A stretch of DNA of 64,000 nt from IMG/VR virus record IMGVR_UViG_3300033075_001021. One strand, given 5' to 3'. Both the position numbers and the translations under genes were made by a program. The number at the start of each line of letters is the position of its first letter. Position 1 is the first letter of the stretch. A model generated the notes under the pieces. The model worked only from the letters and a program-made list of their open reading frames with translations. It ran no database searches and was not told the DNA's origin. Origin of the DNA: a virus (taxonomy: Duplodnaviria; Caudoviricetes). This document shows positions 1-64,000 of the stretch, in pieces.

Positions 1-353
1 AAAGCGGAAAGCTTAGTAGTGGAACACATGGGGTTAGTTTTGATTGTGGAAGGTCGCCAAAGGATATTGACTATAATCTTTGGGAAACAACTGTTTCACA
101 GTTAAAAATTGATAAGATTTTTCCACGTGGACTATACATGCCATGTGTTTTTGAAACAAAAACGTTTATTGATTCTGGTATGTACCCAGAAGGAAATATA
201 TATAGAGGTGGTGTTGGAACACTTGACGGCTTTATTAAAAGTGGTGATGCTTATTATTTCGATGATATTCTTGAAAAGAAATACGGAATGCGGCACATTA
301 CTGTATTTGATTCCTTAGTGTACCATATTCAAGAAGGAGAAAAAGATTCATAA
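1..353 (+). CDS. 5'-truncated ORF, probable glycosyltransferase C-terminus
   Basis: Frame of 138..353 is open back to the window start; sits directly upstream of the GT cluster. Confidence 0.5.
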   Translation, partial: SGKLSSGTHGVSFDCGRSPKDIDYNLWETTVSQLKIDKIFPRGLYMPCVFETKTFIDSGMYPEGNIYRGGVGTLDGFIKSGDAYYFDDILEKKYGMRHITVFDSLVYHIQEGEKDS

Positions 354-1153
354 TGATTTCAATTATATTACCATATTATAATAGAAAGCCGCTTTTATTA
401 AAAACACTACAAAGTTTTGAACATTTTTATCGTAATAAAGATATTGAAGTTATTATTGTAGATGATGGGTCCAGTGAAGAGCATAGACTTGATGAACATC
501 AATTTAATATAAAGACTAAAATTATTCGAATAGAAAATAAGAATGGTATAAACCCATGCTATCCTTATAATGTTGGTGTAAGACATTCAAGCGGTAACAT
601 ATTGATTTTGAGTTCGCCAGAAACTTTCCATACTAAGGATATGTTTAAGATAACAAATAATTTCAACGGGTTAAATAACAATACTTATTTATTATTTTCT
701 GTTTTCTGTATTACACAAAATGATATGATAAATGAAGTTTTAACAGAGCCAGATTTTAATCTAGTAGCAAATAAGATGCGTAATAACATACCAAAATTTT
801 ATTCATATCTTGGTGAAAACGGATATCCGTTTAATAATAATTTTGGTTCTTGGTATCTACATGGTCAAATAAGACCTAGTGGTTTAAATTTCTTTACAGC
901 AATTACAAGAGAAAAGTACTACGATATGTCTGGCTTTGATGAAAGATTTAGATTTGGAACTGGATTTGATGATGACGAATTTAAAAATCGTTTAATTGAA
1001 ACTGGAACAAAATTCATTTATTATGATGATGCTGTGGCAATTCATGTTAACCATGAGGTTGTTAACAACTCACAACCAACAACGAATCAAATTGTATATC
1101 AAAATTCAATGATAAACAAATATCAAAAAAATGACCAATGGGGAAGACTTTAA
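353..1153 (+). CDS. Family 2 glycosyltransferase
   Basis: ISIILPYYNR..EVIIVDDGS N-terminus; GFDERF..G.DD.E motif. Confidence 0.9.
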   Translation: MISIILPYYNRKPLLLKTLQSFEHFYRNKDIEVIIVDDGSSEEHRLDEHQFNIKTKIIRIENKNGINPCYPYNVGVRHSSGNILILSSPETFHTKDMFKITNNFNGLNNNTYLLFSVFCITQNDMINEVLTEPDFNLVANKMRNNIPKFYSYLGENGYPFNNNFGSWYLHGQIRPSGLNFFTAITREKYYDMSGFDERFRFGTGFDDDEFKNRLIETGTKFIYYDDAVAIHVNHEVVNNSQPTTNQIVYQNSMINKYQKNDQWGRL

Positions 1154-2190
1154 AAATAGGACAAATAGTATCCTTTGGTGTTGGGGGTGCCGATAAGTGT
1201 GCATTAAATTTAGTTAAGGGGTTATTAGCACTAAATGAAGATATTGAAATAACTGTATTTTATAACATATATTCTCACCCAAGACAGGATGAGCTATTTA
1301 CAAACCCATCTAGGTTTCAAGACTATACGCAGCTACCAATTAAATTAATTGAGTTTAGTGATGTCTCTGAGTTAAACCAGTATGATATTGACATTTTAAA
1401 CACACATAGGTCGGGTGATGATAATTGGTTTTTACCAAATTTCGAATCAACAGACTTTAAATTTAAAGTTGTTGAAACAAACTTTCATGGGTATAATCAA
1501 ACCAAATCTGATTTTAGGATTTATCCATCAGAAGCAATTTTAAACCATTTAAAGCCTTGTTCTATCCCATATACAATAATTCCAAACCCTATATATAAAA
1601 AAATGACGGATGAGAATTTTAAACGTGAATACGGAATCGAAAATAAATTTGTTTATGGGAGAATAGCTAGACCAGATGGTAATATTTATCTCAATACAAA
1701 TTTAGCCGCATATAAACAAATTGAATCAGAAGACACAGTTTTTGTATACGTGGCTCCAAATGCAATGGCTAGGACAGATGCTAAAAATCTTGAAATTAAA
1801 AATATAATTTTTGTGGACCCAACTTCAGATGAATTTACTGTTTCTAAACTTTATAATACATTTGATGTGTTATGTCATAGCAACCTTCTTGGGGAGACAT
1901 TTGGTAATACAATAGCCGAAGCTATGATACACGGTAAACCAGTCATAACACATGTTGGCCGTGTAAGTTGGCCACAAGCACATAGGGAACTTGTTGGTGA
2001 TAAAACAGAGTTATTTATTACTGAGGATATTACAAATAAATATGCGAATTTAATGAGGCAATTAAAAGATGATAAGGCTTATTATAATGAAATCTCAAAC
2101 TATTTAAAAACTAGGGCAGATAATCTCTATAATTATGTAAGTGTATCTAGGAAATATCTTGAACTATATAAAAGATTATTAAATGAGTGA
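1138..2190 (+). CDS. GT-B (GT4-like) glycosyltransferase
   Basis: GGADK N-terminal motif; GETFGNTIAEAMIHGKPVI. Confidence 0.88.
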   Translation: MGKTLKIGQIVSFGVGGADKCALNLVKGLLALNEDIEITVFYNIYSHPRQDELFTNPSRFQDYTQLPIKLIEFSDVSELNQYDIDILNTHRSGDDNWFLPNFESTDFKFKVVETNFHGYNQTKSDFRIYPSEAILNHLKPCSIPYTIIPNPIYKKMTDENFKREYGIENKFVYGRIARPDGNIYLNTNLAAYKQIESEDTVFVYVAPNAMARTDAKNLEIKNIIFVDPTSDEFTVSKLYNTFDVLCHSNLLGETFGNTIAEAMIHGKPVITHVGRVSWPQAHRELVGDKTELFITEDITNKYANLMRQLKDDKAYYNEISNYLKTRADNLYNYVSVSRKYLELYKRLLNE

Positions 2191-2830
2191 ACAATTAGAA
2201 ATATCACAAGCTGAATTTTTACACATTATTGCCAATTTTTTTCCAGATAATGAAATTAAAAATATAATGGAAATCGGGTCATTAAACGGCAATGATTCAC
2301 GTCTGTATAAATCCAGATATCCGAATGCGAATGTATATTGTATCGAAGGCTTAAAAGAAAATTTTGACCTATACATCAAGGATTCTACTGAGCTGATTCC
2401 AATCAATGTTATTGTTACAGATTTTGATGGTACGATTTCATTCCATAAAAAAAATGTTAACGGTATTCATAGCATATATAATCGTGGAAACGCATACGGT
2501 ACGGAAGTACTATCAAATCAAACATGTAAAACATTTAATACTATTTGCAACGAATACAACATACCAAATATTGATGTTATTAAAATAGATGTTGAAGGCG
2601 CAACATTTGAAGTTCTATCTGGTATGAAAGAAAAAATTAAAGACATAAAAATAATGCATATTGAAACCGAGTCAATACCATTTTTTGAAGGGCAAAAGTT
2701 ACACGATGAAGTTGTTAATTATTTAACTGCAAATGGTTTTGAATTAGTTAAAATGACAAGCGTAAACATAAGCGGTGGGTTTCAACATGACTCTATTTGG
2801 ATTAATAAAAATGCACATGGAAAAAATTAA
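2183..2830 (+). CDS. FkbM-family SAM methyltransferase
   Basis: MEIGSLNG motif; IDVIKIDVEGA.FEVL. Confidence 0.88.
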   Translation: MSEQLEISQAEFLHIIANFFPDNEIKNIMEIGSLNGNDSRLYKSRYPNANVYCIEGLKENFDLYIKDSTELIPINVIVTDFDGTISFHKKNVNGIHSIYNRGNAYGTEVLSNQTCKTFNTICNEYNIPNIDVIKIDVEGATFEVLSGMKEKIKDIKIMHIETESIPFFEGQKLHDEVVNYLTANGFELVKMTSVNISGGFQHDSIWINKNAHGKN

Positions 2831-3740
2831 AAGGGGATGGTTAGTAAACGATACTTTAACCTGTATACCTGGCACAAAAACTTTTTGGCACGACTTATTA
2901 GACTGGATACCAAATCTAGAAGACAAATGCAATGGTCACACATCATTCCCAATTTTAGCATCTAAAATTGAGAGTGAAGGCCAAATCACACCACCAGACT
3001 ATATCATTAGGAATGCGACATACTTTAGAAGAATTAATCTTCCAGTAAAAACAATCAGTTTATTACAAGATTTATCCCCAGATAATCCAATGCAAATTGA
3101 TGTATGCAATAATTCAGACATTGTTGTTTATAACTCACCATATACTAAAGCACATTACGAAGGAAAAATCACATCAAAATCTGTCATGATTCCACTTGGC
3201 GTCGATTTTAATAAATTTACACCACATAATAAAAGCTATGCCGAAGAGCTTGGGGTGTTACCAAATTCAATTCTATTCATCGGCGCCGCAAATAATCACC
3301 CCAAAGGGTTTGATATTATGTTAGATATCATCAACAATACCGACTATAATTTCTGTTTAGTGATGAAGGATGGGTATCAAATAAACAATCCTAGGGTAAA
3401 GGTTTTTAATAGGATTGACCATGATTTATTGGTTAAGGTAATAAACTCATGCGAACAACTTGTTTGTACGTCTAGAGTTGAAACACTTCACCTAGCTGGT
3501 GTGGAAGCAGCTGCTTGTAATTTACCGTTGGTCACCTCCAACGTTGGAATTTATTATAATTCAGAAAATGGAATTTGGGGTCGAAACGTAAAAACGTTTA
3601 ATCCTCAGGATTTTATACAAGAAATCAAATTCGTTAAAGAAAATCTTCACACATTCTCACCAAGACAACACTTCTTAAATCTTGGGTTAGATATTGATAG
3701 CTGCAAAAAAAATTGGTTGAATCTTATTGACAATTTGTAG
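2817..3740 (+). CDS. GT4-like glycosyltransferase
   Basis: IPLGVDF, KGFD, ETLHLAGVEAAACNLPLV; ATG at 2817 preferred to the non-ATG start in the ORF track. Confidence 0.8.
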   Translation: MEKIKRGWLVNDTLTCIPGTKTFWHDLLDWIPNLEDKCNGHTSFPILASKIESEGQITPPDYIIRNATYFRRINLPVKTISLLQDLSPDNPMQIDVCNNSDIVVYNSPYTKAHYEGKITSKSVMIPLGVDFNKFTPHNKSYAEELGVLPNSILFIGAANNHPKGFDIMLDIINNTDYNFCLVMKDGYQINNPRVKVFNRIDHDLLVKVINSCEQLVCTSRVETLHLAGVEAAACNLPLVTSNVGIYYNSENGIWGRNVKTFNPQDFIQEIKFVKENLHTFSPRQHFLNLGLDIDSCKKNWLNLIDNL

Positions 3741-3760
3741 GAAATCAATATATTGGACTC

Positions 3761-4333
3761 ATGCAAATTAAAAGAGTCAATCTCCACAGTTGGATACAAC
3801 ACAACACCAATGGTTCAAATACTGTTGTTGAACTTGGTGCAATGTTTTTTGAAAAATTAAAACACGTACATCCAAGCGTTAAAACAAAAGTTGGTATAGA
3901 AATCTGGGAACCATATATTAAGTCTGAAGTAGACCACTTTGGTGTACCTGTAATTAAAGATTGTATTAAAATCCATGGAAGTGTTTTAGATTATAAAGAA
4001 CTTCTATCTGGATATGAACTTGATACAGCAATGATTATTGATGTTTTAGAACACTTTGATAAGGAAATAGCCTTTAAATGGATTGAAGACCTTAAAACAG
4101 ATTTCAATAAAATCATGCTAATGGTTCCAGCGGGTTATTTTCCACAAGAAGTTGACCATTCTGGCTTTAATGCTGATGAATATCAAAAACACAGAAGCTC
4201 ATGGTATCAAGAAGATATTGAAAAACTTGGATTTCAAGAAGTAGTTTTAGACCCAAATTTTCACTCTAATCCAGAACTGGTGGCTAATAAAATGGACACA
4301 GGATGTTGGTTTTGTGTCTGGACTAAAAACTAA
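3761..4333 (+). CDS. Class I SAM methyltransferase-like protein
   Basis: VVELGA motif; DVLEHF motif. Confidence 0.65.
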   Translation: MQIKRVNLHSWIQHNTNGSNTVVELGAMFFEKLKHVHPSVKTKVGIEIWEPYIKSEVDHFGVPVIKDCIKIHGSVLDYKELLSGYELDTAMIIDVLEHFDKEIAFKWIEDLKTDFNKIMLMVPAGYFPQEVDHSGFNADEYQKHRSSWYQEDIEKLGFQEVVLDPNFHSNPELVANKMDTGCWFCVWTKN

Positions 4334-4336
4334 ATT

Positions 4337-5296
4337 ATGAAGGAAAAAATCTTACTTGTTGGCGGCGCTGGCTATATTGGTGGTTTGACCTGCGACCATT
4401 TAATCAATGCTGGTTTTGATGTAACAGTATATGATAATCTTCTATATGAAAATAGATATTTAAAAGAAATACCATTTGTATATGGTGATATTAGAGATAC
4501 ACAAAAACTATACGAAGTATCAAAGGATTATGACATTATTGTATTAATGGCTGCGCTTGTTGGTGACCCAGCATGTAGTGTTGACCCAATCCTAACAGAA
4601 GAAATCAATTACAAGGCGATTAAAGATTTTTGTGATGTTGTATTGCCAAACAAACACTTGGTGTTTATGTCAACATGTTCCGTATATGGCGCACAAGATG
4701 GCTTATTAAACGAGGATAGCCCAACAAACCCACTTTCATCATATGCCTCAACTAAACTAAAAGCTGAAGAACACGTATTAAAACTAGGTGGAACGATATT
4801 TAGATTGGGTACTGTCTTTGGACTTGGTGATACATATTCAAGATTAAGAATGGACCTTGTAGTCAATGTTTTGACAATGAAAGCGGTTAAAACTGGTACA
4901 ATAACAATCAACGGTGGTGAACAATGGAGGCCAATAATTGCAGTAAAAGATATTGCTGGATATGTAACTGAAGCATGTCAAGAAAAATACGCTGGTGTAT
5001 ATATTTTATCAAAAGAAAATGTTGTAATCAGAGAGCTTGGTGAAAAAATTGCCAAGTTAGTACCTAACACAGAAGTTAAATACACTGAAATTTCTTTTCA
5101 AGATGCAAGAAACTATAAAGTTGACAATACAAAATCATTAAATACATTTAAGTATAAACCAATGGTTAGTGTTGAAGACGAAGTAACAAGAATGGTCAAA
5201 CTATTCCAAGAACATAGAGTAGAGGACCCTGAAGATAAAGTTTATCATAACGGTGCCTTTCTAAAAAATAAAAAAGAACAAAATCAATTAATATGA
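4337..5296 (+). CDS. NAD-dependent epimerase/dehydratase
   Basis: GGAGYIG, STCSVYG and YxxxK (YASTK). Confidence 0.92.
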   Translation: MKEKILLVGGAGYIGGLTCDHLINAGFDVTVYDNLLYENRYLKEIPFVYGDIRDTQKLYEVSKDYDIIVLMAALVGDPACSVDPILTEEINYKAIKDFCDVVLPNKHLVFMSTCSVYGAQDGLLNEDSPTNPLSSYASTKLKAEEHVLKLGGTIFRLGTVFGLGDTYSRLRMDLVVNVLTMKAVKTGTITINGGEQWRPIIAVKDIAGYVTEACQEKYAGVYILSKENVVIRELGEKIAKLVPNTEVKYTEISFQDARNYKVDNTKSLNTFKYKPMVSVEDEVTRMVKLFQEHRVEDPEDKVYHNGAFLKNKKEQNQLI

Positions 5297-5715
5297 GTGA
5301 ATTAATTACAACATATATTGGCGGGATTTCAGTTGATGATAGAGGTCAATTACGTTTTGTGAATGATTTTAATTTTGAAAACGTAAAAAGATTTTATCAA
5401 GTAGAAAACCATAGACAAGGCTTTATAAGAGCATGGCATGGCCACAAAAAAGAGGGTAAATACGTTTATGTTGCCGCTGGTACTGCACTTGTAGGTGTCG
5501 TAAATATGGATACTGAACAAGTTAGCAAATTTATTTTAAGTGCAAAGCAACCAAAGGTATTATACATCCCACCAAATCACTATAACGGATTTAAAAACCT
5601 CGAAGAAAATACGTCGGTTATTTTCTTTTCAACATCAACCCTAGAAGAAAGCATGGGTGACGACATAAGAATGCCACACGATAAATGGAATATCTGGGCA
5701 GAAGATTTTAGATAA
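5293..5715 (+). CDS. RmlC-like cupin (dTDP-sugar epimerase/isomerase)
   Basis: DDRG, RAWHGH, LYIPP..YNGF. Confidence 0.8.
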   Translation: MSELITTYIGGISVDDRGQLRFVNDFNFENVKRFYQVENHRQGFIRAWHGHKKEGKYVYVAAGTALVGVVNMDTEQVSKFILSAKQPKVLYIPPNHYNGFKNLEENTSVIFFSTSTLEESMGDDIRMPHDKWNIWAEDFR

Positions 5716-5720
5716 ACATT

Positions 5721-6539
5721 ATGAAAATTTACATTTTAGGTGCTAGCGGAATGCTAGGAAAATACGTTTCAAAATACTTAGGGCAAAAATATGCCGTAAT
5801 TGAAGTTAACAGAGACGCCATTGATGCTAGCACAGTAACGAAAGAATCGTTAACAGCAAAATTATTTCACCTTGGCGCTAGAAAGGGTGATGTTATAATA
5901 AATTGTATCGGAACAATTAAACCAAGAGTTGACGAACTTGGTGATACGAATGCCATTATTGTTAATTCAGTATTTCCTAGAATACTATCAAAAGCCTCTA
6001 GAGAACTTGGTTTGAATATGATTCACCCAACAACAGATTGCGTATATTCTGGGTTAAAAGGCCAATATGTCGAGACAGACCAATACGATGTTAGCGATGT
6101 ATACGGAATGTCAAAAGCCATGGGCGAACCATCTGATTGCACAGTAATTAGAACATCCATTATTGGTGAAGAGGTTGGACAAAAACGTTCACTAGTTGAG
6201 TGGGTTAAATCAAACGCAAACGGGGAAGTTTTTGGGTTTACCAACCATTATTGGAATGGTGTAACGTGTTTGCAATTTGCAAAAATTTGCGAAGAAATCA
6301 TCAATAAATTTCTTTACTGGCACGGTACTAGACATTTTCATTCAAATATCGTAAATAAAAAACAACTAGTAGAAATAATTAGTAATGTTTATGGTTTGAA
6401 TATAAAAGTAAATCCAAAAGAAACAACTACAATGTGTGATAGAACACTTGGAACACTTTACAGCATGGGTATATCAATACCAACCCTTGAACAACAAATA
6501 ATCGAAATGAAAGAATTTTCAAGTATTTTATATAGCTAA
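5721..6539 (+). CDS. RmlD-like dTDP-4-dehydrorhamnose reductase
   Basis: GASGMLG, TDCVYSG, YGMSKAMGE. Confidence 0.85.
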   Translation: MKIYILGASGMLGKYVSKYLGQKYAVIEVNRDAIDASTVTKESLTAKLFHLGARKGDVIINCIGTIKPRVDELGDTNAIIVNSVFPRILSKASRELGLNMIHPTTDCVYSGLKGQYVETDQYDVSDVYGMSKAMGEPSDCTVIRTSIIGEEVGQKRSLVEWVKSNANGEVFGFTNHYWNGVTCLQFAKICEEIINKFLYWHGTRHFHSNIVNKKQLVEIISNVYGLNIKVNPKETTTMCDRTLGTLYSMGISIPTLEQQIIEMKEFSSILYS

Positions 6540-7492
6540 TGGGATTAACTGAATGGTTACGAAATAAGGTGGCGGCATTATCAATTGCATTGTCAAACGT
6601 TGAGAAAAACACATTCTCTCAAGGTAAAGACACTTTTGCTCAAGATACACATCATGTTCAAAGACATCAACAAGGAACACTTGCTGATGCACTTGTACAT
6701 GGTGAAGTCACACAAGAAGTTAAGAATTTACGTTGGAGAACTTATAAAATTCTTAAAGCGTCAAAGGGTCTATCATTGAGTTTTGATAAAACAGATGATG
6801 ATGGTGATGAATGGTATAATGTAAAAAAAGTAGAGCAGACAAGACTTTTAAACAAAGTTGTCATGGATTTATATGACAAATATCCATTAGAATTGGTTGT
6901 TTTAAATGAAGAAACAAAACTGGGGGATATTAATTCAATTACCGAACATTTTAAGGATTATTCAGAACCAATAAAAAATAAAAACGACAAGGGTGAAGTT
7001 GTAAGTGCAACGCATGGTGAAATCTCGGCAAATGAATTTTTTATTTCTAATAAAGGTGAGAAACCAATTCAAATTGGGCGTACAATATTTCCTAAATTTT
7101 ATTTAGAAAGATACACCAAAAAAATGAATGTTAGAAAAATAAACGATACGGAGAAACTATTAGAGTTTTACATTAGCAAATATCCAAACGAATACGATAG
7201 AACAAACAATTTATTTATCAAGCAAGTTGAAAAAGTTATGAATGACAACCCACAAAAAGCTAACTTTTTAGAAATTAATAATGTTGAATTTATTAGCGAA
7301 CAAACATTGGGGTGTGATGATTTTCTTTATTTTAACTATGAAATAAAGAAATTCGATAAAATAATTGAATTTGATGGGCACTACGTAATTAAATTTATTG
7401 CAACCGTTATTAATGACGGTGAAGATGTACTTTTAAAATATGTTGAACCAGAACTTGAAGAAAAATATATTAATAAAGAACGGAAAACTTAA
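6539..7492 (+). CDS. Hypothetical phage protein
   Basis: 317-aa ORF, start overlaps the upstream stop. Confidence 0.75.
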   Translation: MGLTEWLRNKVAALSIALSNVEKNTFSQGKDTFAQDTHHVQRHQQGTLADALVHGEVTQEVKNLRWRTYKILKASKGLSLSFDKTDDDGDEWYNVKKVEQTRLLNKVVMDLYDKYPLELVVLNEETKLGDINSITEHFKDYSEPIKNKNDKGEVVSATHGEISANEFFISNKGEKPIQIGRTIFPKFYLERYTKKMNVRKINDTEKLLEFYISKYPNEYDRTNNLFIKQVEKVMNDNPQKANFLEINNVEFISEQTLGCDDFLYFNYEIKKFDKIIEFDGHYVIKFIATVINDGEDVLLKYVEPELEEKYINKERKT

Positions 7493-7523
7493 CAAGTTTC
7501 CGATATTTATATAAAAAACCTGC

Positions 7524-8390
7524 ATGAATAAAAAATCATCAGAGAAGAAAACGAGAGGAAAAAGAGTAAACACGTTATCAGCTTCATCAGAAAATACTCA
7601 CCAAGTAAATTACGGTATTGATGTATCAACCCTAATTCATTTTTACGACAATTTTAAGTGTAAAAATAAGACTCAAAAAGAATTCTTAAGTCTAATTAAT
7701 AAGAAAGAATTTGTGATTGCTTCTGGGCCAGCTGGTGTAGGTAAATCCTATGTCGCCATTGCAAGAGCCCTAGAATTAATTAAGGACCCATTAACACCAT
7801 ATAAAAAGCTTATTATTTCAAAACCAGCAGTGGAAGCGGATGAACATCATGGTTTCACACCAGGCGACCTTCGTGAAAAAATGGAACCATACGTCTCATC
7901 AACATTAGATATTATTGATGAATTAATTGGTAAAATCAATAGATTAGCTTTAGAAGAGAACGGGTTTTTAATTGTATTACCATTGGCGTTTATCAGGGGT
8001 AAATCTATCAATAATACTGTTTTGGTAATGGAAGAAGCCCAGAATATGACACCAAGGCAAATGAAAACCCTAATGACCCGTATTGGTCATGATAGTAAGT
8101 TTATCATATCTGGTGACTTAGACCAGTCAGATAAATTTAAAAACGTGACAGACAGTGGTTTATATGACGCTATTAAAAGACATAAAAATATTGAAGAAAT
8201 TGGGTTTATTGAGTTTAACGAAGATGAAATTGTAAGAAATCCAATTATTACAAAAATACTCTTGAATTACAAACCGAAACCCGTCGAAGTGCCAACCTCA
8301 ACACAAAAAACCCTTCTAGTTGAGGGTAAAAATCATAAAAAAACCAAAAAAGAAAGTATTTTTCAAAAAATACTAAACTTATTCAGATAA
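7524..8390 (+). CDS. phoH: PhoH-family ATPase
   Basis: GPAGVGKS Walker A, FIRGKS, EEAQN, SGDLDQSD. Confidence 0.93.
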   Translation: MNKKSSEKKTRGKRVNTLSASSENTHQVNYGIDVSTLIHFYDNFKCKNKTQKEFLSLINKKEFVIASGPAGVGKSYVAIARALELIKDPLTPYKKLIISKPAVEADEHHGFTPGDLREKMEPYVSSTLDIIDELIGKINRLALEENGFLIVLPLAFIRGKSINNTVLVMEEAQNMTPRQMKTLMTRIGHDSKFIISGDLDQSDKFKNVTDSGLYDAIKRHKNIEEIGFIEFNEDEIVRNPIITKILLNYKPKPVEVPTSTQKTLLVEGKNHKKTKKESIFQKILNLFR

Positions 8391-8428
8391 TTACTTGACT
8401 TATAGTCATTTTTAATTAAAATTGTTTC

Positions 8429-9031
8429 ATGAGAATAGGAGTTTCAATCAATGAGGTCCTAAGGGACTTTCTTAGCCAATTAACGTACACCTATGACAAG
8501 TACATGGGTGCTTCAAACATCAAGGAAGGTGACATCAAATCTTTTAACCTATTGGAATATTTTCAATTTAAAGATATTGATGAGCTTAATAAATTCATTT
8601 ATTTAGAAGCACCGTTAGAAATATTTGGTCATGCTGACCAAATGTCAGATGGAATCATGATTCACTTTAATAATTTCTTAAGTGATATTAAGGACGATGG
8701 CGAACATCAAATTGAGCTTGTTAGCAAAGAAGCTGATAAAAGCATTCCATCAACTTTTTTCTTTTTGTCTAAAACTGGCTGTAAAGCCGACAAAATTAGA
8801 TTTGTCAATAACGCAATTAAAGAATGGGATGGTGTCGACATTCTAATTACAGCTAATCCAGATGCACTAAAAAATAAACCAAGCGGAAAGATTAGTGTTA
8901 AAATTAAAGCTTCATACAACGAAGATGTAAAAGCTGATTTTGAGCTTGATTCAATTTTGGATTTTATTAAAGACGAATCTTTAAGAAATAAAATCCTAAA
9001 CACCGAAATAACAACATACGAAGAAATTTAA
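8429..9031 (+). CDS. HAD-fold nucleotidase-like protein with degenerate catalytic motif
   Basis: MRIGVSINEVLRD resembles IGxDxDxVLxD with the aspartates lost; TTGACT-N17-TAAAAT upstream. Confidence 0.55.
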   Translation: MRIGVSINEVLRDFLSQLTYTYDKYMGASNIKEGDIKSFNLLEYFQFKDIDELNKFIYLEAPLEIFGHADQMSDGIMIHFNNFLSDIKDDGEHQIELVSKEADKSIPSTFFFLSKTGCKADKIRFVNNAIKEWDGVDILITANPDALKNKPSGKISVKIKASYNEDVKADFELDSILDFIKDESLRNKILNTEITTYEEI

Positions 9032-9034
9032 ACT

Positions 9035-9388
9035 ATGCTAGAATTTGGAGATGCAATCTTTTACATCGATTTAAAAGCTTTTGATAAAGCAATCACCGTA
9101 GTCAACGGAAAGACAGAATCTGTAACAGACACTGAAGAAAAAACAACCATGGATGAGAATGGTAAATTAAAACTCCTCGAAAAATATTCAAGGACAACAC
9201 CAAGGTCTAAAGAAATTGATGCGACGAAATATGATTTACTTAAAACTCTTTTAGAGTATATTATTGATTACGACGAACTTTCTGACGATACACTAGGGGC
9301 CGATAGAGCATTAGCTCAGACTCCGTTTCCCTTTAAATTAGCATTTAACACTCTATATAACGAAGGTATAATAAAAGAAAAAAAATAA
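9035..9388 (+). CDS. Hypothetical protein
   Basis: 117-aa ORF in operon. Confidence 0.7.
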   Translation: MLEFGDAIFYIDLKAFDKAITVVNGKTESVTDTEEKTTMDENGKLKLLEKYSRTTPRSKEIDATKYDLLKTLLEYIIDYDELSDDTLGADRALAQTPFPFKLAFNTLYNEGIIKEKK

Positions 9389-9391
9389 GAT

Positions 9392-10510
9392 ATGGAAGAA
9401 CAAAAAAAACAAGTTGAACAAATCAACGGCCTAATCGAAAAATTGGAAAAAAAAGATTTTGGGCTGTACTTCTTCACACTAGATACCAAGGGTAACCCAA
9501 CCGCTGGTATTGCAAACATTTACGAACACGTTAAATTACTTAATGAATTGGGTTATAAGGCATACATTCTTCATGAAAAGAATGATTATAAACTAAAAGG
9601 TGATGAAACTGGAATGGGAATTTCAGATTGGCTTGGAGAAGAATATGCGGAACTTCCGCACATTTCTATTGAAAGTCAAAATCTTAATATTACCCCAACC
9701 GATTTTATTATAATCCCTGAGGTATTCTCAACCATTATGGACCAAGTTAAAGGGTTTCCGTGTAGAAAGGTCGTTCTTAGCCAAAGCTATGATTATCTAT
9801 TGGAGCTTTTACCCATAGGTAAAAGATGGGATTTAGATTATGGTTTTAACCATGTTATTACCACTAGTAACAGACAAGCTTCCTACATTAGAAGTCTTTT
9901 CCCGATGACAAGAGTTCACACTATTCCAGTATCAATCCCTGAATACTTTAAACCTAATGACAAACCAAAAATTCCTGTAATTACCCTTCATACAAGACAT
10001 CAAGGTGACGCTGCTAAAATTGCTAAAGCATTTTATTTACAGTTCCCTATGTATAAGTGGATTACATTTAAAGAACTTCGTGGTCTTCCAAGAAGAACAT
10101 TTGCTGAAGAACTTCGTAAATCATGTTTGTCTGTTTGGATTGATGACCCAGCTGGATTTGGAACATTCCCATTGGAGGCAATGGAATGTGGTACACCAGT
10201 AATCGGTAAGGTTCCTAATATGGTTCCAGAATGGCTAGAAACAACAGACGAGCAAGGAAATTTGGTTGTTAAGAACAATGGTATTTGGACCAATACAACT
10301 TTAAATATTCCTGAACTTATTGCAACATACATTAAAGTTTGGTTGGAAGATTCAATTCCTTCTGACTTAACAGAAGCAATTAAAGAATCAACAGGACAAT
10401 ATACATCAGAAAAACAAAAAGAAATTCTAGCACAGGTATATGGCGAGTTGATTGAGGAAAGAAAACAAGAATTTAATAACATGCTACCAAAAGTAGAAGA
10501 AAAAGCTTAA
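9392..10510 (+). CDS. GT-B glycosyltransferase
   Basis: GIANIYEHV..L; FGTFPLEAMECGTPVIG. Confidence 0.8.
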   Translation: MEEQKKQVEQINGLIEKLEKKDFGLYFFTLDTKGNPTAGIANIYEHVKLLNELGYKAYILHEKNDYKLKGDETGMGISDWLGEEYAELPHISIESQNLNITPTDFIIIPEVFSTIMDQVKGFPCRKVVLSQSYDYLLELLPIGKRWDLDYGFNHVITTSNRQASYIRSLFPMTRVHTIPVSIPEYFKPNDKPKIPVITLHTRHQGDAAKIAKAFYLQFPMYKWITFKELRGLPRRTFAEELRKSCLSVWIDDPAGFGTFPLEAMECGTPVIGKVPNMVPEWLETTDEQGNLVVKNNGIWTNTTLNIPELIATYIKVWLEDSIPSDLTEAIKESTGQYTSEKQKEILAQVYGELIEERKQEFNNMLPKVEEKA

Positions 10511-10514
10511 TATC

Positions 10515-10554
10515 ATGGGAGAAAAAAACAAATATATCGGTAATACTACCAGTT
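10515..10554 (+). pseudogene. Orphaned 5' end of the GT2 gene at 11289 (MGEK / TNISVILPV, one extra A)
   Basis: KTNISVILPV vs KTEISVILPV, 9/10 aa identical with 6 synonymous codon differences. Confidence 0.75.
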
Positions 10555-10593
10555 TTTTGTTAAAATGATATATTTATATATAAACAATCGATT

Positions 10594-11286
10594 ATGATTA
10601 TATATAAAACAACAAATCTTGTTAATGGTAAATTTTATATTGGTAAGGATGAAAAAAATAACCCGAATTATTTAGGTTCGGGTAAAATTTTAAAAATAGC
10701 GATTAAAAAGTATGGTACTGAAAATTTTAAGAAAGAAATTCTTGAAGAATGCAATAACAAAAAAGAACTAAATGAAAAAGAAAAATATTGGATAACCACT
10801 TTATCAGCAACAACTCTTGGATATAATATTGCAGAAGGTGGGACTGGTGGTAAAACAAAATTTAATACAACACATGTTTATCAATTTAATAAAAACGGTG
10901 ATTTTATAAAAGAATGGAATTCGGCAGCTGAGGTTGAAAGAACATTGGGTATTGACCAATCAGCGGTAATAAAAGCATGTAAAAGAAAATTGTTGAGTGT
11001 TAAGGGGTTTATGTGGTCATATGAAAATAATATAAAATCATTTTCTGATACAAGAAAAATTAAAATTTTACAATACGATAAAAATGGTTGTTTTATTAAA
11101 GAATGGGATTCAATTGTTGATGTTAAAAAAGCATATGTAATATGTGATAGACATATCCAATTAGTTCTTGATAAACCAAATAAAACAGCAAAAGGGTTTA
11201 TTTGGCTAAGAAAAAAAGAAAAGATAATAGATAAAATTGAGGTACCAAAATCTGGATATTTCAATAATAAAAATGCTAAAAAATAA
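10594..11286 (+). mobile_element. Free-standing GIY-YIG homing endonuclease with NUMOD1-like repeats
   Basis: IIYKTTNLVNGKFYIG, YLGSG, GYN; two VYQF.K.G.FIKEW.S repeats. Confidence 0.9.
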
Positions 11287-11288
11287 TT

Positions 11289-12098
11289 ATGGAAAAAGAA
11301 ATAAAAAAAACTGAAATTTCTGTGATACTACCCGTACACGACCTAAACGAAGAAACAAAACCAATGTTTCAAATTGCTGTAAAAAGCGTTGAACTACAAA
11401 AAGTTCAACCAGATGAATTGGTAATTGTTGTTCCGAAAGACAGCGAAGTTAGTAAATACGTGAAATCAATTGACTATGCTACCTTATCAGATAAAATAAC
11501 CATTGTTGAAAATGATGGTGCAACCGACTTCTGTTCACAAATGAATTTGGGTGTTAGTAAAGCTAAATCTGACTGGGTTTCATTATTGGAGTACGATGAC
11601 GAATATGCAAATATTTGGTTTAAGAATGTTGTCGAATATCGTGAAGCATACCCCAATTATGAAATTTTTATGCCAATCATTATTGACACTGATGCCGATG
11701 GTGGTTTTATTGGGCTTACCAATGAAGCAGTATGGGCACAGAGTTTTTCTGATGAGTTAGGTGTACTAGATTTAAATGCACTCCTTACATACCAAAACTT
11801 TAACATTGATGGTATGGTTATCAAAAAATCGTTATTCGAAGACTTTGGTGGATTTAAATCAAACATTAAATTAACATTCATTTATGAGTTTTTGTTAAGA
11901 ATGGCATTTAAGGATGTTAAGATTACAACAATCCCAAGATTTGGATATAAGCACGTTAACCAGAGGCCAAATTCATTATTTTCAAATTACAGAAATGAAA
12001 TGGACGCTGTCGAAGCAAAGTGGTGGCTAGCACAAGCTAAGAAAGAATACTATTTTGATAAAGATAGAAAAATAACATACATGAAACCAACGGTATAA
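11289..12098 (+). CDS. Family 2 glycosyltransferase
   Basis: ISVILPV N-terminus; LLEYDD. Confidence 0.82.
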   Translation: MEKEIKKTEISVILPVHDLNEETKPMFQIAVKSVELQKVQPDELVIVVPKDSEVSKYVKSIDYATLSDKITIVENDGATDFCSQMNLGVSKAKSDWVSLLEYDDEYANIWFKNVVEYREAYPNYEIFMPIIIDTDADGGFIGLTNEAVWAQSFSDELGVLDLNALLTYQNFNIDGMVIKKSLFEDFGGFKSNIKLTFIYEFLLRMAFKDVKITTIPRFGYKHVNQRPNSLFSNYRNEMDAVEAKWWLAQAKKEYYFDKDRKITYMKPTV

Positions 12099-12826
12099 TG
12101 ATTAACAAAAGAGGACGCAAAAGAAAGAATGAAATGTATTTTGGTCCCGATGAAGAAAAAGCCGTTAATGATTACCTAGCTTCGACAGATGACAAAGAAA
12201 GAAACATGATTTACAATCAGTGGTTAAAAGAACCACTTGATAAAATGATTGAGTCAATCATTAGAAGATATAAGTTATACAGAAAGGGTGAAAGCTTCGA
12301 GGATTTACATAGCGACACCCTTTCTTTTCTTATGACAAAAGCTCATAAATTTGAAAACGCAAGAGGTAAAAAGGCTTATTCTTATTATGGAACAATCTGT
12401 AAACACTATATTTTAGGACTTTTAATTAAGGACGAAAAATATACTAAACAAACTGCTTCATATGAAGATATATCGTCCGACCTAGAAGAACGTAAAGAAC
12501 TGAGTTACGTAATTGATAAAGATGAGATTGTGATGGATGAGTTTTTAAAAAAACTCGTCGACGGTATAAAGGAAGAACTTAACGATGAAAATCAACCAAC
12601 CAAAAAGAAACTCAACGAAAATGAAAGGAAGGTTGGGGAATCACTTATCGAAATTCTTCAAAATTGGGAAACAGCATTTAACACCATGGACGGTGGACCA
12701 AAATACAACAAAAACTCAGTTTTAGAAACCATGAGAAACTACACCAATTTGTCAACAAAAGACATCAGATTGGCAATGAGAAGGTTTAAAGACCTATATG
12801 AGTTCCTAAAACATCAAGATTTTTGA
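12098..12826 (+). CDS. Phage sigma factor, gp55-like (late transcription)
   Basis: Region-2-like F....GKKAYSYYGTICKHYIL; helical; lies just ahead of virion genes. Confidence 0.65.
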   Translation: MINKRGRKRKNEMYFGPDEEKAVNDYLASTDDKERNMIYNQWLKEPLDKMIESIIRRYKLYRKGESFEDLHSDTLSFLMTKAHKFENARGKKAYSYYGTICKHYILGLLIKDEKYTKQTASYEDISSDLEERKELSYVIDKDEIVMDEFLKKLVDGIKEELNDENQPTKKKLNENERKVGESLIEILQNWETAFNTMDGGPKYNKNSVLETMRNYTNLSTKDIRLAMRRFKDLYEFLKHQDF

Positions 12827-12868
12827 TAAAAAAATGCATTTAAAGGTATTTATAGTAAACTAATACTT

Positions 12869-13255
12869 ATGCCTAGAAAGAAAAAACAGGATGTTAAAGT
12901 CAATGACGTTGAAAGCCTTGAAGGGTTAATGCAAGAAACCTACAACGACGCATGTCTACAAATTAACGATGCTCAACGTACAATTAACGAATTGTCAACT
13001 AGCGCAACACCACAAGATGTTGAAGACGTTACAAAAATTGCAAAAGAAAAGGGTGGTCTTCTAAAGGTTAAAGATTCTGCTATCAGAATCAAACTTGAGC
13101 TAGCTAAATTGCAAAGCGACATCATTAAAAACAGAGGTGATGCAGAATCCGCTATTCAAGAAAGAACCGATGGTAAGGCATCATTAAGTGACTTTAAGTC
13201 AATCAGAGAAATGCTAATGAATGATAAAGACCTAAACGGTGCTGTTGAAGAATAA
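12869..13255 (+). CDS. Hypothetical coiled-coil protein
   Basis: 128 aa; TATTTAT motif upstream. Confidence 0.7.
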   Translation: MPRKKKQDVKVNDVESLEGLMQETYNDACLQINDAQRTINELSTSATPQDVEDVTKIAKEKGGLLKVKDSAIRIKLELAKLQSDIIKNRGDAESAIQERTDGKASLSDFKSIREMLMNDKDLNGAVEE

Positions 13256-14685
13256 TGGATATATTAAATCAAAAAAGGGAAATTTTTGGCAACATTGCCG
13301 CAGATAAAACTTTAACACAAGGACTTCCACAGTTAAAGACCACCTCTTCCATGCCATCAATCAATAACGATGGTGATTCAATTACATTACTATGCGATTT
13401 ACTTAAATCGCTTGTTGGTTCAGAAAAGATGGAAGAAATTGTTACGAACACACTAATATATAGTATCAATGACATTGAAAACGAAATCAAGAAAGAATTA
13501 AAACTTGAATTAAAATCAATTGTTAGTTGTGGCGTTAACCCATCATTACCAGATTATATAAAAACAACTGGTATCAAATTTCCAGTAAATAAGGTAGACT
13601 ATTTTGGTCTCATGTTTACAAACCCAAGGTCAATTGTTGGTCAACTCGTATATAACGATGTTACACCAACATTAATTGATAGCTCGGACTTCAATACATT
13701 TCTATACCAAACAATTCAATTAGATGGTCAAGCCGAAACATGGCCACAATATGCTGGCTCCACAACACCAATTTTAAATGTAAGATTTAGGTCCTTAGCC
13801 AGCGGCGGTGACCCAAACAATACTATCACCGTTAAATCAGCATCATCTTTTAACGGGACATTAACCGATTTTAATAATCAATTTATTGATAGTATTAAAA
13901 TATTTAACACCGAAAAAATAGTTTCACGGGTTATTGATTTAATATTTGGCACGGTATCAAAGAATTCAAATAAATCAATTAAACAATTAGAATTAGAAGA
14001 ACGAATTAATACTGTTATTAAAAAAATTATCTACACTGATTCTAATACAATCATTGATGATACAACATTCTCTTTCACCAACGACGAAAATAGGGCAAAT
14101 GAGTTTGCCGCAAATATGAGGAAAAAGGGTGAAAAACAATTTGAAACCTCAACCAAAGTTACTAGTAGTATTCCATTGAATTCGCTAACCACAATGAATA
14201 CAAATGTTGGTAGTGCCACAAATGAGATAATCAAAAAAGAAGAACTTACAAAATCATTAAAGTCAATGAGTGATAGTGTTGCATCAAGTGCAACCGAAAG
14301 CTCAGACCAGAAAAGTTTAAAACTCGGATTCATTCAAGAACTCATCAATTATCTAACACAGACAATTGTTATGGGTATCTTGGCACCAAAAATCATTACA
14401 ATTTTTTTAATCAATTTTAAGATTGTATACGGTCCGAATGCAACATTCAATGACCCGATTGATTTTTTAAGAAAGAATAAAAACCTAATAAGGGCTATAA
14501 CCAAAAGAGTAGCTGGGATAATAATAAGCGCATTACTAAGAGCCGTTTTAAAAGAAATAACAATTTTAGTTGCTGATGCAATTAAAAAAAGACTTGAAGA
14601 CAAAGCAAAGTTAAATTTAAAACAGCTTTTGAGTTTAGTTGGTGTGCCACAAGATGTGATACAAAAAATAAGGAACCTAGAATGA
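13255..14685 (+). CDS. Putative virion structural protein
   Basis: 476 aa, T/S/N-rich, in operon with the baseplate gene. Confidence 0.55.
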   Translation: MDILNQKREIFGNIAADKTLTQGLPQLKTTSSMPSINNDGDSITLLCDLLKSLVGSEKMEEIVTNTLIYSINDIENEIKKELKLELKSIVSCGVNPSLPDYIKTTGIKFPVNKVDYFGLMFTNPRSIVGQLVYNDVTPTLIDSSDFNTFLYQTIQLDGQAETWPQYAGSTTPILNVRFRSLASGGDPNNTITVKSASSFNGTLTDFNNQFIDSIKIFNTEKIVSRVIDLIFGTVSKNSNKSIKQLELEERINTVIKKIIYTDSNTIIDDTTFSFTNDENRANEFAANMRKKGEKQFETSTKVTSSIPLNSLTTMNTNVGSATNEIIKKEELTKSLKSMSDSVASSATESSDQKSLKLGFIQELINYLTQTIVMGILAPKIITIFLINFKIVYGPNATFNDPIDFLRKNKNLIRAITKRVAGIIISALLRAVLKEITILVADAIKKRLEDKAKLNLKQLLSLVGVPQDVIQKIRNLE

Positions 14686-15122
14686 GCGATATAAACAAAA
14701 AGACAGAGGCACCGATTGACGGTGGTGTTAGTTCAATACAAAATGTTATTGATGTTATATCAGCCGCATTTAAAGCGCCAAAACAACCAGTTACACCATT
14801 ACCGCCACCGTTACTTTTAATTGGTGGTAAACAAAGGTCTGGTGTAACCCCTAGTGAAATTGCTTCTAGAATAATCGCTAGACAATCTGAGGCTGGATTA
14901 ATTGTGGGGAATGTATATGAAGATGGCCCAAATACAGCTGAAGCAATGGAATTAATCAGAGTTGAAGAAATTATAAACTCATTGTTAACCGAAGGTAAAA
15001 TTGAAATTGTAATTCCACCAGGTGTAAGGGTTATGACCGTTGGTACTGGTAACCTAGGTGCCCCAGTTGTTTCACAAGGTGCTACAACAGATATTGCCGT
15101 TGGTTACGGTGTAATACGTTAA
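14682..15122 (+). CDS. Putative baseplate/structural protein
   Basis: Pro/Gly-rich; ATGA overlap with upstream gene. Confidence 0.5.
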   Translation: MSDINKKTEAPIDGGVSSIQNVIDVISAAFKAPKQPVTPLPPPLLLIGGKQRSGVTPSEIASRIIARQSEAGLIVGNVYEDGPNTAEAMELIRVEEIINSLLTEGKIEIVIPPGVRVMTVGTGNLGAPVVSQGATTDIAVGYGVIR

Positions 15123-15132
15123 TATTTTTATT

Positions 15133-15330
15133 ATGACAAATGAAGTTATTAATCATAATGATTTAGAAGATATGTCAAACAATGAGATATTGTTTGAAAT
15201 AAAAAAAATGGAAGCCGACCACGAAGCATTAAAATTAAAAATGCTTAAGGATTATGATAAGCTGGTTGATATCGAGAAAAGATTTGACCGTGCTAATCAA
15301 ATATTGGTTAAAAGATTAAAGGGAGAATAA
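15133..15330 (+). CDS. Small coiled-coil hypothetical protein
   Basis: 65 aa in operon. Confidence 0.6.
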   Translation: MTNEVINHNDLEDMSNNEILFEIKKMEADHEALKLKMLKDYDKLVDIEKRFDRANQILVKRLKGE

Positions 15331-15331
15331 T

Positions 15332-16294
15332 ATGCCAGTTGAAAACGCTTTTGGTACAAATTTACCACCAGTTACCGCTAATGTAACAATCAAGACAATA
15401 CAAATTGGACGTGTTGTTAGTATTGATGATAATGATGCGTTGGGTAGAATTAAAGTCAGAATTCCTGGTCCTACAAGCGTTGGTGGTGATGCTGATTTAC
15501 CACTTGAGCAAATTCCTTGGTCATACCCAATGGTACCAAAATTTTTTGGTGTAACACCAAAAGTAGATGAAGCGGTTTTCGTAATGGTTTTCAGCCAAGA
15601 TAAACTTCACAGTGATAGACTCTACTTTGGCCCAATTATTTCACAATACCCAAATTTAGATTTTGAGTCTATTGACGATAGGGCATTAACCCCATTCACA
15701 TTCGCCCAAATCCCACCAAAAGTAAATTACCAAAGAATTGGTCAGTTAAACGGTGTGTTTCCAAAAACAGATGATGTGGCGATACAAGGTAGATATAATA
15801 CCGACATCATTCTTAGAAGAAATGAAATCCTAATTAGAGCTGGTAAATTTGTGACCAGTAAACCAAATGATAATAACCCATATCCATTTGAATTCAATAC
15901 TTCAACACAAGGTTTTATTCAAATAAGGAATGACATTCCGCTAGAGCCACCAAAAAAGCAGGGTGAGCAAATGAGAGGAAGCGTAGCAAATATCATGGCA
16001 AATAAAATCAATCTTCTAGGATACATTGATAGTGACCCAAGATTTAATATAAATCAAATCGACCAACTTAGTAACGATGAGATTTTAAACATCCTTAAAA
16101 ACGCACACCCATTACCATTTGGTGACGTTTTGGTGGAATACCTAAGACTCTTTAAAACAGCCTTCATAAATCACGTACATAACAATAATGGGCTCAAACC
16201 AACTGGTACTGGAGATAAATCCGTGGCCAATTTTGTTAAACAAGCTGAAGCGCTAGAGAATGCAATGTTATCGAAAAACATCCGTATTAATTGA
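15332..16294 (+). CDS. Baseplate hub/spike protein (gp5/gpV-like N-terminal OB fold)
   Basis: GRVVSIDD..LGRIKVRIP..W..P; C-terminal HxH (NHVH). Confidence 0.72.
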   Translation: MPVENAFGTNLPPVTANVTIKTIQIGRVVSIDDNDALGRIKVRIPGPTSVGGDADLPLEQIPWSYPMVPKFFGVTPKVDEAVFVMVFSQDKLHSDRLYFGPIISQYPNLDFESIDDRALTPFTFAQIPPKVNYQRIGQLNGVFPKTDDVAIQGRYNTDIILRRNEILIRAGKFVTSKPNDNNPYPFEFNTSTQGFIQIRNDIPLEPPKKQGEQMRGSVANIMANKINLLGYIDSDPRFNINQIDQLSNDEILNILKNAHPLPFGDVLVEYLRLFKTAFINHVHNNNGLKPTGTGDKSVANFVKQAEALENAMLSKNIRIN

Positions 16295-16323
16295 TATTCT
16301 AGGATATTTATTAGTAAAAAGAA

Positions 16324-17727
16324 ATGGTAATTAGGACATTTTTCGATAAAAACAATACCCTTATAAAGAACAGCTATTTGAACACTGGTAGAAACCCAGT
16401 TGCCGAGTTATTTTATGGCGGTACTGACGGTGAAAACAAATACAGCCGCTTTATTTTTCATTTTGATACTGATAGATTGGTTAGTCTCTATACTGGGGGA
16501 ACGTTTACCGATTTGTCCAAATTAAAGCACACGCTTAAGCTTACAAATACAGCATCTTTTAACTACGACCTTTTAAATGGAACCATGGGGAACAAGTGTA
16601 GGGCTTGTTCATTTGACCTTATTGTGTTCCCAGTAACTCAAAATTGGGATGAGGGGGTTGGATATGATTATGAACAGTGCGACCTGCTTATTGGAAATTA
16701 TGCTATTTCAACAGGCCCCTCAAATTGGGGATATTCAAGAACTGGTGAATATTGGGATAATGGGCCAGGTACGTATTCAGGTAACCCAACCGTAATTGCG
16801 ACCCAACATTTTGATTTAGGAAATGAGAACATGGAAGTTGATATTACAGACTATGTTAATGGTATTTTGACAGGAAATACAAACTATGGTTTAGGTGTAG
16901 CCTATTCTAGACCATTTGAGTTAACCAGCACCGTTTCACTTCAATATGTGGGTTTCTTTACTAGACACACACAAACGTTCTATGAGCCCTATATTGATAC
17001 CGTATACAGTAATCATATCGTTGACGATAGAAACAATTTCTTTTTAGACAAACCAAATAAGCTTTACCTATATGTAAACTTAGCTGGTAACCCAACAAAT
17101 TTGGATAATTTACCATCTGTTACAATTAATGATGAAAATGGAGACGTTGTTCAAGTTTTTGAATCTAGCGCCGTCACACATGTAACCAAAGGGGTATATT
17201 CTATCGATATTACGATTCCAACCACCAGTTCAAGCCAAAAAGGACACTTGTACAGTGACGTTTGGTCCGATATTGTCGTTAATGGTGTTTCTAGGCCTGA
17301 TATAAGCCTCGAATTCCAATTAATGGATAGTTTTGAGTATTTCAATATTGGGGCCGCAGATTCGCTTCCAAAAAGCGTAGCGGTGAATGTAGCTGGTATT
17401 AAGAATCAAGAAAGGATAAAACGTGGGGATATTAGGAAGGTTTTGGTTTCAACAAGAATACCATATACCGTAGAACAGACACAGAATATTACGGGATTAA
17501 AATATAGACTTTATGTCAAAGAAGGAATGAATGAAGTAACCGTGGTCAATTTTCAACCAATTGAAATGGCAAGTAATTACAATTACTTTTTAATCGATAC
17601 ACAAAGCTTAATTCCAAATACTTATTATTTAGACGTGTTATGCGAATCTAATTTAGAGGTGACAACCCTAAAAGATGTCCTTAATTTTACAGTAATAAGT
17701 GATTCTAATTTAAGAATGTCACAATAA
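16324..17727 (+). CDS. Putative beta-rich virion structural protein
   Basis: 467 aa, beta-strand-rich; TATTTAT upstream. Confidence 0.55.
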   Translation: MVIRTFFDKNNTLIKNSYLNTGRNPVAELFYGGTDGENKYSRFIFHFDTDRLVSLYTGGTFTDLSKLKHTLKLTNTASFNYDLLNGTMGNKCRACSFDLIVFPVTQNWDEGVGYDYEQCDLLIGNYAISTGPSNWGYSRTGEYWDNGPGTYSGNPTVIATQHFDLGNENMEVDITDYVNGILTGNTNYGLGVAYSRPFELTSTVSLQYVGFFTRHTQTFYEPYIDTVYSNHIVDDRNNFFLDKPNKLYLYVNLAGNPTNLDNLPSVTINDENGDVVQVFESSAVTHVTKGVYSIDITIPTTSSSQKGHLYSDVWSDIVVNGVSRPDISLEFQLMDSFEYFNIGAADSLPKSVAVNVAGIKNQERIKRGDIRKVLVSTRIPYTVEQTQNITGLKYRLYVKEGMNEVTVVNFQPIEMASNYNYFLIDTQSLIPNTYYLDVLCESNLEVTTLKDVLNFTVISDSNLRMSQ

Positions 17728-18071
17728 TGAAAGGTTTTATCAAAAATAGGGTTAGACAATTGTTACATGAGCAAATGATTGATGGTCAAGAAATGAATCC
17801 ACACCTACAATCACTATGTAATACAATGACAGTTAGTAACTACAACGAAGTGTTGGGGCGAATAATTGCCGCGATTGGACCTCAGGATAAAAACCCTGAA
17901 TTATGGGCTAAGATTGAACAACCCCTCAAAATGCTAAAAATGGCAAACTTTGAGCTAAATAAAGAAAAACAAACTAGCAATATGACAGGTGATTCCGTTG
18001 CTGATGAAGCTGACACATATTGGGCGACAATTCAATCAACCCTATGCGAACAAGGAAGCGATTTTCAATAA
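17727..18071 (+). CDS. Hypothetical protein, possibly head-internal
   Basis: N-terminus MKGFIKNRVRQLLHE. Confidence 0.6.
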   Translation: MKGFIKNRVRQLLHEQMIDGQEMNPHLQSLCNTMTVSNYNEVLGRIIAAIGPQDKNPELWAKIEQPLKMLKMANFELNKEKQTSNMTGDSVADEADTYWATIQSTLCEQGSDFQ

Positions 18072-18079
18072 TCAGTTTT

Positions 18080-18484
18080 ATGAAAAAGTTTTTTAATATA
18101 TTATTATCGGACAGTAACAAAATCTCCACAAAGCGATTTATTGGACTGTTATGTCTTGCTATGTTTATAGCTTATGGTATTGTTGGTTTAATCAAACCAT
18201 TCAACGAATATTTCTGGATATTTTATGTTAGTTTATGCACTATCACTATTTGGATAGCATTTAAATTCATGTCAGCTGAGAAGATTCTTAAATACGATGT
18301 TATTGGTAAACTATCAAAATTTTCACCAATCAAAGATGCTGTATATGATGCTATCGTAACTGAAGATGAAATTGATGATGCTATTCAACCAGATGTTTTA
18401 AAGGGTAAAAATACTGGAGAATTAACCAAAAGAGAAAAGAAATTACTAGGGTTAGGTGACGAACCAGAAAATAAGGGTGAATAA
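18080..18484 (+). CDS. Membrane protein with two TM helices
   Basis: Two hydrophobic segments after STKRF; ATG at 18080. Confidence 0.65.
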   Translation: MKKFFNILLSDSNKISTKRFIGLLCLAMFIAYGIVGLIKPFNEYFWIFYVSLCTITIWIAFKFMSAEKILKYDVIGKLSKFSPIKDAVYDAIVTEDEIDDAIQPDVLKGKNTGELTKREKKLLGLGDEPENKGE

Positions 18485-18488
18485 ACAC

Positions 18489-18517
18489 TTGACAAATTAA
18501 AAATGTTTTAGTATAAT
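18489..18517 (+). promoter_or_regulatory. Consensus sigma70-type promoter
   Basis: TTGACA-N17-TATAAT. Confidence 0.8.
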
Positions 18518-18519
18518 TA

Positions 18520-18533
18520 TATTACGTTAACTC
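18520..18533. repeat. Left arm of 14-bp long-range inverted repeat
   Basis: TATTACGTTAACTC is the exact reverse complement of 20477..20490. Confidence 0.85.
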
Positions 18534-18622
18534 CGTATTGGCTTCGACCATGAAATGGTTTAGAGTTGTCACGGCAACAAAGAAGTTAGTACATAATAAC
18601 AAACAATTAAAAGTTAATTAAA

Positions 18623-19510
18623 ATGAGACAAACAATCACTGGGCCAAGTGCGCCCATGGCTGCGATTTGTATTAACAAATCCAGACTAAAAACTTATCAC
18701 AAAGACAAAACCCCTACTTTCTACTTAGAGAAGGGTCAAGAATTTCAGATTGAATTATTCAATCCTACTTCAGACACAATTCTTGCTAAAATCCAATTAA
18801 ACGGTAATCAAATTTCACAAGGCGGTCTTGTACTTAGACCAGGTGAACGTGTATTCCTTGAACGTTATCTTGACGTGGCCAAAAAATTCAAATTCGACAC
18901 CTACGAAGTAGCTAACACAGCTGAAGTAAGGGAAGCGATTGAAGATAATGGTGACTTTAAGGTAGAATTTTACAGAGAATCAAGACCAGTATATTCATAT
19001 GGTTCTACAATTACTTTAAAAAACGATGTGCCATTTACCTACACTGACAACAATTCTACAGGATATAGAGGAATTAATCACACGTCACTTGGTACAACTG
19101 GAGGAAATCCACTTAATTTAACTGGGCTAAATGCGTCATTAAACGCAACACCAATTAGTTCATACTACAACACTGGTGGCGCAACATGCTATTCTTCAGA
19201 TGTTACGATGGATAGCTTTAATAGCGCATCACTAAGCGAACAAGCCGCACCAACCAAATCTTTAAGGTCTAGAAGTAAAACCATTGAAACTGGACGTGTA
19301 GAAGCTGGTAGCGGTTCAAATCAAAAATTGGAATATGTAAGCAAATCATTTGAATACTGGCCATTCCATACAGTTGAATATAAACTTTTACCTATTTCAC
19401 AAAAGGTAAATACTGTTGCTGACATCAACGTTAAAAGATACTGCACAAATTGTGGTAAAAAATCCGACAAAACAGATAAATTTTGTTCACAGTGTGGTAA
19501 TAAATTATAA
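18623..19510 (+). CDS. Hypothetical protein with C-terminal zinc ribbon
   Basis: CTNCG..FCSQCG. Confidence 0.8.
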   Translation: MRQTITGPSAPMAAICINKSRLKTYHKDKTPTFYLEKGQEFQIELFNPTSDTILAKIQLNGNQISQGGLVLRPGERVFLERYLDVAKKFKFDTYEVANTAEVREAIEDNGDFKVEFYRESRPVYSYGSTITLKNDVPFTYTDNNSTGYRGINHTSLGTTGGNPLNLTGLNASLNATPISSYYNTGGATCYSSDVTMDSFNSASLSEQAAPTKSLRSRSKTIETGRVEAGSGSNQKLEYVSKSFEYWPFHTVEYKLLPISQKVNTVADINVKRYCTNCGKKSDKTDKFCSQCGNKL

Positions 19511-20365
19511 AGATAAAAAATCTTTCCAACCTAACCAAACCCCTCTTCTTCTAAAATATGTTGAGGGGTTTTTTGGTATTCCAGTTGGTTTATTAAGTTT
19601 AATGTATTCTTTAAATGTTGTTGAATTTAAATTATACTTTGATAATATTTTTTTACATTCGTCATATGAGTAAAATATTTCGTTTTTAACCCTAGTATAT
19701 GTGTTACCTAAAAAATTATCCCATGAAACCCATCCATTATTTTTATATGTTAGTTGAGGATTAACGGGTAGATTATTAACCCTAGCATAAACGTACCAAT
19801 CTCTAATATTGTTAAATTTGTTTTTATGTGCTATCTTTTTTAAGACATTATATGAAATTGTATGTTTATTATTTTTAATGTTTTTTGTATTAAAAAAATC
19901 ACCCCATGAAACCCATCCATTATTTTTAAAAACACTGTCAGGTCTTTTTGGTATATTTAAATGACTATTTAATTTAAAATATTCCCGCCACTTTTTTTCA
20001 CTATCTATTTCTGGTATGTTATTCACTCTCCATTGTCTAACATCATCAAGTGTTAATTTGTACCTTTTACCAGAATGCCCATCCCCACCTTCAGATATAT
20101 TTGTCAGGTTATCAAATTGCCTAATCCAATATTTTTCTCTTTCGGCCCAACTATTTTCATCTGATTCTTCTAAAATTTGTATATTAATGGTACCACCACT
20201 ATTTAAAACTTTTCGAATCCAATTATTTTTATGTGTTATCACACCACGTTTAGCTGCTGATAAATGGTCATTTTTTCTAATTTTTGGTCTATAAGATTTT
20301 CCAACATATCTTATAACACCATCTTCTGCACATAACCCATAAATAAATATTTTATTTGTTTTCAT
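19505..20365 (-). mobile_element. Free-standing GIY-YIG homing endonuclease with GWVSWxxFL repeats
   Basis: FIYGL..IRYVGKS..R..H; REKYWI; three GW.SW..F repeats; own TATTTAT upstream. Confidence 0.85.
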
Positions 20366-20402
20366 AAAATTCTTTATAATAAATATGTGGTAATTAACAA
20401 AA

Positions 20403-20465
20403 AACTGTGGTGCCAAGCAAAAGCCAGAATTTAAATTCTGTCCTAGTTGCGGCGCTAAAGCATAA
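20403..20465 (+). pseudogene. Orphaned 3' end (zinc ribbon) of gene 18623
   Basis: NCGAKQKPEFKFCPSCGAKA* vs NCGKKSDKTDKFCSQCGNKL*, same length, 10/20 identical. Confidence 0.85.
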
Positions 20466-20476
20466 ATAATAAACTA

Positions 20477-20490
20477 GAGTTAACGTAATA
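20477..20490. repeat. Right arm of 14-bp long-range inverted repeat
   Basis: GAGTTAACGTAATA. Confidence 0.85.
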
Positions 20491-20518
20491 AAAAAAGGTG
20501 GAATCTTCCACCTTTTTT
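20491..20518. terminator. Bidirectional intrinsic terminator
   Basis: AAAAAAGGTGGAA-TC-TTCCACCTTTTTT between convergent units. Confidence 0.85.
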
Positions 20519-20909
20519 ATTTTGGGTATCTTATCATACTATCCATAAATTTAAAATCTTTATTTCGGCCCTTATTTGGCACAAAACCAAACTTTTTATA
20601 AAATGTTAATAACACACTCATTGGTGTTTCTGTGTTTGCTGGTGTCAATGTACATAATAATTTGTACTTATCACATAGTTGAGTAATCTCTGACATTAAA
20701 GCGCCACCTAAACCCCTTCTTCTTTCTGTTTTGTTTGGTATTTTGATTGATGCAATATGAATTGATTTCACATCCCCTCTTAAATAAATCCAACAAATCA
20801 TTCCTTGACTTTCATATTTTCGAATTATAGCGTCAAGCTCATCTTGAATTTGAAACTTCAATCTGTCTTCCTCTTGACCCATTAATTCGAATATATGTCC
20901 AATTTTCAT
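20517..20909 (-). CDS. GNAT-family acetyltransferase
   Basis: RRRGLGGALM; FYKKFGF. Confidence 0.8.
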   Translation of the reverse strand: MKIGHIFELMGQEEDRLKFQIQDELDAIIRKYESQGMICWIYLRGDVKSIHIASIKIPNKTERRRGLGGALMSEITQLCDKYKLLCTLTPANTETPMSVLLTFYKKFGFVPNKGRNKDFKFMDSMIRYPK

Positions 20910-21139
20910 AAGTTATTATCTATTTCTTTTAATATGGTTTCCCAAAGGATTCTATCATCATACTCACATACTATACCCTTTCCATTTTTTAAATAGAATT
21001 CGATATTATATCTATAAAGATTATTATCATCAATCCATGACTGTATGCCTAGGTATTCATCTATTTTTATACTTAGGTGTAATACTAGATTAATGTAAAT
21101 CTTAAAGTATTTACATGTCTTTTTTGTTGTAATATTCAT
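20906..21139 (-). CDS. Hypothetical protein
   Basis: 77 aa; ATGA overlap with next gene. Confidence 0.55.
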   Translation of the reverse strand: MNITTKKTCKYFKIYINLVLHLSIKIDEYLGIQSWIDDNNLYRYNIEFYLKNGKGIVCEYDDRILWETILKEIDNNL

Positions 21140-21144
21140 TTATA

Positions 21145-21246
21145 TTAAAGACCTTTAATCTTTTCGATTAACTTCTTAATATCAACAAACTTACCTACCA
21201 AAAAACCAGCGATAAATGCAATTATTGTCATACTAATAAATATCAT
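21145..21246 (-). CDS. 33-aa single-TM peptide, below the ORF-track cutoff
   Basis: MIFISMTIIAFIAGFLVGKFVDIKKLIEKIKGL. Confidence 0.5.
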   Translation of the reverse strand: MIFISMTIIAFIAGFLVGKFVDIKKLIEKIKGL

Positions 21247-21443
21247 ATAATAAAACAAAAAACTAAAGAGTCGAACCACCTAATTTCCACATCATATTAA
21301 TAACCAATTAATTAATTAATTAATTATGTCAAGTAAAGTATAAATATTAACGCTGATAAGAGCGATACGGATATTTATTTAATAGACATACAGTTTGTCT
21401 AAAGGGGTTATTAACCCATAACATTAAAATAAATTTATTTTAA

Positions 21444-21629
21444 ATGAACAAAATCATTAAAGAAAATGATGAAAAATATTTCATCACTTGTGGTGACTGT
21501 AACACTCATTTTGAATATACTATAACAGATGTTAAACCATTTACTGGATGGGTATTAGGTAAAATATCTGATTATGTTATATGTCCAAAGTGCAATAAAC
21601 AAGTAGACCACATTAAGGGCAAAATTTAG
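21444..21629 (+). CDS. Small zinc-binding protein
   Basis: CGDC...CPKC. Confidence 0.6.
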   Translation: MNKIIKENDEKYFITCGDCNTHFEYTITDVKPFTGWVLGKISDYVICPKCNKQVDHIKGKI

Positions 21630-22299
21630 ACCCTTTAGAAAGATTATCTGGCCACCATAGTGGTTGCAGATTATTCAACGCCCAACAAGCTTTAAACTCT
21701 GGGTCATCAGGACTTTCGAATTTAAAGCTTGACATTGGGCGAATATGGTCTACATGCCATTGACCATAATTATCCCATGTCATCCCATCAACAAATTGTT
21801 TTTCCAAGTGCTGCATTAATTCCTCTATTGTATAACCAAGTAATTCAAATGTAGAACGATATTTAGCAACATTAGCTTCTTTAAGACATGTATAAACGGC
21901 TGTTCTTGTTCTAGCTGCTAATCTATATTTTGGGTCCTCAGCACGACGCTTACGTTCGTATTCACGTTTGTATATATTTACATGTTCTTTATTCTTTTTA
22001 CGCCATTCAGTATGTTTTTCACGTAAATACCCCCTATTTTCATTAGCCCATTCTTTATATGATTTACTAATTTCTTTTTTATTTTTACTATAATAACGTT
22101 TATTGGCCTCACTTTTACCACCAATATTACGTCTTCCTGATGTATTAAATATAACGCCATTTTCTCTAAGTGTTCTAATTATAATAGTTTTATGAATACC
22201 CATATGTTTACTTATTGTTGTACAACCCAATAAGTTTTCATTATACATTCTTAAGCATTCATCTATTTGTTCTTTTGTTAATTCGATTTTCTTACTCAT
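21613..22299 (-). mobile_element. HNH-type free-standing endonuclease
   Basis: GMTWDNYGQWHVDHIRP..NLQPLW..DNLSKG; N-terminal HTH and charged helix. Confidence 0.8.
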
Positions 22300-22346
22300 A
22301 ACTATAAATATACTAATAAAAGATTAAAAGGTCAAGTAATACAAAT

Positions 22347-22376
22347 AAAAAAGGTGAGAAAAATCTCACCCTTTTT
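22347..22376 (-). terminator. Terminator after major capsid gene
   Basis: GGTGAGA/TCTCACC stem with A and T tails. Confidence 0.8.
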
Positions 22377-22394
22377 ATTATATAGATAGTTTTA

Positions 22395-24287
22395 TTATCT
22401 AAGTTCAGCAACATTGAATGTTGGAACACCATCGACACGTACATGGCCGTAAAAGCGGTTATTCACAACTTTTTTAGCGTAACGAGTCATGATACCTTTA
22501 ACTGGAGCAAAGTTGAAAGGATTGTACATAGTTGGGGTCAACTGAAGAGGTACATACGGAGCGTAAATGTAACCAGTGTCCAACAATGACTTACCTTTGT
22601 GACCAACAATTACTGAGTAAGCTGGTGCATATGGGTCACGATATACTTGATATCTACCGCTTAATGTACCGATTCTTTCAATACCCATGTTGTATTGGTC
22701 TTGCTCTGGGTTAGCATCACTTACGTGGAAATACTCAAGGTCATCGAATACAGCTGAAATTTCAGAAGATACAACGATGAAGTTTGCACCACCACGAAGA
22801 GTTGATTTGTGGATTTGAGCTGAAAGTTGGTTAACTCTAGTAATAAGAGTTTGGTTCCAGTCTTTCTGAGTGTATGGGCTAGCAGCAGAAGAAGCTTTTC
22901 TCCAACCGTTGTAGTCCCAACGTAATTGCCATGCAGCAGCTTTACGTAAGTCTCTCAAGATTTCTCTATCGATTTCAGCAGCAACCTGCTCAGACAACAT
23001 AGCTGTTAATTCAGCTTCTGCGTCGATATTGTGGAATGCGCTTACGTCTTGAGCCAATTCAGGAGACCAAGTAGCTCTTAATTTTCTTTCTTCAACAGCT
23101 ACAACAACTTCATCAAGTTTGAATGAAACTTCACCAAGTTCAGTTTCAAGTTCCAATGAAGCGTATTCAGCCCATGCGAATACATATGCTGGGTTAGTTG
23201 TTAAACCAGATACAGTACCTAAGATACCACCAGTTGTACCAGTAGCACCAACGTAACCGTCATAAGTAGCTGTACCAGCAGCAGCTGTACCAGAAGCAGT
23301 AGTACCTACTGGGTGACGAAGGTCAAGCTCAATGTACATAAGACCATTAGGGGTAGTTAAAGTACCACCTGGGCCGTTTTGTACGATACCTTTACCGTAT
23401 TGTTGAGTAACGATACGAAGAGGAACCTCGCCACCAGCAGCGATGATTACGTTACCATCTGGGTCTTTAATTGCGTTTGTAGTAGTACAAATCAATGAAG
23501 CCAAGAATGATTCAGTATCCATGTTGTTACCATCAGGACCAGTCAATACTTCACGGCCATTTGCTGAACCAGCACCGCCAGTGAAACCTGAAAGACCGAT
23601 GATTACGCTTCTTACAGTACCATCAGTAGCCAAAGGCAATACTGAGCTAGCAGAAGCAACAGACAATGAACCGTCATTACCGAATGTATAAGCATTCAAA
23701 GAAGACATGTTTATTGTCTTGATAGTAAGAGTACCTTTTGAGTTATCGAACATACCGTCATTGTAGAAAATGTCGTATAAGTTCTTAGCCATCCACTGAG
23801 TCAATGGAGTAGATGCTTTTGTTACAGCAACTGGCAAAGCAGCAGCAGTAGCAACACCATCGTGTTCACCGTTAAGACCAGTGTGAGCAGAGAAAGTTGT
23901 ACCATATGGAGTGGTAGCGTAGTCGTTACCAGCAACACCAGCAGAGTTAACACGGCTAGAAGTTTGAGGTACGAAATAGAACAATTTACCGATTGGCATG
24001 TTCATAGCTTGAACAGACACGATGTCGTTAGCAAGCAATTTAGAGAATACACGTCTTACGATTGGGAACACTACAGTTTCGAAAGAACCTGAAGAGTTAG
24101 CAGTAGTAGACTCATTCAAAAGTTGAGAAGCTTGGTTCTCATACAATTGAGCAATGTTCTCTTTTACGTGGCCTTTAAGACCATCAAGGAAACCAAGGCT
24201 ATCCCATTTTGCTTGGGTCTCTTTACGGATTGCCTTCATGTGGTTCAATCCAATGTTTCCAACTTGTCCAGAAGTTAATAAATTCAT
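22395..24287 (-). CDS. gp23: Major capsid protein, T4 gp23-like
   Basis: FPIVRRVF, VQAMNMPIG, RKLRATWSPELAQD, EIDREI, GYIYAPYVPL, GIMTRYA; start at MNLLTSG. Confidence 0.96.
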   Translation of the reverse strand: MNLLTSGQVGNIGLNHMKAIRKETQAKWDSLGFLDGLKGHVKENIAQLYENQASQLLNESTTANSSGSFETVVFPIVRRVFSKLLANDIVSVQAMNMPIGKLFYFVPQTSSRVNSAGVAGNDYATTPYGTTFSAHTGLNGEHDGVATAAALPVAVTKASTPLTQWMAKNLYDIFYNDGMFDNSKGTLTIKTINMSSLNAYTFGNDGSLSVASASSVLPLATDGTVRSVIIGLSGFTGGAGSANGREVLTGPDGNNMDTESFLASLICTTTNAIKDPDGNVIIAAGGEVPLRIVTQQYGKGIVQNGPGGTLTTPNGLMYIELDLRHPVGTTASGTAAAGTATYDGYVGATGTTGGILGTVSGLTTNPAYVFAWAEYASLELETELGEVSFKLDEVVVAVEERKLRATWSPELAQDVSAFHNIDAEAELTAMLSEQVAAEIDREILRDLRKAAAWQLRWDYNGWRKASSAASPYTQKDWNQTLITRVNQLSAQIHKSTLRGGANFIVVSSEISAVFDDLEYFHVSDANPEQDQYNMGIERIGTLSGRYQVYRDPYAPAYSVIVGHKGKSLLDTGYIYAPYVPLQLTPTMYNPFNFAPVKGIMTRYAKKVVNNRFYGHVRVDGVPTFNVAELR

Positions 24288-24312
24288 GGTTAGATTATTT
24301 TTTTGTTTTTTG

Positions 24313-25701
24313 TTATCTGTTTTCAACTCGCTTAATCAAATCTTTGATTCTTTGAGTAGAAGGGTCAACATACGCAGTAGCTTCATTAAGTTGTTTTGAG
24401 CTACTTGTAGTTACCTCTTTAATTATTTTGTTTTCTACCGATTCATTAATTGGCTTTCTAGTTGCCAATTCATTAGCGATAGTTTTGTATAACCTTTTTG
24501 ATTCTTTAAGGTTTGTAACCTCATCGTCGAATCTTTTGATGATTTCTTTTTTCTCATCTTTGGTAGTTGAGTGTTCCATAAACAACTTAGTTACATAACT
24601 AAGATTTGAATTGAATACAACTGTTTCCACCAACATATTTCTGAACTTCTTAAGCGCTTTTCTGAATTCTTCATTTTCAGCCTTAAGTTGTGCAGCTTCA
24701 GTTAATAACGTTTTGTACTTAGCTTCCGCTTCAGAAATGACCTTTTTAGATGATACAGATTCTTTTACAGATTTTGGATTTTCAGCTGCGCCGATTGAAC
24801 CGCCAGTTGTTTTGTTACGGTGGTTACCCACGCTCATACCAACACCAACAGCAATTTTTTCTTCAACAACATCTTCATCTTCTTCTTCGTCTTCCTCTTT
24901 TACCATCTCTTCGTCTTCTTCAGACTCTTCTTTAACCATTTCTTCGTCTTCTTCGGATTCTTCGTTAACAACTTCTTCGTCGTCCATAGCGATTTCATAC
25001 ATCATTTCGTCTTCGAATTCTTCAGAACCGTCATTGCTAATAGCAACTTCGTCTTCAAAGCCTTCTGAACCTTCTGAACCTTCTTCACCACCAATAGCAA
25101 CTTCGTCGCCACCAGCCATGTCATCAAGTCCTTCAAGTCCTTCTTCAGATTCATCCCCGATGCCTAAATCATTCTTTTTAATGATATATTCACCTGGTTC
25201 TGAAATGTTTACATGTACTTCGTCACCTACAACTTCGATTTCGTCTTCACCGCTAAGCTTTTTGTAGATTGCGATAACATCATCATCTGATGCACTTGTC
25301 ATATCTATTTCGTCTCCACCAAACGCATCATCTGCGTCCATTCCCATTTCTTGGTCATCTTCTGGACCAACTTCAGGAGCGTCAATAGCGTCATCAGAAT
25401 CATCAGAATCGGTTTCTGGTTCGGTTTCTTCTCCACCTTCTTCATCCCCTTCTGGTTCAGCGTCTGATTCGTCATCAGAACTAGCCTCATCTTCTTGGTC
25501 GTCAGATTCAGGAGCAGATTCGTCATCCTTTACCTCTTCTTCTTCGTATAACCCCTCTTCTTCGAGTGACTCTTTCACCATACCATCAATTTCTTCTCTC
25601 GCAACGGAGCGAAGTATTTCTTTGGTGTTGGCATTTAAAGCTTCTTGGATTTTTTGAACGTCCAACAAAGCTTCTTCATAGATAGATTTTTTGTCTGCCA
25701 T
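24313..25701 (-). CDS. Prohead core scaffold protein
   Basis: Very acidic with a coiled-coil C-terminus; lies between protease and capsid genes; tandem EESEEDEEMVK repeats. Confidence 0.75.
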   Translation of the reverse strand: MADKKSIYEEALLDVQKIQEALNANTKEILRSVAREEIDGMVKESLEEEGLYEEEEVKDDESAPESDDQEDEASSDDESDAEPEGDEEGGEETEPETDSDDSDDAIDAPEVGPEDDQEMGMDADDAFGGDEIDMTSASDDDVIAIYKKLSGEDEIEVVGDEVHVNISEPGEYIIKKNDLGIGDESEEGLEGLDDMAGGDEVAIGGEEGSEGSEGFEDEVAISNDGSEEFEDEMMYEIAMDDEEVVNEESEEDEEMVKEESEEDEEMVKEEDEEEDEDVVEEKIAVGVGMSVGNHRNKTTGGSIGAAENPKSVKESVSSKKVISEAEAKYKTLLTEAAQLKAENEEFRKALKKFRNMLVETVVFNSNLSYVTKLFMEHSTTKDEKKEIIKRFDDEVTNLKESKRLYKTIANELATRKPINESVENKIIKEVTTSSSKQLNEATAYVDPSTQRIKDLIKRVENR

Positions 25702-25830
25702 TTTTGTTATCTGTTTTGTTTTTATTACTTATAGTAAATAATAAAGTGAGGTTCACCCACTTACATAATAAATATATCTTTTTTTAAGAAAAACCATTTT
25801 TATAGGTAAAAAAATAAAAATTTCTTGTAT

Positions 25831-26532
25831 TTACCCCAATAAAAACTTATCTAAAGATTCGTTCAGATTAGTTTTCTTTGCAGAAACACTTTCAACGTAT
25901 GGCCTAGCTTCAGCTTTATCCTTAAACATCCATGAACCTGGCGTACTTGGAGCTGTTACAATATCCCAACAAATTAATTCAAAATCATCTTGTACAATAA
26001 AATCCCCTTTGACTTCCTTCAAGGAACCAACGCCCCTTGATGATACGCCAATCATATAGTTTTGCTGTAAGAAATGTGCTACTAAATCACCCTTTGTTGA
26101 AACAATACCAAAATTTATAAAACCTTTGGTCATTGGAATTTCCATCTTACCCATCAAGGTGTGACCTTCCCACCATGTTTCAATTATATTGTGTGAAACT
26201 CTGTCACCAGAGATTACGCTGGACTCTGGGTGGTCCAGCTCACCAAGCGCTCTTCTATGGCGAATTGCTTCTTGGTATATTTCATTTTGACGTACAAGTA
26301 TTTCTTTTGGATAGATTCTACCGTTACGATTCTTAACGCCGAACTTTTGTAATACGACATAAACAATTAAACTATCAGTATCATGATGTCCTAATTCTAT
26401 TTTTTTAAACTCTCTAATTAGAGCTTTATTTCTTGGTTCTTCTGGTGAAATATATCCAGCATCATGCTCAATTAAAAAGCCTGTTCCTGTTTCCCCAGCT
26501 TTCAAAATTTTTAATTCATCGTATGTCGCCAT
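25831..26532 (-). CDS. gp21: Prohead protease, T4 gp21-like
   Basis: NRNGRIYP, GELDHP, VSH, GVSSRGVGS, D.V..PS. Confidence 0.93.
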   Translation of the reverse strand: MATYDELKILKAGETGTGFLIEHDAGYISPEEPRNKALIREFKKIELGHHDTDSLIVYVVLQKFGVKNRNGRIYPKEILVRQNEIYQEAIRHRRALGELDHPESSVISGDRVSHNIIETWWEGHTLMGKMEIPMTKGFINFGIVSTKGDLVAHFLQQNYMIGVSSRGVGSLKEVKGDFIVQDDFELICWDIVTAPSTPGSWMFKDKAEARPYVESVSAKKTNLNESLDKFLLG

Positions 26533-26615
26533 ATCAATAGTTATTACAATAAATATGTGATATAACGAAAAAAGCCCCAATATTAGTTGAGGCTTAATTG
26601 TTTAATTAACTTGTC

Positions 26616-27059
26616 TTACTTTTTCTTCTTATAAAACTTAAAATGCCTTTCCCTATCAAAGACATCTTTAATCACTTTTTGAATAACTTCTTCAATAAAC
26701 GGCCATAATGATTCAGAATTAACTGGAGTTTCATACTTTTGAAATAATGTAATCTCTAGGTTTGTAAAACTACGCTTTCCATATTTTACGCCAGACTCCC
26801 TTATATCAAAATCTACAATAACTCTATCTTTTATAAATGGGGTGGTAATATTGCTATCTAAAACATTATAAACTGTCTGTCGAACCCTTTTATCTATATC
26901 CTTAATAATTCGATTATAGTTAAAATCCTCATCAGACTTAGGTTGAGCCCAAGTGGAAACGTTAATATATAACGCTTTTGGACATTTGTTGTTTACACTA
27001 CCAAAAACTACATTATAGTTCTTGAATTGATTGATTTTTAATTCTTTACCTTTTTTCAT
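26616..27059 (-). CDS. Hypothetical protein
   Basis: 147 aa; TTGACA-N17-TATACT upstream (27103..27075). Confidence 0.7.
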   Translation of the reverse strand: MKKGKELKINQFKNYNVVFGSVNNKCPKALYINVSTWAQPKSDEDFNYNRIIKDIDKRVRQTVYNVLDSNITTPFIKDRVIVDFDIRESGVKYGKRSFTNLEITLFQKYETPVNSESLWPFIEEVIQKVIKDVFDRERHFKFYKKKK

Positions 27060-27105
27060 ACCTGGTTTTTTACAAGTATATGAAAAAAAAATGAAAGTGT
27101 CAAAT

Positions 27106-27696
27106 TTATTGTAAAACCCCTCTTTTAAGGAGTAAAATTCTTTGACATTTTGCTTTAATATCTAAAATGTCATCATCTGATAATTGAATATTATCAGCCG
27201 TGGAAATCAAAGACACACAACCATCTACCAATGAACTACCAAGTCTAAAATTCCATGCTTCTTTAATACCATACATTCTGTGAGTTATTTTAATCCCATC
27301 ATCGTGATAGTCGTCATCAATTACAACATACCCCTTCGGTGTTTTTTCTAACTCCACCAGCATACTGGCAACTAAACTACATGGAATGTTTTGAAATTCT
27401 AATATGATTGGCTTAGTTATTTCATCGGTTGATTCATTTCTCATCGTTGCGTTTTTAAAACCAAATCCAGCCAACGATGTTGTACCATTATGATATTCAA
27501 TCAAAGAAACCCTATTGAAACCATATGTACTTCTTAGCTCAAAAAGAACTTTGTTAATTTCATCATCAACTTCTAACCTTTTACCAAAACGATTTTTTAT
27601 TTTTCTATTCTTAATTTGTTTAATAATAGGTGAGCTTAATAAAAAAATAACCATTGTTCCGATAATAGTTCCTAATGCTTCATAGATTTTTTCCAT
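27106..27696 (-). CDS. Possible holin (one N-terminal TM plus soluble domain, T4 T-like layout)
   Basis: N-terminal TM helix; YHNG motif. Confidence 0.45.
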   Translation of the reverse strand: MEKIYEALGTIIGTMVIFLLSSPIIKQIKNRKIKNRFGKRLEVDDEINKVLFELRSTYGFNRVSLIEYHNGTTSLAGFGFKNATMRNESTDEITKPIILEFQNIPCSLVASMLVELEKTPKGYVVIDDDYHDDGIKITHRMYGIKEAWNFRLGSSLVDGCVSLISTADNIQLSDDDILDIKAKCQRILLLKRGVLQ

Positions 27697-28469
27697 TACT
27701 GTTTTAAATTTTCTTTTAATTCCATTATTTTACTCATCTTTTCAAGAAAATTTTCTTGCGTTATCTCAACATTTTCTAATAGTTTTGATTTAACTGATGA
27801 CAATTTTTCCTTTGGAGTACTAGAATCGGACAACAATGTATCAATTAAAACAACACACTCATTAACAAGTGTTGAGTAAGTTTCTTTTTTCTCGTCAAGC
27901 GATGAACTAATTAGTTTCTTTAAAACAGTTTTATCACTTTCGTTTAGGTTAGAATATTTTTCATTGTATTTTTCAACCATTAATTTTGCCAAAACACTAA
28001 CAGGTAAATCAATTGATTCAACAATAGCTTTTGATTTTTCTTTTTGAATGTAAGTACTAAGCTTTTTCAATTCTTCAGTAATTACATTTATAGTTTTTGG
28101 TTGTCTTTTTGTAAAAATTAACTTTGAGATTGACTCATGAATTTGTGACATATTGGTTTCTTCGTCTAACCTTGACTGAAAACTACCTAACATATCAACA
28201 AGCTTTTTGTTCTCAGTTAATATGTCTTTTGGGTTGTATTTTTCTAAGAGTTTAATGTTTTCAGAAACAAAAATGCTGGCCAATATTGCATCGTTCTCAT
28301 ATTTGGTTTCAATATTATTATAAACCAAAAACTGAGTTTTTAATATTTCACTTTCTTTAATCGCCTTAATATAACGCTTAAATAATACTTTAGCGGAATC
28401 ATTTTTTGTGACAATTCCTTCCACTAAAACACTATTAAAAACATTTTTTATTTTGCCAAAATTTTGCAT
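27696..28469 (-). CDS. Hypothetical head-module protein
   Basis: 257 aa, helical, downstream of portal. Confidence 0.7.
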   Translation of the reverse strand: MQNFGKIKNVFNSVLVEGIVTKNDSAKVLFKRYIKAIKESEILKTQFLVYNNIETKYENDAILASIFVSENIKLLEKYNPKDILTENKKLVDMLGSFQSRLDEETNMSQIHESISKLIFTKRQPKTINVITEELKKLSTYIQKEKSKAIVESIDLPVSVLAKLMVEKYNEKYSNLNESDKTVLKKLISSSLDEKKETYSTLVNECVVLIDTLLSDSSTPKEKLSSVKSKLLENVEITQENFLEKMSKIMELKENLKQ

Positions 28470-28513
28470 AATTTCAGTTTATAAATAAATATCAAAATTT
28501 TGGTAAAAAACAA

Positions 28514-30568
28514 TTAACTTCCAAGCATTTCGTCAATATCACGAATCATATTATTTACGCTCTCATTAATTTTTACGTTTTTATCGTAAATTTTGACATT
28601 TTCATTGGTTTTCTGCTCATGGTCAACGCCAGAAATTAATTTATTAATAAACCTATTTTGGTACCTTTCGGTTCTAGATTTAAGCTTTTCATTCAATTTC
28701 TTTTTCTCTTCCAATAAGAGCTTTTCCATTTTTTTGATTGTTTCAGCTGTTTGTTCTGGTGTTTCAGCTGTTTTTTCTTCAGCGGCACCCAATTCCTCAG
28801 CCGCACCAGTTTCACCACCAGCTTCAGTTGCAGCCTCACCACCAGCCACTTCTTCAGCTTCAGCACCTTCAGGACCACCAAAGTCCAAATCTTCTGGTGT
28901 TACGCCACCGCCACCAAAACCACCGCCGCCACCAACAGCGCCACCTGTTGCACCTTCCTCACCCTCTTGTGGTGGTGCACCGCCACCTTTAAGGGCCAAT
29001 TGGTAATCACCATAGATTCTATCAACGGTATCGAAAATACCAGTGTGTTTAATAACATTAGCCGTATTCTGCAATTCAGCAGCCGCAGCTTTTTCCATTC
29101 TTTGTTCGATGAAGTCTTGCTTAATTTCATTATCAGACCAACCTAAGATTTCTCTCTTAGCACGTGTCATTGACATAGGGGCAAAACCATTACCAATATC
29201 ACTAGTTGCATCTTTAAATAATGTAATTTTAAGCTGCAAGTGCTCAACTTTAAGCATTTCAGCTTGTGTTGACGGATTATTAAGGGTTAATGTAAAATTA
29301 TCAAGGTCATCTTCAAAACCCAACAAATACAAGTGTATAATAACAATTTTATTAAGTTCTTGTAACATAGCTTGTTGAATACGGTTAACCGTTCTTGAAA
29401 AACGAATATCTTGCAATGCAAGGTTTTTACCCTCACCAGTTGTTTCGTCAAAACCTAAAAATGGTTTTGGTACCCTCAATGCTGTAAACAATTTCTTTTG
29501 AAGATATTCAATATCAGCAATTTGGTCAAGGTTTGCAGCACCTGGCAAAGTATCAATTGGGCTAGGTGCATCTTCACTTCTAACAGGAATGAAGTAATCT
29601 TGGTCGTTAGATAATTGATTATATCTTAAATCAATCTGACCAGTTTGTGGGTCAATAACAGGAGTACGTTTAAATCTATTCGCAATTTCATTTACATATG
29701 CTTCAACGTCCTTGTCATCAATATTACCAACATAAATCTTATAAATTCTTCTTTCTGGGGCCCTTGTTACACGATAAACAAGCATAGCGTCTTCAGATAA
29801 AATAAGCTGCTTCCAAATTCTTCTAGCCTTTTCAAGCATTGAAGTACCATATGGTAATCTTCTATCATCACCTAATAATCTAAAGTGGGCCATTTGCCAT
29901 GAATTAAATTCAACATCACGCCCCCTCCAATAAAACTTAACCTTATCAGTTTGATAATCCTCATCAGTTCTTTGTGTCAACATATCAAATAACCCACCAT
30001 CACGTCGTTCCATTTCATAGTTAGGCATTTGTTTAGCACCAATAACACCATTTTTATCATCAATATTTAGATATACAAAATTATCACCATATTTACAAGT
30101 ATTTCTAGTCCACATTGGAAGAGATGTATGTATATCCAATCTATTAAATAAAAGGTCTTCAATAATGGTTTTTACTCTTTTTGAATCAGAATAAACATTA
30201 ATCATTCTACCGTTTGAATTTAATGTAGTAGATTCTTCCATCATAATATCTAACGCAGCCGCAATTTCTGGATAAAATTCCATAGCCTCAAAGTCGGAAT
30301 ATGAACCAATTCTAGTTGTTTCATAGTTAACCGCTTGTTGGAAAAGTCCGTTTTCAACCTTCCTCCACATGGAACCAAGATATTTGTTTTGCTGAGCTTG
30401 AAGCTTAGCCATTTCATATTCTTTCTTATCTTGGGTTTTTAAAAGAACTTCCTTACCAGCCTTATATCTAGGGACCTGTTGTTGAGGTTGTTCAACCTTT
30501 GTTTTAACACCATCTGGGCCTAAAATCATACCCAGTTTTTGGAAAATTGTTAAATTCTGTTTTGCCAT
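28514..30568 (-). CDS. gp20: Portal protein, T4 gp20-like
   Basis: EDAMLVYRVTRAPERRIYKIYVGN; IDTLPG; DIEYLQKKLFTALRVP. Confidence 0.95.
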   Translation of the reverse strand: MAKQNLTIFQKLGMILGPDGVKTKVEQPQQQVPRYKAGKEVLLKTQDKKEYEMAKLQAQQNKYLGSMWRKVENGLFQQAVNYETTRIGSYSDFEAMEFYPEIAAALDIMMEESTTLNSNGRMINVYSDSKRVKTIIEDLLFNRLDIHTSLPMWTRNTCKYGDNFVYLNIDDKNGVIGAKQMPNYEMERRDGGLFDMLTQRTDEDYQTDKVKFYWRGRDVEFNSWQMAHFRLLGDDRRLPYGTSMLEKARRIWKQLILSEDAMLVYRVTRAPERRIYKIYVGNIDDKDVEAYVNEIANRFKRTPVIDPQTGQIDLRYNQLSNDQDYFIPVRSEDAPSPIDTLPGAANLDQIADIEYLQKKLFTALRVPKPFLGFDETTGEGKNLALQDIRFSRTVNRIQQAMLQELNKIVIIHLYLLGFEDDLDNFTLTLNNPSTQAEMLKVEHLQLKITLFKDATSDIGNGFAPMSMTRAKREILGWSDNEIKQDFIEQRMEKAAAAELQNTANVIKHTGIFDTVDRIYGDYQLALKGGGAPPQEGEEGATGGAVGGGGGFGGGGVTPEDLDFGGPEGAEAEEVAGGEAATEAGGETGAAEELGAAEEKTAETPEQTAETIKKMEKLLLEEKKKLNEKLKSRTERYQNRFINKLISGVDHEQKTNENVKIYDKNVKINESVNNMIRDIDEMLGS

Positions 30569-30612
30569 AATTTGTTTTTAAAAAGATACTAGTTTTATTG
30601 ATAAAATAAAGA

Positions 30613-30861
30613 CTATTTTACATAGTCACATGCCACATATGCCAACCTTTTTGGCTCGGCTATATCAACAACTAGATTATACACATAAGTACAGTTCCAA
30701 TCTTCACCATTTGAATTTGCAGTAGCATTACAGAATCTTTGTGATTTCTTATTTCCAATACTACCACCAACGTTTTTAGTTACATTTTTCTCTGGACACC
30801 AAGTGTATAGATAATTATCATAGGTTTTTCGTGTGAAACAACCTCTCTTTTGGGCTCTCAT
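30613..30861 (-). CDS. Small Cys-rich hypothetical protein
   Basis: 82 aa between terminase and portal. Confidence 0.55.
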   Translation of the reverse strand: MRAQKRGCFTRKTYDNYLYTWCPEKNVTKNVGGSIGNKKSQRFCNATANSNGEDWNCTYVYNLVVDIAEPKRLAYVACDYVK

Positions 30862-30872
30862 AATTGTACGTT

Positions 30873-32660
30873 TTATCTTGTTCCACTAAACAACCACATA
30901 TATTGCCCTGTTGGGTCTTGCATATTTTTAGATACAATTGGGTTAAATTTAGGAGTTGCTGTTGCGGTTTTATGTCTATTTTGTTGTGAAACAAATCCGT
31001 TTCCACGTGGAACCTCTGGCTGAGCTGAAGGTGTAGCTGCTATCCAACTACCCAACATTGCTTTTGTTTGACGCTCTAATTTCTCAAGCTTTTTGAATGA
31101 ATGCTCAAGCACCCATAAACACATAGCTAATGCAAAAATTAAATCATCATGATAACCATCCATATGGTCAGGCCTACCATTTTTATAAACAAATGTTTTC
31201 ATTTCCGATGTCATTCTTACAGACCTAATTTTAACTTGATTCATTCTGATTTTTTCTTCAAAGTTTGCAATCATCGCAAGACGTATACTACTTACTTGAA
31301 GGCCTGGTATTTTATTGTCTTTTTTATATTGTTCGATTTGTTTTTGTTTACTTGAAAGAATCTTACTATTTGGCGTTTCATAATGTAAACGCTTATAATC
31401 AAATTCAAGAAGCTTTAATACTGTAGAAACACCCATACCACCAGTAATATCAACTACTGTATAGGCTTTATATAATTCACCATACTCTTCAACTAACTGG
31501 GCTAAAAGGTCTGGTTGTATCTTACCCTTATATTCCATAACTTCTTCCATGGTAGTGAAATCCAATATTACAATTGTCGATGAGTCCTCACCATCACCTC
31601 TTGATACGTCGACACCCATGATGTATTGATGACCCTCTTGAGGTTCTTCCCAAATCCATATTTTACCGTTTTCACCAGCAGTATATTTTGGGTCACAAAC
31701 ATTTTCTTTTTCATGCATTGCAATGTCAGCCTCACTAATCACATTACCACCAGAACCAATAAAGGATACATCCAACTCTTGAGCAATCATTCTAGCATCG
31801 TTGTTCATACCTAAACACATTTGCTCATACCATGTAGACGTTGGTTTATAATTAGCATCAATCATTCTTTTATATGAATCGAATGTAAATTCAATCTCTT
31901 CAATTACTTCATCACCTTTAATCCATCTCAGGTCTTTGTTGTAACGAAGGTCTTCATACCATTTCATCTCAACAATGTTAAAGTTATTATCACGTTCCTT
32001 AGCTTGTTTATAAGTTTCGTAATATAACTTATCCATACCATTTGGTGTAGAAATAAGCATGGCGTGACCACCAGTACCTAACGCTGTTAATGCAGCACCA
32101 AATACTTCAGCACCGTTATCAATATATGCGGCTTCATCCATCACAAGATACGTCGGAGTAAAACCCCTCAACGCATCTTTAGATGTTGCAACCGCTTTTA
32201 CACGACTATTATTAGGTAATCTGATTTCTTTTTTTGAATCCGTTATAAAAATACTTTTTGATTCATTTTTTTTATTACCGTAATATTCTGGCCCCCACAC
32301 CCATCTTGGTAATTGGGATAAAAAGTCTTTGATTTTTGCAAGGAATTCAAACGCCAATTCTTGTTTGTTAGCGATAATTAGTACGTTTTCTGGATTATCT
32401 TCATCAGAAAATGCTACTTTAATAGAAAGAAATGCGGCTGTAGTTGTAGATACACCCGCCTGTCTTGGTTTGGTTACAAGATTAAACCTATGTTTTTGAT
32501 ATGCTTGAATTATTTCTTTTTGTCTAGGGAATAATTTAAATGGAACAAACCCTTCTTGGGTTTTGTCAAATGTTTCTAAGTAAGTCTCAATAGCATAAAT
32601 TGGACTCGCTAAACACTTACCATATTCGGTTAATATTTCTTGTCTAGTTAACATACTCAT
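30873..32660 (-). CDS. gp17: Terminase large subunit, T4 gp17-like
   Basis: KPRQAGVST, VMDEAAYI, ISTPNG, GVDVSRG, HDDLIFA. Confidence 0.95.
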   Translation of the reverse strand: MSMLTRQEILTEYGKCLASPIYAIETYLETFDKTQEGFVPFKLFPRQKEIIQAYQKHRFNLVTKPRQAGVSTTTAAFLSIKVAFSDEDNPENVLIIANKQELAFEFLAKIKDFLSQLPRWVWGPEYYGNKKNESKSIFITDSKKEIRLPNNSRVKAVATSKDALRGFTPTYLVMDEAAYIDNGAEVFGAALTALGTGGHAMLISTPNGMDKLYYETYKQAKERDNNFNIVEMKWYEDLRYNKDLRWIKGDEVIEEIEFTFDSYKRMIDANYKPTSTWYEQMCLGMNNDARMIAQELDVSFIGSGGNVISEADIAMHEKENVCDPKYTAGENGKIWIWEEPQEGHQYIMGVDVSRGDGEDSSTIVILDFTTMEEVMEYKGKIQPDLLAQLVEEYGELYKAYTVVDITGGMGVSTVLKLLEFDYKRLHYETPNSKILSSKQKQIEQYKKDNKIPGLQVSSIRLAMIANFEEKIRMNQVKIRSVRMTSEMKTFVYKNGRPDHMDGYHDDLIFALAMCLWVLEHSFKKLEKLERQTKAMLGSWIAATPSAQPEVPRGNGFVSQQNRHKTATATPKFNPIVSKNMQDPTGQYMWLFSGTR

Positions 32661-32697
32661 TCCTATAAATATGTTAAAACATCAAAAAAAAGCCATT

Positions 32698-33723
32698 TTA
32701 CCAATGGTTGAAGTATTTGCGCCAATTGCAAACTGCCTTTTTACTTACTTTAGATAATCCCCATTTATTTAATATTTGAAGATTGAACATATCTAAAAAA
32801 TATGCTCGTGTTAATTTATCTGTGATATCTTTTGACGAAGTTGTTTTAGCTTTGTATAAAGGATTTAACCACGCTATTTCATCTGACCCAATAACTGGAA
32901 TACCTTCAGAGACCATATCAGCGGCAACAATATTAAATGTCTCATTGAATGAAACTTGTAAACCTAAATCCATTCTTGAAATAAGGTCTTTAAATTCATG
33001 ATGTGAATACCACCTGTGCTCAACTAATTTGTGGCGAGTTTGATTATCAAACAACGCCCTGATATTTTTTAGGGCGGTGTCACCCTTTTCAACCCTTTCT
33101 GAATTTATGTGGAAATAAATAGTTCTATCGATTTGGTTTCCAAAATCAATAGCAGCTACCGCTTGTATTAGTTGATTTTTCATCGGTCTAATAGCGCCAA
33201 AACAACCAATATCAATTTGGTCTTTAGTTAATTGTCTACGTTTTTTGTGAATTACGGGATAATAATTAGGAAGATAAACAAGATTTCTAACACCAACTTT
33301 TTTCAAGTCATCATACATTTTTACAGTATTTGGTGCAATCTTAATGTTGTAATCTAAAGCAATCTTATCGTATTCAAATATCCAAGTTATAGCATGACCC
33401 TCATTTGAAATAAATGGTATTTCGGAATGCAACCTAATAATCCATTCAACATTTGGATGTAACTTATGCAAAATCTCAAATTTTGTTGGAACTACCCATA
33501 TTGCCTCAATAATTACGTGCGTTGGTTTATACTTGCTTACTTCCCTATCAATGTCATTGTTGTCATTAACTTGAACTAAATGCGATTCAATACCAATCTT
33601 ATTTAGCATATCATTAACGAATGTTGCACTGTTAAATAAGCCTGAGTGAATTGCTCTTCCATCGTATGGAGTGTCATATAATTTTTTCTTTTTTAAGATG
33701 AATAGCACTTTGTGGTGACGCAT
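32698..33723 (-). CDS. GT-B glycosyltransferase
   Basis: GAIRPMKN; ETFNIVAAD..GIPVIGS. Confidence 0.75.
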   Translation of the reverse strand: MRHHKVLFILKKKKLYDTPYDGRAIHSGLFNSATFVNDMLNKIGIESHLVQVNDNNDIDREVSKYKPTHVIIEAIWVVPTKFEILHKLHPNVEWIIRLHSEIPFISNEGHAITWIFEYDKIALDYNIKIAPNTVKMYDDLKKVGVRNLVYLPNYYPVIHKKRRQLTKDQIDIGCFGAIRPMKNQLIQAVAAIDFGNQIDRTIYFHINSERVEKGDTALKNIRALFDNQTRHKLVEHRWYSHHEFKDLISRMDLGLQVSFNETFNIVAADMVSEGIPVIGSDEIAWLNPLYKAKTTSSKDITDKLTRAYFLDMFNLQILNKWGLSKVSKKAVCNWRKYFNHW

Positions 33724-33787
33724 AGAATCCTTTTCTAATAAATATCATACATTAAATCGATTAACAATTTTCTTTAAAAATATTTTC

Positions 33788-33816
33788 AAAAAAAAAAGCG
33801 CTCAATGAGCGCTTTT
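33788..33816. terminator. Intrinsic terminator
   Basis: AAAAGCGCTCA-A-TGAGCGCTTTT. Confidence 0.8.
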
Positions 33817-33817
33817 G

Positions 33818-35035
33818 TTATAAAAAATCTTCTACGTCTGTATCGTACTCCGTTCCATCCTCTTCAATACCCAATTCATTTAATGCGGAATGATACTCTT
33901 CTTGTTGAATATCTTGTTTAACCGTTTCAATAATATTCTTAATTATTCTCTTTCCTTCTTTAGTACCAGCCATGATTTCTTTCATTTGTGCATGAAATTC
34001 TCTTGCAGGTAACGCCGCTAATTCGGAATAAACGTGATGCTTTAAGTTAAAGTCATCTGGGTCGATGGCATCTGTAAATCTTTCCCATATAGCTGGACCA
34101 ATTCTCATATCCCAAGGCTCAGCTGCAACAAAATCTGCTTTATTTGTAACGTATTCGGTTAACTTTTTATCTTTTGGTAAACCGTGGGCTGATAACAATT
34201 CCATAACACCCTTAACAATTTCATGAACCAAAACAGGAAATACCATTGCTTGAGCGTGGATTTTAGCTTTTGGGTTTTTCTTTGACGGGTATTCAACTTC
34301 AACCACACCACCAGTTACTGCCTTTCCACCTTCTTCAAGGTTTGGAACCACATAATACATATAATCAGCCGCTGACATCATTTTATGATATTTGTTTGGA
34401 AGTCTTGGGTCCATATTAACCAAGTCTTCATCAACCATATGGAACATATGATTACATTTTTTTGCCGCACCTTGAGTCATAGCATTTAAAAATCTACGTT
34501 TGTAAACTTCTTCGTTAGCCCTTACAAAGTCATCATGTTTTTCAAATTCTATCCCTTCAACCGACATTGGTTTTGGATTCATTTTGGCACCCTTTAAACT
34601 AATTTTTGGGGTTAGTTCAGCAACTATCTCGACAACATCTTCATCCATGTCAAACTCTTCTCTAATCATTTTAATGGCCAATTCTTGAAGTTCTTTGGCG
34701 TGTTTAGCTTCTAACTCCATAGTATCATAAACCAATCCCATCATGCCTTTAATTGCTTCTTTTGAATCAATTTTATCTACATCAAAAGCCCTTTTATATC
34801 TCTTTTGAACTTCATCAAATCTTTTACCCAATATTTTTTGTTCAAAAGTATATTCATCATCTTCAGGAAATGCTGGATGGTTACCTAAAGAGTGTTTCCT
34901 CATTGCCAAATCTTGCTCTAATTTTGGGTGCATCCTTTCGGTTACACCTTCTGGATAGACGATAGACTCATTTAAAAGCTTTTTTGTTGTAGCTTTTATT
35001 AATGCCATTTCAGCTAATTTTTTAAAGTCTGTCAT
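33818..35035 (-). CDS. Hypothetical protein
   Basis: 405 aa; FPVLVHEIVKG zincin-like remnant. Confidence 0.75.
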   Translation of the reverse strand: MTDFKKLAEMALIKATTKKLLNESIVYPEGVTERMHPKLEQDLAMRKHSLGNHPAFPEDDEYTFEQKILGKRFDEVQKRYKRAFDVDKIDSKEAIKGMMGLVYDTMELEAKHAKELQELAIKMIREEFDMDEDVVEIVAELTPKISLKGAKMNPKPMSVEGIEFEKHDDFVRANEEVYKRRFLNAMTQGAAKKCNHMFHMVDEDLVNMDPRLPNKYHKMMSAADYMYYVVPNLEEGGKAVTGGVVEVEYPSKKNPKAKIHAQAMVFPVLVHEIVKGVMELLSAHGLPKDKKLTEYVTNKADFVAAEPWDMRIGPAIWERFTDAIDPDDFNLKHHVYSELAALPAREFHAQMKEIMAGTKEGKRIIKNIIETVKQDIQQEEYHSALNELGIEEDGTEYDTDVEDFL

Positions 35036-35036
35036 A

Positions 35037-36092
35037 TTATTTTAAATCTTTTACTTTTATTATTCTTCTCTCAGTAACTGTTTGTTGACCAGTTGCTGGG
35101 TTTTGTGTTGGCTTAGCTTCTTGTGCCAAACCCTTAATACCATTTATTAATTGAGATAAACGACTTGCTGAAACACCAACTTCTTTACCAAAAGCAATAA
35201 TCATTTGTTCTTGTGCTACTGGATTTTGTTGTATCCTACCAATTATTGATGGAGTTAATTTTGTTTTAACTAAATCCATTGCTTTTTGTACACTGGTCAT
35301 GACATTAGCTGGAACAACTTCTTGCTCATCTGTTGTTTCTTTCATTTTACGTTTTCCAAATAAAGCAGAATCAATATATTTTTTAAACTCTTTAATCCCC
35401 ATATAAGTCTCTTCTTCTGTCATTTGTGCTTTAGCTAACTCTTGAATGGTTTTGAATTTTCTAACCTTCCCCGCTTTTTCATTAACAATAAAATGTTTAA
35501 ACCCTTCAAAACTTGGGTTTTTACTATCCTTTTTAGTTTCTTTTGTCTTTTTTTCTTCAGGTATAGGATTTAATGTTGCAGCCTCTGGGCCTTCAGGCTC
35601 TTGAACACCTAATTCATTAATTGCTGATTTTGCAATGTTTTCAAATTCCTTAACATCATAGATTTTACAATTACCTGACTCATCTTGTTCGTCAAATGCA
35701 TAAACACCCATTGTAACTTTTCTATCTGGGCCCATGGCTCTAACCATTTGATAATTCTTACCATTGATTGTAAATGGTTTTGAATTCTCACCAGTACTTT
35801 CATCAACAACCTCAGATACATATTCTAATTTGATTGGTGATGTGTTACCCTCATCACCTTCATTAGTGACAACAACATCAACTTCTTTATCTTTTAGGCT
35901 ATCTAACGTTTTTTTAAGATTTTGTGGGTTGGTGTAAACACGTGCGTTTTTCTTAAATCCAGACGTAGATTTAGAACCTGTACTTGAAGTAGAGGTAGAT
36001 TTTGATGTAGAACTCCCTGCATTATCACTAGTTTGATAACTTTGAATACCGACATCTAATGCACCTTCTTGTATTTTAGTTTTGTTTTTCAT
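35037..36092 (-). CDS. Hypothetical protein, possibly head-associated
   Basis: 351 aa; IQE/INE-type motifs. Confidence 0.7.
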   Translation of the reverse strand: MKNKTKIQEGALDVGIQSYQTSDNAGSSTSKSTSTSSTGSKSTSGFKKNARVYTNPQNLKKTLDSLKDKEVDVVVTNEGDEGNTSPIKLEYVSEVVDESTGENSKPFTINGKNYQMVRAMGPDRKVTMGVYAFDEQDESGNCKIYDVKEFENIAKSAINELGVQEPEGPEAATLNPIPEEKKTKETKKDSKNPSFEGFKHFIVNEKAGKVRKFKTIQELAKAQMTEEETYMGIKEFKKYIDSALFGKRKMKETTDEQEVVPANVMTSVQKAMDLVKTKLTPSIIGRIQQNPVAQEQMIIAFGKEVGVSASRLSQLINGIKGLAQEAKPTQNPATGQQTVTERRIIKVKDLK

Positions 36093-36489
36093 AGTCTTTT
36101 GTATTACATACGAATGTTAGGTCTTTTTCATAAAGCTTAGCTTCAACCTCTTCGAGAGTTTCGCCAAATTTAAAACATAACCTATAATCTGGATAAGAAT
36201 CATAAGCGTTAATGTTTTCCCATGCAAGGGCAATCACCCCGTCAATCGCATCCCAAACAGCAAACGTATCGCTATTTTGAACAACATCTAATCTAAGCTC
36301 TGATTCCAATTTTCCCACGTGTTTTATAAAATTTTCGTGTGGGGGTTCGGGTCTACCAGAAGCTGGGAATGTATCCCAATCTTCACCATCAATATTTTTA
36401 GTTGAATCAGAAAAAAGAAATTCATAAATATAATTCCCCTTGTAATCTTTTCCAACTTGATTTACGTATATTAAATATAGGTTTTTCAT
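36076..36489 (-). CDS. Hypothetical acidic protein
   Basis: 137 aa in operon. Confidence 0.7.
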   Translation of the reverse strand: MKNLYLIYVNQVGKDYKGNYIYEFLFSDSTKNIDGEDWDTFPASGRPEPPHENFIKHVGKLESELRLDVVQNSDTFAVWDAIDGVIALAWENINAYDSYPDYRLCFKFGETLEEVEAKLYEKDLTFVCNTKDYEKQN

Positions 36490-37532
36490 TATCCGATATA
36501 CATATTTAATTCATAAGTACCGCTGTCCATTCTATAAATTTGAGCGTTAATCATTTTTTTTGTTGGTGCACCATTTATTGTTAACGGCATTCTAATTCTT
36601 TTTGTCTCTCCGTATGCTACATGTTGCACGTCAAACATCCCAAACTCAATTGGGTCGTAACCCCTAGCCATCGCATATTTTTCAATCTGAGATATTGCAG
36701 AATTTAATGTTTTATGATAAATTTCATAATCTTTCATTCCTTCACTTACCCCTTTTGGTTGTGTTTTTATACCAGGTGTTACATTTGGTAAAAATGGCTT
36801 ATTTTTTCTTGATGGTTTTGGTTCTGGTGTGGTCGCAGGTTTTGTTGCTGGTTTAACCTCAGGTTTTGTCGTTGGTTGTGTCATATCTTCGTTTTGTACA
36901 AAGATACGATTATTTTCGAACATATTCAAGTTTTCGGCAACCATTTTAGAAACTGGTTTTTTAGACCACATTTTGCAAGACCAATATTTAGGTGTTGTCC
37001 TGTCTTTAGCCTGTGAACATTTATGTCTAGCCCTAAATGACTTTCTTCTTTCTGGATTATCACGTTTGATTTCCATATTTGGGTCGCCAAAGTTAACCTT
37101 TACTACCTTACCTTTTTTATTTTTAACAAAGACCTTAAACTTTTTTACGTCCCCTTTCATTGGTTTACCCAACTTTACCGTTTTGCCTTTGTATTCGGCC
37201 TCATTCATCATCTCTACACCATCTTCGACACTACCATATTCGTCTTCATATCCAGCCTCAGTTTCACCATCAAAAGAATCCATTTCGTCCTCGCCAATAG
37301 TAGCGTTTAAAAAATGATAAACCTCTTCAATATCATCAGCTGCGGTTGCCATGTGGTCAGTGGCCCAATTGTGACCATCGGTTAAGATTTCATCTACTTT
37401 AGATGGGTCCATTTCTAACAAATGACCAATAGCTTCATGAATTGTTTTAAGATTATTGAAAAACATATAGTTTTTCATCTCAGGTTGACCTTCAACCATT
37501 TCGTGTAATTTTTTTGCTATTAAACCTTTCAT
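36489..37532 (-). CDS. Multi-module putative head-internal protein
   Basis: Contains the VNFGDP..RRKSFRARHKC..YWSCKMW module seen in T4-like phages. Confidence 0.7.
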   Translation of the reverse strand: MKGLIAKKLHEMVEGQPEMKNYMFFNNLKTIHEAIGHLLEMDPSKVDEILTDGHNWATDHMATAADDIEEVYHFLNATIGEDEMDSFDGETEAGYEDEYGSVEDGVEMMNEAEYKGKTVKLGKPMKGDVKKFKVFVKNKKGKVVKVNFGDPNMEIKRDNPERRKSFRARHKCSQAKDRTTPKYWSCKMWSKKPVSKMVAENLNMFENNRIFVQNEDMTQPTTKPEVKPATKPATTPEPKPSRKNKPFLPNVTPGIKTQPKGVSEGMKDYEIYHKTLNSAISQIEKYAMARGYDPIEFGMFDVQHVAYGETKRIRMPLTINGAPTKKMINAQIYRMDSGTYELNMYIG

Positions 37533-37533
37533 A

Positions 37534-38567
37534 TTATTTCTTAAGTTTATTAATCAATTTATTTTGTAACTTTAAAAAGTTTTCATCAATTGGAACACAA
37601 TTAGGTACTTCTTTACCATTTTTGGTCTTCATCCCCACTTGTTTATAACCTTTCCAACATGGCTTCATTTCATCAAGAATATCATTTGAACCTTCTTGAA
37701 ACATATTGTTTTTTGGTGGATTTTGCAACATAAAATCAGCCTCACTAACATTTAGTTTCTGGCCAGCATTATTTATTCCAGCCTTTACTTGGTCTAAAAG
37801 TTCTAGTCCTTTAATGCATTTTTCATTATCGTCTTCCCATTCAGTTTCAATTATATTGGCAAATTCTTCTGGTGAAACCTCTTCTTCATATGCAAACCAT
37901 CTAGATAAAATGTTTTTATCAAGCTCATCACCATTATTAAATCTATCAATAAGCGCTTGTTGTGGATTATGAACCGATACACCCTCAAATAAATTATCAA
38001 GGTCATCACCAGTTTCTTCAGGTGCTTGGTCTTGAGCATCATCAGGTGCAGCCTCAGGTGTTTCATCTGGAGCATCGGTTGGTTCTTCGGTATCAGAAGT
38101 CATTTCAGCATCTTCATCCCCTCTACCTGAACTCTTAACTTTTTTAATAATATCTTTTTGGTCTTCTGGGTTCATTTCAGCCGTATGTGTTGCTGATAAC
38201 AAAGAATTAATCGCAAACTTTTCCAATTCAAAGTCTGGTCCACCTTGTTCATCTTCGTATTTTCTTAAAGATTGACCTAATTTACCAGTAAGTTGTTCAA
38301 TGTATTTTTTTGGGTCGGAATCTTCATCCGCTTCAACACCAGCATCAAAAGGCTCATCATCAAATGGTTTATCATTTGATTGAGCTTGTTCTGGATTAGC
38401 ATCGGCACCACCTTCGGCACCAAATAAATTATCTGTAGAATTATCAGCACCGTTCATTTGTGCTGCGTCAGGAGTAGGAGTATCAGCTGGGGCTGGGGCT
38501 GTTTTGGCCCCAAGCTTCAACTTAAATTTTGTATCTTCGCTTATTTCAGCGTATAGACTTTTTTTTT
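37534..38567 (-). CDS. Downstream (-1 frame) part of a probable frameshift fusion protein
   Basis: Frame opens at an A9 run right after an in-frame TAA, with no ATG nearby; has a CWKGYKQVG..VPNCVP module. Confidence 0.65.
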
Positions 38568-39335
38568 ACGCGGAGCGGTAATGTAATCGATGATTCCATC
38601 CATTTCATTAATTGCTCTTTCTATTGACAGTTTTGGTTCAACTGGCTTTGCTTCAACAGCTTTTCTTTCGAACATCATGTCATCAATAGCTTGCATTTCT
38701 GGATTTAAATCTTCTTCTTCAAACTGAGCGCCAGCACGTACAGCTGCTAAATCAGCAGCATCAATTGCATTAGGGTCACCAGCTAAAGCAGCCATATCTT
38801 GCTGTCTTCCAGTTAACTCATCCATTATAGCTTCATTTTTTTCGAATGTTTCTGGGTTACGGTCTTGTTTATTAGCAGTTGCATAATAAACTTCTTTTCC
38901 TTTTTCAGGACCGTATTGAGCAATAAAGTTAGCCATGGCTTCTTTATCAAATTCATTCATTTCATAGCAATCACTTTCAAATACATTGATTTGACCAGAT
39001 TTACCGTATGCTTCATTAAGGCTGTTAAACTTAAGGTTTAAGTGCTTAATTGCTTTAGCATAAGTTGGATATGCTTCTTGTTTCTTGTTTTTTAAACCAC
39101 CAATGTAGGAGAAATCTTCAGCGACAAGCTTACCCTCTCTTTTTGTGGCGACTTTAATGTAGTATTCATGGTTTTCTCTAACGACACCATAAACATTACC
39201 GTCTGGGCCCATCTTGGTTAATTCAACAGAAGAGCGAGTCAAACTTTCATTAATAGGTGTAATCCCCATTAATTCTTTCATACGCTCATTTATTTCATTA
39301 CCTTTAAGGCCAACTGGGCTTATTCTTTCTTTCAT
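38541..39335 (-). CDS. Putative head-associated protein, upstream part of the frameshift fusion
   Basis: 264 aa ending PRKKKVYTLK; TATTTAT upstream. Confidence 0.75.
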   Translation of the reverse strand: MKERISPVGLKGNEINERMKELMGITPINESLTRSSVELTKMGPDGNVYGVVRENHEYYIKVATKREGKLVAEDFSYIGGLKNKKQEAYPTYAKAIKHLNLKFNSLNEAYGKSGQINVFESDCYEMNEFDKEAMANFIAQYGPEKGKEVYYATANKQDRNPETFEKNEAIMDELTGRQQDMAALAGDPNAIDAADLAAVRAGAQFEEEDLNPEMQAIDDMMFERKAVEAKPVEPKLSIERAINEMDGIIDYITAPRKKKVYTLK

Positions 39336-39367
39336 AAATCTTTGATTTTATAATAAATATCTTAATT

Positions 39368-39610
39368 TTACACAAAAATTGGTCCTTCTTGTCGATTATT
39401 AATCGTTTCACCCAACAAATAAACATTTGCTGTTGCACTAATACTTGTCACTTTTATTTTTATTGATGAACCTGCCCCCATGGTAACACTAACCCCATTG
39501 ATTGTTGGTGTAGCAGCCGCACCAGCATACACCTCAGTGTATGTATGTGCGCTGAAGTTTGCAGCACTTGCTGCAACTATAATTGAATGTATGTCATTTA
39601 ATAAAGGCAT
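39368..39610 (-). CDS. Small beta-rich hypothetical protein
   Basis: 80 aa; TATTTAT upstream. Confidence 0.6.
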   Translation of the reverse strand: MPLLNDIHSIIVAASAANFSAHTYTEVYAGAAATPTINGVSVTMGAGSSIKIKVTSISATANVYLLGETINNRQEGPIFV

Positions 39611-39644
39611 AAGATGATTTTATATATAAATATCAAAACAAACG

Positions 39645-39672
39645 AAAAAAGCACCGAAATTCGGTGCTTTTT
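39645..39672. terminator. Intrinsic terminator
   Basis: AAAAAAGCACCGA-AAT-TCGGTGCTTTTT. Confidence 0.82.
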
Positions 39673-39691
39673 CATTTTTAATTCTTATGGA

Positions 39692-40405
39692 TTAGGCAAC
39701 TACGTACTTAACCCCGTTTACAACTAACCAGTTGATTTCGTTGATGTTTACCTTTCTAAGGTTTGAACCTTTTCCATCGTCTTCGATATCCATGTCAATA
39801 ACATCGTAGAAACCATTTGCTGATGAGAATTGAACTTTATACCCCCTTAAAACCCTTTCTTCACCTTTTTCAACTGAAAAAATTGGGTTCTCTTGGATTT
39901 GTTTGAATGCTTCCTCAAGTGTTACCTTACCAGAACTAATGTTAGATAATGCGTCTTGGATTTGCTTATCCTTTGCTGCGTTATACGCTTTCTTAGTCAA
40001 TTCCTTACCCTTTTTGTTAAAGCATACAGATAACACTTGTGTTGAGTGAATGTCTGTCCAAAGGCTTCTAATGCCTTTTAATTTGACATCTCCTTCTCTA
40101 ACGGTTGAATCGGCTTCAAGCTGTCCTTTCTTCTTAGCCTCATCGATTTGTTTTTGTGTCCAGTGCTTATCTTCAACACCAACTTCAACTTCTTCAGTGT
40201 ATTGGTCGGCTGTTTGTAATAATTCGGCAACATACCTGTCATCCAAATTTACCTTCTGGCCAGATTCAAGGTGTTTGAATTGACGTTTACCGTTTTCTTG
40301 GCCTAAATAGACGTAATGGCTTTCTTCGCTAAATACGTCACCCACTTCAACCTCATTAAGGTTAATTGGTTTTCTTGTTACTTCTGTTTGTGTTTGTGTA
40401 CTCAT
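39692..40405 (-). CDS. Hypothetical protein
   Basis: 237-aa ORF. Confidence 0.75.
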   Translation of the reverse strand: MSTQTQTEVTRKPINLNEVEVGDVFSEESHYVYLGQENGKRQFKHLESGQKVNLDDRYVAELLQTADQYTEEVEVGVEDKHWTQKQIDEAKKKGQLEADSTVREGDVKLKGIRSLWTDIHSTQVLSVCFNKKGKELTKKAYNAAKDKQIQDALSNISSGKVTLEEAFKQIQENPIFSVEKGEERVLRGYKVQFSSANGFYDVIDMDIEDDGKGSNLRKVNINEINWLVVNGVKYVVA

Positions 40406-40416
40406 ATAAATTGTGT

Positions 40417-40632
40417 TTATTTTATTTTTTCACCGCACCTTAAAGGTGTTCCGTCTGAATTAAAAACTTGCATTGTCATCCCTCTTTTGAATTTGTAAAC
40501 AAACCCGTTTTCACATTCGATTTTATAATCAAAATGCATCCCGACTTCATACGGGTCTTTTTTACTTTCAAAGTATAACCCTATTGAAAAGGCTATAATT
40601 ACAAAAAGCACCAGCAATAAAAATTCTTTCAT
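40417..40632 (-). CDS. Small membrane-anchored protein
   Basis: N-terminal TM; TTGACT-N17-TATATT upstream (40685..40657). Confidence 0.6.
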   Translation of the reverse strand: MKEFLLLVLFVIIAFSIGLYFESKKDPYEVGMHFDYKIECENGFVYKFKRGMTMQVFNSDGTPLRCGEKIK

Positions 40633-40844
40633 ATCTCTGTGTTTTTAGTTTATATTAATATACTAAGAGATGCGGGAAAAGTCAATAGAATTATGTGATT
40701 TTTTAAGCTCTTTTAACCCTCCGTTTTCCTTTATAATTCGATGTAAAAAGATTACTCTTTTTCTCCAATATGTTTTTTCTAGTATGTTTGATTTTTCTAA
40801 CTTATATTTTGCCTTATGGTATTCTAATATGTACCGATTCATTA

Positions 40845-41066
40845 TTATATTTTTTTTATCTTTTCAATTGTACCGTCTTTCCAATGTTTTACAAGCCACC
40901 CATCTTTATCCATGTAAACCTTAGGTAACCCCTGTCCCCATGTATCGGCTTCTATTTGTTTTCTAAATCCCTCTTTAAATTCTGGAGAATTAAATAACTC
41001 CGACACCAAATCATTATCCTCAATCTCATCCAAAGATTTACAATCTTTTAATTTTTTCTTTTTCAT
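40845..41066 (-). CDS. Hypothetical protein
   Basis: 73 aa in operon. Confidence 0.55.
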   Translation of the reverse strand: MKKKKLKDCKSLDEIEDNDLVSELFNSPEFKEGFRKQIEADTWGQGLPKVYMDKDGWLVKHWKDGTIEKIKKI

Positions 41067-41070
41067 GTTT

Positions 41071-41445
41071 TTAATTTGAAAGTGGCGCTTTGATTGCTGG
41101 TTGTGATTGATAACATATCGTAATAATTAACCCTCTACTAACATTAAGTTCTCTTGCAACGGATGCCGACGTTAATTTTAATTTACTTACTAACATTTTA
41201 TCAACTATTAAATCAGAATTTTTTTCTCTATATCTATATAACATCCATTGTAATTCAAAAAATATAGAACCCCAATTAATGGTACCATCGTTGTTAATAG
41301 GTGTTCTTAATTTTAATGTTTTTCCAATAAACTCTTCGGAAATTCTTATGTCAGGGATTGCTTGTGAAAAATAAACAAAGTCATCATTAATTTTCTTACA
41401 ATAATCCCTATCCTCGGTTTCAGTAAATTGATTAATATCTATCAT
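41071..41445 (-). CDS. Hypothetical protein ending in a copy of the ThyA C-terminus
   Basis: YQSQPAIKAPLSN* vs ThyA YQSHPPIKAPLSN*; 21 identical nt. Confidence 0.7.
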   Translation of the reverse strand: MIDINQFTETEDRDYCKKINDDFVYFSQAIPDIRISEEFIGKTLKLRTPINNDGTINWGSIFFELQWMLYRYREKNSDLIVDKMLVSKLKLTSASVARELNVSRGLIITICYQSQPAIKAPLSN

Positions 41446-41449
41446 TTAT

Positions 41450-42184
41450 TTAATTTGAAAGTGGCGCTTTAATTGGTGGGTGGGATTGATAGTTTTCTAA
41501 TTGAAAATCAAACACGTTATAACAAGATATATCAGTTGGTAAAATATCTTTACATGGATTATGCAATATGTTTAATGTGGGTAACTCAAGAGATACTCTA
41601 GTAATCTGCTCCTTAGCCTGCTCAATATGATTTGAATACAAATGCACATCACCTAAACTACCAATTAGTTCATCTGGAATCATATTCACTTCCTTAGCAA
41701 TAATCTCTAACAACAAACCATAACTTGCTATATTGAAAGGTAAACCAAGAAATGTATCTACTGAGCGTTGGTTCCACATTAGAGAGATTGCTCTGGTTGG
41801 AATGTTATCATCATTTAATGATTTTTTCAATGAGTCCATTTCATCACTGTATCCTCCAAATGTAGAATAAAATTGTTCCCAATCATTTCTAAAGTTCCCT
41901 CTCTTACAACGTATTTCATATCTTTCCCATAATTTCAATTCTCTTGTATAAACTTGAAATCCATAATGACAGGGTGGGAGAACCATTTGGTCTATTTCAC
42001 CTACATTCCAAGCATTAACCATTAACCTACGGCTATCTGGATTTGTTTTGAGTTCGGAGATTAAGTTTGCTATTTGGTCAATACCTTTATTACCGAACTC
42101 ATTATTAAATTCTTTGTCTGTTTTCAATTTTTGTAAAAACTCTTCTTTTGTAAATGGGGTTCCGTCTTCGTGTTTATATTTCAT
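41450..42184 (-). CDS. thyA: Thymidylate synthase, C-terminal half
   Basis: IDQI, PDSRR, LPPCH, QRSVDTFLGLPFN, DVHLYSNH. Confidence 0.93.
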   Translation of the reverse strand: MKYKHEDGTPFTKEEFLQKLKTDKEFNNEFGNKGIDQIANLISELKTNPDSRRLMVNAWNVGEIDQMVLPPCHYGFQVYTRELKLWERYEIRCKRGNFRNDWEQFYSTFGGYSDEMDSLKKSLNDDNIPTRAISLMWNQRSVDTFLGLPFNIASYGLLLEIIAKEVNMIPDELIGSLGDVHLYSNHIEQAKEQITRVSLELPTLNILHNPCKDILPTDISCYNVFDFQLENYQSHPPIKAPLSN

Positions 42185-42456
42185 AACTTTATTTTTCTTT
42201 CTAATGTTGCTGGTTTTCCAGAAATGATTAAGTTCTTTTTTATACCCTCAAAAATTGTAATATCATCATAAGGACTTATAATATATATTATTTCAGTTTT
42301 ATCTTTATTTAATCCCACAGTTAAAGTCTGGTAAGGATGATATGAGTCATAAAATATATCAACTCCGTCAACTACACCTAATTTAACAATACCTTCCCAT
42401 TTCTTGTCGGGTTTAATAAATTCTGGCCCATTACAATCATACTTACTGTCTATCAT
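42181..42456 (-). CDS. Small protein with similarity to a gp23 C-terminal segment
   Basis: GI..LG...G....D.Y.P.....VG....YI..PY pattern. Confidence 0.55.
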   Translation of the reverse strand: MIDSKYDCNGPEFIKPDKKWEGIVKLGVVDGVDIFYDSYHPYQTLTVGLNKDKTEIIYIISPYDDITIFEGIKKNLIISGKPATLERKIKL

Positions 42457-42460
42457 ATAC

Positions 42461-43153
42461 TCAATTTATATAAAACCAATTTTTATATTTTTCTTTATGT
42501 TTCTCTGACCGACCCCTACCTTGTAATATCCATCTAACAGAAAATTCATTCATATTAATAAAGTCCGCAGCCGCTTTAGCGGATTCAAATTCAACACCAT
42601 CTATTGAACATCTCTTGTTTGATGTTGAAGGTAGTTTTTTTCCTTCATATTTTTTTAACTTATCGGTGTTTGCTTTATTTGATATATTTGAACCATTAAA
42701 TCTACCTTTTAACCATCCCCCCTCAACAATTTTCGGGTCATTGGGGAATGCTCGTAGATTTGTTCCGTCAGGTTTATGATACCATTTAGAACCCTTTATC
42801 TTTTCTCTACTAGCGTTTATCTGTGATTCCGATGGTTTGAACTTTTGCCATATTTCTAACATTTTATGTTTAGCATATTCATATACCCTTGAAGATGGTT
42901 TATATCTTTGTTGATTATCTGAATTACGGCACATTGACCAAAAGGCGTACCTTAAATCACTATTTTCTGGATACATTTCATGTAATAACCAATGAATTAA
43001 AAAATGTTCTCTCGCAGTTAAATCCACTAAATTATTTGGTTTATTAGTTCCATTCATACATTTTGGTATAATGTGATGTTTTTCAACATATCCTTCTAAC
43101 TTTCTGTTTTTTGCTCTCTCAATAAGGTCGTCGTGTATTTTTTTGTAGTCCAT
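42461..43153 (-). mobile_element. MobE-like HNH homing endonuclease
   Basis: YKKIHDDLIERAKNR..GYVEKHHIIPKCMNG..NLVDLTAREHFLIHWLL. Confidence 0.9.
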
Positions 43154-43201
43154 AATTACCATTGTTTACTATACATAAATATGGTAATAAATGGAAAAAT
43201 A

Positions 43202-43744
43202 CTACTTATCTTTAACTTTTTTCAAATAATCTTCATAAAGCTCATCATCAGATTTACCATTCCAATTACGCCAACCAGCCCCATACACGGGGCCTAGTTC
43301 ACCCCACTTCTTTGCAAACTCATCATCGGTTTTAATTTTATCAATAAATTCTTCCATTGTAAATTGACCATCTAGTTCAAAGGCAGATAAACCGTTTATT
43401 TCAGTTGGTTGAACTGATTTGATTTTAAAATCATGTGGGTTAGACGAAAACTGTGATTTGTTTAAATAATTCTTATAAGCATCTCCATTCCAAATATGAC
43501 ATTCATCTTCAATTAGTGATTTTATATTGGTGTCACCACGAAGAAACCAAAGCAATTCAGCTACGATACCCTTGAAGTACATTTTTTTGGTTGTAAGCAA
43601 AGGAAACCCATCTTGCATGTTATGACGAATTTGCCAACCAAAAATTGATTTGGTTCCAGTTCCAGTACGGTCTTTCTTACCGTCACCAAAACGAATAATA
43701 AAATCAAGTAATTCTCGATATTGTCTGTCTAAGTTATTTGCCAT
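43202..43744 (-). CDS. thyA: Thymidylate synthase, N-terminal half
   Basis: DRTGTGT, FPLLTTKK, ELLWFLRGDTN, LGPVYG..WRNW. Confidence 0.93.
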   Translation of the reverse strand: MANNLDRQYRELLDFIIRFGDGKKDRTGTGTKSIFGWQIRHNMQDGFPLLTTKKMYFKGIVAELLWFLRGDTNIKSLIEDECHIWNGDAYKNYLNKSQFSSNPHDFKIKSVQPTEINGLSAFELDGQFTMEEFIDKIKTDDEFAKKWGELGPVYGAGWRNWNGKSDDELYEDYLKKVKDK

Positions 43745-43881
43745 TTGAGTTAGTGTTTAAAATGTTGTTATATTCTTCAATTGTCAAGAATTGAGTATCT
43801 CCATTACTTACTTGAACAATTACGCCAGTTGGCTGTTCATCGCTTTCATCTTGAATCCAATTGATAAGCGTTATTTCAAAA

Positions 43882-44121
43882 TTATTCGTATTCATAGTCA
43901 ATGTTATTTTTGTATATCCACAAATGATTGTAAAGATTAAAAATTGTTAATTCAATTTGAAATGCTGGAGTATGTTCACCTAAAAACCTATCAAAATTAA
44001 TCTTAAATTCAAAAAAGGTAAATCCGTCAGAAAGCTTTCGTATTGGGGCAAATAGTTGTATTTCCCAAAGTAATTTCTTTTTTTTCCATAAGGTACCAAA
44101 CAATACAAGTCCGATATTCAT
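43882..44121 (-). CDS. Hypothetical protein
   Basis: 79 aa; start overlaps the stop of the orphan stub (ATGA). Confidence 0.55.
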   Translation of the reverse strand: MNIGLVLFGTLWKKKKLLWEIQLFAPIRKLSDGFTFFEFKINFDRFLGEHTPAFQIELTIFNLYNHLWIYKNNIDYEYE

Positions 44122-44198
44122 ATCTTAACAATTTTACAAGGTTTATTATACTTTTCACAAAGAGAAATGCTATGTTGTGTTCCACGTGAAATACCATT
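44118..44198 (-). pseudogene. Orphaned 3' end of the SLOG/YspA-like gene
   Basis: NGISRGTQHSISLCEKYNKPCKIVKI* vs DQKSKGTLHSINLAKELKKPIRIITF*. Confidence 0.82.
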
Positions 44199-44767
44199 TA
44201 TTTTATAATATTTTTATCTTTTAAATTAAGATATACTGAGCTAATCCAATGTATAAATTCATCGTGATGGTATTTGTTTTTGATGAAATTACATTTTGAA
44301 CAACATGGAACGACATTATCTAAATAATACCCTTTTTCGTTATCTAATCTGTCAATACCATTAAACTTATAAGGTCCATTTAATTTTTGTTTTTTAAACT
44401 CAAAAATAGGTTCAGTTCCGCAATAATAACAATCGGATTCAAAGATTTTAATCATCTCCTCATCGGTTAGATTAAAACTGATTCCTTTAAATTTTGCATT
44501 ATGCCTATAATTGTAAATCAATGCGTTTCGATTAGCTATTCCAAATGCTTTTCTCCTTTTTGCCCCGTAATCAATTTCTTTTTTTATACAACCACAACTT
44601 TTAGTATGGTTATTAACTACTTTAGATGCTTCTACTATTACTATATTTCCACAATCACATTGACACTTATATTTTTTTCTTTTATAAGAAGCTTTTGGCA
44701 TTACTTCAATAATCAATAATTTATTAAATTTTTTTCCGATTAATTCATCTTTCTTATTTTGTTCCAT
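44198..44767 (-). mobile_element. Free-standing HNH homing endonuclease
   Basis: CQCDCG..TKSCGC N-terminal module; CYYCG..GIDRLDN..GY..NVVPCC..CN..K. Confidence 0.88.
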
Positions 44768-44801
44768 TAGTATTACTTTAATAATAAATATAGCAATGGA
44801 A

Positions 44802-45143
44802 CTAAAAGGTTATAATTCGTATCGGTTTTTTTAATTCTTTAGCTAAATTAATTGAATGTAATGTCCCTTTTGATTTTTGGTCCCAAAATGCAATTACATA
44901 ATCAGCATTTTTGATGATATCTTCATTACGTATAAAGCCAGCTGATTTACCATATTTGTCCCATTCAGGTAGAAAGATAAGAGTATCTATGCCGTGTCTT
45001 TCAGCCCACTGTTCACCCATCTTATCAGCACCTTTGGCACCACCTGACACAACCAATTCGATTTGAAAAATCAATGGGTTCAATGTTTCATTTAATAAAT
45101 CAATGTCATTGAACCCACGACTCCCAATAATGGCTAATTTCAT
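44802..45143 (-). CDS. SLOG-family (YspA/DUF2493-like) protein
   Basis: IIGSRGF, VSGGAKGAD, GKSAGFIRN, AFWD.KSKGT. Confidence 0.85.
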   Translation of the reverse strand: MKLAIIGSRGFNDIDLLNETLNPLIFQIELVVSGGAKGADKMGEQWAERHGIDTLIFLPEWDKYGKSAGFIRNEDIIKNADYVIAFWDQKSKGTLHSINLAKELKKPIRIITF

Positions 45144-45370
45144 TATTTGGTCTTTTTTGATTTTACTGGTTTGCTTTTGGCCAACTTTTCAGCCAAGCCA
45201 TCTTTCATCAAAATCGCAACCAATGTTGAATGCTCTTTTGATTTGTAATAAATGGACTTTTCCCTGCGTCCATTAAAAAATGCCAATTGAGTATCTCTAT
45301 CAATGGCGTACCACAAATCTTCATATGGATTGTACCAGAAGATGTAGTTGTAAAGGTTCATGCTATTCAT
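45143..45370 (-). CDS. Hypothetical protein
   Basis: 75 aa in operon. Confidence 0.55.
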   Translation of the reverse strand: MNSMNLYNYIFWYNPYEDLWYAIDRDTQLAFFNGRREKSIYYKSKEHSTLVAILMKDGLAEKLAKSKPVKSKKTK

Positions 45371-45845
45371 GTTCTTCAGTTTTAGGTGTTAAAAAATTGT
45401 TAAGTAATGTTTGTATTTCTTGAAGTGTTTTGCTAAACAGTTCCAATGCTTCTTGTGTTGAATTCTTCCCAAGAGTAATCGCATCATCAACATGCACTGC
45501 GTATTTCATCTTGTCAATTAATTCTCGTCTTTTAGTCTCATAAAGCGCTTTTTCTTCTTTGGCTTTAAGGTCATCGGCTTCCTCAAGTATCTTAGTTGGG
45601 TCAACTTTCTCTAGCTTTTCAAAAGCATACTTTTTAATATGGGTATTGAATACTTGGCCTTGGCTTTCCGCAATTTCTAATCGCATATAGTCGGCTCTGG
45701 AGACACCTTTATATCGATATTTCTGACCTGATTTGAAAATGAGGTCTAAATCGTTAGATTCTGTGTTATACACGGAACCTAGTACATTTGAAGAATCATA
45801 TAATGCTTTTATAAGGCTATCTTTTTCAACTCTTTTTAATATCAT
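45363..45845 (-). CDS. KTSC-domain protein
   Basis: SSNV..YN...L.LIFKSG..YRY.GV....Y..L..AESQG..FN..IK. Confidence 0.8.
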   Translation of the reverse strand: MILKRVEKDSLIKALYDSSNVLGSVYNTESNDLDLIFKSGQKYRYKGVSRADYMRLEIAESQGQVFNTHIKKYAFEKLEKVDPTKILEEADDLKAKEEKALYETKRRELIDKMKYAVHVDDAITLGKNSTQEALELFSKTLQEIQTLLNNFLTPKTEEHE

Positions 45846-46078
45846 AATGTTGTTCTATATGTAATAATGTTATCTAAACTGTAAACCCGATTAGTCGTAA
45901 TAGTATTATCGTTCTCTGATTCAACATTAGATATAATCATAAAGTTACCTGTTAATGTCATTCTAGCATCCAAAAATTCAAGTCTTATACTTGAATTAGA
46001 CCTATTTAAAGAATCCATTAATAAATCTTTACCATTTATAACCAATTCGATTTTTTTATAGGCTATTGTTTCATTCAA
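45842..46078 (-). CDS. Hypothetical protein
   Basis: 78 aa, TTG start. Confidence 0.5.
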   Translation of the reverse strand: MNETIAYKKIELVINGKDLLMDSLNRSNSSIRLEFLDARMTLTGNFMIISNVESENDNTITTNRVYSLDNIITYRTTL

Positions 46079-46094
46079 TATTTACATTTTACAC

Positions 46095-46156
46095 AAAGAT
46101 ACAAATATTTATCGATATAGTCAAGTTGACAATAAAGAAATAAAATCGTATATTTG
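46095..46156. promoter_or_regulatory. Back-to-back host-type promoters
   Basis: + strand TTGACA-N17-TATATTTG; - strand TTGACT-N17-TATCTTTG (TAnnTTTG, Bacteroidota-like). Confidence 0.65.
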
Positions 46157-46169
46157 TAACATAATAGAC

Positions 46170-48683
46170 ATGAACCGTGAAATTTACCCAAAAGTCAAAA
46201 TTATCATCAATAAGGCAATGCAAGAAGCAAAAAACCTAGATGATATTAAAATAAGACCTGAACACATAACACTATCTATACTAAATGATGATAATGAATG
46301 TGTTGATGCTCTTAGGAATTTAAAAGTTGATACAACAGAAGTAGTGGAGAAAATTATTGACTTTCTTAGAAAGGCCGACTTAACACCAAGAGTATCACAA
46401 AGCAAAAGAGTTAGATTACCATTTTCAGATGAATCGAAAGAAATTATCAAAACTCTTGATAAAGAATGTGAAGCTATGAATGATAAGATGATTAACTTAG
46501 CACATCTTATGTTAGCAATATTAGCACATCGAACACCAGCAACTAAAATATTTTCAGAGTTCGGTGTAACATATAACAGTTTTAAAAAAACAATCATGGA
46601 AGACAACAACATCAAAAATGACAGAATCGACGACGATTTTAATGACGAATTTCCAGAAGAACAAGAACGCTTCAGAAGAATGAAAAAGAAAAACGAATCC
46701 ACCAAAACACCCGTTTTAGATAATTTTTGTCGGGACATTTCTAAAGCTGTTGAAAAAGGAACCATTGACCCTGTCGTTGGTCGTGAAAAAGAAATCAAAC
46801 GCATTTCACAAATCCTTTCAAGAAGAAAGAAAAATAACCCAGTATTGATTGGTGAACCAGGCGTTGGTAAAACATCTATCGTTGAAGGTCTAGCCCAATT
46901 AATTAAAGACGGAAATGCACCAAGAACAATTGCCAATAAAAAAGTTTATAGTTTAGATTTAGCTGCAATTGTTGCTGGTACAAAATATCGTGGACAGTTT
47001 GAAGAAAGGATGAAAGCTATCCTTGAAGAATGTAAAGGAAACCCAGACGTAATCCTTTTTATTGATGAATTACACACTATTATTGGTGCTGGTAACGCTT
47101 CTGGTTCATTGGATGCATCCAATATCTTTAAACCAGCATTAGCACGTGGAGAAATTCAAATCATTGGTGCGACAACCTTGGATGAATATCGTGAACACAT
47201 CGAAAAAGATGGTGCCCTTACCAGAAGGTTTCAACAAGTTCTTGTTGAAGAACCAACACTTGAAGAGACAAAAATCATCTTAAAAAACATCAAAGACAAA
47301 TATGAAAAACACCACAAGGTTCATTATACCGATGAAGCTATTGAAGAGTGTGTTAAATTGTCTGACAGATATATCATGGAACGTTCAATGCCAGATAAAG
47401 CAATTGATGTGTTGGATGAAGCTGGCGCTGCAACAAATGTAAGCCTTGAAAAACCACAATCTGTCAAAGACCTTGAACTTAAAAAAATCGAAATCCTCAA
47501 TAGAAAGAAAGAAGTTATCAGCAAACAAAAATATGAAGAAGCTGCTAAACTAAGGGATGAAGGTGCTAAGATTGATGAACAACTCTCAAACGCACTAAAA
47601 GATTGGAGTGCAAGGCTTGAAAAGAAAGTCACCACTGTTGGTGTTGAACAAATTTCTGAAGTGGTATCAATGATGACTGGTATCCCTCTAACCAAAATTT
47701 CAACCCAAGAAAGCAAACGCTTGATGAACCTTGATAAAGAACTAATGGGTCGGGTTATAGGCCAAGATGACGCTGTTACAAAAGTCGTTAAAGCAATCAA
47801 GAGAAGTCGTATTGGTATCAAAGATAAAAACAAACCCATAGGTTCATTCATTTTCTTAGGTCCAACTGGTGTGGGTAAAACCTATCTTGCAAAACTTCTT
47901 GCCGAACATGTTTTTGGTGATGAAGACGCACTTGTTAGAATCGATATGACTGAGTTCATGGAAAAACATACAATATCAAGATTAATTGGCGCACCTCCAG
48001 GTTATGTTGGTTATGAACAAGCTGGTCAATTGACTGAAAAAATTAGAAGAAAACCACACAGCGTTGTATTGTTTGATGAAATTGAAAAAGCACACGAAGA
48101 TGTTTTCAATATCCTTCTTCAAATAATGGATGAAGGTCACATAACCGATGGCCAAGGTAGAAAAGTAAACTTTAAAAACACTTTAATTATCCTAACCTCA
48201 AACGTCGGTGTTAAAGAACTTAGTCAATTCGGTACAAGTGTAGGTTTCCAAACATCCACTTCTTCAACCAATGAAGATGAAAGGGCAAAAACAATTATTG
48301 AAAAAGCACTCAAGAAAAAGTTTAAACCAGAATTCTTAAACCGTATCGATGAATCAATAATCTTTAACGGACTTAAAATGGAAGACATTCAAAAAATCAT
48401 CCACAAAGAAATTGAGAAACTTGAAGCGCGTATTGGTGAAGTTGGTTACAAAATTAAATTGAATAAAGCCGCTATTGAATTCTTAGCCAAAGAAGGTTAC
48501 GATGAAGAGTATGGCGCTAGACCATTGGCAAGAACCATTCAACGTTATGTCGAGGACCCCGTCGCCGACGAAATACTAAGCGGAAATGTTAAAGATGGCG
48601 ATGTAATCAAAATCATCTTTGATAAGACCAAAAATGAGATTGTCGTCAAATCAGATAAGACAGCCAAAGTCGAAGAAGAATAA
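46170..48683 (+). CDS. clpC: ClpC-like Hsp100 AAA+ ATPase
   Basis: Clp N-domain; GEPGVGKT and GPTGVGKT; UVR-like YEEAAKLRD; GYVG pore loop; VGF loop. Confidence 0.9.
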
Positions 48684-48687
48684 AGAT

Positions 48688-48710
48688 AAACCCCACTTTT
48701 TGTGGGGTTT
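48688..48710 (+). terminator. Intrinsic terminator
   Basis: AAACCCCAC-TTTTT-GTGGGGTTT. Confidence 0.7.
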
Positions 48711-48726
48711 GTTATATTTATGAGAT

Positions 48727-49128
48727 ATGAAAGCCACAATAAAAAAATTGTTAAATGAGCGATTATTGGATAAACATTCAGAAGAACAAGTTGCTCTTTT
48801 AAATGAATTTGTTGGATTTGCTGCCGATTTTTTGGGTATCAAAAAACCTAAAATAGTCTTACAATACGGACGTGATGGGTTAACAACTACCGCCGCTTAT
48901 GTTGACGGTAAAATACATGTATATGCAAAAGAAAGGGCGATTGTTGATATTATGAGGTCTATAGCCCATGAGATGACACATCTTAAACAAGACGTTGAAA
49001 AACGCTTAGAAAAGAAGGACCATATTAAAAATAATGCGGCTGGTTCACCAATAGAAAATGAAGCAAATGCCAAGGCTGGGGAAATAATGAGAAAATTTGG
49101 TGAAAATCACCCAGAAATATACATCTAA
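48727..49128 (+). CDS. HEXXH zinc-peptidase-like protein
   Basis: RSIAHEMTH..E.EAN. Confidence 0.7.
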   Translation: MKATIKKLLNERLLDKHSEEQVALLNEFVGFAADFLGIKKPKIVLQYGRDGLTTTAAYVDGKIHVYAKERAIVDIMRSIAHEMTHLKQDVEKRLEKKDHIKNNAAGSPIENEANAKAGEIMRKFGENHPEIYI

Positions 49129-50000
49129 TGAAAGAAGCGTTATTACAGAAAGCAAAAGAACTGGTTAACACAAGACCAATCAAAGGATATTCGGCTAAAC
49201 CACTTAAGGATGCTGCCAATACCGATATGACGTTATTTGCTCAGTATCTTTTAAACATTGCGGAACAAGCTATGGACCCAGCAAGCTTAAAAGCAACCAT
49301 TGAAACTTATACCAAAGATTTAGTTGACATAGCACGATTATTTGCTAAGGAAAATCATGCGCTTAATGAGGAAAAAATAAAGGGTGGTAAAGCAGATAAT
49401 TTATCAATTGATGATATCGCAAAAAAGTTTGACATCAATCCATCTAAAATTAGAAAAGAATTAGTCATGGGGGTGGAAGTTGAATTAGAACATACAGATA
49501 GCAGAACAACGGCCAAGGAAATTGCAATGGACCATTTATCTGAAATTCCAGATTATTACACCAGATTAAAAAAGATGGAAAAAGACGGAAGTAAGAAATG
49601 GACAACAGAATCAACTGTATTAATTAAGAAATTATTACATGAGGGGTTAAAATACAACGCCGCATCAACTTTGCTACTTGACTTTGGTTTTTTAATTTCA
49701 AATAATTTTAGTCAAATAACAAAAATGGGTAAAGATGCAACAGCAACCAAAGAATTAAATCTTATGATGCAGAACCTAAGAAAACCAATCATAAACGGTC
49801 AAAACTATTTTGAAATCACTAAAGATGTTAATTCAGTAATAAGAAATCCAAAAATGTTATCAGCTGTTCTAGGAAAAATAAGAGAGTTTTTAATATATAT
49901 TGAACCTAGAATACAAAAATTTGTTATTGATAATGAATTTAAAAAACATTGGTTGGAAAAAATCAATGGATTAAAATCCCTATATAGAAGTATAATTTAA
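49128..50000 (+). CDS. Multi-module protein containing a DUF5661-like segment
   Basis: GVEVELEHT..AKEIAMDHL.E.PDYYTRL. Confidence 0.65.
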   Translation: MKEALLQKAKELVNTRPIKGYSAKPLKDAANTDMTLFAQYLLNIAEQAMDPASLKATIETYTKDLVDIARLFAKENHALNEEKIKGGKADNLSIDDIAKKFDINPSKIRKELVMGVEVELEHTDSRTTAKEIAMDHLSEIPDYYTRLKKMEKDGSKKWTTESTVLIKKLLHEGLKYNAASTLLLDFGFLISNNFSQITKMGKDATATKELNLMMQNLRKPIINGQNYFEITKDVNSVIRNPKMLSAVLGKIREFLIYIEPRIQKFVIDNEFKKHWLEKINGLKSLYRSII

Positions 50001-50153
50001 ACCAATATATTCGTGACTAAAACATATACGTTTGTTATCAGCATAATGAGCATTGTAAACATTTTTATGTGTCACATCCTTTCTTAATTTTTTATTCTTG
50101 CTTGTTGGTTTCCATAAAGGCGAATGTTCACGGTAATAACCCATACGTGGATG
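49980..50153 (-). pseudogene. Orphaned 3' end of the GNAT gene
   Basis: 40/51 aa identical to the region starting HPRM in 50884..51045; no start codon. Confidence 0.92.
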
Positions 50154-50193
50154 CTTTTACTACTTTTCCACATATTTATTAATAAATTGCAAT

Positions 50194-50910
50194 ATGCCGA
50201 GAAGATTAACAACGCAACAATTCATTGAAAGGGCCAATAAAATTCATAATAACAAGTACGACTATTCAAAAACTAAATTTGTTAATAGTAAAACTAAAGT
50301 TATTATTATTTGCCCAATACATGGGGAATTTGAACAGTTTCATAACAAACATCTATCTAAAAAGGGATGCCCAAAATGCGGTTTTATATCAAGATGTAAC
50401 TTAGCAAGAAGTACTTCACATGATTTTATTACCAAAGCGATAAAAATTCATGGTGATAAATATAATTACGATAATGTTATTTATACAGGTAAAGAAAATA
50501 AAGTAACAATAATTTGTGAAAAACACGGAAGCTTTAATCAAACACCACATAATCATTTAGCTGGAAATGGTTGCCCACATTGTAGAGAATCAAAAGGTGA
50601 ACGTGAAATAAAACAATTTTTAATTGAAAATAATATTAAGTTTATACCACAAAAAAGGTTTAAAGATTGTCGTCACATATTACCACTACCTTTTGATTTC
50701 TATCTTCCTGAATATAATATGTGTATTGAATATCATGGTATACAACATTTTAAACCGAGAAGTAAATTTGGTGGTGAAATTGAATTTAAGAAAGTTGTTT
50801 TAAGAGATAAAATAAAAGTTGAATATTGTATAAAAAATAAAATAAAACTTAATATCATAAAATATAATGACAATCTTTTAGAATTACTTACATCCTATGT
50901 ACTCAAATGA
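50194..50910 (+). mobile_element. Homing endonuclease, DUF723-like zinc repeats plus EDxHD/Vsr-like nuclease
   Basis: Two IH..KY.Y..IIC..HG.F.Q..HL..GCP.C repeats; SKGE; LPFDFYLP..IEYHG.QH. Confidence 0.85.
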
Positions 50911-51363
50911 ACCACAAACCCTTTTATTATCTCCATAGTGATTGTTATAAATATTTTTATGTGTTATGTCTGTTCTTAATTTCTTATGTTTACTAGTTGG
51001 TTTCCACAAAGGTGAGTGTTCTCTATACCAAATCATGCGTGGGTGGGCCGTTCTAGAAAAGTAACGTAACCCCTGTTCTAAGTGAATCTGACCTATTGCA
51101 TCAGAAAACCTTACCCCAATACCCATTCCTTGAAAATCTGGCAAAATAACGGTCCTATGACCCCTCCAAGCGTTTTTCATGTTACCATTAGGTAAAGCAA
51201 GACTGGCACAAAACGCAACAACCTCATCATTCCAAACACCAACATAACATCTTGCGGCCTTATTGATATCTCCACTCAAATAATGATGGTCTTTAAACAT
51301 GGGCCAGATATGATGGCTTGCTGGATAAATCTCAATTTTGATTTCTGGACGGGCAAAAAAAAA
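50884..51363 (-). CDS. GNAT acetyltransferase domain, -1 frame continuation of the ABC ATPase
   Basis: RPEIKIEIY..W.MFKDHHYL; RTVILPDFQGMGIG. Confidence 0.8.
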   Translation of the reverse strand, partial: FFFARPEIKIEIYPASHHIWPMFKDHHYLSGDINKAARCYVGVWNDEVVAFCASLALPNGNMKNAWRGHRTVILPDFQGMGIGVRFSDAIGQIHLEQGLRYFSRTAHPRMIWYREHSPLWKPTSKHKKLRTDITHKNIYNNHYGDNKRVCGSFEYIGCK

Positions 51364-51953
51364 CCTTGGTGAAATTCACCAGTATCAGTGTCAATAACCC
51401 AATCTGGTTCCAACCATTCTAAGATATCACGATGACAAGTTGCTAATACAACATTATTGATATCGTTGTTTTTAATGTAACGTGATAATGATACACTAGC
51501 AGCCTTAGCAACGTTTCTATCAACGACACTACTAAATTCATCAATTACAGCATTTGATTCTAATTTACGAGCAACATCAGCCCTAAACTTTTCACCATTA
51601 GATAATACCTCGTATGGCTTATACCAAGAAGGAATCGTATTTAAACCGACAGCGCCCATTTTATTGATGGCTTCATCTGGTGATTCAAAATGTGAAATGA
51701 TTGGCAAATGATTGGACCAGATTGGTTTTTCTTCTTGACCAAAGTTTTTTAATAACGTTGATTTACCAGAACCACTTGAACCAACAATTACGCCTATCTT
51801 AAATTCTTTTGGGAGATTGATAGGAAGTTCCCATGGATAAAACTTTGACGTACCATCAAAAATACAATCAAAGGCTTTCTCACTAGCCTCAATAAATTTG
51901 TCTTTCTGGACAGTAGATGTTAAAGGAATGTTTGATTTGATGAGTTTTTCCAT
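51276..51953 (-). CDS. ABC-type ATPase domain
   Basis: GSSGSGKST, LSNGEKFR, IDEFSSVVDR, TCH. Confidence 0.87.
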   Translation of the reverse strand: MEKLIKSNIPLTSTVQKDKFIEASEKAFDCIFDGTSKFYPWELPINLPKEFKIGVIVGSSGSGKSTLLKNFGQEEKPIWSNHLPIISHFESPDEAINKMGAVGLNTIPSWYKPYEVLSNGEKFRADVARKLESNAVIDEFSSVVDRNVAKAASVSLSRYIKNNDINNVVLATCHRDILEWLEPDWVIDTDTGEFHQGFFLPVQKSKLRFIQQAIISGPCLKTIII

Positions 51954-52064
51954 GCAAATAATATATGCATGAATTGTAAAAAAATAAATGGTAAGTATGG
52001 AAAATACAAAGCTAGAGCGCATATTTCTTACGCTCTAGCCCATATTTTGTTCATCCAGAATGGA

Positions 52065-52265
52065 TTACTTAGATTTTGTTAATTTGTTAACTTTAGCTTC
52101 TAAAGCAGCAATTTTTTGTTCAAGAATCGCACTTTTGTTACCTTTAGATGCTTGTTCAGCTAACCATTCTTTCTTTTTGATGCTAACTGCTTCGCTAACG
52201 ATGTTATCGATTAAGTCGACCAAATCACCTTCAGAAATTTTAACTGTTTTCTTTACGTTTGACAT
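52065..52265 (-). CDS. Small coiled-coil protein
   Basis: KKTVKISE..L..I..IVSE N-terminus; hairpin downstream at about 52011..52039. Confidence 0.6.
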   Translation of the reverse strand: MSNVKKTVKISEGDLVDLIDNIVSEAVSIKKKEWLAEQASKGNKSAILEQKIAALEAKVNKLTKSK

Positions 52266-52349
52266 GTTCAATAGATTTTAAGAATTTTTTATCTTACTAA
52301 TAAATATGGGATTTTTTAGAAAAAGATAAAAAATTCTTATAACCCATTA

Positions 52350-52394
52350 TTAATGAGCGTATTTGTCACCACCATAGCTTGCTGCCCAAGCATC
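52350..52394 (-). pseudogene. Orphaned 3' end of the YkuK-like gene
   Basis: DAWAASYGGDKYAH* vs ESWAASYGGDRYCH*. Confidence 0.88.
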
Positions 52395-53160
52395 ACCTAA
52401 ATTTACAATTTTCAAAATGCCATCGCTTACCGTTTCCGATATCAACAACTTTATTACAGTATGGACATCTTGTTTTTGGTTGTTCTTTACCTTTATTATG
52501 TGCTTCCTTTCCTTTATTTGGATGTACATTTAAACGATAATATTCTTTTAATTTTTCAGATTGAATTTTATTTAATTCTGGGTTATTTTGTCTAATTTTC
52601 TTTTGTGTTTGCGATATTCTTTTCTTTTCTTCTTCTGATTTCGGCCCTGTTGAAACACCCTTATTCCACGCAGTTTGTTTTCCCTTAACACCTTTATTCC
52701 AAGGCACCCTACCCACAGATGGATGTTTAGTTTTTTTATACTTTTCTTTTAATGATATAGATATTTTTTGTTTTATTTCATTTGTTGGTGTATATGGTTT
52801 ACCATGATATATGACTTCACCGTTTTTATACCGTTCTTTTAATGTTTCTGAAATTTTAGTTTTAGAATCTTTTGATAATATACCATTACTCTGACCCCCA
52901 GTTTTTAGATTGTAGGTATCCTCACGATTAACCCAATTTTCGGTTACATATTCTTTTTCTTCCTGAAGTAATTCTTCTAATGAATTACAATATTTTAATA
53001 TTTCACGTTTAAAATTTTCCTTTCCGTATTTTTTTAACGCTCTTTTAAAAGCTAATCCGCTACCTAAATACCCGTCATCCAAGTTTTTAGTTTGATGAAT
53101 TCCAATGTAAACCTTATTGTTAATTAAGTTAGTCGTCTTGTACAAAATAAAATACTGCAT
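52393..53160 (-). mobile_element. Free-standing GIY-YIG (Seg-like) homing endonuclease
   Basis: ILYKTTNLINNKVYIGIH, YLGSG, YN; NUMOD3-like K.KIS and WNKG repeats. Confidence 0.9.
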
Positions 53161-53212
53161 ACTATTATTTTTAATAATAAATATGCAGCATCTTATAATG
53201 AGGATAAAAAAA

Positions 53213-53722
53213 TTAATGACAGTAACGGTCTCCCCCATATGAGGCGGCCCAACTTTCGGGCTTAATTTTGAACTCATATCCCATACCAAGTATGTAACCA
53301 ACAGCGTGGCTAAGAGCCTTGTTAGACTCCCACCTTGGGTCTGGATTAATGTCGGCGTGTATTTCCATCTTAACACCGTACTTTTCAAGGACAGGAGAAA
53401 TTTCGTATGCTACTTCAATAGACTTACCTACTTCCATAATCATTCTTTCATTAACACCTTCCTTGTCCTTCTTGAAGGTATTCATGTGGTAAGTAGCAGA
53501 GATTATCTTACCACCTCTACCCACAGATACACCATCGCCAAGATTCTCCCTAACAGTAATCAATATTACTGTCGCAAACTTATATCCTCTACCACTCCTT
53601 TGAGAGTCAGTACCTACGGAAATCCTTAATTCATGATTAAGGGCCATTTCTTCTTGAATCAAGTTGTCAAGATAATCGTTAATTGGCATGTCAATTTTTT
53701 TGCCAGCTCTTTCCCACTTCAT
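53213..53722 (-). CDS. RNase H-like YkuK-family protein
   Basis: VGTDSQ, EVGKS, EIHADIN, KP.SWAAS..D. Confidence 0.82.
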   Translation of the reverse strand: MKWERAGKKIDMPINDYLDNLIQEEMALNHELRISVGTDSQRSGRGYKFATVILITVRENLGDGVSVGRGGKIISATYHMNTFKKDKEGVNERMIMEVGKSIEVAYEISPVLEKYGVKMEIHADINPDPRWESNKALSHAVGYILGMGYEFKIKPESWAASYGGDRYCH

Positions 53723-53752
53723 AGTTTTTGCTTTTGTTTTATATTTATTGTT

Positions 53753-53938
53753 ATGAAAAAATTACTATTCTTCTTATTGTCAATAATACTGTTTAGCGCT
53801 TGTGTAACAGTTAAACCTACTACACCACCCCCAAAACCAACCGTAGTAATTTTAAAAAAAAGACATGTGCTTTTCTTTAATAAACACTACCGTTATTATA
53901 GACGAGTACAAAGAACAGAAATTATTATTATAAAGTAA
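53753..53938 (+). CDS. Small Pro-rich lipoprotein
   Basis: MKKLLFFLLSIILFSAC lipobox; TATTTAT upstream. Confidence 0.6.
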   Translation: MKKLLFFLLSIILFSACVTVKPTTPPPKPTVVILKKRHVLFFNKHYRYYRRVQRTEIIIIK

Positions 53939-53971
53939 AATGGCCCCCATTTCTGGAGACCATCATCATCT

Positions 53972-55384
53972 TTAAAACTTTGTTGAAGGAAGCAGCTCCC
54001 TCAACCTTTGATAATTTTCTTCTCCAATTTCTTCTCGTTTAATCGCAAGACGAAATAACGAGCCACCATTACTTTTATCCAAATATGCAATCTCAGATGG
54101 AATACTTTCAATCGGATTCCCCGTTAGATTCATAAATATTAGTTTTTTAAGCCCACCAATCTCTTTCGGTAACGACTTAATTCTGTTATTCGTCAACACC
54201 AACATCTCAAGATTTGAGAGCGAACCAATAGACGGATGCAACTCAACCAGCTTGGCACCAGTAATAATTAATTGGTCCAATTGTTTATACCTGCTAAGGT
54301 CTGGCAATCTTGGTATTTCCCTTGTCATAAATGTTATTGTCGGTGTTTCAGGTTCAATAAATTCAAATAAGCTTTCGCAAAATCCAAACTTAATTAATGC
54401 ATCCAAGTACTTGTTGTTGTCCAAACCGCTTTTACAGTCTTTAGCCATGGCCATCAATTCCTCATAAAAGAAATTAGATAATCCTTCGCTTTCATGAATT
54501 ACGGTTTCAAATATACTTACGTTACTTGAATTATGTCTATCCTTTATCTGATTACTCTCAAAGTGAATTTGATATATCTCTTGAGACTCTCCAGTAAAGA
54601 ACTTATTGTTGATTATTACATAAATATCCGACTTTTTACCATTAGGCTTTAATTGGTTGGTGTAACTGGTAAACATACTATTACCTGGTCTTGCCGTACA
54701 CCAGTTCGCAAATTTATTAAATACTGTCGCAGCATCAGTTGTTAATGGGATATAAAGCGTAAACTTTCTATCTCTCACGGGTATCAATGCACTACCAATA
54801 TTTACATATCGCTGTAACAATGATTCCATCTCAGTCGGGTCCCTTTCAATAAAGGGGTCAACCGCATCAAACAACTGTGATAACGATTTGTACTGATTAA
54901 TGTCTGTCGGGTCTTTAACATGCTTCAAAACATAAGACTTCTTACAAAACTCTTTAAACTTGTTCTTACGCTTATTTGCCTCAAACAATGAAATATAACT
55001 ATTTGCTTGTGGCAAATCTTCACTAATGAACCTAATTGCCGCTTGAATATCATTCTCTTTCCCACTCTTAAGCAATCTTGTAAAAACGTTCAACATCCAT
55101 TGAACACAAGATTTATTAGGTGTAGGGTCCGCAGCAATCACATCTGAAAAGACATCAAGACTAACAGATATGTTCCCCGTGGAACGTTCACCACCCTCTT
55201 TTAAGGGCGCAAAAGACATTATCGCTAAAAGTCTATCACCATTTTCATTGGTGTAAGCCTTGAATTCGTACCCGTCAGACTTCAGCTGATTGAATTTCTT
55301 ATCAATCTCATCTCCTTGAGTATCAAATACATCGAACTTTTTAGCCAAAAATTCTATCCTATCGGCAATTTTAGTTTCAATCAT
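53972..55384 (-). CDS. Protein with C-terminal leucine-rich repeats
   Basis: LxxLxLxxNxIxSLPxEI repeats; WCTA motif; TATATTTG upstream. Confidence 0.8.
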   Translation of the reverse strand: MIETKIADRIEFLAKKFDVFDTQGDEIDKKFNQLKSDGYEFKAYTNENGDRLLAIMSFAPLKEGGERSTGNISVSLDVFSDVIAADPTPNKSCVQWMLNVFTRLLKSGKENDIQAAIRFISEDLPQANSYISLFEANKRKNKFKEFCKKSYVLKHVKDPTDINQYKSLSQLFDAVDPFIERDPTEMESLLQRYVNIGSALIPVRDRKFTLYIPLTTDAATVFNKFANWCTARPGNSMFTSYTNQLKPNGKKSDIYVIINNKFFTGESQEIYQIHFESNQIKDRHNSSNVSIFETVIHESEGLSNFFYEELMAMAKDCKSGLDNNKYLDALIKFGFCESLFEFIEPETPTITFMTREIPRLPDLSRYKQLDQLIITGAKLVELHPSIGSLSNLEMLVLTNNRIKSLPKEIGGLKKLIFMNLTGNPIESIPSEIAYLDKSNGGSLFRLAIKREEIGEENYQRLRELLPSTKF

Positions 55385-55437
55385 ATTAATCAATACAAAA
55401 GCAAATATACAAATTTTTTTTCAAAAGTCCAAAAATA

Positions 55438-55779
55438 TTACATGAATCTTTTAAAGAAATCCTCATCCAAATATTCCTCAACTCTTTTTAAAAGAAATGT
55501 TACTAAAAAACTTAATTCGTCTTGGTTGTATCTAGACGCAATTTCTAGAAGTAAATAATTCGGGTCTTCCCCATCAGTCAAGCGATATTTTATCTCTTCA
55601 AAGTATTTACCATTATCTATTTGAAACAATTCTTTTATTATCAAATTATATGTTTCCCATCTTTCCTCTGTTTCCTCATTCATCTCAACCAATAAATTAT
55701 TGATTAATTTATTATACGCTTTATCTAAATTTGAGTTCTTACCTGACCCAGATTTTACAATGAAATCTATAAACGCCAT
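55438..55779 (-). CDS. Hypothetical protein, paralog of 55886..56206
   Basis: W.TYN.II.EL..Y.LTD..DPN. Confidence 0.7.
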   Translation of the reverse strand: MAFIDFIVKSGSGKNSNLDKAYNKLINNLLVEMNEETEERWETYNLIIKELFQIDNGKYFEEIKYRLTDGEDPNYLLLEIASRYNQDELSFLVTFLLKRVEEYLDEDFFKRFM

Positions 55780-55811
55780 ACGAATGTTTTTTAATAAATG
55801 TTATGATATTA

Positions 55812-55835
55812 CATAACGAAGTTAACTTCGTTATG
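55812..55835. repeat. Perfect 24-bp palindrome
   Basis: CATAACGAAGTTAACTTCGTTATG. Confidence 0.9.
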
Positions 55836-55885
55836 ATGATACTTAAAAAGTTGACATGTTGAAATTGATTTTGTTTGAAGAAACT

Positions 55886-56206
55886 TTAAAAGTTTTTTAT
55901 TTTTTCGTAAAGCCTTTGTAACTCTGGTGAACGATGTTTCACCTTTCTTAGAACCTCAATACACGCTTTGTTTGGGTCTAAATTATCTGTAAGTTTATAT
56001 TGTAATTCTTTTACTCTTAAATTATCTTTGATTGAATGCTTAAGCTCTAAAATAACTTGATTATACGTTATCCAAGCTTTCTTATCGGTTAAATTTCCAT
56101 CAGCCAGAGAATCGGTCACCTTATCTTCGTAAATGTGTTCCAAATGCGTTTCAAACTCACCATACTGAGATTTCAACGCTTCTCTTATTTTGGCTTTAAT
56201 GTCCAT
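55886..56206 (-). CDS. Hypothetical protein, paralog of 55438..55779
   Basis: WITYNQVILEL..YKLTDNLDPN. Confidence 0.7.
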   Translation of the reverse strand: MDIKAKIREALKSQYGEFETHLEHIYEDKVTDSLADGNLTDKKAWITYNQVILELKHSIKDNLRVKELQYKLTDNLDPNKACIEVLRKVKHRSPELQRLYEKIKNF

Positions 56207-56207
56207 A

Positions 56208-56546
56208 CTAATTCATTGATACATTCCTCGATAATTGATTACCTTTTAGTGTGCCAAACGCCCAATCTTTAATAACTTGTTGCGTAAAATCATCACTAGT
56301 GCCGTATTTCTTTTTCATGTATTCAAACAATTCCCCAGCACTTATTTGATTTCCGTCAACCACAACCTCAAACATCGGAACATCACGATATTCACCATCT
56401 TCACGTATAGCAGCAACCATTGGTTTGTAATTCTTTGACAAATCATTAACCATGGTTTTAACCATATTTTCATAAACAGAGTTTTCATTAAGATGCTCTC
56501 TTAATAAATTAAACTGCCTTTCTGTTATAATCATTTTAACACCCAT
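56208..56546 (-). CDS. Hypothetical protein
   Basis: KMIITERQF N-terminus; TATTTAT upstream. Confidence 0.65.
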   Translation of the reverse strand: MGVKMIITERQFNLLREHLNENSVYENMVKTMVNDLSKNYKPMVAAIREDGEYRDVPMFEVVVDGNQISAGELFEYMKKKYGTSDDFTQQVIKDWAFGTLKGNQLSRNVSMN

Positions 56547-56598
56547 ATTCATAAATATCTTGCAATAACAAAAAAGAGCTGCGGATGCAGCTCAATTT

Positions 56599-56913
56599 TT
56601 AAGATTTTAATTCCGCAATTTGCGCCTTTAGTGCGCTTTTTGAGGTTACCCCTTTAATTCGCTTAACCTCCTCTCCATTCTTAAAAAAGATGATTGTTGG
56701 TATACTTGAAACCATGAATTTTAATGAGGATTCTGGGTTTCCATCAACGTTTAACTTACCAACACTTACACCTTCTTCTTCAGATGCTAATTGGTCAATA
56801 ACTGGCCCCATCATTCTGCAAGGACCACACCATTCTGCCCAGAAATCAACTACTGCGATTTCATTTTGGGCCAAAACTTCATTTAAGTTTTTGTCTGTAA
56901 TTTCTAATGCCAT
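56599..56913 (-). CDS. trxA: Thioredoxin
   Basis: DFWAEWCGPC; SIPT; terminator-like hairpin at 56576..56593. Confidence 0.95.
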   Translation of the reverse strand: MALEITDKNLNEVLAQNEIAVVDFWAEWCGPCRMMGPVIDQLASEEEGVSVGKLNVDGNPESSLKFMVSSIPTIIFFKNGEEVKRIKGVTSKSALKAQIAELKS

Positions 56914-56956
56914 TGTTTTTTGTTTTAATATAATTATTGATTTATAAAAATAAATA

Positions 56957-57265
56957 TCAGTTAAAAGAGTTCTTGAAAAATTCAAACGATAATCTTACCA
57001 CATATTCAAGCTCAACGTACTTTTCCGTTAAAAAAAAATCGGCAATGTATTTTGTACTTTCTTCTGGTGTTAAAGCATAGATTTCCGATAAATAATCATC
57101 AATTTCATAGATTATGCGCAAATCACCCCTACTCAAGTCTTCCATTTCCATATTCGCCTTTAGCGTCCTACAAAACCCAATATATGTTGAATAATAGGAA
57201 TTTTTAAACAGCTCCAGCGATTTCTCACAAATACTTAAAAATATATAGTTGTCTAACCTGTTCAT
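56957..57265 (-). CDS. Hypothetical protein
   Basis: 102 aa. Confidence 0.5.
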   Translation of the reverse strand: MNRLDNYIFLSICEKSLELFKNSYYSTYIGFCRTLKANMEMEDLSRGDLRIIYEIDDYLSEIYALTPEESTKYIADFFLTEKYVELEYVVRLSFEFFKNSFN

Positions 57266-57291
57266 TTTATACCTAAACGCTATTTATCAGT

Positions 57292-57537
57292 ATGACTGAC
57301 ATTGAAAAAGATATGATGCTGAAATTTCTACAAAGAAATTACCCCACTCATAGGTTAAAACACAACATGCGGTTTAAAAGAACCATTGTCCTTGATGATG
57401 GACAATACTACTTCTTAAGCGATAAAGAACACCAAGCTAGGTTATTTTACAACCTTTTGGATACCCTTAGAATTATATTTTACCCTGACGAGGACCTAAA
57501 CCGCATCGTTGTAAAAGAATTCTTGCACCTAAAATAA
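57292..57537 (+). CDS. Hypothetical protein
   Basis: 81 aa; TATTTAT upstream. Confidence 0.6.
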   Translation: MTDIEKDMMLKFLQRNYPTHRLKHNMRFKRTIVLDDGQYYFLSDKEHQARLFYNLLDTLRIIFYPDEDLNRIVVKEFLHLK

Positions 57538-57687
57538 TCCTATTCTTAAAACTCAAAAGGACTGGCAAAATACCAATCCCGTAAATTATCGAGGGGTGCC
57601 CATCACCACAAATACCAAAAATATGTTTAAGAATTTCTACCATCTTTTTTTGCAACAAAGATACAAAAAAAAGATGAAAAATGCAAA

Positions 57688-58128
57688 TTAAAAACTCTGA
57701 ATTTCTATCGGCTTAACATCACCAAATTGTGACATTAAGCTTTCAGCCTTTTCTTGAACCTCAGCCAAACCCATCACAATCAAACTTAACGGATTAATCT
57801 TATTCGTCACCGTTTCAGCAATATCCCAAATTTCCAAGTCAAAGTTGTCGTCTTCACCACCAATAAGATTCTGGTCCCAAAGATTTTCAATGTTACGCCT
57901 AGCAACATCAACATCATTTTCAATTTTATCAAGTGCCTTTTGTATCTGGTCAATGTTTATACTACCAGACACAATATCTGACACAGATGCATTGATAACA
58001 CTGGAATACAGCTTATTTACCTCTTGTACTTTTTGGGAACAAAAGCTTTTGAATTGAGCTAAATACTCTTGCTGCTCAAGAACTAAACGGATTTTCGAGT
58101 ATTGGTTTTCGGTAATTCTTATCTTCAT
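57688..58128 (-). CDS. Hypothetical helical protein
   Basis: MKIRITENQY N-terminus; TATTTAT upstream. Confidence 0.65.
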   Translation of the reverse strand: MKIRITENQYSKIRLVLEQQEYLAQFKSFCSQKVQEVNKLYSSVINASVSDIVSGSINIDQIQKALDKIENDVDVARRNIENLWDQNLIGGEDDNFDLEIWDIAETVTNKINPLSLIVMGLAEVQEKAESLMSQFGDVKPIEIQSF

Positions 58129-58187
58129 AAAACGACGTTTTTAATAAATATTTGACTTATTCAAAAAATAAAGTTATATTTATTAAT

Positions 58188-58697
58188 ATGGCAAATTATA
58201 ATTTTAGAGAAGATATCATTCTTGGTGAAGAAGGCGAACAAGTTATGGTTAATGACCTTATCTCAATGGGCGCAACATATAACTCAAATAACAAAACTAA
58301 CACCCATGACGTAATTGTTACATTTAAAGGTAAAGACATTCGATATGAGTGTAAAACCGATTTTTTTGATGATACTGGTAATATGTTTATTGAAACAAAA
58401 TGTCGTGGCAATGCCGCTGGAATTGAAGTAACACAAGCTGACTGGTTTGTAACCTACTTCAAAAAATTAAATGAAATTTGGTACATTAAAGTTGACAAGC
58501 TTAAAAAAATCCTTACCGAACATGAACACAAAAAGGCTACTCAATGTGGTGATAACGGGAGCAACACCGAAGGAATCCTCTTAAACAAGAACATGTTTAG
58601 AGACGAATTTATTGTCAGAGACCCAATAAAACACGTAGAAATAATTAGAAGATGGCAAAAAAAGTATCAAAAGAAACTAAACTCGAAATCGAACTAG
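58188..58697 (+). CDS. PD-(D/E)XK nuclease-like protein
   Basis: GE.GE, D..., YECKTD, TGNMFIE, GI..TQAD. Confidence 0.7.
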   Translation: MANYNFREDIILGEEGEQVMVNDLISMGATYNSNNKTNTHDVIVTFKGKDIRYECKTDFFDDTGNMFIETKCRGNAAGIEVTQADWFVTYFKKLNEIWYIKVDKLKKILTEHEHKKATQCGDNGSNTEGILLNKNMFRDEFIVRDPIKHVEIIRRWQKKYQKKLNSKSN

Positions 58698-59227
58698 TCC
58701 CATCTACTTGCCACTACTCAAACGCTCGGACAATACTCAAAACAAAGCTATGGAACAAACTTCGTTTCATGGTATATGAAAGAGCTGAGCATAAATGTGA
58801 AATCTGTGGAGAAACTGGACTTGAACAAGGATATAACCACAAACTAGAATGTCATGAAATCTGGAAGTATGATGATACACGACTAATTCAAAAACTGGTT
58901 GGCTTGATAGCCCTTTGCCCATTATGTCACCAAGCAAAACATATCGGCAGGTCATTTGCCATGGGTAGACAAGATATTGCCATCAATAAACTAATGACAG
59001 TAAATAATTGGTCCGAAAAAAAGACACATGAAATAATTAGCGAAGCCTTTGAAATAAACAAAGAAAGGTCCAAACATAACTGGAAATTAGACCTCTCCTT
59101 GTTAACAAAACCACCCTATAATCTTGATATAAAACCGAAACCAATAAAGCGTGTCAAGAAAAAACCAGCCTTCAAAAAACGCAAAAAGAAAAAGACTAAG
59201 CTTAACTCAAGACCCAAAAGAAAATAG
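58652..59227 (+). CDS. HNH nuclease-like protein
   Basis: CEICG..ECHE.W..LIALCPLCH..KH. Confidence 0.75.
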   Translation: MAKKVSKETKLEIELVPSTCHYSNARTILKTKLWNKLRFMVYERAEHKCEICGETGLEQGYNHKLECHEIWKYDDTRLIQKLVGLIALCPLCHQAKHIGRSFAMGRQDIAINKLMTVNNWSEKKTHEIISEAFEINKERSKHNWKLDLSLLTKPPYNLDIKPKPIKRVKKKPAFKKRKKKKTKLNSRPKRK

Positions 59228-59228
59228 T

Positions 59229-59465
59229 TTACTTTTTTGTCTCCTTCTCAACAGTTTTTGTTTGCTTAAACAATAACCCACATAAAAGATACAGCGCCAA
59301 CGCTTGGAAATATGTTATTTCTGGTAACTTAAATAAAGCTGGCATCACATAATCCCAACACCACATTACTGGAAAGGCTAGGATAATACCAAACCCAAAC
59401 AACATAAAAATCAAGACACCAAATAAGGTTAATAACCCCGTCAAAAATTCTAATAGACTTTTCAT
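59229..59465 (-). CDS. Small membrane protein
   Basis: Hydrophobic; PVMWCW..LPEITYFQA. Confidence 0.6.
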   Translation of the reverse strand: MKSLLEFLTGLLTLFGVLIFMLFGFGIILAFPVMWCWDYVMPALFKLPEITYFQALALYLLCGLLFKQTKTVEKETKK

Positions 59466-59469
59466 ATTC

Positions 59470-60375
59470 TTAGTTTAAATTTTCAGCTTCAAGCTCAATC
59501 CTTGTCGTAATATCCGACAACTGAGCATAACGTTCAACAATATATGGGATAATGTCTAATCCCTCAGAAAAACGTATAATGTATTCATACACACCAATGA
59601 TTGTACCAGCTGTGATAACACCCGTTGTCGTAGATAAAACAATCAATGATGCCAATATCATAATCAATGACAAAACCTCCATGGAACCAAAACTATACGC
59701 ATCTTGATTTGACTTCTTAATGTCCAAATTACGTAGAGCGTTGTAATGATTCTCAATTGCCTCAGAATTCCCGCTAGATATAATATCAACTTGCTTCTCA
59801 AATTCATTATTATATCCAGTAGTCAATTTCATGATACGTTTACCAAAAAATCGACTAACAATAATTACAGGTAACAAAATGAATAAACAAATACATGTGA
59901 CATACCAACTATAAAAGAATAACATCACAACCGCCCCAATCACCGTAAACAACCCATACATCACATTGGCTAAATCATATTCTAGAAAATTTACAAATTC
60001 CTTGGCCAATACCGAATGAGCATTTAACTTTGATACATCTTTTTGCTGAATATCTTTAACTGATAAAAACTTGGTCACCAAATCCGTATAGATTTTAGTG
60101 TAAACCTTGGTGTCAAGCATTCGCCTAAACATGCTCACAAAAATCCTCACAAAATAAAATGAACAGAAAACAATAAATCCATAATAAGATTTATTAATCA
60201 AATCATCAACAGCATTACCCAATAAGTAGGGCGACAATAAATGGGATAGTATTTCAAGAGCAAATAAAAAATATGTGACAATAATGCCAACCTTATTTTT
60301 TAAGAATAGCTTACTTAAAAGACTAAATTTTTTATACCTGCTCATATTATTCATCAAGTCTAAAGCTCTCGTCAT
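59470..60375 (-). CDS. ABC-exporter-type transmembrane domain with no NBD
   Basis: About 6 TM helices, PYLLG.AVD, TAG. Confidence 0.7.
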   Translation of the reverse strand: MTRALDLMNNMSRYKKFSLLSKLFLKNKVGIIVTYFLFALEILSHLLSPYLLGNAVDDLINKSYYGFIVFCSFYFVRIFVSMFRRMLDTKVYTKIYTDLVTKFLSVKDIQQKDVSKLNAHSVLAKEFVNFLEYDLANVMYGLFTVIGAVVMLFFYSWYVTCICLFILLPVIIVSRFFGKRIMKLTTGYNNEFEKQVDIISSGNSEAIENHYNALRNLDIKKSNQDAYSFGSMEVLSLIMILASLIVLSTTTGVITAGTIIGVYEYIIRFSEGLDIIPYIVERYAQLSDITTRIELEAENLN

Positions 60376-60712
60376 TAATCATTTCACAAATAACCTTCTC
60401 AAGCTCCAGTTTAACTGGATAATCCATCTTTGTCACCAAAGATAAACTCCTTAACCGATATAGACTTATCATCGGCTCGTCAGTCGGTTTAGTCTTTTTC
60501 GGCTTTTGCTTAATCTCTTTAGGGGCCTCTTCAACAACAACTCCAGCCAATTGCTTGTATAATTCCTCAATACCAATTGACAAAATACCAGACTTCATCC
60601 CCTTTAATTTAAAGGTTATTTGCTGGTCAGCTGTGAGCGTTACTTGAACTTCTCGACCATCCACTTTTACTGTGGATTCACGTGTAATGTCTTTGTCTAA
60701 AATTGTTGCCAT
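60347..60712 (-). CDS. Hypothetical protein
   Basis: 121 aa. Confidence 0.65.
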   Translation of the reverse strand: MATILDKDITRESTVKVDGREVQVTLTADQQITFKLKGMKSGILSIGIEELYKQLAGVVVEEAPKEIKQKPKKTKPTDEPMISLYRLRSLSLVTKMDYPVKLELEKVICEMINDESFRLDE

Positions 60713-60715
60713 AAT

Positions 60716-61009
60716 TTATCGTAATTCAAATGTTATTTCGTTATCAATAAAACTTTTATCCAAATATATCGGAACCATCCAAGGTTTACCTTGATATATT
60801 TCCTTTCGCTCAGTCTTTAACGGAACACCGCCAACCGTACCTATCGACAACCCCCAGAATAAATTCTCATGCAATTCTTGAGGTAACGATTCCTTAAGTA
60901 ATATCTCACCTAGTCTGTGAAGCCCACCACTTTTAATGGCGGCTTCACGATGCTCAGGTGTTATCTTAATGGTTATCGGAAACAACTGTCGTATTTCCTT
61001 TGTAGTCAT
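60716..61009 (-). CDS. Hypothetical protein
   Basis: 97 aa. Confidence 0.6.
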   Translation of the reverse strand: MTTKEIRQLFPITIKITPEHREAAIKSGGLHRLGEILLKESLPQELHENLFWGLSIGTVGGVPLKTERKEIYQGKPWMVPIYLDKSFIDNEITFELR

Positions 61010-61026
61010 AACCTTAAAATTAAAAA

Positions 61027-61938
61027 TTAAAAATCAATGTTTCCTTGGTTCACGTTGAATGCAAAGATACCTAAATTATTCCACATTTCCAAAACTTGTA
61101 AACGGTCATCATAAACACATAACACATTGTACTTGTCTTGAAGATGCGTTTCATAGATTTCTCGCTTCACTACGGTATCTTTCCTTTGGTCATCCTTCGG
61201 GCGCATATACAATTCATCAAAATGAATATCATGAAACCTCAACCACTCTTGTGTCTCTTCTCTACATACCTCATCACGACCACTTACAAGAATTATCTTA
61301 CGCCCCAGATTCTTATGAAACTTTACTTGCTCAGCCACAATATTATTCACATCATCAACATAAACCCTTTTCCAATCAAATGGCCCACGCTTACCCATAA
61401 GAGCTAAAGTACCGTCAATATCAAATACCACGGCATCTTCTAATTCCGAATTGAAATCGGGAACCACCGCTGGACGCTGTTCAATCTTCTTCACAGGCTG
61501 AAAATCAAACGAATCAATGAGAACTTTATAACTCTCGTACATCTTCCTTATCACACCTTCACCAACCTTTGCCTCCCTTGAATTATCACGCTCGATAGCC
61601 TTATTCAAAGAAACGTCAAATACTTGATAGTCAATATCTGCTTGGTATTTAAACCGTTCAACAATCTCATCAATATACTTGCGCTTAAGATTGGTATTAT
61701 CTACAATGACATTCAATCTCTTCATAAGTGCCGATTCAATAACCTTAAAGGTCAACGACGTAATCATATCCTCAATCTTATTCTCACACATAGCAGCGTC
61801 CTTTAACATGCTCCTGAAGTCATCACGGTTAACCCTGACATAGTTTGCATGTTTACGTACATACTCCTTCGCCCATGTGGATTTACCACTGGCTGGAATA
61901 CCAATCAATATCAATATTTTTAAATTATCCTTTTTCAT
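61027..61938 (-). CDS. pseT: Polynucleotide 5'-kinase/3'-phosphatase
   Basis: GIPASGKST, NRDDFR, DNTN; DIDGTLA, SGR, YDDR. Confidence 0.92.
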   Translation of the reverse strand: MKKDNLKILILIGIPASGKSTWAKEYVRKHANYVRVNRDDFRSMLKDAAMCENKIEDMITSLTFKVIESALMKRLNVIVDNTNLKRKYIDEIVERFKYQADIDYQVFDVSLNKAIERDNSREAKVGEGVIRKMYESYKVLIDSFDFQPVKKIEQRPAVVPDFNSELEDAVVFDIDGTLALMGKRGPFDWKRVYVDDVNNIVAEQVKFHKNLGRKIILVSGRDEVCREETQEWLRFHDIHFDELYMRPKDDQRKDTVVKREIYETHLQDKYNVLCVYDDRLQVLEMWNNLGIFAFNVNQGNIDF

Positions 61939-62097
61939 TATTCAAAATTTCAAATCGGTCTTTAAAATCTTTCTCAGTAAACCAATTATCACAATTAACA
62001 CCCTTTTCGGTTAGTTTTGTTTGTGTAACCAAATAGGAATTTGTTGTTTTATTGATAACTGTTTCTATCTTACCCGTTTTTTTATCCTTGACTTTCA

Positions 62098-62412
62098 TTA
62101 CTTTAAGTTTTGTGAATCAATATATGCTTTAGACTTTGAACTGCCAATCTTAGCGTATAAATCATTCGGATGAAAACCAACAACAGCATGACCAGTCCTA
62201 TGATATTCCTCACACATCAAATGATGCGTTTCACATACTGTGATACCATTGCTTATTGCATAACCACCATTCGGCATGTCATGTCGGTCTGTGATATGAT
62301 GAACATCTAAATCAGTATCCTCCACACAAAATACACACTTGTGACCATCACGCTCCAAACATTTTTCGTTGAATTCTTTACGCCAACGCTTATGGTCTTG
62401 TTTCGCACTCAT
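62098..62412 (-). CDS. Small HNH protein
   Basis: RDGHKCVFC..VHHI..NGITVC..HH. Confidence 0.75.
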   Translation of the reverse strand: MSAKQDHKRWRKEFNEKCLERDGHKCVFCVEDTDLDVHHITDRHDMPNGGYAISNGITVCETHHLMCEEYHRTGHAVVGFHPNDLYAKIGSSKSKAYIDSQNLK

Positions 62413-62807
62413 TATAAAAGTTTTAAATGCCCCGTAATCTTATCAATTTCATCACTCCATGCTGGACCAATAGCACAACAAGTCTTGGTTGGAACACCAT
62501 TGAATTCGGTTGCACCAGCATCAACAATTAATGCCGATGTTAACTTTGCAGCCTTAGCCTTGTTAAAAATCTCCAACAACTCAGCCTCTGAATCAACACT
62601 CACACAAACCTTGGTGAACCTACCCTCAATCCAATCCTCCATAGCACTGTTGTCATCAAGCTTTAATACCATGGAATTTTCTTTTGGCATAAACTTCATG
62701 CTATCCAATACAGCTTTCATAGATGCATGGGCACCTTGGGCAACCATCTTACCCTTGCGCATGTTGAGGTCTTTCCTCATTACAATAACTTGTTTACTGG
62801 TTCTCAT
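62412..62807 (-). CDS. pth2: Peptidyl-tRNA hydrolase, Pth2 type
   Basis: KQVIVMRKDLNMRKGKMVAQGAHAS; DAGATE; IGP; IDKITGHLKLL. Confidence 0.92.
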   Translation of the reverse strand: MRTSKQVIVMRKDLNMRKGKMVAQGAHASMKAVLDSMKFMPKENSMVLKLDDNSAMEDWIEGRFTKVCVSVDSEAELLEIFNKAKAAKLTSALIVDAGATEFNGVPTKTCCAIGPAWSDEIDKITGHLKLL

Positions 62808-63012
62808 CGATTTCAAATGTTTTGATTCTTATTAATTTACCACAGTCATCACACACTTCAGCTGGCTCAATATAACCTATACGCCAAGACCAATTGGTAT
62901 CTATGATATGCTCATGTGGACATATTTCTCTAAGCTGTTTAAGCCCCTCTTCAGCTAATTCAATTTGAGTAAATAATTTATCACGCCTTTGTTTTATCTC
63001 TTCACTTGTCAT
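62794..63012 (-). CDS. Small zinc-finger hypothetical protein
   Basis: CPH...CDDCG. Confidence 0.55.
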   Translation of the reverse strand: MTSEEIKQRRDKLFTQIELAEEGLKQLREICPHEHIIDTNWSWRIGYIEPAEVCDDCGKLIRIKTFEIDENQ

Positions 63013-63023
63013 AATAGTAAACT

Positions 63024-63257
63024 TTAAAACCAAATTTTAATGCCTAATCCCCACATAAACGCTTTCTTTACATCATGTGGATAATAAATGTGTTTACCGT
63101 CTTCAACCATTACCGTAATTCCAAACAAAGCATCGTTAAATGCATCCATATTCAAATTAAGTTCTGGAACACTCTCAACCAGCTCCTTTATCTCATCACT
63201 GGTAAACCCATATTTGCTTTTATGTGAAAAGTTATCCACGATTTCATCAATTTTCAT
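63024..63257 (-). CDS. Hypothetical protein
   Basis: ATGA overlap with the ligase stop. Confidence 0.55.
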   Translation of the reverse strand: MKIDEIVDNFSHKSKYGFTSDEIKELVESVPELNLNMDAFNDALFGITVMVEDGKHIYYPHDVKKAFMWGLGIKIWF

Positions 63258-63892
63258 TTTGTCTTTAATTTGTTTGGTATTATAGCACTGAACATCCAAT
63301 GCTGGTCTGTTTGAACATGCTTTGGCCGTACCCATTTACCAACATTGGTCGAGAAATCATCAAAGTGAAACGAATCGACATTCCTAATGACATACCCCTC
63401 TTTTACATTTATGTCAAAAGATGTTGCCAAATTCTTCAAATACACTTCATCAAACTCCATGATGTCAATCACAGGAACTGTCCTCAAACCTAACATATCA
63501 CAAATATCTACCGTGTCTTCCCATGATAAACACTCATTCTTCTCATTCCAAACACTAAACACCATGAAATATGTCTCCAAATCCTCATAAAACAACGAAT
63601 GCTTGGCATATAAATTTTCACCACATATCCTCCAACCTTCAGGGATATCATTCCTAATCGACCCCCATAAACCTTTAACCCAATTCCTTGAATCATGATG
63701 CTTTGAATCAATAGAACGTGCATGTATCCTATCTGGATACATATTTGTATTCTCGCCATCCATCTTCTCAGTTATCACAATACGCTTACCAATAAAATGC
63801 TCCACATTAGGCATAAACTTGTCATCACTGGTCGAACCTAACGACCACGGTAAGTGATATGTCCTCGGATATTTGAAATATATCTGTTCCAT
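63254..63892 (-). CDS. ATP-dependent RNA ligase family protein
   Basis: KYPRTYHLPWS, TEKMDGEN, GEN, EGYVIR, KWVR. Confidence 0.85.
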   Translation of the reverse strand: MEQIYFKYPRTYHLPWSLGSTSDDKFMPNVEHFIGKRIVITEKMDGENTNMYPDRIHARSIDSKHHDSRNWVKGLWGSIRNDIPEGWRICGENLYAKHSLFYEDLETYFMVFSVWNEKNECLSWEDTVDICDMLGLRTVPVIDIMEFDEVYLKNLATSFDINVKEGYVIRNVDSFHFDDFSTNVGKWVRPKHVQTDQHWMFSAIIPNKLKTK

Positions 63893-64000
63893 AATACAAG
63901 TTTTTAAATGGGAGGGGGCTGGGGGTGGGCATTCGGGGCCGTCTGGCCATCACTTTCCCACACAAAACACCCTATAAAACACAAATATACGAACTTTATA

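Follow-up and report, generated by a model that had tools for sequence, protein, structure and literature searches.

Mobile endonuclease ORFs accompanied by C-terminal duplications have been described in fungal mitochondria, in atp6 of Allomyces macrogynus and in atp6, atp9, cox2 and nad3 of Glomus sp.; several genes per genome are hit, by endonucleases of the LAGLIDADG and GIY-YIG families (PMC3630166). In T4-like phages, the MobA element combines mobA with the gene 60 bypass cassette in a topoisomerase gene (Bonocora et al. 2011, cited in bioRxiv 10.1101/2022.08.31.505936). The element encodes a target-homologous segment, 'homR', which retains the nick site but is diverged, so that the carrier is protected, and the element adds new C- and N-terminal extensions. 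Also described are MobE, which splits nrdA in Aeromonas phage Aeh1, and a split gene 43 in phage 25 (PMC2988022; PMC3045599). Invasion of coding sequences without splicing is thus documented in fungal mitochondria, whereas we found almost no description of it for phages in the literature, and the words 'duplication' and 'duplicated' are absent from a review of homing endonucleases (PMC2988022).

Here, we analysed a window of 64,000 nucleotides from an uncultured T4-like phage, in which six putative homing endonuclease genes are inserted within working genes, whose function is predicted to be kept by a substitute copy of the interrupted segment. Five nuclease genes (GIY-YIG, HNH and Vsr/EDxHD-like) each have an intact host gene on one side and, on the other, an orphan copy of its terminus (a stub), which is a 3' end in four cases (A to D) and a 5' end in one (E). 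An earlier note on this DNA had reported these five, and we found them at or near the same positions; its sixth case, an unknown ORF at 41071, is also real, as the td end recurs there. Every nuclease case in the window has Pfam or PHROGs support. No stub was found in the window for two other nuclease genes, at 21613-22299 and 58652-59227. As a control for chance, C-terminal 25-mers were compared with 150-nt segments drawn at random from the window. The top score in 4,920 comparisons was 38; the observed stub scores of 56-68 are therefore far above chance. Each of the six nuclease genes has a promoter-like motif, (C)ATATTTAT, 20-24 nt ahead of its ATG. The claim that each endonuclease has its own TATTTAT motif is thus right as to its presence, but the motif has 35 copies and is not special to nucleases; it reads as the general promoter-like motif of the phage. 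Relatives are IMG/VR contigs, labelled L001 and so on, and presence or absence of the nucleases is polymorphic among them.

Case D, a zinc-ribbon protein gene, carries evidence of recent transfer.
18623-19510, plus strand: zinc-ribbon protein gene; its replacement 3' end (19269-19510) is the left part of the transferred block.
19505-20365, minus strand: GIY-YIG homing endonuclease gene, convergent with the host gene; a Pfam GIY-YIG match is its sole family support.
20403-20465, plus strand: stub, native zinc-ribbon end with stop codon (local score 56).
The nuclease gene has CATATTTAT at 20379-20387. In three nuclease-free relatives (L118, L140 and L119), 17/20 residues of the gene end match the stub and 9/20 match the resident end. 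The stub lies about 50-60 nt from the downstream convergent gene, about the same spacing as in L118. The block 19269-20493 is 95.6% identical over 1.2 kb to the nuclease-bearing L117, with flanks at 75% and 80%. Within it, the nuclease shows 96.8% amino acid identity and the resident end matches at 39 of 40 residues, the genes being otherwise 67% identical. Because 95.6% stands against a background of 75-80%, the cassette of end, nuclease and stub must have been transferred recently and in one piece. The high-identity block includes the stub, suggesting that it is a co-converted right-hand homology flank and more than a relic. L117 lacks the case E cassette.

Case A involves a GNAT gene.
50884-51300, minus strand: GNAT gene, intact; replacement end 50884-51045, of the nuclease-linked clade and the 'MIW..KH' allele class.
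50194-50910, plus strand: Vsr/EDxHD-like nuclease gene, antisense to the GNAT gene; zinc-finger repeats (DUF723, DUF4379) and a C-terminal Vsr/EDxHD-like domain.
49980-50153, minus strand: GNAT stub, the orphaned native 3' end; 51 aligned codons, a tail and a stop codon, overlapping the end of a convergent DUF5661 gene.
The nuclease has Pfam matches and matches to PHROGs 559, 9084 and 7140 (homing or intron-encoded nuclease), with CATATTTAT at 50171-50179. Its fold is putative, assigned by motif, and no match was found among PDB sequences. Homologues are found at this position in L002, L003, L004, L005, L012, L022 and L068. The GNAT end and the stub share 51 codons, with 78% amino acid and 69% nucleotide identity (tblastn E 1e-24), a third-position identity of 45%, pS of 0.94 and pN of 0.17; the copies are indeed similar in protein and diverged in codons, as the earlier note described. 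Because synonymous sites are saturated and pN is low, the copies represent two functional allele lineages rather than decay in place; they diverged under purifying selection and were joined afterwards. The copies had also been called untranslated. This is not established, since the GNAT stub still contains a 54-codon ORF with an ATG, and the stub in ORF124 (case F, below) is translated within that ORF.

Both GNAT copies map to 4191-4343 of L001, the closest nuclease-free relative, whose amino acid identity is 0.78 to the resident end and 0.76 to the stub. Since L001 does not discriminate between the ends, support for case A comes from the tree and other loci. In the tree, one clade (SH-aLRT 96), without any nuclease-free member, unites the ends of the window, L002/L003, L005 and L012 with the middle copy of L022; each of these is immediately adjacent to a homologue of the nuclease in the window. 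Stubs pair with nuclease-free alleles (support 97 and 99), and the stub of the window falls among other stubs and nuclease-free alleles. Furthermore, the L068 and L072 stubs have amino acid identities of 0.98 and 0.96 to the end of the nuclease-free relative nearest by the N-terminal part, and the resident ends only 0.61 and 0.78. At the junction, I..H occurs in 9 of 12 nuclease-adjacent ends (five of these are 'MIW..KH'), and 'MG[YF]..KN' in 39 of 66 nuclease-free alleles and in 9 of the 13 duplicates that lie downstream of the GNAT gene. L021, a nuclease-free relative of L014 and L016, carries a resident-type end, suggesting that putatively immune alleles also exist without the nuclease, or that the nuclease was lost. 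L022 contains a nested double GNAT case.

Cases B and C affect an RNaseH-like gene and a YAcAr/SLOG gene, respectively.
53213-53722, minus strand: RNaseH-like gene (PF04308), intact; replacement end about 53213-53257 (case B).
52393-53160, minus strand: GIY-YIG homing endonuclease gene (Pfam; PHROG 314, E 5e-43).
52350-52394, minus strand: stub, native RNaseH-like C-terminus with stop codon; it overlaps the nuclease gene in that gene's final codons.
44802-45143, minus strand: YAcAr/SLOG gene (Pfam PF10686), intact; replacement end about 44802-44873 (case C).
44198-44767, minus strand: HNH (endonuclease VII-like) homing endonuclease gene (PHROGs 1035, 374 and 3118).
44118-44189, minus strand: stub, native YAcAr/SLOG C-terminus with stop codon (local score 57).
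In case B, where CATATTTAT is located at 53177-53185, the stub and the resident end align over 14 codons, 10/14 identical (local alignment score 68). The nuclease-free L099 shares 13/14 residues with the stub and 10/14 with the resident end; the two copies of the window fall on the same 30 nt (L099 3468-3497), and the stub is collinear with the region downstream in L099. The nuclease is absent at this locus in 20/20 relatives. In case C, the nuclease has ATATTTAT 24 nt upstream of its ATG. The YAcAr/SLOG protein is full length against 16 homologues, whose natural C-termini (L105) are closer to the stub (about 17/23) than to the resident end (11/23). No syntenic or close relative was found for case C among the IMG/VR relatives.

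In case E, the replaced segment is the 5' end of a GT2 glycosyltransferase gene.
10515-10572, plus strand: stub, native GT2 5' end, with a 1-nt frameshift (A7 instead of A6).
10594-11286, plus strand: GIY-YIG homing endonuclease gene (GIY-YIG and NUMOD1; Pfam, PHROG 314).
11289-12098, plus strand: GT2 gene, intact, starting 2 nt after the nuclease stop; replacement 5' end 11289-11345.
The promoter-like ATATTTAT is at 10570. The stub begins 4 nt past the stop of the upstream gene; minus one A it gives the GT2 N-terminus of L166, and it is collinear with the nuclease-free L147 and L166. In L147 (81% identical), the stub and the resident GT2 start both map to 3002-3034. Most of 80 relatives lack the nuclease; L180 has it, at 64% identity. 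The earlier note expected the gene of endonuclease-free relatives to end in the stub. In cases B, D and E, nuclease-free IMG/VR relatives do carry a single uninterrupted gene with a stub-like end at the position of the stub, and for case A the tree gives the same answer.

The thymidylate synthase (td) locus holds cases F and G.
43202-43744, minus strand: td N-fragment, 180 aa, ending in a 16-residue novel tail.
42461-43162, minus strand: HNH homing endonuclease gene splitting td mid-gene (case G; PHROG 655, E 2e-45).
42181-42456, minus strand: ORF91, a small extra ORF between the HNH gene and the td C-fragment.
41450-42184, minus strand: td C-fragment, 244 aa, with Pfam and PDB thymidylate synthase matches.
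41071-41445, minus strand: ORF124, without assigned function (case F); its last 13 codons (41071-41112) are an orphaned td C-terminus, fused in frame.
Case G is a seventh case, beyond the six of the earlier note. Its HNH gene has CATATTTAT at 43175-43183, and the last approximately 50 codons of the td N-fragment travel with it: identity to L231 is 86% over 42453-43348, compared with about 75% for the rest. The HNH is also found at this position in L228 (83%) and L231 (86%), and a 36%-identical HNH in L229 and L230. L228 and L231 lack ORF91 at precisely this point, and no family match was found for it, including in PHROGs. The N-terminal extension of the td C-fragment (42089-42184) is by self-similarity a diverged, truncated copy of a td segment, conserved throughout L228-L231, including the contigs whose HNH has just 36% identity. 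The motif interrupted by the td intron of T4 is intact in the C-fragment, so the HNH gene is not at the T4 intron site. We considered the td tails as split inteins and rejected this, as they are 16 and 32 residues long and have no cysteine/serine or His-Asn splice junction residues. In case F, the last 13 td codons of the resident copy (41450-41491) and the ORF124 tail are identical at 35 of 39 nt. An ORF124 homologue, P0002 (83% identity), also has a decaying td tail. Neither a recognisable nuclease in case F nor a family match for ORF124 in Pfam/PHROGs-type searches was found. With copies 90% identical, local duplication would explain case F equally well.

Taken together, these free-standing homing endonuclease genes, with home sites within host coding sequences, very probably spread as end-replacing cassettes. 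The mobile unit would be a 750-950 bp cassette that comprises a nuclease gene, a copy of the phage promoter-like motif and a substitute for the host-gene segment severed by the insertion, derived from another functional allele lineage of this gene. Once rebuilt, the gene would be intact and differ from the native allele in its DNA and in a few residues by the junction. In a mixed infection, the nuclease may cut the native allele of a cassette-free phage, and double-strand-break repair would copy the cassette from the donor, with the gene body as left homology arm and the orphan stub and downstream DNA as right arm; the resident allele would be immune. Near a gene end, the displaced native piece would be left as a non-functional stub (cases A to E). 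In mid-gene, the displaced part would need expression as a second polypeptide, giving a split gene with added tails (case G), and in case F the same duplication may flank a gene of no assigned function. The first origin may have been one-sided (illegitimate) repair from a donor with a nuclease gene just beyond the gene end. A mobile unit of replacement end plus endonuclease, as first suggested from the sequence, is thus largely supported by the L117 block and the GNAT clade.

Duplication in place, in which an illegitimate insertion duplicates the target stretch and the copies then diverge, the stub by neutral decay, is improbable. The 35/39 nt shared by the ORF124 tail and the td end would suit a local duplication of recent date, and the frameshift in the case E stub implies some decay on site, but the synonymous saturation of the GNAT copies at low pN is unexpected for a freely drifting copy. 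Moreover, the protein sequences of the stubs hardly differ from the gene ends of nuclease-free relatives, resident ends beside the window's nuclease type form one clade across different phages, and the case D resident end matches L117 far better than does the rest of the gene.

Phage homing endonucleases are often housed in group I introns, td is the classic intron host in T4, and a true LAGLIDADG intein is found in a related contig, L009, in the neighbouring ATPase gene. The stubs could then be true last exons or exteins, joined to the gene body by splicing. This is highly improbable: no ribozyme signal of intron families (Rfam) was found over the 64 kb even at E<=1, and gaps of 4-50 nt are too small for a ribozyme core. 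The resident genes are full length with ends matching those of homologues, two nucleases are antisense to the host gene, and 6/6 have their own start, stop and promoter-like motif. The layout rules out inteins, in agreement with the earlier observation of no intron core and no intein motif. It is just as hard to believe that strain variants of one gene end were stitched around an accessory gene during assembly. The window does come from an uncultured phage and no isolate genome matches it, but independent assemblies from other samples show these layouts again, that of GNAT in L002, L003, L011, L012, L014, L016, L022, L068 and L072, that of case D in L117 and that of td in L228-L231, and L022 contains a nested double case.

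The cassettes are thus a phage version of an arrangement already known, at unusually high density in this genome. The suggestion that a strategy repeated across nuclease families is new was too strong, because two families are already known to have invaded multiple genes of a single fungal mitochondrial genome (PMC3630166). As there, an in-phase foreign copy of the C-terminus comes first, then an endonuclease ORF, and the native C-terminus lies beyond it; it is the native copy that resembles close relatives, and the inserted copy is similar in protein and diverged in DNA. Unlike in fungal mitochondria, the host is a phage, the nucleases are GIY-YIG, HNH and Vsr-like, they have their own promoter-like motif and start codon, with two antisense to the host gene, and there is a 5'-end version as well as population evidence from dozens of related genomes. 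MobA is likewise an HNH cassette within an ORF with no intron or intein, and the td/HNH case follows the same plan (bioRxiv 10.1101/2022.08.31.505936). In contrast to MobA, no translational bypass is involved here, and the five terminal cases have an unsplit gene with the displaced native segment kept as an orphan stub. The td case also resembles MobE and nrdA, in which, through a mid-gene homing endonuclease, the product is made as two polypeptides that bear tails from the element and have to reassemble (PMC2988022), although the gene, td, and the site are different. With the T-even Seg and Mob endonucleases, these nucleases share the free-standing GIY-YIG or HNH form and the presence/absence polymorphism; in intronless homing, flanking markers are co-converted and the carrier's allele is a resistant variant, as would presumably hold here (PMC2988022). 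Classical Seg and Mob genes, however, are intergenic and leave no duplicated gene piece (PMC2988022). Finally, fractured genes in environmental phage-like DNA are likewise two-piece genes around a free-standing homing endonuclease gene, but theirs carry split inteins and the td tails do not (PMC2677866).

Six-frame self-search of the window and targeted local alignments recovered all of the gene-end duplications that an earlier note had claimed. These duplications (cases A-F), together with a split gene beyond that note's cases (case G), are listed below. We refer to the terminus of the intact host gene as the resident end, and to the orphan native copy of the same terminus beyond the nuclease gene as the stub.

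Duplicated gene ends and split gene in the window
Case A: 50884-51300 (-), GNAT gene; its last 51 aligned codons recur at 50001-50153, beyond the antisense nuclease gene 50194-50910
Case B: 53213-53722, RNaseH-like gene; its last 14 codons recur at 52353-52394, just beyond the GIY-YIG gene 52393-53160
Case C: 44802-45143, YAcAr/SLOG gene; its last ~23 codons recur at 44118-44189, beyond the HNH gene 44198-44767
Case D: 18623-19510, gene whose zinc-ribbon end recurs at 20403-20465, beyond the convergent GIY-YIG gene 19505-20365
Case E: 11289-12098, GT2 gene; a copy of its 5' end lies at 10515-10572, ahead of the GIY-YIG gene 10594-11286
Case F: 41071-41445, ORF124; the conserved 13-residue C-terminus of thymidylate synthase (td) recurs as its in-frame end
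Case G: 43202-43744 (td N-fragment) and 41450-42184 (td C-fragment), with an HNH homing endonuclease gene at 42461-43162 (PHROG 655, E 2e-45) and a small ORF between them

C-terminal peptides were aligned with random window segments as a null. The maximum score in 4,920 control alignments was 38, and the observed duplications scored 56, 57 and 68. In cases A-D, the host ORF is completed by the inserted copy, and the duplicated terminus follows downstream of the endonuclease. Case E is the mirror image at the 5' end, and its stub contains an A-run with one extra A. Cases C and F draw mainly on evidence from within the window.

The two GNAT copies share 78% identity in protein and 69% in DNA. 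Between them, 94% of synonymous sites differ compared with 17% of non-synonymous sites, and third-position identity is 45%. This indicates that both copies have been subject to purifying selection during most of the time since they separated, which argues against a duplication decaying in place and fits a divergence that predates the junction, with two allele lineages having been brought together. The description of the copies as similar in protein and diverged in codons thus holds for GNAT. It also holds as a tendency in the shorter pairs, which carry little statistical weight, but not for the td/ORF124 pair, which is the exception with 90% nucleotide identity. For case F, a local duplication and homing account for the data equally well. 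ORF124 has no family assignment, and a search for its relatives in IMG/VR found none; the leads in the protein atlas, a helix-turn-helix, were all sub-threshold. Its one homologue, from another sample, is 83% identical and likewise terminates in a td tail that has partly decayed.

Splicing elements were considered as well. A group I intron was rejected, because an Rfam scan of the window returned no intron family at the gathering threshold or at E<=1 and the resident genes, which end at the same point as their homologues, are complete without splicing. An intein was rejected because the nuclease genes each begin with a start codon and end with a stop codon of their own, and because two of them run antisense to the host gene. 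The gaps are 4-50 nt long. These results agree with the earlier view that there is no room for an intron core and no intein motif. Elsewhere, in a related locus (L009 252-2021, also L010), the neighbouring ABC-type ATPase gene contains an in-frame LAGLIDADG intein inside the P-loop, with Cys as the first residue of the intein, His-Asn as its last two and Ser directly after it. Thus, the same gene neighbourhood was invaded by an intein, a split gene and a terminus replacement in different phages.

Three of the nucleases are GIY-YIG proteins by Pfam, two of which also belong to PHROG 314, and the gene at 19505 has the Pfam GIY-YIG match only. Two are HNH proteins (PHROGs 655, 1035, 374) and one is a Vsr-like nuclease with zinc fingers (PHROGs 559, 9084, 7140). 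The Vsr-like nuclease gave no PDB sequence match, and its fold was assigned from its motif and the PHROG names. The sequence (C)ATATTTAT sits 20-24 nt ahead of the ATG in all six nuclease genes. A motif before every nuclease, as had been claimed, is therefore present, but it is not specific to the cassettes: the window has 35 copies of ATATTTAT, about half of them 12-25 nt before an ORF start, which makes it the general promoter-like element of the phage. The nine-letter form occurs 8 times compared with 2.3 expected, and four of the eight precede nucleases. The strand bias of ATATTTAT follows gene orientation, and it is typically found 20-25 nt ahead of an ATG (e.g., at 7503, 16304, 26556, 28492, 33745, 39360, 39633 and 58151). 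The T4 late promoter is TATAAATA, from which ATATTTAT differs; ATATTTAT may define a promoter class in this phage.

Two further nuclease genes were observed. An endonuclease VII/HNH-like gene (21613-22299, PHROG 1035) immediately follows the major capsid gene and is present in the related loci L124 and L140, not in L119-L122. A duplicated capsid-gene end was sought in the window and none was found, and the gene resembles the usual free-standing homing endonuclease genes found between genes. Another HNH endonuclease gene (58652-59227, PHROG 5200) encodes a lysine-rich tail, and a search of the window for a stub of either neighbouring gene found none.

The window is AT-rich (30-39% G+C). Its genes code for a major capsid protein of T4 type (PF07068), along with a prohead protease, a polynucleotide kinase and an RNA ligase, which shows that it comes from a T4-like phage. 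A near-identity search (megablast) of the isolate-phage collection with the window gave no match. For the major capsid protein, the best matches in that collection cover about half its length at 38-42% identity; they come from, among others, an uncultured phage, a Microcystis phage and Flavobacterium phages. One window protein was found on a 289-kb contig, so that the genome is probably jumbo-sized. Unusual cargo for a T4-like phage was also observed, namely a full-length ClpB-like double AAA+ chaperone (837 aa, 46170-48683) and a leucine-rich-repeat protein (473 aa, 53972-55393). IMG/VR holds many relatives with 55-87% protein identity, and the comparative tests were based on these.

The earlier note had predicted that relatives lacking the nuclease carry the stub-type end, and the closest relatives agree with this in cases B, D and E. 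In case B, the nuclease gene is missing from all 20 related loci and gene order is kept. The C-terminus of the closest relative (L099) matches the stub at 13 of 14 residues and the resident end at 10 of 14. In DNA, both the stub and the resident end align to the same 30 bases of this relative, and the alignment continues from the stub into the common downstream region. In case D, the zinc-ribbon ends of three nuclease-free relatives (L118, L140 and L119) match the stub at 17/20 residues and the resident end at 9/20. The distance from their stop codon to the downstream convergent gene is about equal to that from the stop of the stub in the window; among the relatives, the case D nuclease was found in L117 and L126 only. 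In case E, the nuclease is missing from most of 80 relatives. In one of them (L147, 81% identical and nuclease-free), the upstream gene leads directly into the GT2 gene, and the resident start and the stub both align to the same place, 3002-3034. If one A is taken out, the stub encodes the GT2 N-terminus of another relative, L166. An exact-match scan of metagenome contigs found neither the predicted unframeshifted stub of case E nor a near-identical cassette-free strain. For case C, no syntenic relative was found and the relatives of the HNH gene are distant; the stub is closer to the natural C-termini of homologues, compared here without synteny (~17/23 in L105), than is the resident end (11/23).

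The survey of the GNAT locus used a 153-nt segment of the gene end, taken from the window and from 76 further loci. A nuclease adjoins the gene at 12 loci, and the other 64 have neither nuclease nor stub. In the tree, the ends that adjoin a nuclease closely related to the window's group in one clade, which has no nuclease-free member (SH-aLRT 96), and the L068 and L072 stubs each pair with a nuclease-free allele (support 97 and 99, respectively). When the nearest nuclease-free relative was chosen by closeness in the untouched N-terminal part, its amino acid identity was 0.98 to the stub and 0.61 to the resident end for L068, and 0.96 and 0.78, respectively, for L072. For the window's own GNAT gene, this relative does not discriminate between the stub and the resident end. 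Nuclease-linked ends have 'MIW..KH' at the junction, and stubs and the nuclease-free consensus have 'MG[YF]..KN'. Because these fixed differences lie directly at the junction, they are an obvious candidate for the determinant of target recognition versus immunity. A nested arrangement was observed in L022 (4001-6482), which consists of a full GNAT gene, a nuclease of a second type, an 86-codon GNAT copy, a nuclease of the window type and a 51-codon stub. This suggests that two nuclease lineages target two GNAT sites (~codons 52 and 86), one after the other. L024 and L025 are nuclease-free, yet have a 17-20-codon duplicate of the GNAT end (4447-4506) ~40 nt beyond the stop, which may be the scar of a lost cassette.

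Comparison of the window with L117 bears on whether the end and the nuclease travel as a unit, as had been proposed. A block of 1,228 bp (window 19269-20493), which contains the last 240 nt of the case D host gene, the GIY-YIG gene and the stub, is 95.6% identical between the two, compared with 75% and 80% in the flanks. The host proteins are 67% identical overall, and 39 of the last 40 residues are identical. Together with the nuclease-linked GNAT clade, this pattern of identity indicates that the nuclease is transferred along with the replacement end. The L117 contig is without the case E cassette, so that cassettes are gained and lost singly. In case G, identity is also raised locally (86% compared with ~75%), and in case A no raised-identity tract was found around the nuclease, where the best relative is 79% identical throughout.

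In case G, the td gene is split, as it is at the same place in L228-L231, while most of 80 related td genes are undivided. The N-fragment ends in a novel 16-residue tail, and its last ~150 nt are, like the HNH gene, the part with the raised identity to L231. The C-fragment starts with a 32-residue extension that includes a shortened copy of N-fragment residues 128-151, at 54% identity. This extension is near-invariant among the split genes of the window and L228-L231, also where identity of the HNH protein is as low as 36%. Judged by this layout, the split follows the plan of MobA/MobE elements and not the terminal-stub plan. In translations and PDB alignments, the two fragments between them appear to retain the usual thymidylate synthase motifs unbroken, which is consistent with function and no more than that. 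The motif interrupted by the T4 td intron is intact in the C-fragment, so the split is not at that site. ORF91 (42181-42456) is a 267-nt insertion exactly between the HNH stop and the start of the C-fragment; it is missing in L228 and L231, its stop codon overlaps the ATG of the C-fragment, and it has no family match.

The sequence data contain the products expected of the following steps, which we infer from them. A cassette would consist of a substitute gene segment, a promoter-like motif and a nuclease gene. During co-infection with a cassette-free phage, the native allele class of that phage would be cut by the nuclease, and repair would copy the cassette into the cut genome. One homology arm would be the gene body; the other would be the native end, which becomes the stub, with the DNA downstream of it. 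This would account for the stub inside the high-identity block of case D. At first origin, a nuclease gene just beyond a gene end probably homed into a diverged lineage without matching downstream DNA, and repair on the unmatched side would therefore have been completed illegitimately. We consider it slightly likelier to be true than false that terminus replacement is a general third route, beside introns and inteins, into phage coding sequences for several endonuclease families, in which one natural allele class is targeted and the resistant class carried, protein termini are continually swapped between phage lineages, landing in mid-gene yields split genes, and stubs record target sites.

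Phage homing endonucleases can enter ORFs without splicing machinery by supplying a spare gene end, and have done so repeatedly in one genome, with six cassettes of three nuclease families within 43 kb. This provides a concrete mechanism for mosaic boundaries within phage genes and for exchange of protein termini. For annotation, short 'hypothetical' ORFs or odd intergenic stretches beside nuclease genes may be orphan gene ends. Each stub marks the probable target of an uncharacterised nuclease, and the junction of gene body and stub predicts a cleavage substrate, which is useful for finding new sequence-specific nucleases.

With regard to known systems, a 2010 review of T4 mobile DNA described split genes and nowhere used the word 'duplication' (PMC2988022), and a 2023 survey that dealt with nucleases at exchange boundaries says nothing of orphan gene ends (PMC10448857). 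Our literature search found no paper on terminal replacement with orphan stubs in phages; the principle itself is known from fungal mitochondria. There, in Allomyces atp6 and four genes of a Glomus species, an inserted C-terminus is followed by an endonuclease ORF and the native C-terminus (PMC3630166). The layout is shared with the window, and there too the native copy matches close relatives. The td split resembles MobA/MobE in that the host ORF is in two, with conserved added tails, one of which has a copy of the target region; in MobA, a diverged 'homR' target copy is carried and tails are added to the split topoisomerase (bioRxiv 10.1101/2022.08.31.505936). The split td is a third enzyme in the small set of genes split by endonuclease insertion. 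In summary, the principle of terminus replacement is already known, and what is new here is the host system, the occurrence of both 5' and 3' versions, the density and the diversity of nuclease families.

Follow-up and report, generated by a model that had tools for sequence, protein, structure and literature searches.

A GIY-YIG nuclease cassette that probably carries a replacement zinc-ribbon end for the phage gene it occupies

To our knowledge, free-standing homing endonucleases are thought to be limited to intergenic spots, with entry into coding sequence requiring an intron or an intein. A locus in an uncultured, T4-like phage raises the question of how such a nuclease gene might come to lie within the 3' end of a coding sequence and still leave the interrupted gene with a complete product. 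The stretch analysed here (the window) comprises 64,000 nucleotides of the IMG/VR virus record IMGVR_UViG_3300033075_001021 and includes a Gp23-type major capsid gene at 22395..24326. At 18623..19510 on the plus strand it carries an open reading frame of 295 aa, referred to below as the host gene, whose last codons are overlapped by a gene for a GIY-YIG homing endonuclease of 286 aa on the opposite strand (19505..20365, with its ATG at 20365). The initial annotation proposed that an antisense GIY-YIG cassette had swapped the zinc-ribbon C-terminus of the host protein, and comparison of cassette and stub sequences across relatives supports this proposal.

The host gene does end in NCGKKSDKTDKFCSQCGNKL and a stop, as annotated. 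Its last 20 codons, CGKKSDKTDKFCSQCGNKL followed by the stop (19451..19510), are in frame with the host body and form the putative surrogate zinc-ribbon tail (tail A). Past the nuclease gene, a plus-strand frame of 24 open codons (20394..20465) reads LTKN CGAKQKPEFKFCPSCGAKA up to a stop; this stub corresponds to the displaced native tail (tail B), and its homologous part begins at the Asn/Cys-Gly codons (20403/20406). The stub is not a separate reading frame with its own start, given that an in-frame TAA (20391-20393) precedes it and that 0 of its 24 codons are ATG, GTG or TTG. The native C-terminus thus appears to be kept downstream of the nuclease in a form that could not be translated from a start of its own. 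Three Cys residues align between the two tails (in the first knuckle the second Cys, in the second knuckle both), and the tails are alike at 10 of 20 positions (stop included) and at 33 of 60 nt. The host frame, which ends at 19510, and the minus-strand nuclease frame, which ends at 19505, both place their stops on the palindromic TTATAA at 19505-19510, which reads Leu-stop on either strand.

The C-terminus at stake is a four-Cys zinc ribbon (Pfam Zn_Ribbon_1, 26.1 bits against a cut-off of 25), and its four Cys residues are invariant in all 60 homologues examined, out of at least 2411 host-gene homologues found at E<=0.001. The protein consists of a conserved body, a variable and disordered linker, and the C-terminal ribbon. 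In the structural model, the N-terminal 120 residues and strands from residues 220-257 build a beta-sandwich, and residues 135-216 are disordered. Pfam recognized the zinc ribbon alone and no other family in the host protein, a PDB search with the model returned no match at E<=0.001, and no PHROG was recovered for the host gene, for the nuclease or for the neighbouring genes upstream. A contig of 304 kb carries the recorded host protein. As a separate observation, the BFVD search placed the fold closest to a marine phage protein (E 4e-22) and also found it to resemble uncharacterised proteins of giant viruses, nudiviruses, iridoviruses and white spot syndrome virus (E down to 1e-10).

The origin of the stub is apparent from relatives that lack the cassette. 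In L032 (protein P0003) and L033/L034 (P0009), tail B occupies the same place in the host gene, and the 3' UTR, terminator and convergent GNAT-type gene that come immediately after it are the same as in the window. The stub matches the native tail of L033 at 55 of 60 nt, with all five differences synonymous, and the match runs on through the 3' UTR and terminator (57 of 65 nt), an agreement far beyond chance. With 55 of 60 nt shared with the L033 tail versus 33 of 60 with the resident tail, the native piece groups with close relatives and the inserted piece appears foreign. The intact state and synonymous divergence of the stub suggest that the insertion is recent and that the gene was under selection before it. 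The stretch following the stub (20466..20518), which includes a terminator-like hairpin at 20491-20518, is collinear with the 3' UTR of L032 and L033 and represents the native 3' UTR and bidirectional terminator. In addition, a sigma-70-type promoter-like site, a consensus match only (12 of 12, TTGACA-17-TATAAT), is located 5' of the host gene at 18489..18517 on the plus strand. With this match on one side and the terminator past the stub on the other, the original transcription unit appears to have spanned both.

Comparison of the window with other occupied loci delimits the inserted unit. Two further contigs, L001 from IMG/VR (host protein P0023, 67% identical) and L031 from Logan (87%), share the layout of the window, with tail A, an antisense nuclease gene, a 6-bp stop overlap and a stub. 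Over 19448-20402 they are 98.7% (L001) and 99.7% (L031) identical to the window, versus 71-83% for the flanks overall; outside this block, identity is 74% in the upstream genes, 71-83% in the 5' part of the host body, 82.5-93.7% in the stub and 73-84% in the 3' UTR. At the right edge, mismatches return within 10-12 nt after 20402 (20412/20414). In a fourth background, L059 (P0004, 70% identical), differences from the window extend to about 19432-19441, after which the two sequences agree completely until the contig ends 62 nt into the nuclease gene; L059 thus shares the same left end of the cassette from about 19437 onward. Taken together, the drop in identity in L001 and L031 and the left edge in L059 define a mobile cassette of about 966 bp (19437..20402), with edges known to about 10 nt and the uncertainty lying on the left. 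It comprises tail A, which is the same or differs by one residue in P0002, P0004 and P0023, the antisense nuclease gene with its overlapping stop, and a 37-nt right end 5' of the nuclease start (20366..20402), the same in the window and L031 and with one change in L001. This right end contains an AT-rich box that has related counterparts in L053, L056, L057 and L010, and the box is conserved 8-14 nt before the nuclease start codon among divergent cassettes. The cassette is therefore present at a fixed site in some genomes and absent in others, and is far more alike than its flanks; among 30 host-gene loci sampled from IMG/VR, two were occupied.

The stubs show the opposite pattern to the resident tails. 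Those of the window, L001 and L031 are mutually different, and each tracks its host-gene lineage. The stub of L001 equals the tail of P0021, which is sister to the L001 protein P0023 in the body tree with 100% support, and the two appear to form a natural before/after pair. The survey of homologues recommended in the initial annotation, asking which tail occurs with and without the nuclease, was thus answered as expected in two respects: resident tail and nuclease form a single, near-identical block that moves as a unit through four host-gene backgrounds, and the stub tracks the host lineage, being equal to the tail that cassette-free relatives carry. In a third respect it was not, since tail A is not exclusive to the cassette, and tail-A-like ends without a GIY-YIG gene occur in at least three contigs (L050, L051 and L052). 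By such comparison, the anatomy of the locus, the horizontal spread of the cassette, the lineage-specific stubs and the empty alleles can be regarded as established.

These patterns also bear on two accounts in which the resident tail was not brought in from outside. The first assumes a local origin, with a tandem duplication of the gene's 3' end, divergence of the two copies and a nuclease landing between them. It would accommodate two similar tails in direct orientation about 950 bp apart, but it leaves unexplained why the resident tail is near-identical across genomes whose host bodies are only 67-87% identical, and why the stubs differ and match the cassette-free relatives of each lineage; moreover, the exclusively synonymous differences between the stub and the L033 tail argue against long neutral drift after a duplication. 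We consider this account very improbable. The second reverses the polarity, taking tail A as native and the stub as flanking DNA imported with an intergenic nuclease gene. Although tail-A-like ends are native in some lineages (L050 and L051), the high-identity block contains tail A and leaves out the stub, and both the stub and the 3' UTR that follows are collinear with, and closest to, those of cassette-free relatives of the same clade, which makes this polarity equally hard to credit.

If the cassette is a homing element, its nuclease should look the part. Pfam GIY-YIG (PF01541) matches residues 6-85 with 27.1 bits against a cut-off of 22.6, and residues Y9, Y20, G22, R30, E77 and N89 are invariant in 36 nuclease relatives, with H34 nearly so (at least 90%). 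I-TevI is the intron-encoded GIY-YIG endonuclease of T4 td, and the Tyr/Tyr/Arg/His/Glu/Asn set of the window nuclease, which we take to be equivalent to the I-TevI residues, is conserved in the same way. The nuclease model has a pLDDT of 86.7, and Foldseek aligned its N-terminal domain with the catalytic domain of I-TevI (1ln0_B; TM 0.77, rmsd 2.2 A), as well as with T4 EndoII and the UvrC N-domain, at probabilities of 0.9-1.0 and weak whole-query E-values. Like I-TevI, the protein appears to be modular, with a separate C-terminal part that may bind DNA; unlike I-TevI, in which this part consists of a zinc finger and a helix-turn-helix, the C-terminal 190 residues here form three to four helical repeats of the type Pro...Tyr-Lys-Asn-x-Gly-Trp-x-Ser-Trp-x-x-Phe, with a conserved Gly-Trp-x-Ser-Trp motif. 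The name INT_rpt (PF14882) is on record for some relatives and matches the L010 copy weakly (16.5 bits); it was not adopted for the repeats of the window nuclease, in which it found no significant match. A sequence search of PDB chains with the nuclease returned chance rows only.

Selection on the nuclease was assessed between lineages, where dN/dS ranges from 0.23 to 0.41. The gene is apparently intact and constrained, and judged from sequence and model it looks functional. Between L001 and the window, all nine changes are non-synonymous, which suggests relaxed selection on the L001 nuclease, and some copies may be decaying. With respect to expression, neither a promoter nor a ribosome-binding site for the nuclease was established in the right-end region in the window. 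A T4-type late promoter was rejected, as TATAAATA occurs 10 times in the window versus 10.6 expected, and so was a structured 5' leader, which shows no notable fold (z -0.27). A group I intron was likewise rejected: Rfam gave no family at E<=1 save chance-level sRNA rows, the host frame has its own stop, the nuclease is antisense, and just 37 nt separate the nuclease start from the stub.

Among 105 nuclease relatives found at E<=0.001, several occupy the same site. In L053-55 (70% identity) and L056 (66%), the relative is antisense to the 3' end of a host-family gene and shares the TTATAA overlap; the 6-bp stop overlap was seen in L001, L031, L053 and L056, and an overlap of 4 bp in L010. A 59% relative (L057) is also antisense and lies 29 nt from the host stop. 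In L053-55, L056 and L057, the resident tails end in Cys-Gly-Asn/Gln-Lys-Leu and belong to the tail-A type; the stubs belong to the tail-B type and start with the Cys-Gly codon. The L010 relative, a protein of 365 aa with 46% identity, shows the same architecture with both a different surrogate tail and a different stub, which likewise starts at the Cys-Gly codon. Down to 46% identity, each with its own tail and stub, this nuclease clade has long been associated with the host-gene site. Two other loci were noted separately. L058 (about 800-2000 in locus coordinates), whose nuclease gene encodes 357 aa (46% identity), has the same arrangement with a decayed candidate stub that contains an internal stop, lies about 1.2 kb from the nuclease start and is separated from it by three small ORFs; this looks like an old insertion. 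In L036, a 137-kb viral contig, a relative with 40% identity (2495-3388) is convergent to a ClpP-like protease gene and lies 5 nt from the end of that gene.

A quick tree was built from 120 host-protein bodies with the tails removed; on it, the 16 tail-A rows require 12 changes, versus a mean of 15.3 after shuffling, and at least eight changes are forced by well-supported branches. Tail type is therefore incongruent with the body phylogeny, indicating that tails have been exchanged horizontally. In L050 (P0029) and L051 (P0090), the tail-A-like ending is followed directly by a normal 3' UTR, and no nuclease gene was called downstream of P0019. Such ends without a GIY-YIG gene imply either that tail exchange is separable from the window nuclease or that the nuclease is often lost. 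The nuclease-free alleles of L050 and L051 may represent the source of the surrogate tail, with which their 3' UTR junctions fit, or they may be formerly occupied alleles that later lost the nuclease and stub, with which the junctions fit equally well. In L052 (P0051), the tail-A-like end is followed by a LAGLIDADG endonuclease gene (39.9 bits against a cut-off of 22.5), and the end of the host gene is thus a landing spot for more than one nuclease family. This LAGLIDADG gene (3350-4159, minus strand, PF14528) immediately follows the host gene on its 3' side, at the position taken by the GNAT-type gene in relatives. In IMG/VR, a degenerate DNA pattern representing the end of tail A matched the L001 contig alone; in the JGI metagenomes it matched two unrelated zinc-ribbon proteins (L048 and L049) and nothing else.

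The shuffling of tails across the family even where a GIY-YIG gene is absent lends some weight to the idea of a passive passenger, in which ordinary homologous recombination during co-infection moved the block, the nuclease is inactive or aimed elsewhere, and the tail swap is a mosaic by-product; the exclusively non-synonymous differences in the L001 nuclease fit this idea as well. Against it, the block edges coincide within about 10-15 nt in four backgrounds, the nuclease clade keeps site, orientation and stub down to 46% identity, and the nuclease is under purifying selection between lineages. Coinciding edges, a kept site and purifying selection are what would be expected of site-specific homing and not of random mosaicism, and we judge a passive passenger to be unlikely.

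The reading we prefer, and hold to be probable, is that of a free-standing GIY-YIG homing cassette inside the 3' end of a phage gene, bearing a replacement for the piece that it displaces. During mixed infection, a tail B allele without the cassette would be cut by the nuclease close to the first Cys-Gly codons. Repair would then draw on the cassette-bearing genome, with the gene body as the left homology arm and the stub plus 3' UTR as the right arm, and tail A would be copied together with the nuclease gene. The recipient would thereby gain both, and its own tail would remain behind as the stub. As the surrogate would supply a four-Cys ribbon, the host protein would stay whole; such a surrogate seems to be needed because the ribbon Cys residues are invariant and no splicing takes place. 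In the occupied allele the site would be divided, its upstream half adjoining tail A and its downstream half adjoining cassette DNA; this allele is probably immune because the insertion splits the target. Co-conversion appears to have been very short on either side (less than about 15 nt), which fits a break near the insertion point. Cleavage, the cut position, immunity and expression of the nuclease are what we infer here.

An extension of this homing model, which we regard as rather doubtful, treats the stub and the stop overlap as working parts instead of debris and the cassette as a long-lived, co-adapted gene-end parasite of a phage gene family. In the stub, the downstream half of the homing site would be retained immediately before the nuclease start; by binding there without cleavage, the nuclease could repress transcription of its own gene. 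I-TevI is known to bind its operator and repress its own transcription. The stub would also double as the right homology arm in each new invasion, and the shared TTATAA would weld the surrogate tail to the nuclease against separation by recombination. A hairpin within the nuclease gene would, in the same extension, restore termination of the host transcript. Independently of this extension, a hairpin with a U run after it lies at 19539..19580 on the plus strand, within the antisense coding sequence of the nuclease, and is a possible terminator for the host gene; RNA folding of 19500-19585 gave -19.7 kcal/mol (z -2.8), and a terminator scan, for which its loop is too long, did not call it. This hairpin could terminate the host transcript inside the cassette. 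As an independent observation, a 17-nt inverted repeat (94% complementary) links 18517-18533, at the host transcript start, with 20477-20493, in the native 3' UTR, and its 3' arm, which contains AGTTAACGTA, is conserved in the corresponding UTRs of relatives. This pairing would be lost if host transcripts now stop within the cassette.

Several known systems resemble the locus in part. T4-like phages harbour free-standing seg (GIY-YIG) and mob (HNH) homing endonucleases that spread by 'intronless homing' (PMC2988022; SegB, PMC2330249). Like these, the present nuclease is of the GIY-YIG type, lies outside any intron in a T4-like phage, is polymorphic in presence or absence between related phages, and would be expected to spread through double-strand-break repair with co-conversion of flanks; host-gene signals can also sit inside the nuclease coding region in both cases. 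In contrast, the T4 examples are either intergenic or divide a gene so that two polypeptides result (nrdA/mobE in Aeh1 and gene 60/mobA). A review of T4-type mobile elements covers intergenic seg and mob genes and split genes, and includes no surrogate end with a leftover stub (PMC2988022), nor are surrogate ends described in a study of nuclease genes at phage recombination boundaries (PMC10448857). A literature search for a phage case of a surrogate gene end found organellar cases only.

In its layout, the locus corresponds to gene hybrids created by mobile endonuclease ORFs (mORFs) in fungal mitochondria, reported for atp6 of Allomyces macrogynus and for atp6, atp9, cox2 and nad3 of Glomus sp. 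(PMC3630166), with C-terminal duplications in fungal mitochondria likewise described (PMC6279837). They share with the window an endonuclease ORF in the 3' part of a gene, a foreign C-terminal piece in frame with its own stop, and a native C-terminus displaced about 1 kb downstream; in both, the native piece is nearest to that of relatives, with synonymous differences only, and the inserted piece is divergent (PMC3630166). The window case differs in residing in a phage genome instead of an organelle, in having the nuclease on the opposite strand with overlapping stops (the mORF is in phase and co-oriented), in a displaced piece of just 20 codons, and in a nuclease clade that has kept its site and a co-diverging surrogate tail. 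New features are the phage setting, the antisense orientation of a nuclease gene whose stop overlaps that of the host gene, and the co-divergence of surrogate tail and nuclease across a wide identity range. The finding is real and well supported by comparison, and is mechanistically ordinary for a homing element; for a phage, the locus is an unusually clear and well-sampled case of gene-end replacement.

Such an element would represent a third route into phage coding sequence, in which the invader brings a spare gene end. With natural before/after pairs, four apparently recent insertions of a single cassette and older relatives occupying that site, the target site, the immunity of the occupied allele and the role of the stub can be tested directly. 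For annotation, stubs of this kind can pass for short ORFs or for duplications, and protein phylogenies are blurred by the exchange of tails.

Two other nuclease-like loci in the window deserve mention. A second GIY-YIG gene (10594..11286, plus strand, 230 aa) is situated just before a GT2-type gene (11289..12098), which starts MEKEIKKTEISVILPV. Upstream of this nuclease gene (window 10515-11286), the frame 10528-10554 encodes TNISVILPV, which looks like a displaced 5' stub, a possible mirror image of the 19437..20402 cassette. Between the GNAT cluster and the capsid gene, a minus-strand ORF of 228 aa (21613-22299) has a weak ANT match only in Pfam; an HNH-like motif (His-Val-Asp-His ... Asn-Asn-Leu) lies near its C-terminus, and it is possibly another homing endonuclease.

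What the first reader, a model, noticed from the sequence alone, without database searches (positions are those of the whole stretch)
41450..43744. Split thymidylate synthase whose new termini rebuild a duplicated helical module
Seen: thyA is broken between WRNW and IDQI by a MobE-like HNH gene and a 91-aa ORF. Spacers are too short for a group I intron core and there are no intein motifs. The C half has its own ATG overlapping the upstream stop. The N half gains a tail DELYEDYLKK (compare internal DAYKNYLNK), and the C half gains a head DGTPFTKEEFLQKLKTDKEFNNEFG (compare internal DGQFTMEEFIDKIKTDDEFAKKWG). Established: mobE splits nrdA in phage Aeh1 and the halves assemble after translation. 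Inference: a two-chain ThyA in which a split copy of its own insertion domain acts as an assembly clasp.
Basis: partly seen in the sequence, partly recalled or inferred. Interest (0 to 1): 0.82.

Follow-up and report, generated by a model that had tools for sequence, protein, structure and literature searches.

The report
Endonuclease-split thymidylate synthase with clasp ends
A large environmental phage encodes thymidylate synthase as two genes separated by a selfish endonuclease gene, and the two broken ends together form a second copy of a small helical piece of the enzyme that probably clips the halves together.

Summary
On the minus strand, thyA is two ORFs (180 and 244 aa), broken between WRNW and IDQI. 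A MobE-like HNH endonuclease gene and a 91-aa ORF fill the gap. I found no intron (Rfam: nothing) and no intein.

The 19-aa tail plus the 34-aa head align end to end with ThyA's own helical insert (hhalign 97%, E 1.5e-11).

- **Frequency:** this is a large family. The same head starts hundreds of metagenomic ThyA C-halves.
- **Other sites:** the same tail/head pair flanks breaks at two other ThyA sites, with at least five kinds of nuclease gene in the gap.
- **After endonuclease loss:** the pair survives, both in split genes and in "healed" single-chain genes. One healed gene still carries the endonuclease's 3' end.
- **Selection:** head codons show pN/pS 0.11 at pS 0.58.
- **Fold:** AlphaFold2 folds the healed form, and the isolated 51-aa module, as three helices.

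Most likely this is a two-chain ThyA whose ends act as a non-covalent clasp brought in with the mobile cassette. Binding and activity are untested; the one complex job gave no verdict. The principle is known from Aeh1 NrdA (Crona 2011). Here the tails' origin and portability are visible. This scan reached the same reading on two other genomes.

The parts
43202..43744 (-). thyA N half (180 aa plus TAG stop). Carries the R21, E58 and W80/W83 equivalents (DRTGTGT, AELLWFLRG, GWRNW).
   Evidence: invariant columns R26, E63, W158, W161 in 12 split relatives
43292..43492 (-). Native helical insert of ThyA ('module 1', residues W85-G151): helix A (GDAYKNYL), a variable loop, and helices B/C (FTMEEFIDKIKTDDEFAKKWG).
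   Evidence: equivalent helices H84-94, H107-116 and H118-124 in the AF2 model of the fused relative
43205..43261 (-). C-terminal tail of the N half (residues 162-180, NGKSDDELYEDYLKKVKDK), counterpart of helix A (helix A').
   Evidence: pN/pS 0.20. The last seven codons are also nearly invariant as DNA.
43163..43201 (-). 39-nt spacer between the N-half stop and the endonuclease gene. It is conserved in all MobE-type cassettes of this family and is a candidate regulatory region.
   Evidence: (left junctions nearly identical in nine loci)
42461..43162 (-). MobE-like HNH homing endonuclease gene (233 aa as listed; the real start is probably the ATG at 43153, giving MDYKK...).
   Evidence: 98% identical protein in L084 although that locus's thyA halves are only 60-67% identical
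42181..42456 (-). 91-aa cargo ORF of unknown function. It travels with the endonuclease gene, and its stop overlaps the C-half start (ATGA).
   Evidence: 93% identical copy in L084; read as one ORF with the C half in P0008
42083..42184 (-). N-terminal head of the C half (residues 1-34, MKYKHEDGTPFTKEEFLQKLKTDKEFNNEFGNKG), counterpart of helices B/C (B'/C').
   Evidence: (pN/pS 0.11, pS 0.58)
41450..42184 (-). thyA C half (244 aa plus stop). Carries DSRR, the catalytic Cys (LPPCH), NQRSVD, FNIASY and GDVHLY.
   Evidence: invariant C72, R52, R140, S141, D143, N151, H181, Y183
41071..41445 (-). Adjacent 124-aa ORF whose last 13 residues (41074-41112) duplicate the thyA C-terminus (41453-41491). 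This is a second, separate insertion footprint at the 3' end of thyA.
   Evidence: a parallel case in L008, where a second HNH gene ends in the same duplicated thyA tail

Best explanation
thyA of this phage is a 'genes-in-pieces' gene. The phage is an uncultured phage; the same C half lies on contigs up to about 289 kb.

A free-standing MobE-like HNH homing-endonuclease cassette (endonuclease gene plus a 91-aa cargo ORF) sits in the surface linker between the WRNW helix and the IDQI helix. Two polypeptides are translated separately. The C half is coupled to ORF91 by an ATGA overlap. The two polypeptides co-fold without any RNA or protein splicing into a ThyA whose active site is shared between the chains: R21/E58/W80/W83 equivalents on the N half; RR, the catalytic Cys, QRSxD, N and H/Y on the C half.

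The 19-aa tail and the 34-aa head are the two parts of one small three-helix module that is homologous to ThyA's own helical insert. The module is inferred to re-form across the two chains and tether the new termini, making the insertion harmless. This is the role shown experimentally for the unrelated tails of mobE-split NrdA in phage Aeh1.

The module halves belong to the mobile cassette rather than to this gene. They most likely descend from ThyAs that were broken inside the native module, and they have been carried to at least two further positions in ThyA.

**Shown:** the anatomy, the homology, the mobility, selection on the head, persistence after endonuclease loss, and the predicted fold of the joined form.

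**Inferred:** translation of both halves, their assembly, tail-head contact, and enzyme activity.
For: **1. Anatomy and exclusion of splicing**.

**2. Unsplit relatives.** Flavobacterium phage immuto, LR756502 and 61 IMG/VR loci have only a hypervariable 2-57 aa linker at this site. They lack the tail and head.

**3. Same break in many loci.** At least 14 IMG/VR loci carry the same break and the same ends. The head finds 539 protein clusters at E<=1e-3. All 120 listed carry PF00303, and 168 of the 185 proteins retrieved by the two searches start with the head. 110 of 141 type B C halves keep all four catalytic motifs; the rest include fragments from contig ends.

**4. Homology to the native module.** hhalign prob 97.4%, E 1.5e-11, collinear over 44 columns. 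BLASTP gives 13/24 identical, E 8e-7. Alignment A6 has W, G, F, D, G, G invariant over 38 sequences.

**5. Portability.**
- The same pair flanks a break between SAWNxxDLP and VLPPCH, with a GIY-YIG/NUMOD3 endonuclease gene in the gap (L183, L186, L187, L190, L099). This form gives 187 clusters, and 118 of the 120 listed are head followed by PPCH.
- L099 has no native module.
- ThyAs broken inside the native module (L014, L019, L049) have homologous ends and the same AAAGTTATG right junction.
- L089 is broken at two sites.
- At least five kinds of nuclease gene occupy the gap.

**6. Mobility.**
- The window and L084 share a 1.76-kb block at 91% nt identity. The HEG protein is 98% and ORF91 93% identical, while the first 130 aa of ThyA are about 60% identical.
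- L005 (HEG-plus) and L143 (HEG-minus) have 92-93% identical flanks that end exactly at the head/NKG-IDQI junction.

**7. Selection.** Head pN/pS is 0.11 with pS 0.58. The tail is 0.20, and the neighbouring core segments are 0.26-0.34.

**8. Persistence without the endonuclease.**
- L189: stop, about 26 nt, then ATG.
- L188: endonuclease gene deleted, split kept.
- Single-chain forms P0021 (at least seven contigs, at least four samples), P0123 and P0124 join the tail to the head with 0-15 aa between them.
- P0124 still contains the last ~40 nt of the HNH gene read in the thyA frame, so it derives from a split ancestor.

**9. Predicted fold.**
- AF2 of P0021: mean pLDDT 89.8. The tail+head region forms H143-156, H167-176 and H178-184 (pLDDT 75-90), mirroring module 1 (H84-94, H107-116, H118-124).
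- The isolated 51-aa joined module: pLDDT 80.3, pTM 0.60, three helices in all five models.

**10. Precedent.** The Aeh1 NrdA tails are essential (PMC3045599).
Against: - There is no direct evidence that either polypeptide is made, that they bind, or that the enzyme is active.
- The AF2 models are of joined single-chain forms, not of two chains, and give no contact list.
- The isolated module has no significant match among solved structures.
- In Aeh1 the tails were not needed for the a/b heterodimer, only for the next assembly step. 'Clasp between the halves' may therefore be the wrong step here too.
- The native module's helix B is itself highly conserved in all these ThyAs. Selection on the head could reflect a general role of that fold rather than tethering.
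- The last seven tail codons are invariant as DNA, which points to a nucleotide-level constraint there.
- Some relatives are clearly decaying: L171 has only the N half, and L125 and L174 are remnants. thyA is therefore dispensable in some settings.
Confidence: 0.6

Rival explanations
1. The two-chain ThyA is functional, but the tail and head are passengers. They are remnants of a module copy that came with the cassette (or existed before it). The halves assemble through the extensive ThyA core interface, and the ends contribute nothing specific to holding the halves together. They may matter for another step, such as dimer formation or stability, as in Aeh1.
For: - The ThyA halves are interwoven: the N half supplies a long strand of the central sheet (E27-40 in the AF2 model).
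- The Aeh1 tails are not needed for the heterodimer.
- The single-chain healed forms keep the module with no need for a clasp.
- Part of the tail is conserved at DNA level.
Against: - Head pN/pS is 0.11, lower than the adjacent catalytic core.
- The head is near-invariant over 157 distinct clusters whose remaining sequence is only about 50-70% identical.
- The same pair recurs at a different break site and in a ThyA without a native module.
- The pair is kept after endonuclease loss.
Confidence: 0.25
2. The split thyA is a disrupted, non-functional gene on its way to loss. The phage relies on the host ThyA or on another enzyme encoded elsewhere in its genome.
For: - Remnant and half-only loci exist (L171, L174, L125).
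- T4 td is dispensable in the laboratory (general knowledge).
- Only 64 kb of the genome could be inspected, and no whole genome is held.
Against: - Both halves are intact, with every catalytic motif present.
- Hundreds of diverged split homologues keep the motifs: 110 of 141 type B and 99 of 118 type C.
- The halves are 55-78% identical across loci without stops.
- pN/pS is well below 1.
Confidence: 0.07
3. One continuous ThyA is made after all, by RNA splicing (a group I intron carrying the endonuclease ORF), protein trans-splicing, or ribosomal bypass.
For: - T4 td carries a group I intron with I-TevI, at a different site (FLG|LPF).
- Bypass elements are linked to mobile endonuclease cassettes (bioRxiv 10.1101/2022.08.31.505936, listed).
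Against: - No Rfam match at E<=1 on either strand of 40500-45000.
- Only 39 nt of the gap is non-coding.
- The N half has its own stop after an extension that is conserved as protein, and the C half has its own ATG.
- The relative L189 has a 26-nt gap, and L188 keeps the split without the endonuclease.
- Tail plus head total 53 aa, too small for a HINT fold, and no intein family is hit.
- The gap is about 1 kb, far beyond known bypass lengths.
Confidence: 0.03

Closest known systems
Aeromonas phage Aeh1 nrdA-a / mobE / nrdA-b (Friedrich et al. 2007; Crona et al. 2011, PMC3045599)
   Same: - A MobE-type HNH homing endonuclease gene splits a nucleotide-metabolism gene into two separately translated ORFs.
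- The active-site residues are divided between the chains.
- There is no intron or intein.
- Each half has a short extra tail absent from unsplit homologues, and the downstream half overlaps the preceding ORF.
   Different: - The enzyme is different (ThyA).
- The Aeh1 tails have no known origin and are oppositely charged. Here the tails are two parts of a recognisable helical module homologous to the host enzyme's own insert.
- Here the pair is found in hundreds of clusters, at three break sites, with several nuclease families, and in healed single-chain descendants.
- Function is proven for Aeh1 and not tested here.
T4 td gene with its group I intron and I-TevI
   Same: A phage thymidylate synthase gene invaded by a homing endonuclease gene whose cost to the host gene is neutralised.
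   Different: T4 uses RNA self-splicing, and its insertion site is FLG|LPF. Here there is no ribozyme, the site is WRNW|IDQI, and neutralisation would be at the level of protein assembly.
T4 gene 39 / mobA / gene 60 and the phage 25 gene 43A/43B splits (reviewed in PMC2988022)
   Same: Endonuclease-associated splits of essential phage enzymes into two polypeptides that reassemble. Tail-like extensions on gp39/gp60 were noted by Crona et al.
   Different: Those tails have not been traced to any domain. Gene 60 additionally needs ribosomal bypass, and no such element is present here.
Split inteins in 'fractured genes' (Dassa et al. 2009, PMC2677866)
   Same: An endonuclease gene sits between two gene halves whose products carry complementary docking pieces.
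   Different: Inteins dock and then splice covalently through a HINT fold of 130 aa or more. Here the ends total 53 aa, are helical, have no intein motifs, and would stay non-covalent.
Lactobacillus casei / Enterococcus faecalis type ThyA with the small-domain insert (PDB 4TMS, 1BP0, 3UWL)
   Same: These are the best structural matches of the AF2 model of the healed relative (Foldseek E 4e-32 to 1e-30, TM 0.69-0.72 by query). They carry the native insert to which the tail+head module is homologous.
   Different: They are single chains with one insert. The phage family has a second copy placed after WRNW (or before PPCH) and divided between two chains.

Membership tests
Endonuclease-split 'genes-in-pieces' enzyme with assembly tails (Aeh1 NrdA type) | The gene is continuous in relatives but is two ORFs here | tested here: met
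Endonuclease-split 'genes-in-pieces' enzyme with assembly tails (Aeh1 NrdA type) | A free-standing homing endonuclease gene lies in the gap | tested here: met
   phrog_655 E 2e-45; 48% identity to T4 MobE, E 4e-30
Endonuclease-split 'genes-in-pieces' enzyme with assembly tails (Aeh1 NrdA type) | C- and N-terminal tails at the break that unsplit homologues lack | tested here: met
Endonuclease-split 'genes-in-pieces' enzyme with assembly tails (Aeh1 NrdA type) | No RNA or protein splicing | tested here: met
   Met by sequence only: Rfam scan empty, no intein family, different frames and ORF-filled gap. Transcripts and proteins were not examined.
Endonuclease-split 'genes-in-pieces' enzyme with assembly tails (Aeh1 NrdA type) | The halves assemble into an active enzyme and the tails are required | not testable with these tools
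   Needs expression, complementation and deletion of the tails.
Thymidylate synthase ThyA (PF00303) | Family profile match and catalytic residues (R21, E58, W80/W83, R126/R127, C146, R166, D169, N177, H207/Y209 equivalents) | tested here: met
   E 2.6e-34 and 1.2e-52; all motifs present across the two halves and invariant in split relatives
MobE-type HNH homing endonuclease | HNH catalytic motif and similarity to T4 MobE | tested here: met
   BLASTP E 4e-30 to T4 MobE over the HHIIP...N...LT..EH region. Pfam HNH is only 14.6 bits, below the 21.4 cut-off.
MobE-type HNH homing endonuclease | Site-specific cleavage and homing | tested here: inconclusive
   Mobility is implied: a 98% identical gene sits in a thyA that is only 60-67% identical, and there is a HEG-plus/HEG-minus allele pair, L005/L143. 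Nuclease activity was not tested.
Group I intron with endonuclease ORF (T4 td type) | Ribozyme core flanking the ORF | tested here: not met
   No Rfam hit at E<=1; only 39 nt non-coding
Intein / split intein | HINT fold blocks at the extein junctions and an in-frame fusion or paired IntN/IntC | tested here: not met
   No intein family; ends of 19 and 34 aa predicted helical

The most novel reading that the evidence does not exclude
The tail/nuclease/head unit is a self-neutralising mobile cassette of a third kind, beside introns and inteins. It carries the two parts of a small autonomous three-helix module at its edges. Wherever it lands in frame in a surface loop, it breaks the gene but supplies the non-covalent clip that holds the products together. 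Different nuclease genes can then use the gap as a shared, safe parking slot. When the nuclease is lost, the gene can heal, with the module left behind as a new internal insert. This would be a route by which mobile elements create protein insertions.
Probability: 0.4. Interest if true: 0.85.

Novelty: new variant of a known kind. Interest (0 to 1): 0.72.

Why it matters
Crona et al. (2011) showed one case (Aeh1 NrdA) in which tails that arrived with an endonuclease rescue a broken enzyme. They predicted that others exist but would be hard to find, because such tails have no recognisable sequence.

This ThyA family supplies what that single case could not:
- The tails have a traceable origin, as the two parts of the enzyme's own helical insert.
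- The same tails appear at three break sites with several nuclease families.
- Natural 'controls' exist: unsplit alleles, split alleles without a nuclease, and healed single-chain alleles.
- Hundreds of sequences are available for analysis.

This makes the question of how selfish endonuclease genes can sit inside essential genes without splicing directly testable with a simple thyA complementation assay. The family also suggests a source of portable split-protein tags, and a way in which insertions in enzymes can arise.

Tried and rejected
- **Complex prediction.** Complex prediction with the tail (N half 151-180) against the head (C half 1-34), both with alignments, scored 0.25 against a mark of 0.32. 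That is no verdict, and I use it neither for nor against binding. I ran no further search on the whole halves, because a pass there would mostly reflect likeness to solved ThyA structures.
- **Fold search of the isolated module.** Foldseek of the 51-aa model against the PDB gave nothing significant. The best-fitting weak row was E. faecalis ThyA, E 6, rmsd 3.6 over 41 columns.
- **Within-protein BLASTP.** Module 2 against module 1 within P0021 gave no alignment. The profile comparison and the window's own pair did.
- **Close DNA relative.** Megablast of the region against 50,697 phage records found nothing.
- **ORF91.** It has no Pfam, PHROG or phage tblastn match.
- **Whole genome.** None is held, so I could not look for a second thyA or a thyX outside the window. 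The window itself has no second thyA.
- **Literature.** Searches of the held library found no description of a split ThyA of this kind.
- **Local tandem duplication.** I rejected this as the origin of the ends, because the same pair occurs at another site and in a ThyA lacking the native module.
- **Fused forms as ancestral.** For P0124 I rejected the idea that it is ancestral, because it retains the endonuclease gene's 3' end. For P0021 and P0123 the direction is less certain.
Full report
**What is in the window.** Four ORFs lie head to tail on the minus strand.
- A ThyA N half at 43744..43202 (180 aa).
- An HNH gene at 43162..42461.
- A 91-aa ORF at 42456..42181.
- A ThyA C half at 42184..41450 (244 aa).

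Pfam places the two outer ORFs on positions 2-108 and 159-265 of PF00303, at E 2.6e-34 and 1.2e-52. The N half ends GWRNW, then NGKSDDELYEDYLKKVKDK, then TAG. The C half starts MKYKHEDGTPFTKEEFLQKLKTDKEFNNEFGNKG and continues IDQI. Its ATG overlaps the stop of the 91-aa ORF as ATGA.

The middle gene matches phrog_655 'homing endonuclease' at E 2e-45. It is 48% identical to T4 MobE over 97 residues, E 4e-30.

**Not an intron, intein or bypass.**
- A permissive Rfam scan of 40500-45000 on both strands found nothing at E<=1.
- Only 39 nt of the gap is non-coding, and the frames differ.
- No intein family is hit.
- The ends total 53 residues, too few for a HINT fold.
- In T4 the td intron lies elsewhere, at FLG|LPF.
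- A relative (L189) has the same break with only about 26 nt between stop and ATG. Another (L188) keeps the break after deletion of its endonuclease gene.

**Unsplit relatives define what is extra.** The nearest named phages are the Flavobacterium phage immuto isolates and one uncultured megaphage. They have continuous ThyAs of 368-423 aa. In 61 continuous IMG/VR relatives, the stretch between WRxW and IDQI is a hypervariable linker of 2-57 residues with no resemblance to the tail or head. The break thus lies in a tolerant surface loop, and the 19+34 residues are additions.

**The additions are a second copy of the native helical insert.**
- BLASTP of the head against the window's own N half aligns residues 11-34 with 128-151: 13/24 identical, E 8e-7.
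- Three natural single-chain ThyAs (see below) join tail and head. A profile of that joined segment aligns collinearly with a profile of the native insert over 44 columns: hhalign probability 97.4%, E 1.5e-11.
- A 38-sequence alignment shows W, G, F, D, G, G invariant from end to end.
- The tail corresponds to helix A (GDAYKNYL). The head corresponds to helices B and C (EEFInKIKTDdEFAkKWG).

**A large family, three break sites.** The scans of IMG/VR fall into three groups.
- **Type B** is the window's arrangement: the break follows WRNW. It occurs in at least 14 loci. The endonuclease is either the same MobE-like one (73-98% identical) or a second HNH/NUMOD3 gene only 36% identical.
- **Type C** breaks ThyA between SAWNxxDLP and VLPPCH. 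It has a GIY-YIG/NUMOD3/I-TevI-type gene in the gap. It carries the same tail (TDDELYNDYLKDI) and head (LTKEEFLEKLKTDKEF..YG). One type C gene, L099, is an E. coli-like ThyA with no native insert.
- **Type A** breaks ThyA inside the native insert, so its natural ends are helix A and helices B/C. It shares the AAAGTTATG right junction with type B.

L089 is broken at both the A and B sites. In the 5.8-billion-protein collection:
- The window's head finds 539 clusters. All 120 listed carry PF00303, and 168 of the 185 proteins retrieved start with the head.
- The type C head finds 187 clusters, and 118 of the 120 listed are head followed by PPCH.
- The catalytic motifs are kept in 110 of 141 type B and 99 of 118 type C sequences. 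The remainder include truncated contig-end fragments.

**The cassette is mobile.**
- The window and L084 come from related phages, with flanks 81-85% identical. They share a 1.76-kb block (43354-41603) at 91% identity.
- That block holds helix B, the tail, the endonuclease gene (98% as protein), ORF91 (93%), the head and most of the C half. The first 130 residues of ThyA are only about 60% identical.
- L005 (with endonuclease) and L143 (without; continuous ThyA) have 92-93% identical flanks. The flanks stop at helix A on the left and exactly at the head/NKG-IDQI junction on the right.

**Selection on the ends.** I compared twelve type B loci for the tail and ten for the head.
- The head has pS 0.58 but pN 0.064, giving a ratio of 0.11.
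- The tail ratio is 0.20.
- The adjacent catalytic-core segments are 0.26 and 0.34.

The head is therefore conserved as protein, not merely copied recently. The last seven tail codons are also nearly invariant as DNA, which suggests an added nucleotide-level constraint at the cassette edge. The 30 nt after the stop are likewise conserved.

**Healed genes.** Three clusters are single chains in which the tail runs straight into the head.
- P0021: ...YLKKV-MKYTHEDG..., found on at least seven contigs from at least four samples.
- P0123.
- P0124: a 15-aa link.

The link in P0124 is encoded by about 40 nt that are identical, bar one base, to the 3' end of the HNH gene of L007, read in the thyA frame. 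That gene therefore descends from a split ancestor by deletion between short AAAGT repeats. The tail's C-terminus and the head's N-terminus can be joined by 0-15 residues, which is what is expected if they lie side by side in the assembled two-chain enzyme.

**Predicted structure.**
- AlphaFold2 on P0021 with a 73-row alignment gives mean pLDDT 89.8 and pTM 0.87. The tail+head region forms helices 143-156, 167-176 and 178-184 at pLDDT 75-90. This mirrors the native insert's helices 84-94, 107-116 and 118-124.
- The best structural matches of the whole model are L. casei and E. faecalis ThyA.
- The joined 51-residue module alone gives pLDDT 80.3 and pTM 0.60, with the same three helices in all five models.
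- These are predictions for joined chains. No contact list is available, and the small model has no significant match in the PDB.

**Most likely mechanism.** Two polypeptides are made and co-fold into a ThyA with a composite active site. The tail helix and the two head helices probably re-form the small module across the chains and tether the new ends, so the insertion costs little.
- I put about 0.6 on this reading.
- I put about 0.25 on a functional two-chain enzyme whose ends are passengers or act at another step. In Aeh1 the tails were needed for dimerisation of heterodimers, not for the heterodimer itself.
- Small weights go to decay (0.07) and to covalent rejoining (0.03).

**Comparison with what is known.** The principle was shown for Aeh1 NrdA: tails that arrive with a mobE insertion are essential for activity (PMC3045599; review PMC2988022). 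The authors predicted further cases. No paper in the held library describes a split ThyA of this kind. What is new here:
- the enzyme;
- the identifiable origin of the tails;
- their portability between three sites and several nuclease families;
- the natural series of unsplit, split, nuclease-free split and healed alleles.

I class it as a new variant of a known kind.

**Earlier notes of this scan.** After reaching these conclusions I found that two follow-up reports on other genomes (e1-5339370, e1-5697657) describe the same ThyA family and reach the same reading. My tests were run independently on this window and agree with them.

Noticed in passing
window 41071-41445 (-), with 41453-41491: The 124-aa ORF directly after thyA ends in a 13-residue duplicate of the ThyA C-terminus (11 of 13 identical). 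Against L084, the ORF body is an insertion between a new and an old thyA 3' end. L008 has a second HNH endonuclease gene at the same place, ending in the same duplicated tail. This looks like a separate '3'-end replacement' insertion whose nuclease part has been lost or is unrecognisable.
   Followed up: partly
window 44198-44767 (-) and 44802-45143 (-): Another HNH/endonuclease VII-like gene (phrog_1035, E 1e-18) lies 450 nt upstream of thyA, next to a YAcAr/SLOG-like gene (PF10686 in the table). The region between 45153 and 43354 has no counterpart in the related phage L084.
   Followed up: no
L001 and L003 (Flavobacterium phage immuto 2-6A and 3-5A), ThyA residues about 153-175: Two nearly identical isolates differ completely in the WRxW-IDQ linker only (AFIDDSSGYREDWEWDS versus KQFIPYNVTKENCQVAVKVT). 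This is a local patch replacement at exactly the type B break site.
   Followed up: no
L089:1439-4738: ThyA in three pieces. There is a break inside the native module (GIY-YIG-like gene in the gap) and a type B break (MobE-like gene plus two small ORFs). The 86-aa middle piece carries helix B, GELG..WRNW and the tail.
   Followed up: partly
L099:2129-2869 and L089:3449-3616: The in-frame WVNW-INQI linker of the L099 ThyA contains a stretch (GVWCVKWSDLHSFGEGTHWCYTD) that resembles a small free-standing ORF of the L089 cassette (KGIWMVKWSDLHSFSQGTHWMYTE). Cassette cargo may have been absorbed into a ThyA loop.
   Followed up: no
L171, L174, L125: These are decayed versions. L171 has an N half with tail but no C half within 2.6 kb. 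L174 has a middle piece, an endonuclease gene with an internal stop and a truncated type C piece. L125 has a tail remnant and a 23-aa head remnant flanking two unrelated ORFs just upstream of an intact continuous thyA.
   Followed up: partly
P0008 (Logan contig, 350 aa): A homologue of the window's 91-aa ORF is read in frame with the C half as one ORF (...EKKNKV-MKYKHEDG...). In at least one relative the cargo ORF and the C half may therefore be a single protein.
   Followed up: no
window 43163-43201 and the same spacer in L084, L085, L005, L008, L089, L093, L098, L172: A conserved spacer (TAGTATTTTTCCATTTATTACCATATTTAT) lies between the N-half stop and the MobE-like gene. A shortened remnant of it survives in the nuclease-free split L189. 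It is a candidate promoter or translational control element for the endonuclease.
   Followed up: no
window 41800-41950 (-), C half residues about 82-131: A second, variable insert of about 50 aa lies between FQVYTRE and ISLMWNQRSVD. It is present, with different sequences, in all relatives of this ThyA clade, including the immuto phages.
   Followed up: no

Follow-up and report, generated by a model that had tools for sequence, protein, structure and literature searches.

A probable homing-endonuclease cassette that supplies a substitute end for the ATPase–GNAT gene of a T4-like phage

The closest known case to the arrangement described here is that of the mobile-ORF (mORF) gene hybrids of fungal mitochondria, found in atp6 of Allomyces macrogynus and in atp6, atp9, cox2 and nad3 of Glomus sp., in which the mORF inserts a foreign C-terminus and displaces the native one (PMC3630166); gene-end replacement is thus already known there. 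Two groups of phage enzymes are also related. The EDxHD homing endonucleases include I-Bth0305I of Bacillus phage 0305phi8-36 (PDB 3R3P) and the free-standing Hef of T4-related phages (PMC3239194). The seg and mob endonucleases of T4 are free-standing and associated with “intronless homing,” and one of them, mobE, splits nrdA in Aeromonas phage Aeh1 (PMC2988022). Our literature search found the mitochondrial precedent and no published description of phage gene-end replacement by an endonuclease cassette; Barth et al. (2023; PMC10448857) bring up duplications only in screening for defective HEG coding sequences and for repeats within the endonuclease genes themselves, and not in connection with the ends of host genes.

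The locus examined here lies in a 64,000-nt stretch of DNA from a large T4-like phage, the whole of which we call the window. The 3' end of a GNAT gene is doubled in it, with 51-codon copies on either side of an antisense nuclease gene. The resident part of the host gene (51046–51953, minus strand) encodes an ABC-type P-loop ATPase and the first two thirds of the GNAT, and its start is likely the ATG at 51953. From the GNAT core, the reading frame runs unbroken into a C-terminus of 53 codons and a stop (50884–51045, minus strand, read from 51045 down to the stop at 50884–50886) that has every invariant and near-invariant residue of the tail. The nuclease gene (50194–50910, plus strand; 238 aa) is free-standing, and a 40-nt spacer (50154–50193) lies between its start codon and the second tail copy. 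This second copy, the orphan (49980–50153, minus strand, read from 50153 down to the stop at 49980–49982), is without an upstream coding partner; it spans 58 codons without an internal stop, namely 51 homologous codons (50001–50153), six last codons of its own, and the stop. A convergent neighbor, encoding a DUF5661 protein (49128–50000, plus strand; Pfam PF18905, E 1.3e-16), has its stop within the last codons of the orphan. The original prediction, of two stop-free alternative C-termini identical at 40 of 51 positions around an antisense nuclease, describes the window correctly, as both peptides are present as quoted. Its further claim that this orphan terminus is the longest is true among those detectable by a self-search of the window, where the others, of 21 aa (44127–44189) and 14 aa (52353–52394), also lie beside endonuclease genes.

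We consider it roughly 75% probable that positions 50154–51045 (892 nt) are a homing-endonuclease cassette lodged in the 3' end of the ATPase–GNAT gene, carrying its own substitute tail. The host gene matches ABC_tran, Acetyltransf_1, and Acetyltransf_7 in Pfam (Acetyltransf_1 at 21.2 bits versus a cut-off of 20.7), and a single family, phrog_11143, spans both of its ORFs. The ATPase and GNAT frames meet at a T9 run (51355–51363, minus strand; A9 on the plus strand), where joining them requires one extra base or a −1 slip; the sequence here is conserved, with GGTTTTTTTTTG kept in about 35 distinct relatives, and a T10 variant and distant relatives are in frame. The GNAT fold model is complete over all 161 residues, tail included. 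The acetyl-CoA loop (Q/R-x-x-G-x-G/A) is present, the Q80-G81-x-G83-x-G85 columns being invariant, and Foldseek found 237 matches in the PDB (E up to 0.001), the best being GNAT enzymes with about 165 columns covered.

The nuclease (Pfam DUF723 and DUF4379; phrog_559 and phrog_9084) consists of two DUF723/treble-clef zinc modules followed by a C-terminal Vsr-like (EDxHD) nuclease domain. In a model with a pLDDT of 90.8, residues 132–238 superimpose on Vsr (1cw0_A; Z 10.9, rmsd 2.4, 100 residues aligned) and, as the Vsr fold of the catalytic domain, on I-Bth0305I (3r3p_A; Z 10.7, rmsd 2.7, 89 of 97 residues aligned). The same two structures are Foldseek's best specific nuclease matches, with weak E values of 0.016–0.05, and a phmmer search of the PDB with the nuclease sequence gave no match. 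Among 40 homologues, Asp-168 and Asp-205 are invariant and Glu-136 and His-185 are conserved in at least 90%. These acidic and histidine residues recall those of I-Bth0305I, whose Asp-196–His-213 spacing of 17 equals the D-to-H spacing here; the residue-by-residue match to the EDxHD motif was assigned from spacing and fold. Like the EDxHD enzymes, the protein is phage-borne and built of modules, those at the N-terminus for DNA binding and that at the C-terminus a nuclease. Unlike I-Bth0305I, which belongs to a group I intron and uses NUMOD/HTH modules, it is free-standing, and a NUMOD-type N-terminal DNA-binding region is absent, the DUF723 and DUF4379 treble-clef zinc modules standing instead. 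Because its DNA-binding part is unlike that of the prototype, the nuclease is a distinct architecture within the EDxHD/Vsr catalytic family. Its pN/pS among lineages (0.18–0.50) indicates purifying selection. Expression is probably by read-through from a neighboring gene on the nuclease's own strand. A scan with the sigma-70 consensus found fewer promoter-like sites than in shuffled sequences and does not bear on the expression of the nuclease.

The two tails belong to different allele classes. The in-frame copy has type I residues (Ile-5, Trp-6, His-20, Gly-46, and Phe-48), and the orphan has type II residues (Gly-5, Asn-20, Phe-46, and His-48); fixed differences between the types amount to only 6 nt, all within codons 5, 20, 46, and 48. 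Type II is ancestral, because the distant in-frame relatives all have the orphan's residue type. Strict coupling of the type I residues was rejected as a rule, three intermediates (L024, L028, and L033) combining Asn-20 with Gly-46 and Phe-48. In the tail tree, nuclease-linked tails group together whatever the backbone, and the in-frame tail of the window is placed in their clade (88/84; core 99/93), whereas the orphan falls among nuclease-free alleles (93/93 split). The last eight codons and stop of the in-frame tail are the exact antisense of the last eight codons and stop of the nuclease, a 27-nt overlap in codon register. The orphan, in turn, is contiguous with the resident DUF5661 gene, and the overlap between GNAT tail and DUF5661 stop is identical in nuclease-free relatives (L040, L006, and L010). 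The in-frame tail is the imported end and the orphan the resident one. In an alignment of the spacer from 12 lineages, the junction ...TAAAAG|CAYCC falls at the identical base (the shared-junction set comprises the window, L002/3, L005, L015, L063-67, L068, L069-74, L197, L198, and L199). The cassette lineages have also kept the spacer itself, in which there is an AT-rich near-palindrome, ATATTTATTAATAAAT, with the minus-strand reading AATAAATA, a motif kept in every lineage of the alignment.

If the cassette reading is correct, the mobile unit would have three parts: the opposite-strand EDxHD/Vsr-type endonuclease gene, the short conserved 5' spacer, and a copy of the host's last 51–53 codons. 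The foreign tail would join the resident gene in frame at the HPRM codons, leaving the acetyltransferase whole, and the resident tail, displaced downstream and untranslated, would become the orphan. We infer cleavage and homing by the nuclease, whose targets would be type II alleles without the nuclease, cut at the HPRM|G junction or close to it; a co-infecting phage with the cassette would then provide the template for repair. Carriers would be protected in that the insertion splits the target and the imported tail has different codons just after the junction (ATG-ATT-TGG instead of ATG-GGN-TAY). The first insertion was probably the product of one-sided, illegitimate break repair, a process documented in T4 (PMC2988022); the donor would have been a phage whose type I tail had the nuclease downstream. 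The type I tails that lack a nuclease (L001, L006, and L009) can be read as that source lineage or as cases of nuclease loss.

Layout and junction are common to 12 independent metagenomic lineages, with nuclease identity down to 60%. Distribution is patchy: on a tree of the 900-nt backbone, the cassette carriers require at least four gains or losses. In one carrier (L004), a type II-clade backbone is joined to a type I tail and nuclease, and between the window and L063 the nuclease body is 90–95% identical and the flanks 73–87%, which points to recent exchange. Nuclease similarity nevertheless follows backbone similarity (Mantel r 0.69, p 0.002), so that vertical inheritance punctuated by losses, instead of frequent transfer, could account for much of the cassette's history; for the orphan against backbone or nuclease, where the segments are very short, r is 0.05–0.32 with p >0.1. 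We found no presence/absence polymorphism within populations, contigs with an identical ATPase protein all carrying the cassette. A junction-pattern scan of viral contigs recovered only four loci, all among those already found, and a scan of metagenomes gave at least one true locus among the matches listed (L120, which equals L003), the rest being chance matches. A blastn search of 50,697 phage records with a 5.1-kb query matched the nuclease gene only (64–74% identity, at most 10% of the query), with no close cultured relative among them. The original prediction held that recombination between the copies could create hybrid tails, and one relative bears this out: the middle of the in-frame tail of L063 matches its own orphan at 87–90%, and the ends are of the cassette type. 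For the excision that it also envisaged, the copies in the window offer identical runs of at most 12 nt. Cassettes also accumulate. A second, related nuclease, about 50% identical, is found in L007, where its duplication starts 33 codons further upstream; in L015/L196, this second nuclease has been inserted in a cassette-bearing allele, giving the order nuclease, stranded tail, nuclease, stranded tail.

All of the orphans recovered (eight complete and two partial) are open and group with nuclease-free alleles, and their pN/pS among themselves (∼0.17) resembles that of functional tails (0.21–0.25), with synonymous sites near saturation. This pattern, together with the motif kept in every spacer and with a nuclease tree that follows the backbone and so argues for long residence, would fit an orphan that is kept by selection, an alternative we regard as unlikely, if the most serious one. 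The orphan could serve as a downstream homology arm for homing into naive alleles or as a separately expressed 54-residue peptide from the Met of HPRM; in an equally tentative version of the latter, expression might be driven by a putative promoter motif, AATAAATA, in the spacer. The orphan would then be a working part, and the cassette, with similarly low probability, a three-part mobile unit made of spare end, nuclease, and landing arm; were this so, Ile-5, His-20, Gly-46, and Phe-48 would mark a co-adapted, cleavage-immune allele hitchhiking through phage populations. Several observations argue otherwise. Two lineages have an intact nuclease and have lost the orphan, one of them keeping an ∼20-nt relic in which CGA is changed to TGA (L200) and the other nothing (L004). 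A ribosome-binding site is not evident, and near-invariant positions are changed in a few orphans (Ser to His in L005 and Ser to Ala in L068). Moreover, renewal of the orphan from functional alleles at each homing event would give a low pN/pS as well. The cassette reading does have to be extended on this point: an old, mostly vertically inherited cassette with ten open orphans at a pN/pS of ∼0.17 is unlike one trailing neutral debris, so frequent renewal of orphans from functional alleles must be added to it.

The polarity of the locus could also be read in reverse, with the in-frame tail native and the orphan a fragment of a previous host's gene that the nuclease carried with it and deposited beyond the stop codon. 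Co-conversion of flanking DNA by free-standing phage endonucleases is indeed known (PMC2988022), and nuclease-free type I tails exist, one of them in the nearest backbone relative of the window (L001). We nevertheless consider this reversal improbable. It is the orphan that passes without a break into the resident DUF5661 gene, and its overlap with the DUF5661 stop is the native one of nuclease-free relatives; the in-frame tail is interlocked with the nuclease ORF and groups with nuclease-linked tails on unrelated backbones, and L004 has a type I tail and nuclease on a backbone of the type II clade.

Less probable still is a local tandem duplication of the 3' end, with the nuclease arriving later between the copies and the copies diverging in place. 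The two are direct repeats (50022–50153 and 50914–51045, offset 892 nt), as a duplication would leave, and are 78.4% identical in protein (tblastn within the window, E ∼1e-24) and 69% in DNA. The 51 codons divide into 18 identical, 22 with synonymous changes only, and 11 with amino acid changes. The comparison of substitutions between the copies that had been suggested gave a pS of 0.94 and a pN of 0.17; both copies evolved as working ends, which is impossible side by side in one genome, and they belong to two allele classes, each present in other genomes. Local duplication is refuted by this substitution pattern and by the allele tree. With synonymous sites saturated and the amino acids largely retained, the copies are two old, separately selected alleles brought together and not a recent duplication. 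The “recent event” of the original prediction is thus not a duplication, the same cassette and junction being present in 12 diverged lineages; the stranding of the window's particular orphan may be recent, because that orphan is still intact. Least probable is an assembly artefact in which different tails of two strains were joined in one contig, the strain chimera that had been named as a refutation: the window does come from an uncultured source, but a chimera is excluded by assemblies made independently, from many samples and by many pipelines (ENA, JGI, NCBI, and Logan), in which in-frame tail, nuclease, and orphan recur in this order, and the longest identical run between the copies, 12 nt, is too short to mislead an assembler.

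Set against the known systems, the locus most resembles the mORF hybrids. As in these, an endonuclease ORF is lodged in the 3' portion of a functional gene, here between codon 51 from the end and the displaced tail; the foreign C-terminus continues the frame of the gene core, and the native one has been shifted downstream. The native copy is also nearer than the inserted one to the tails of relatives, and the copies are similar in protein and diverged in DNA (64–81% nucleotide identity in mORFs versus 69% here). The analogy is not exact, because a T4-like phage takes the place of the organelle as host and the endonuclease belongs to the EDxHD/Vsr type. Its gene also lies on the opposite strand, antisense over the imported tail; of the four Glomus mORFs, by contrast, two (atp6 and nad3) are in phase with the host gene. 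The 12-lineage population, the nested double invasion, and the hybrid tail documented here go beyond the mORF cases. With the seg and mob enzymes, the locus shares a T4-like host, a free-standing endonuclease beside or inside a conserved gene, a patchy occurrence among relatives, probable expression by read-through, and an expected spread by break repair in co-infection. The classical elements are intergenic or break their host gene into two polypeptides. Here, in contrast, splitting and splicing are both avoided, because the cassette brings a full replacement for the gene end that it strands.

In general, bringing a substitute for the piece that is cut off would be a third way, besides introns and inteins, for a selfish endonuclease to live inside coding sequence. 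Foreign protein segments, here the last third of the GNAT fold, would pass between phage lineages by this route. As cassettes stack, as in L015/L196, they would leave a readable record of successive invasions, and 12 lineages at different stages make a good system in which to follow the rate of scar decay and the reuse of scars. The process would also leave behind short orphan ORFs that pipelines annotate as genes. In most of the related contigs, the orphans are called as genes of 50–56 aa.

The window comes from a large T4-like phage of high AT content, and it encodes a large terminase and a portal of T4 type together with a gp23-type capsid protein. A comparison with 50,697 phage records yields no close relative; only the nuclease gene has matches, all of them weak. 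At the locus, the minus strand has an ORF (51276-52022) whose product contains an ABC-type P-loop and which leads into a second ORF, for a GNAT acetyltransferase (50884-51300, open upstream to 51369). The stop of the GNAT ORF is overlapped by a plus-strand nuclease ORF of 238 aa (50194-50910). Further down the minus strand lies an orphan GNAT tail (49980-50153) that lacks a start and ends in a stop. The in-frame tail and the orphan share 40 of 51 residues, and their DNA forms a direct repeat 892 nt apart. The peptide strings, coordinates and stop-free orphan quoted in the original prediction were all correct on re-check, and the 51-aa orphan is indeed the longest detected by a self-search of the window, the others having 21 and 14 residues.

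The event had been called recent. As a recent duplication, this is contradicted by a pS of 0.94 against a pN of 0.17 and by identical runs of at most 12 nt between the two tails; compared codon by codon, the tails agree at 18 positions, have synonymous differences at 22 and encode different residues at 11. Thus, both copies have a long history of evolution as functional gene ends, which, judging from these values, they can only have had in different genomes. Polarity was examined in 58 related loci from viral contigs and in further loci found via the nuclease protein. Most relatives lack the nuclease, and in them the GNAT tail abuts the convergent DUF5661 gene (49128-50000, plus strand, in the window), its last codons overlapping that gene's stop. 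The orphan in the window keeps this native overlap, ending in GLNYTSI-stop versus GLNDRLI-stop in the nuclease-free locus L040. On this comparison of sequences, we regard it as settled that the orphan is the resident copy and the in-frame tail the imported one.

GNAT tails fall into two types, distinguished by residues at codons 5, 20, 46 and 48 (I/V, H, G and F in type I; G, N, F/Y and H in type II). Distant relatives that carry ATPase and GNAT as one ORF have type II tails, which are therefore ancestral. All orphans are type II, and all tails joined to the window-type nuclease are type I; nuclease-linked tails are set apart from type II tails without the nuclease by only six fixed bases, all in those four codons. 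In a tree of the 153-nt tail, a single clade (88/84, core 99/93*) holds the nuclease-linked tails, and all orphans lie beyond a 93/93 split together with nuclease-free alleles. In a tree of the 900 nt upstream, cassette carriers are dispersed, requiring at least four changes. The nuclease is physically interlocked with the imported tail, the last eight codons and stop of the one being reverse complements, in codon register, of those of the other.

The junction is also shared. In the window and in loci L002/3, L005, L015, L063-67, L068, L069-74, L197, L198 and L199, the sequence becomes homologous to the gene again from the identical base (spacer ...TAAAAG, then CAYCCNCGNATGGG), and the 40 nt of spacer before the nuclease start are kept across these lineages. 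Complete orphans are open in eight of eight of them, and two further orphans stay open until cut off by the contig end. Locus L200 has no orphan, retaining a relic of ~20 nt with a stop, and L004 has none at all. For a second nuclease, nuclease b, about 50% identical to the window-type nuclease a, the duplication boundary lies 33 codons further upstream (locus L007).

By Pfam, the nuclease combines DUF723 with a treble-clef zinc module; PHROGs annotates it as an endonuclease. Its family is very large (>7,900 matches among 8,000 scored candidates), and some members are named very-short-patch-repair endonuclease by their source. Residues E136, D168, H185 and D205 are kept in 40 homologues. In a model with pLDDT 90.8, residues 132-238 superpose on Vsr with Z 10.9 and on the I-Bth0305I catalytic domain with Z 10.7, which places the modeled protein in the EDxHD family, to which free-standing Hef of T4-related phages belongs (PMC3239194); the N-terminal DNA-binding modules differ from those of the prototype. 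Its pN/pS among lineages is 0.18-0.50, indicating that the nuclease is maintained.

What the cassette replaces belongs to a single family, phrog_11143, that spans the ATPase and GNAT ORFs. The model of the GNAT part (pLDDT 86) has a complete GNAT fold, in which the swapped segment comprises a helix starting from the HPRM codons at the junction, a basic, poorly ordered loop and, as the last strand, CGSFEY; what the cassette replaces is thus an integral third of the domain rather than an appendage. Of the four type-distinguishing codons, 5 maps to the helix, 46 and 48 map to the last strand, and 20 comes directly after the short strand next along from the helix. The reading frame differs between the ATPase and GNAT parts, which meet at GGTTTTTTTTTG, a T9 run (51355-51363, minus strand) that about 35 distinct relatives share despite otherwise saturated synonymous sites; a small hairpin (51367-51381) lies just upstream. 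In a T10 variant (L024/L026) and in distant relatives, the two parts are in frame. The run looks like a site of programmed slippage, either transcriptional or a -1 ribosomal slip, yielding a fused protein.

We infer that the endonuclease would cut uninterrupted type II alleles near the junction, that repair from a carrier would copy the type I tail, nuclease and spacer, and that the recipient's own tail would be left behind as the orphan. The carrier would be protected because its site is split and its imported tail differs right after the ATG. The first insertion can be explained by illegitimate, one-sided repair of the kind documented in T4 (PMC2988022). The layout of L004 and L200, a type I tail and nuclease without an orphan, could be either the source arrangement or the product of later deletion.

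Carriers are still recombining with one another: the window and L063 share 90-95% identity over the nuclease body and 73-87% in the flanks, the limits lying near codon 45 of the tail and some 50 nt into the nuclease from its 5' end. The hybrid tails that had been predicted exist in L063, where the middle of the in-frame tail matches the orphan of that locus at 87-90% identity and both ends are type I, suggesting conversion between the copies with the four cassette-type residues retained. This tail, in the region 3866-4907 of L063 (reverse-complement, GNAT-sense coordinates), also keeps the cassette-type codon 20, and L064-L067 are alike.

Compared with one another, orphans have a pN/pS of about 0.17, like working tails, with synonymous sites near saturation. 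Nuclease similarity follows backbone similarity (Mantel r 0.69), and contigs with identical ATPase protein displayed no presence/absence polymorphism of the cassette within populations. Selection on the orphan itself would fit these three facts, but we consider it unlikely; frequent renewal of orphans from working alleles, while the cassette passes between close relatives, fits them too, and the two lineages without an orphan speak against an essential role. We favor renewal. A chimeric assembly is excluded, as independent assemblies have the cassette layout.

In L015 (5001-7548), the gene is followed by nuclease b, a stranded partial gene with a type I tail, nuclease a and a stranded type II tail; L196, from another sample and independent of L015, is arranged identically. 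Three tail copies and two related endonuclease genes are thereby nested at one gene end. Nuclease b has invaded an allele that already held the first cassette, and the nesting records two successive invasions with different insertion points.

The closest known systems are the mobile-ORF gene hybrids of fungal mitochondria (Allomyces atp6; Glomus atp6, atp9, cox2 and nad3), in which, as here, the gene receives a foreign C-terminus in phase and has its native one displaced (PMC3630166). We found no description of such gene-end replacement in phages in the published literature, and the locus is an unusually well-documented example of this type.

Two other places in the window resemble it. An RNase H-like gene (53213-53722) is separated from a 14-residue, 71% identical orphan of its own end (52353-52394) by a minus-strand GIY-YIG endonuclease gene (52393-53388), a second, shorter instance of the spare-end layout (52353-53388); relatives L063-L074 lack the endonuclease there. 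A weak, 21-residue copy (44127-44189, 48% identical) of the end of ORF 44802-45143 sits on the far side of ORF 44198-44767, making 44127-45188 a possible third instance near the detection limit. Public gene callers annotate most orphan tails in L063-L074 and L195-L198 as genes of 50-56 aa because they begin with the M of HPRM; such tails add spurious small ORFs to phage annotations. The neighboring ClpB-like gene, an uninterrupted 837-aa ORF in the window (46170-48683), has weak intein-splicing Pfam matches in some relatives (L069:130-1476, L195:1-784), which may reflect a further mobile-element polymorphism. The adjacent minus-strand ORFs 55441-55800 and 55889-56212 are tandem paralogues, 32% identical over 81 residues.
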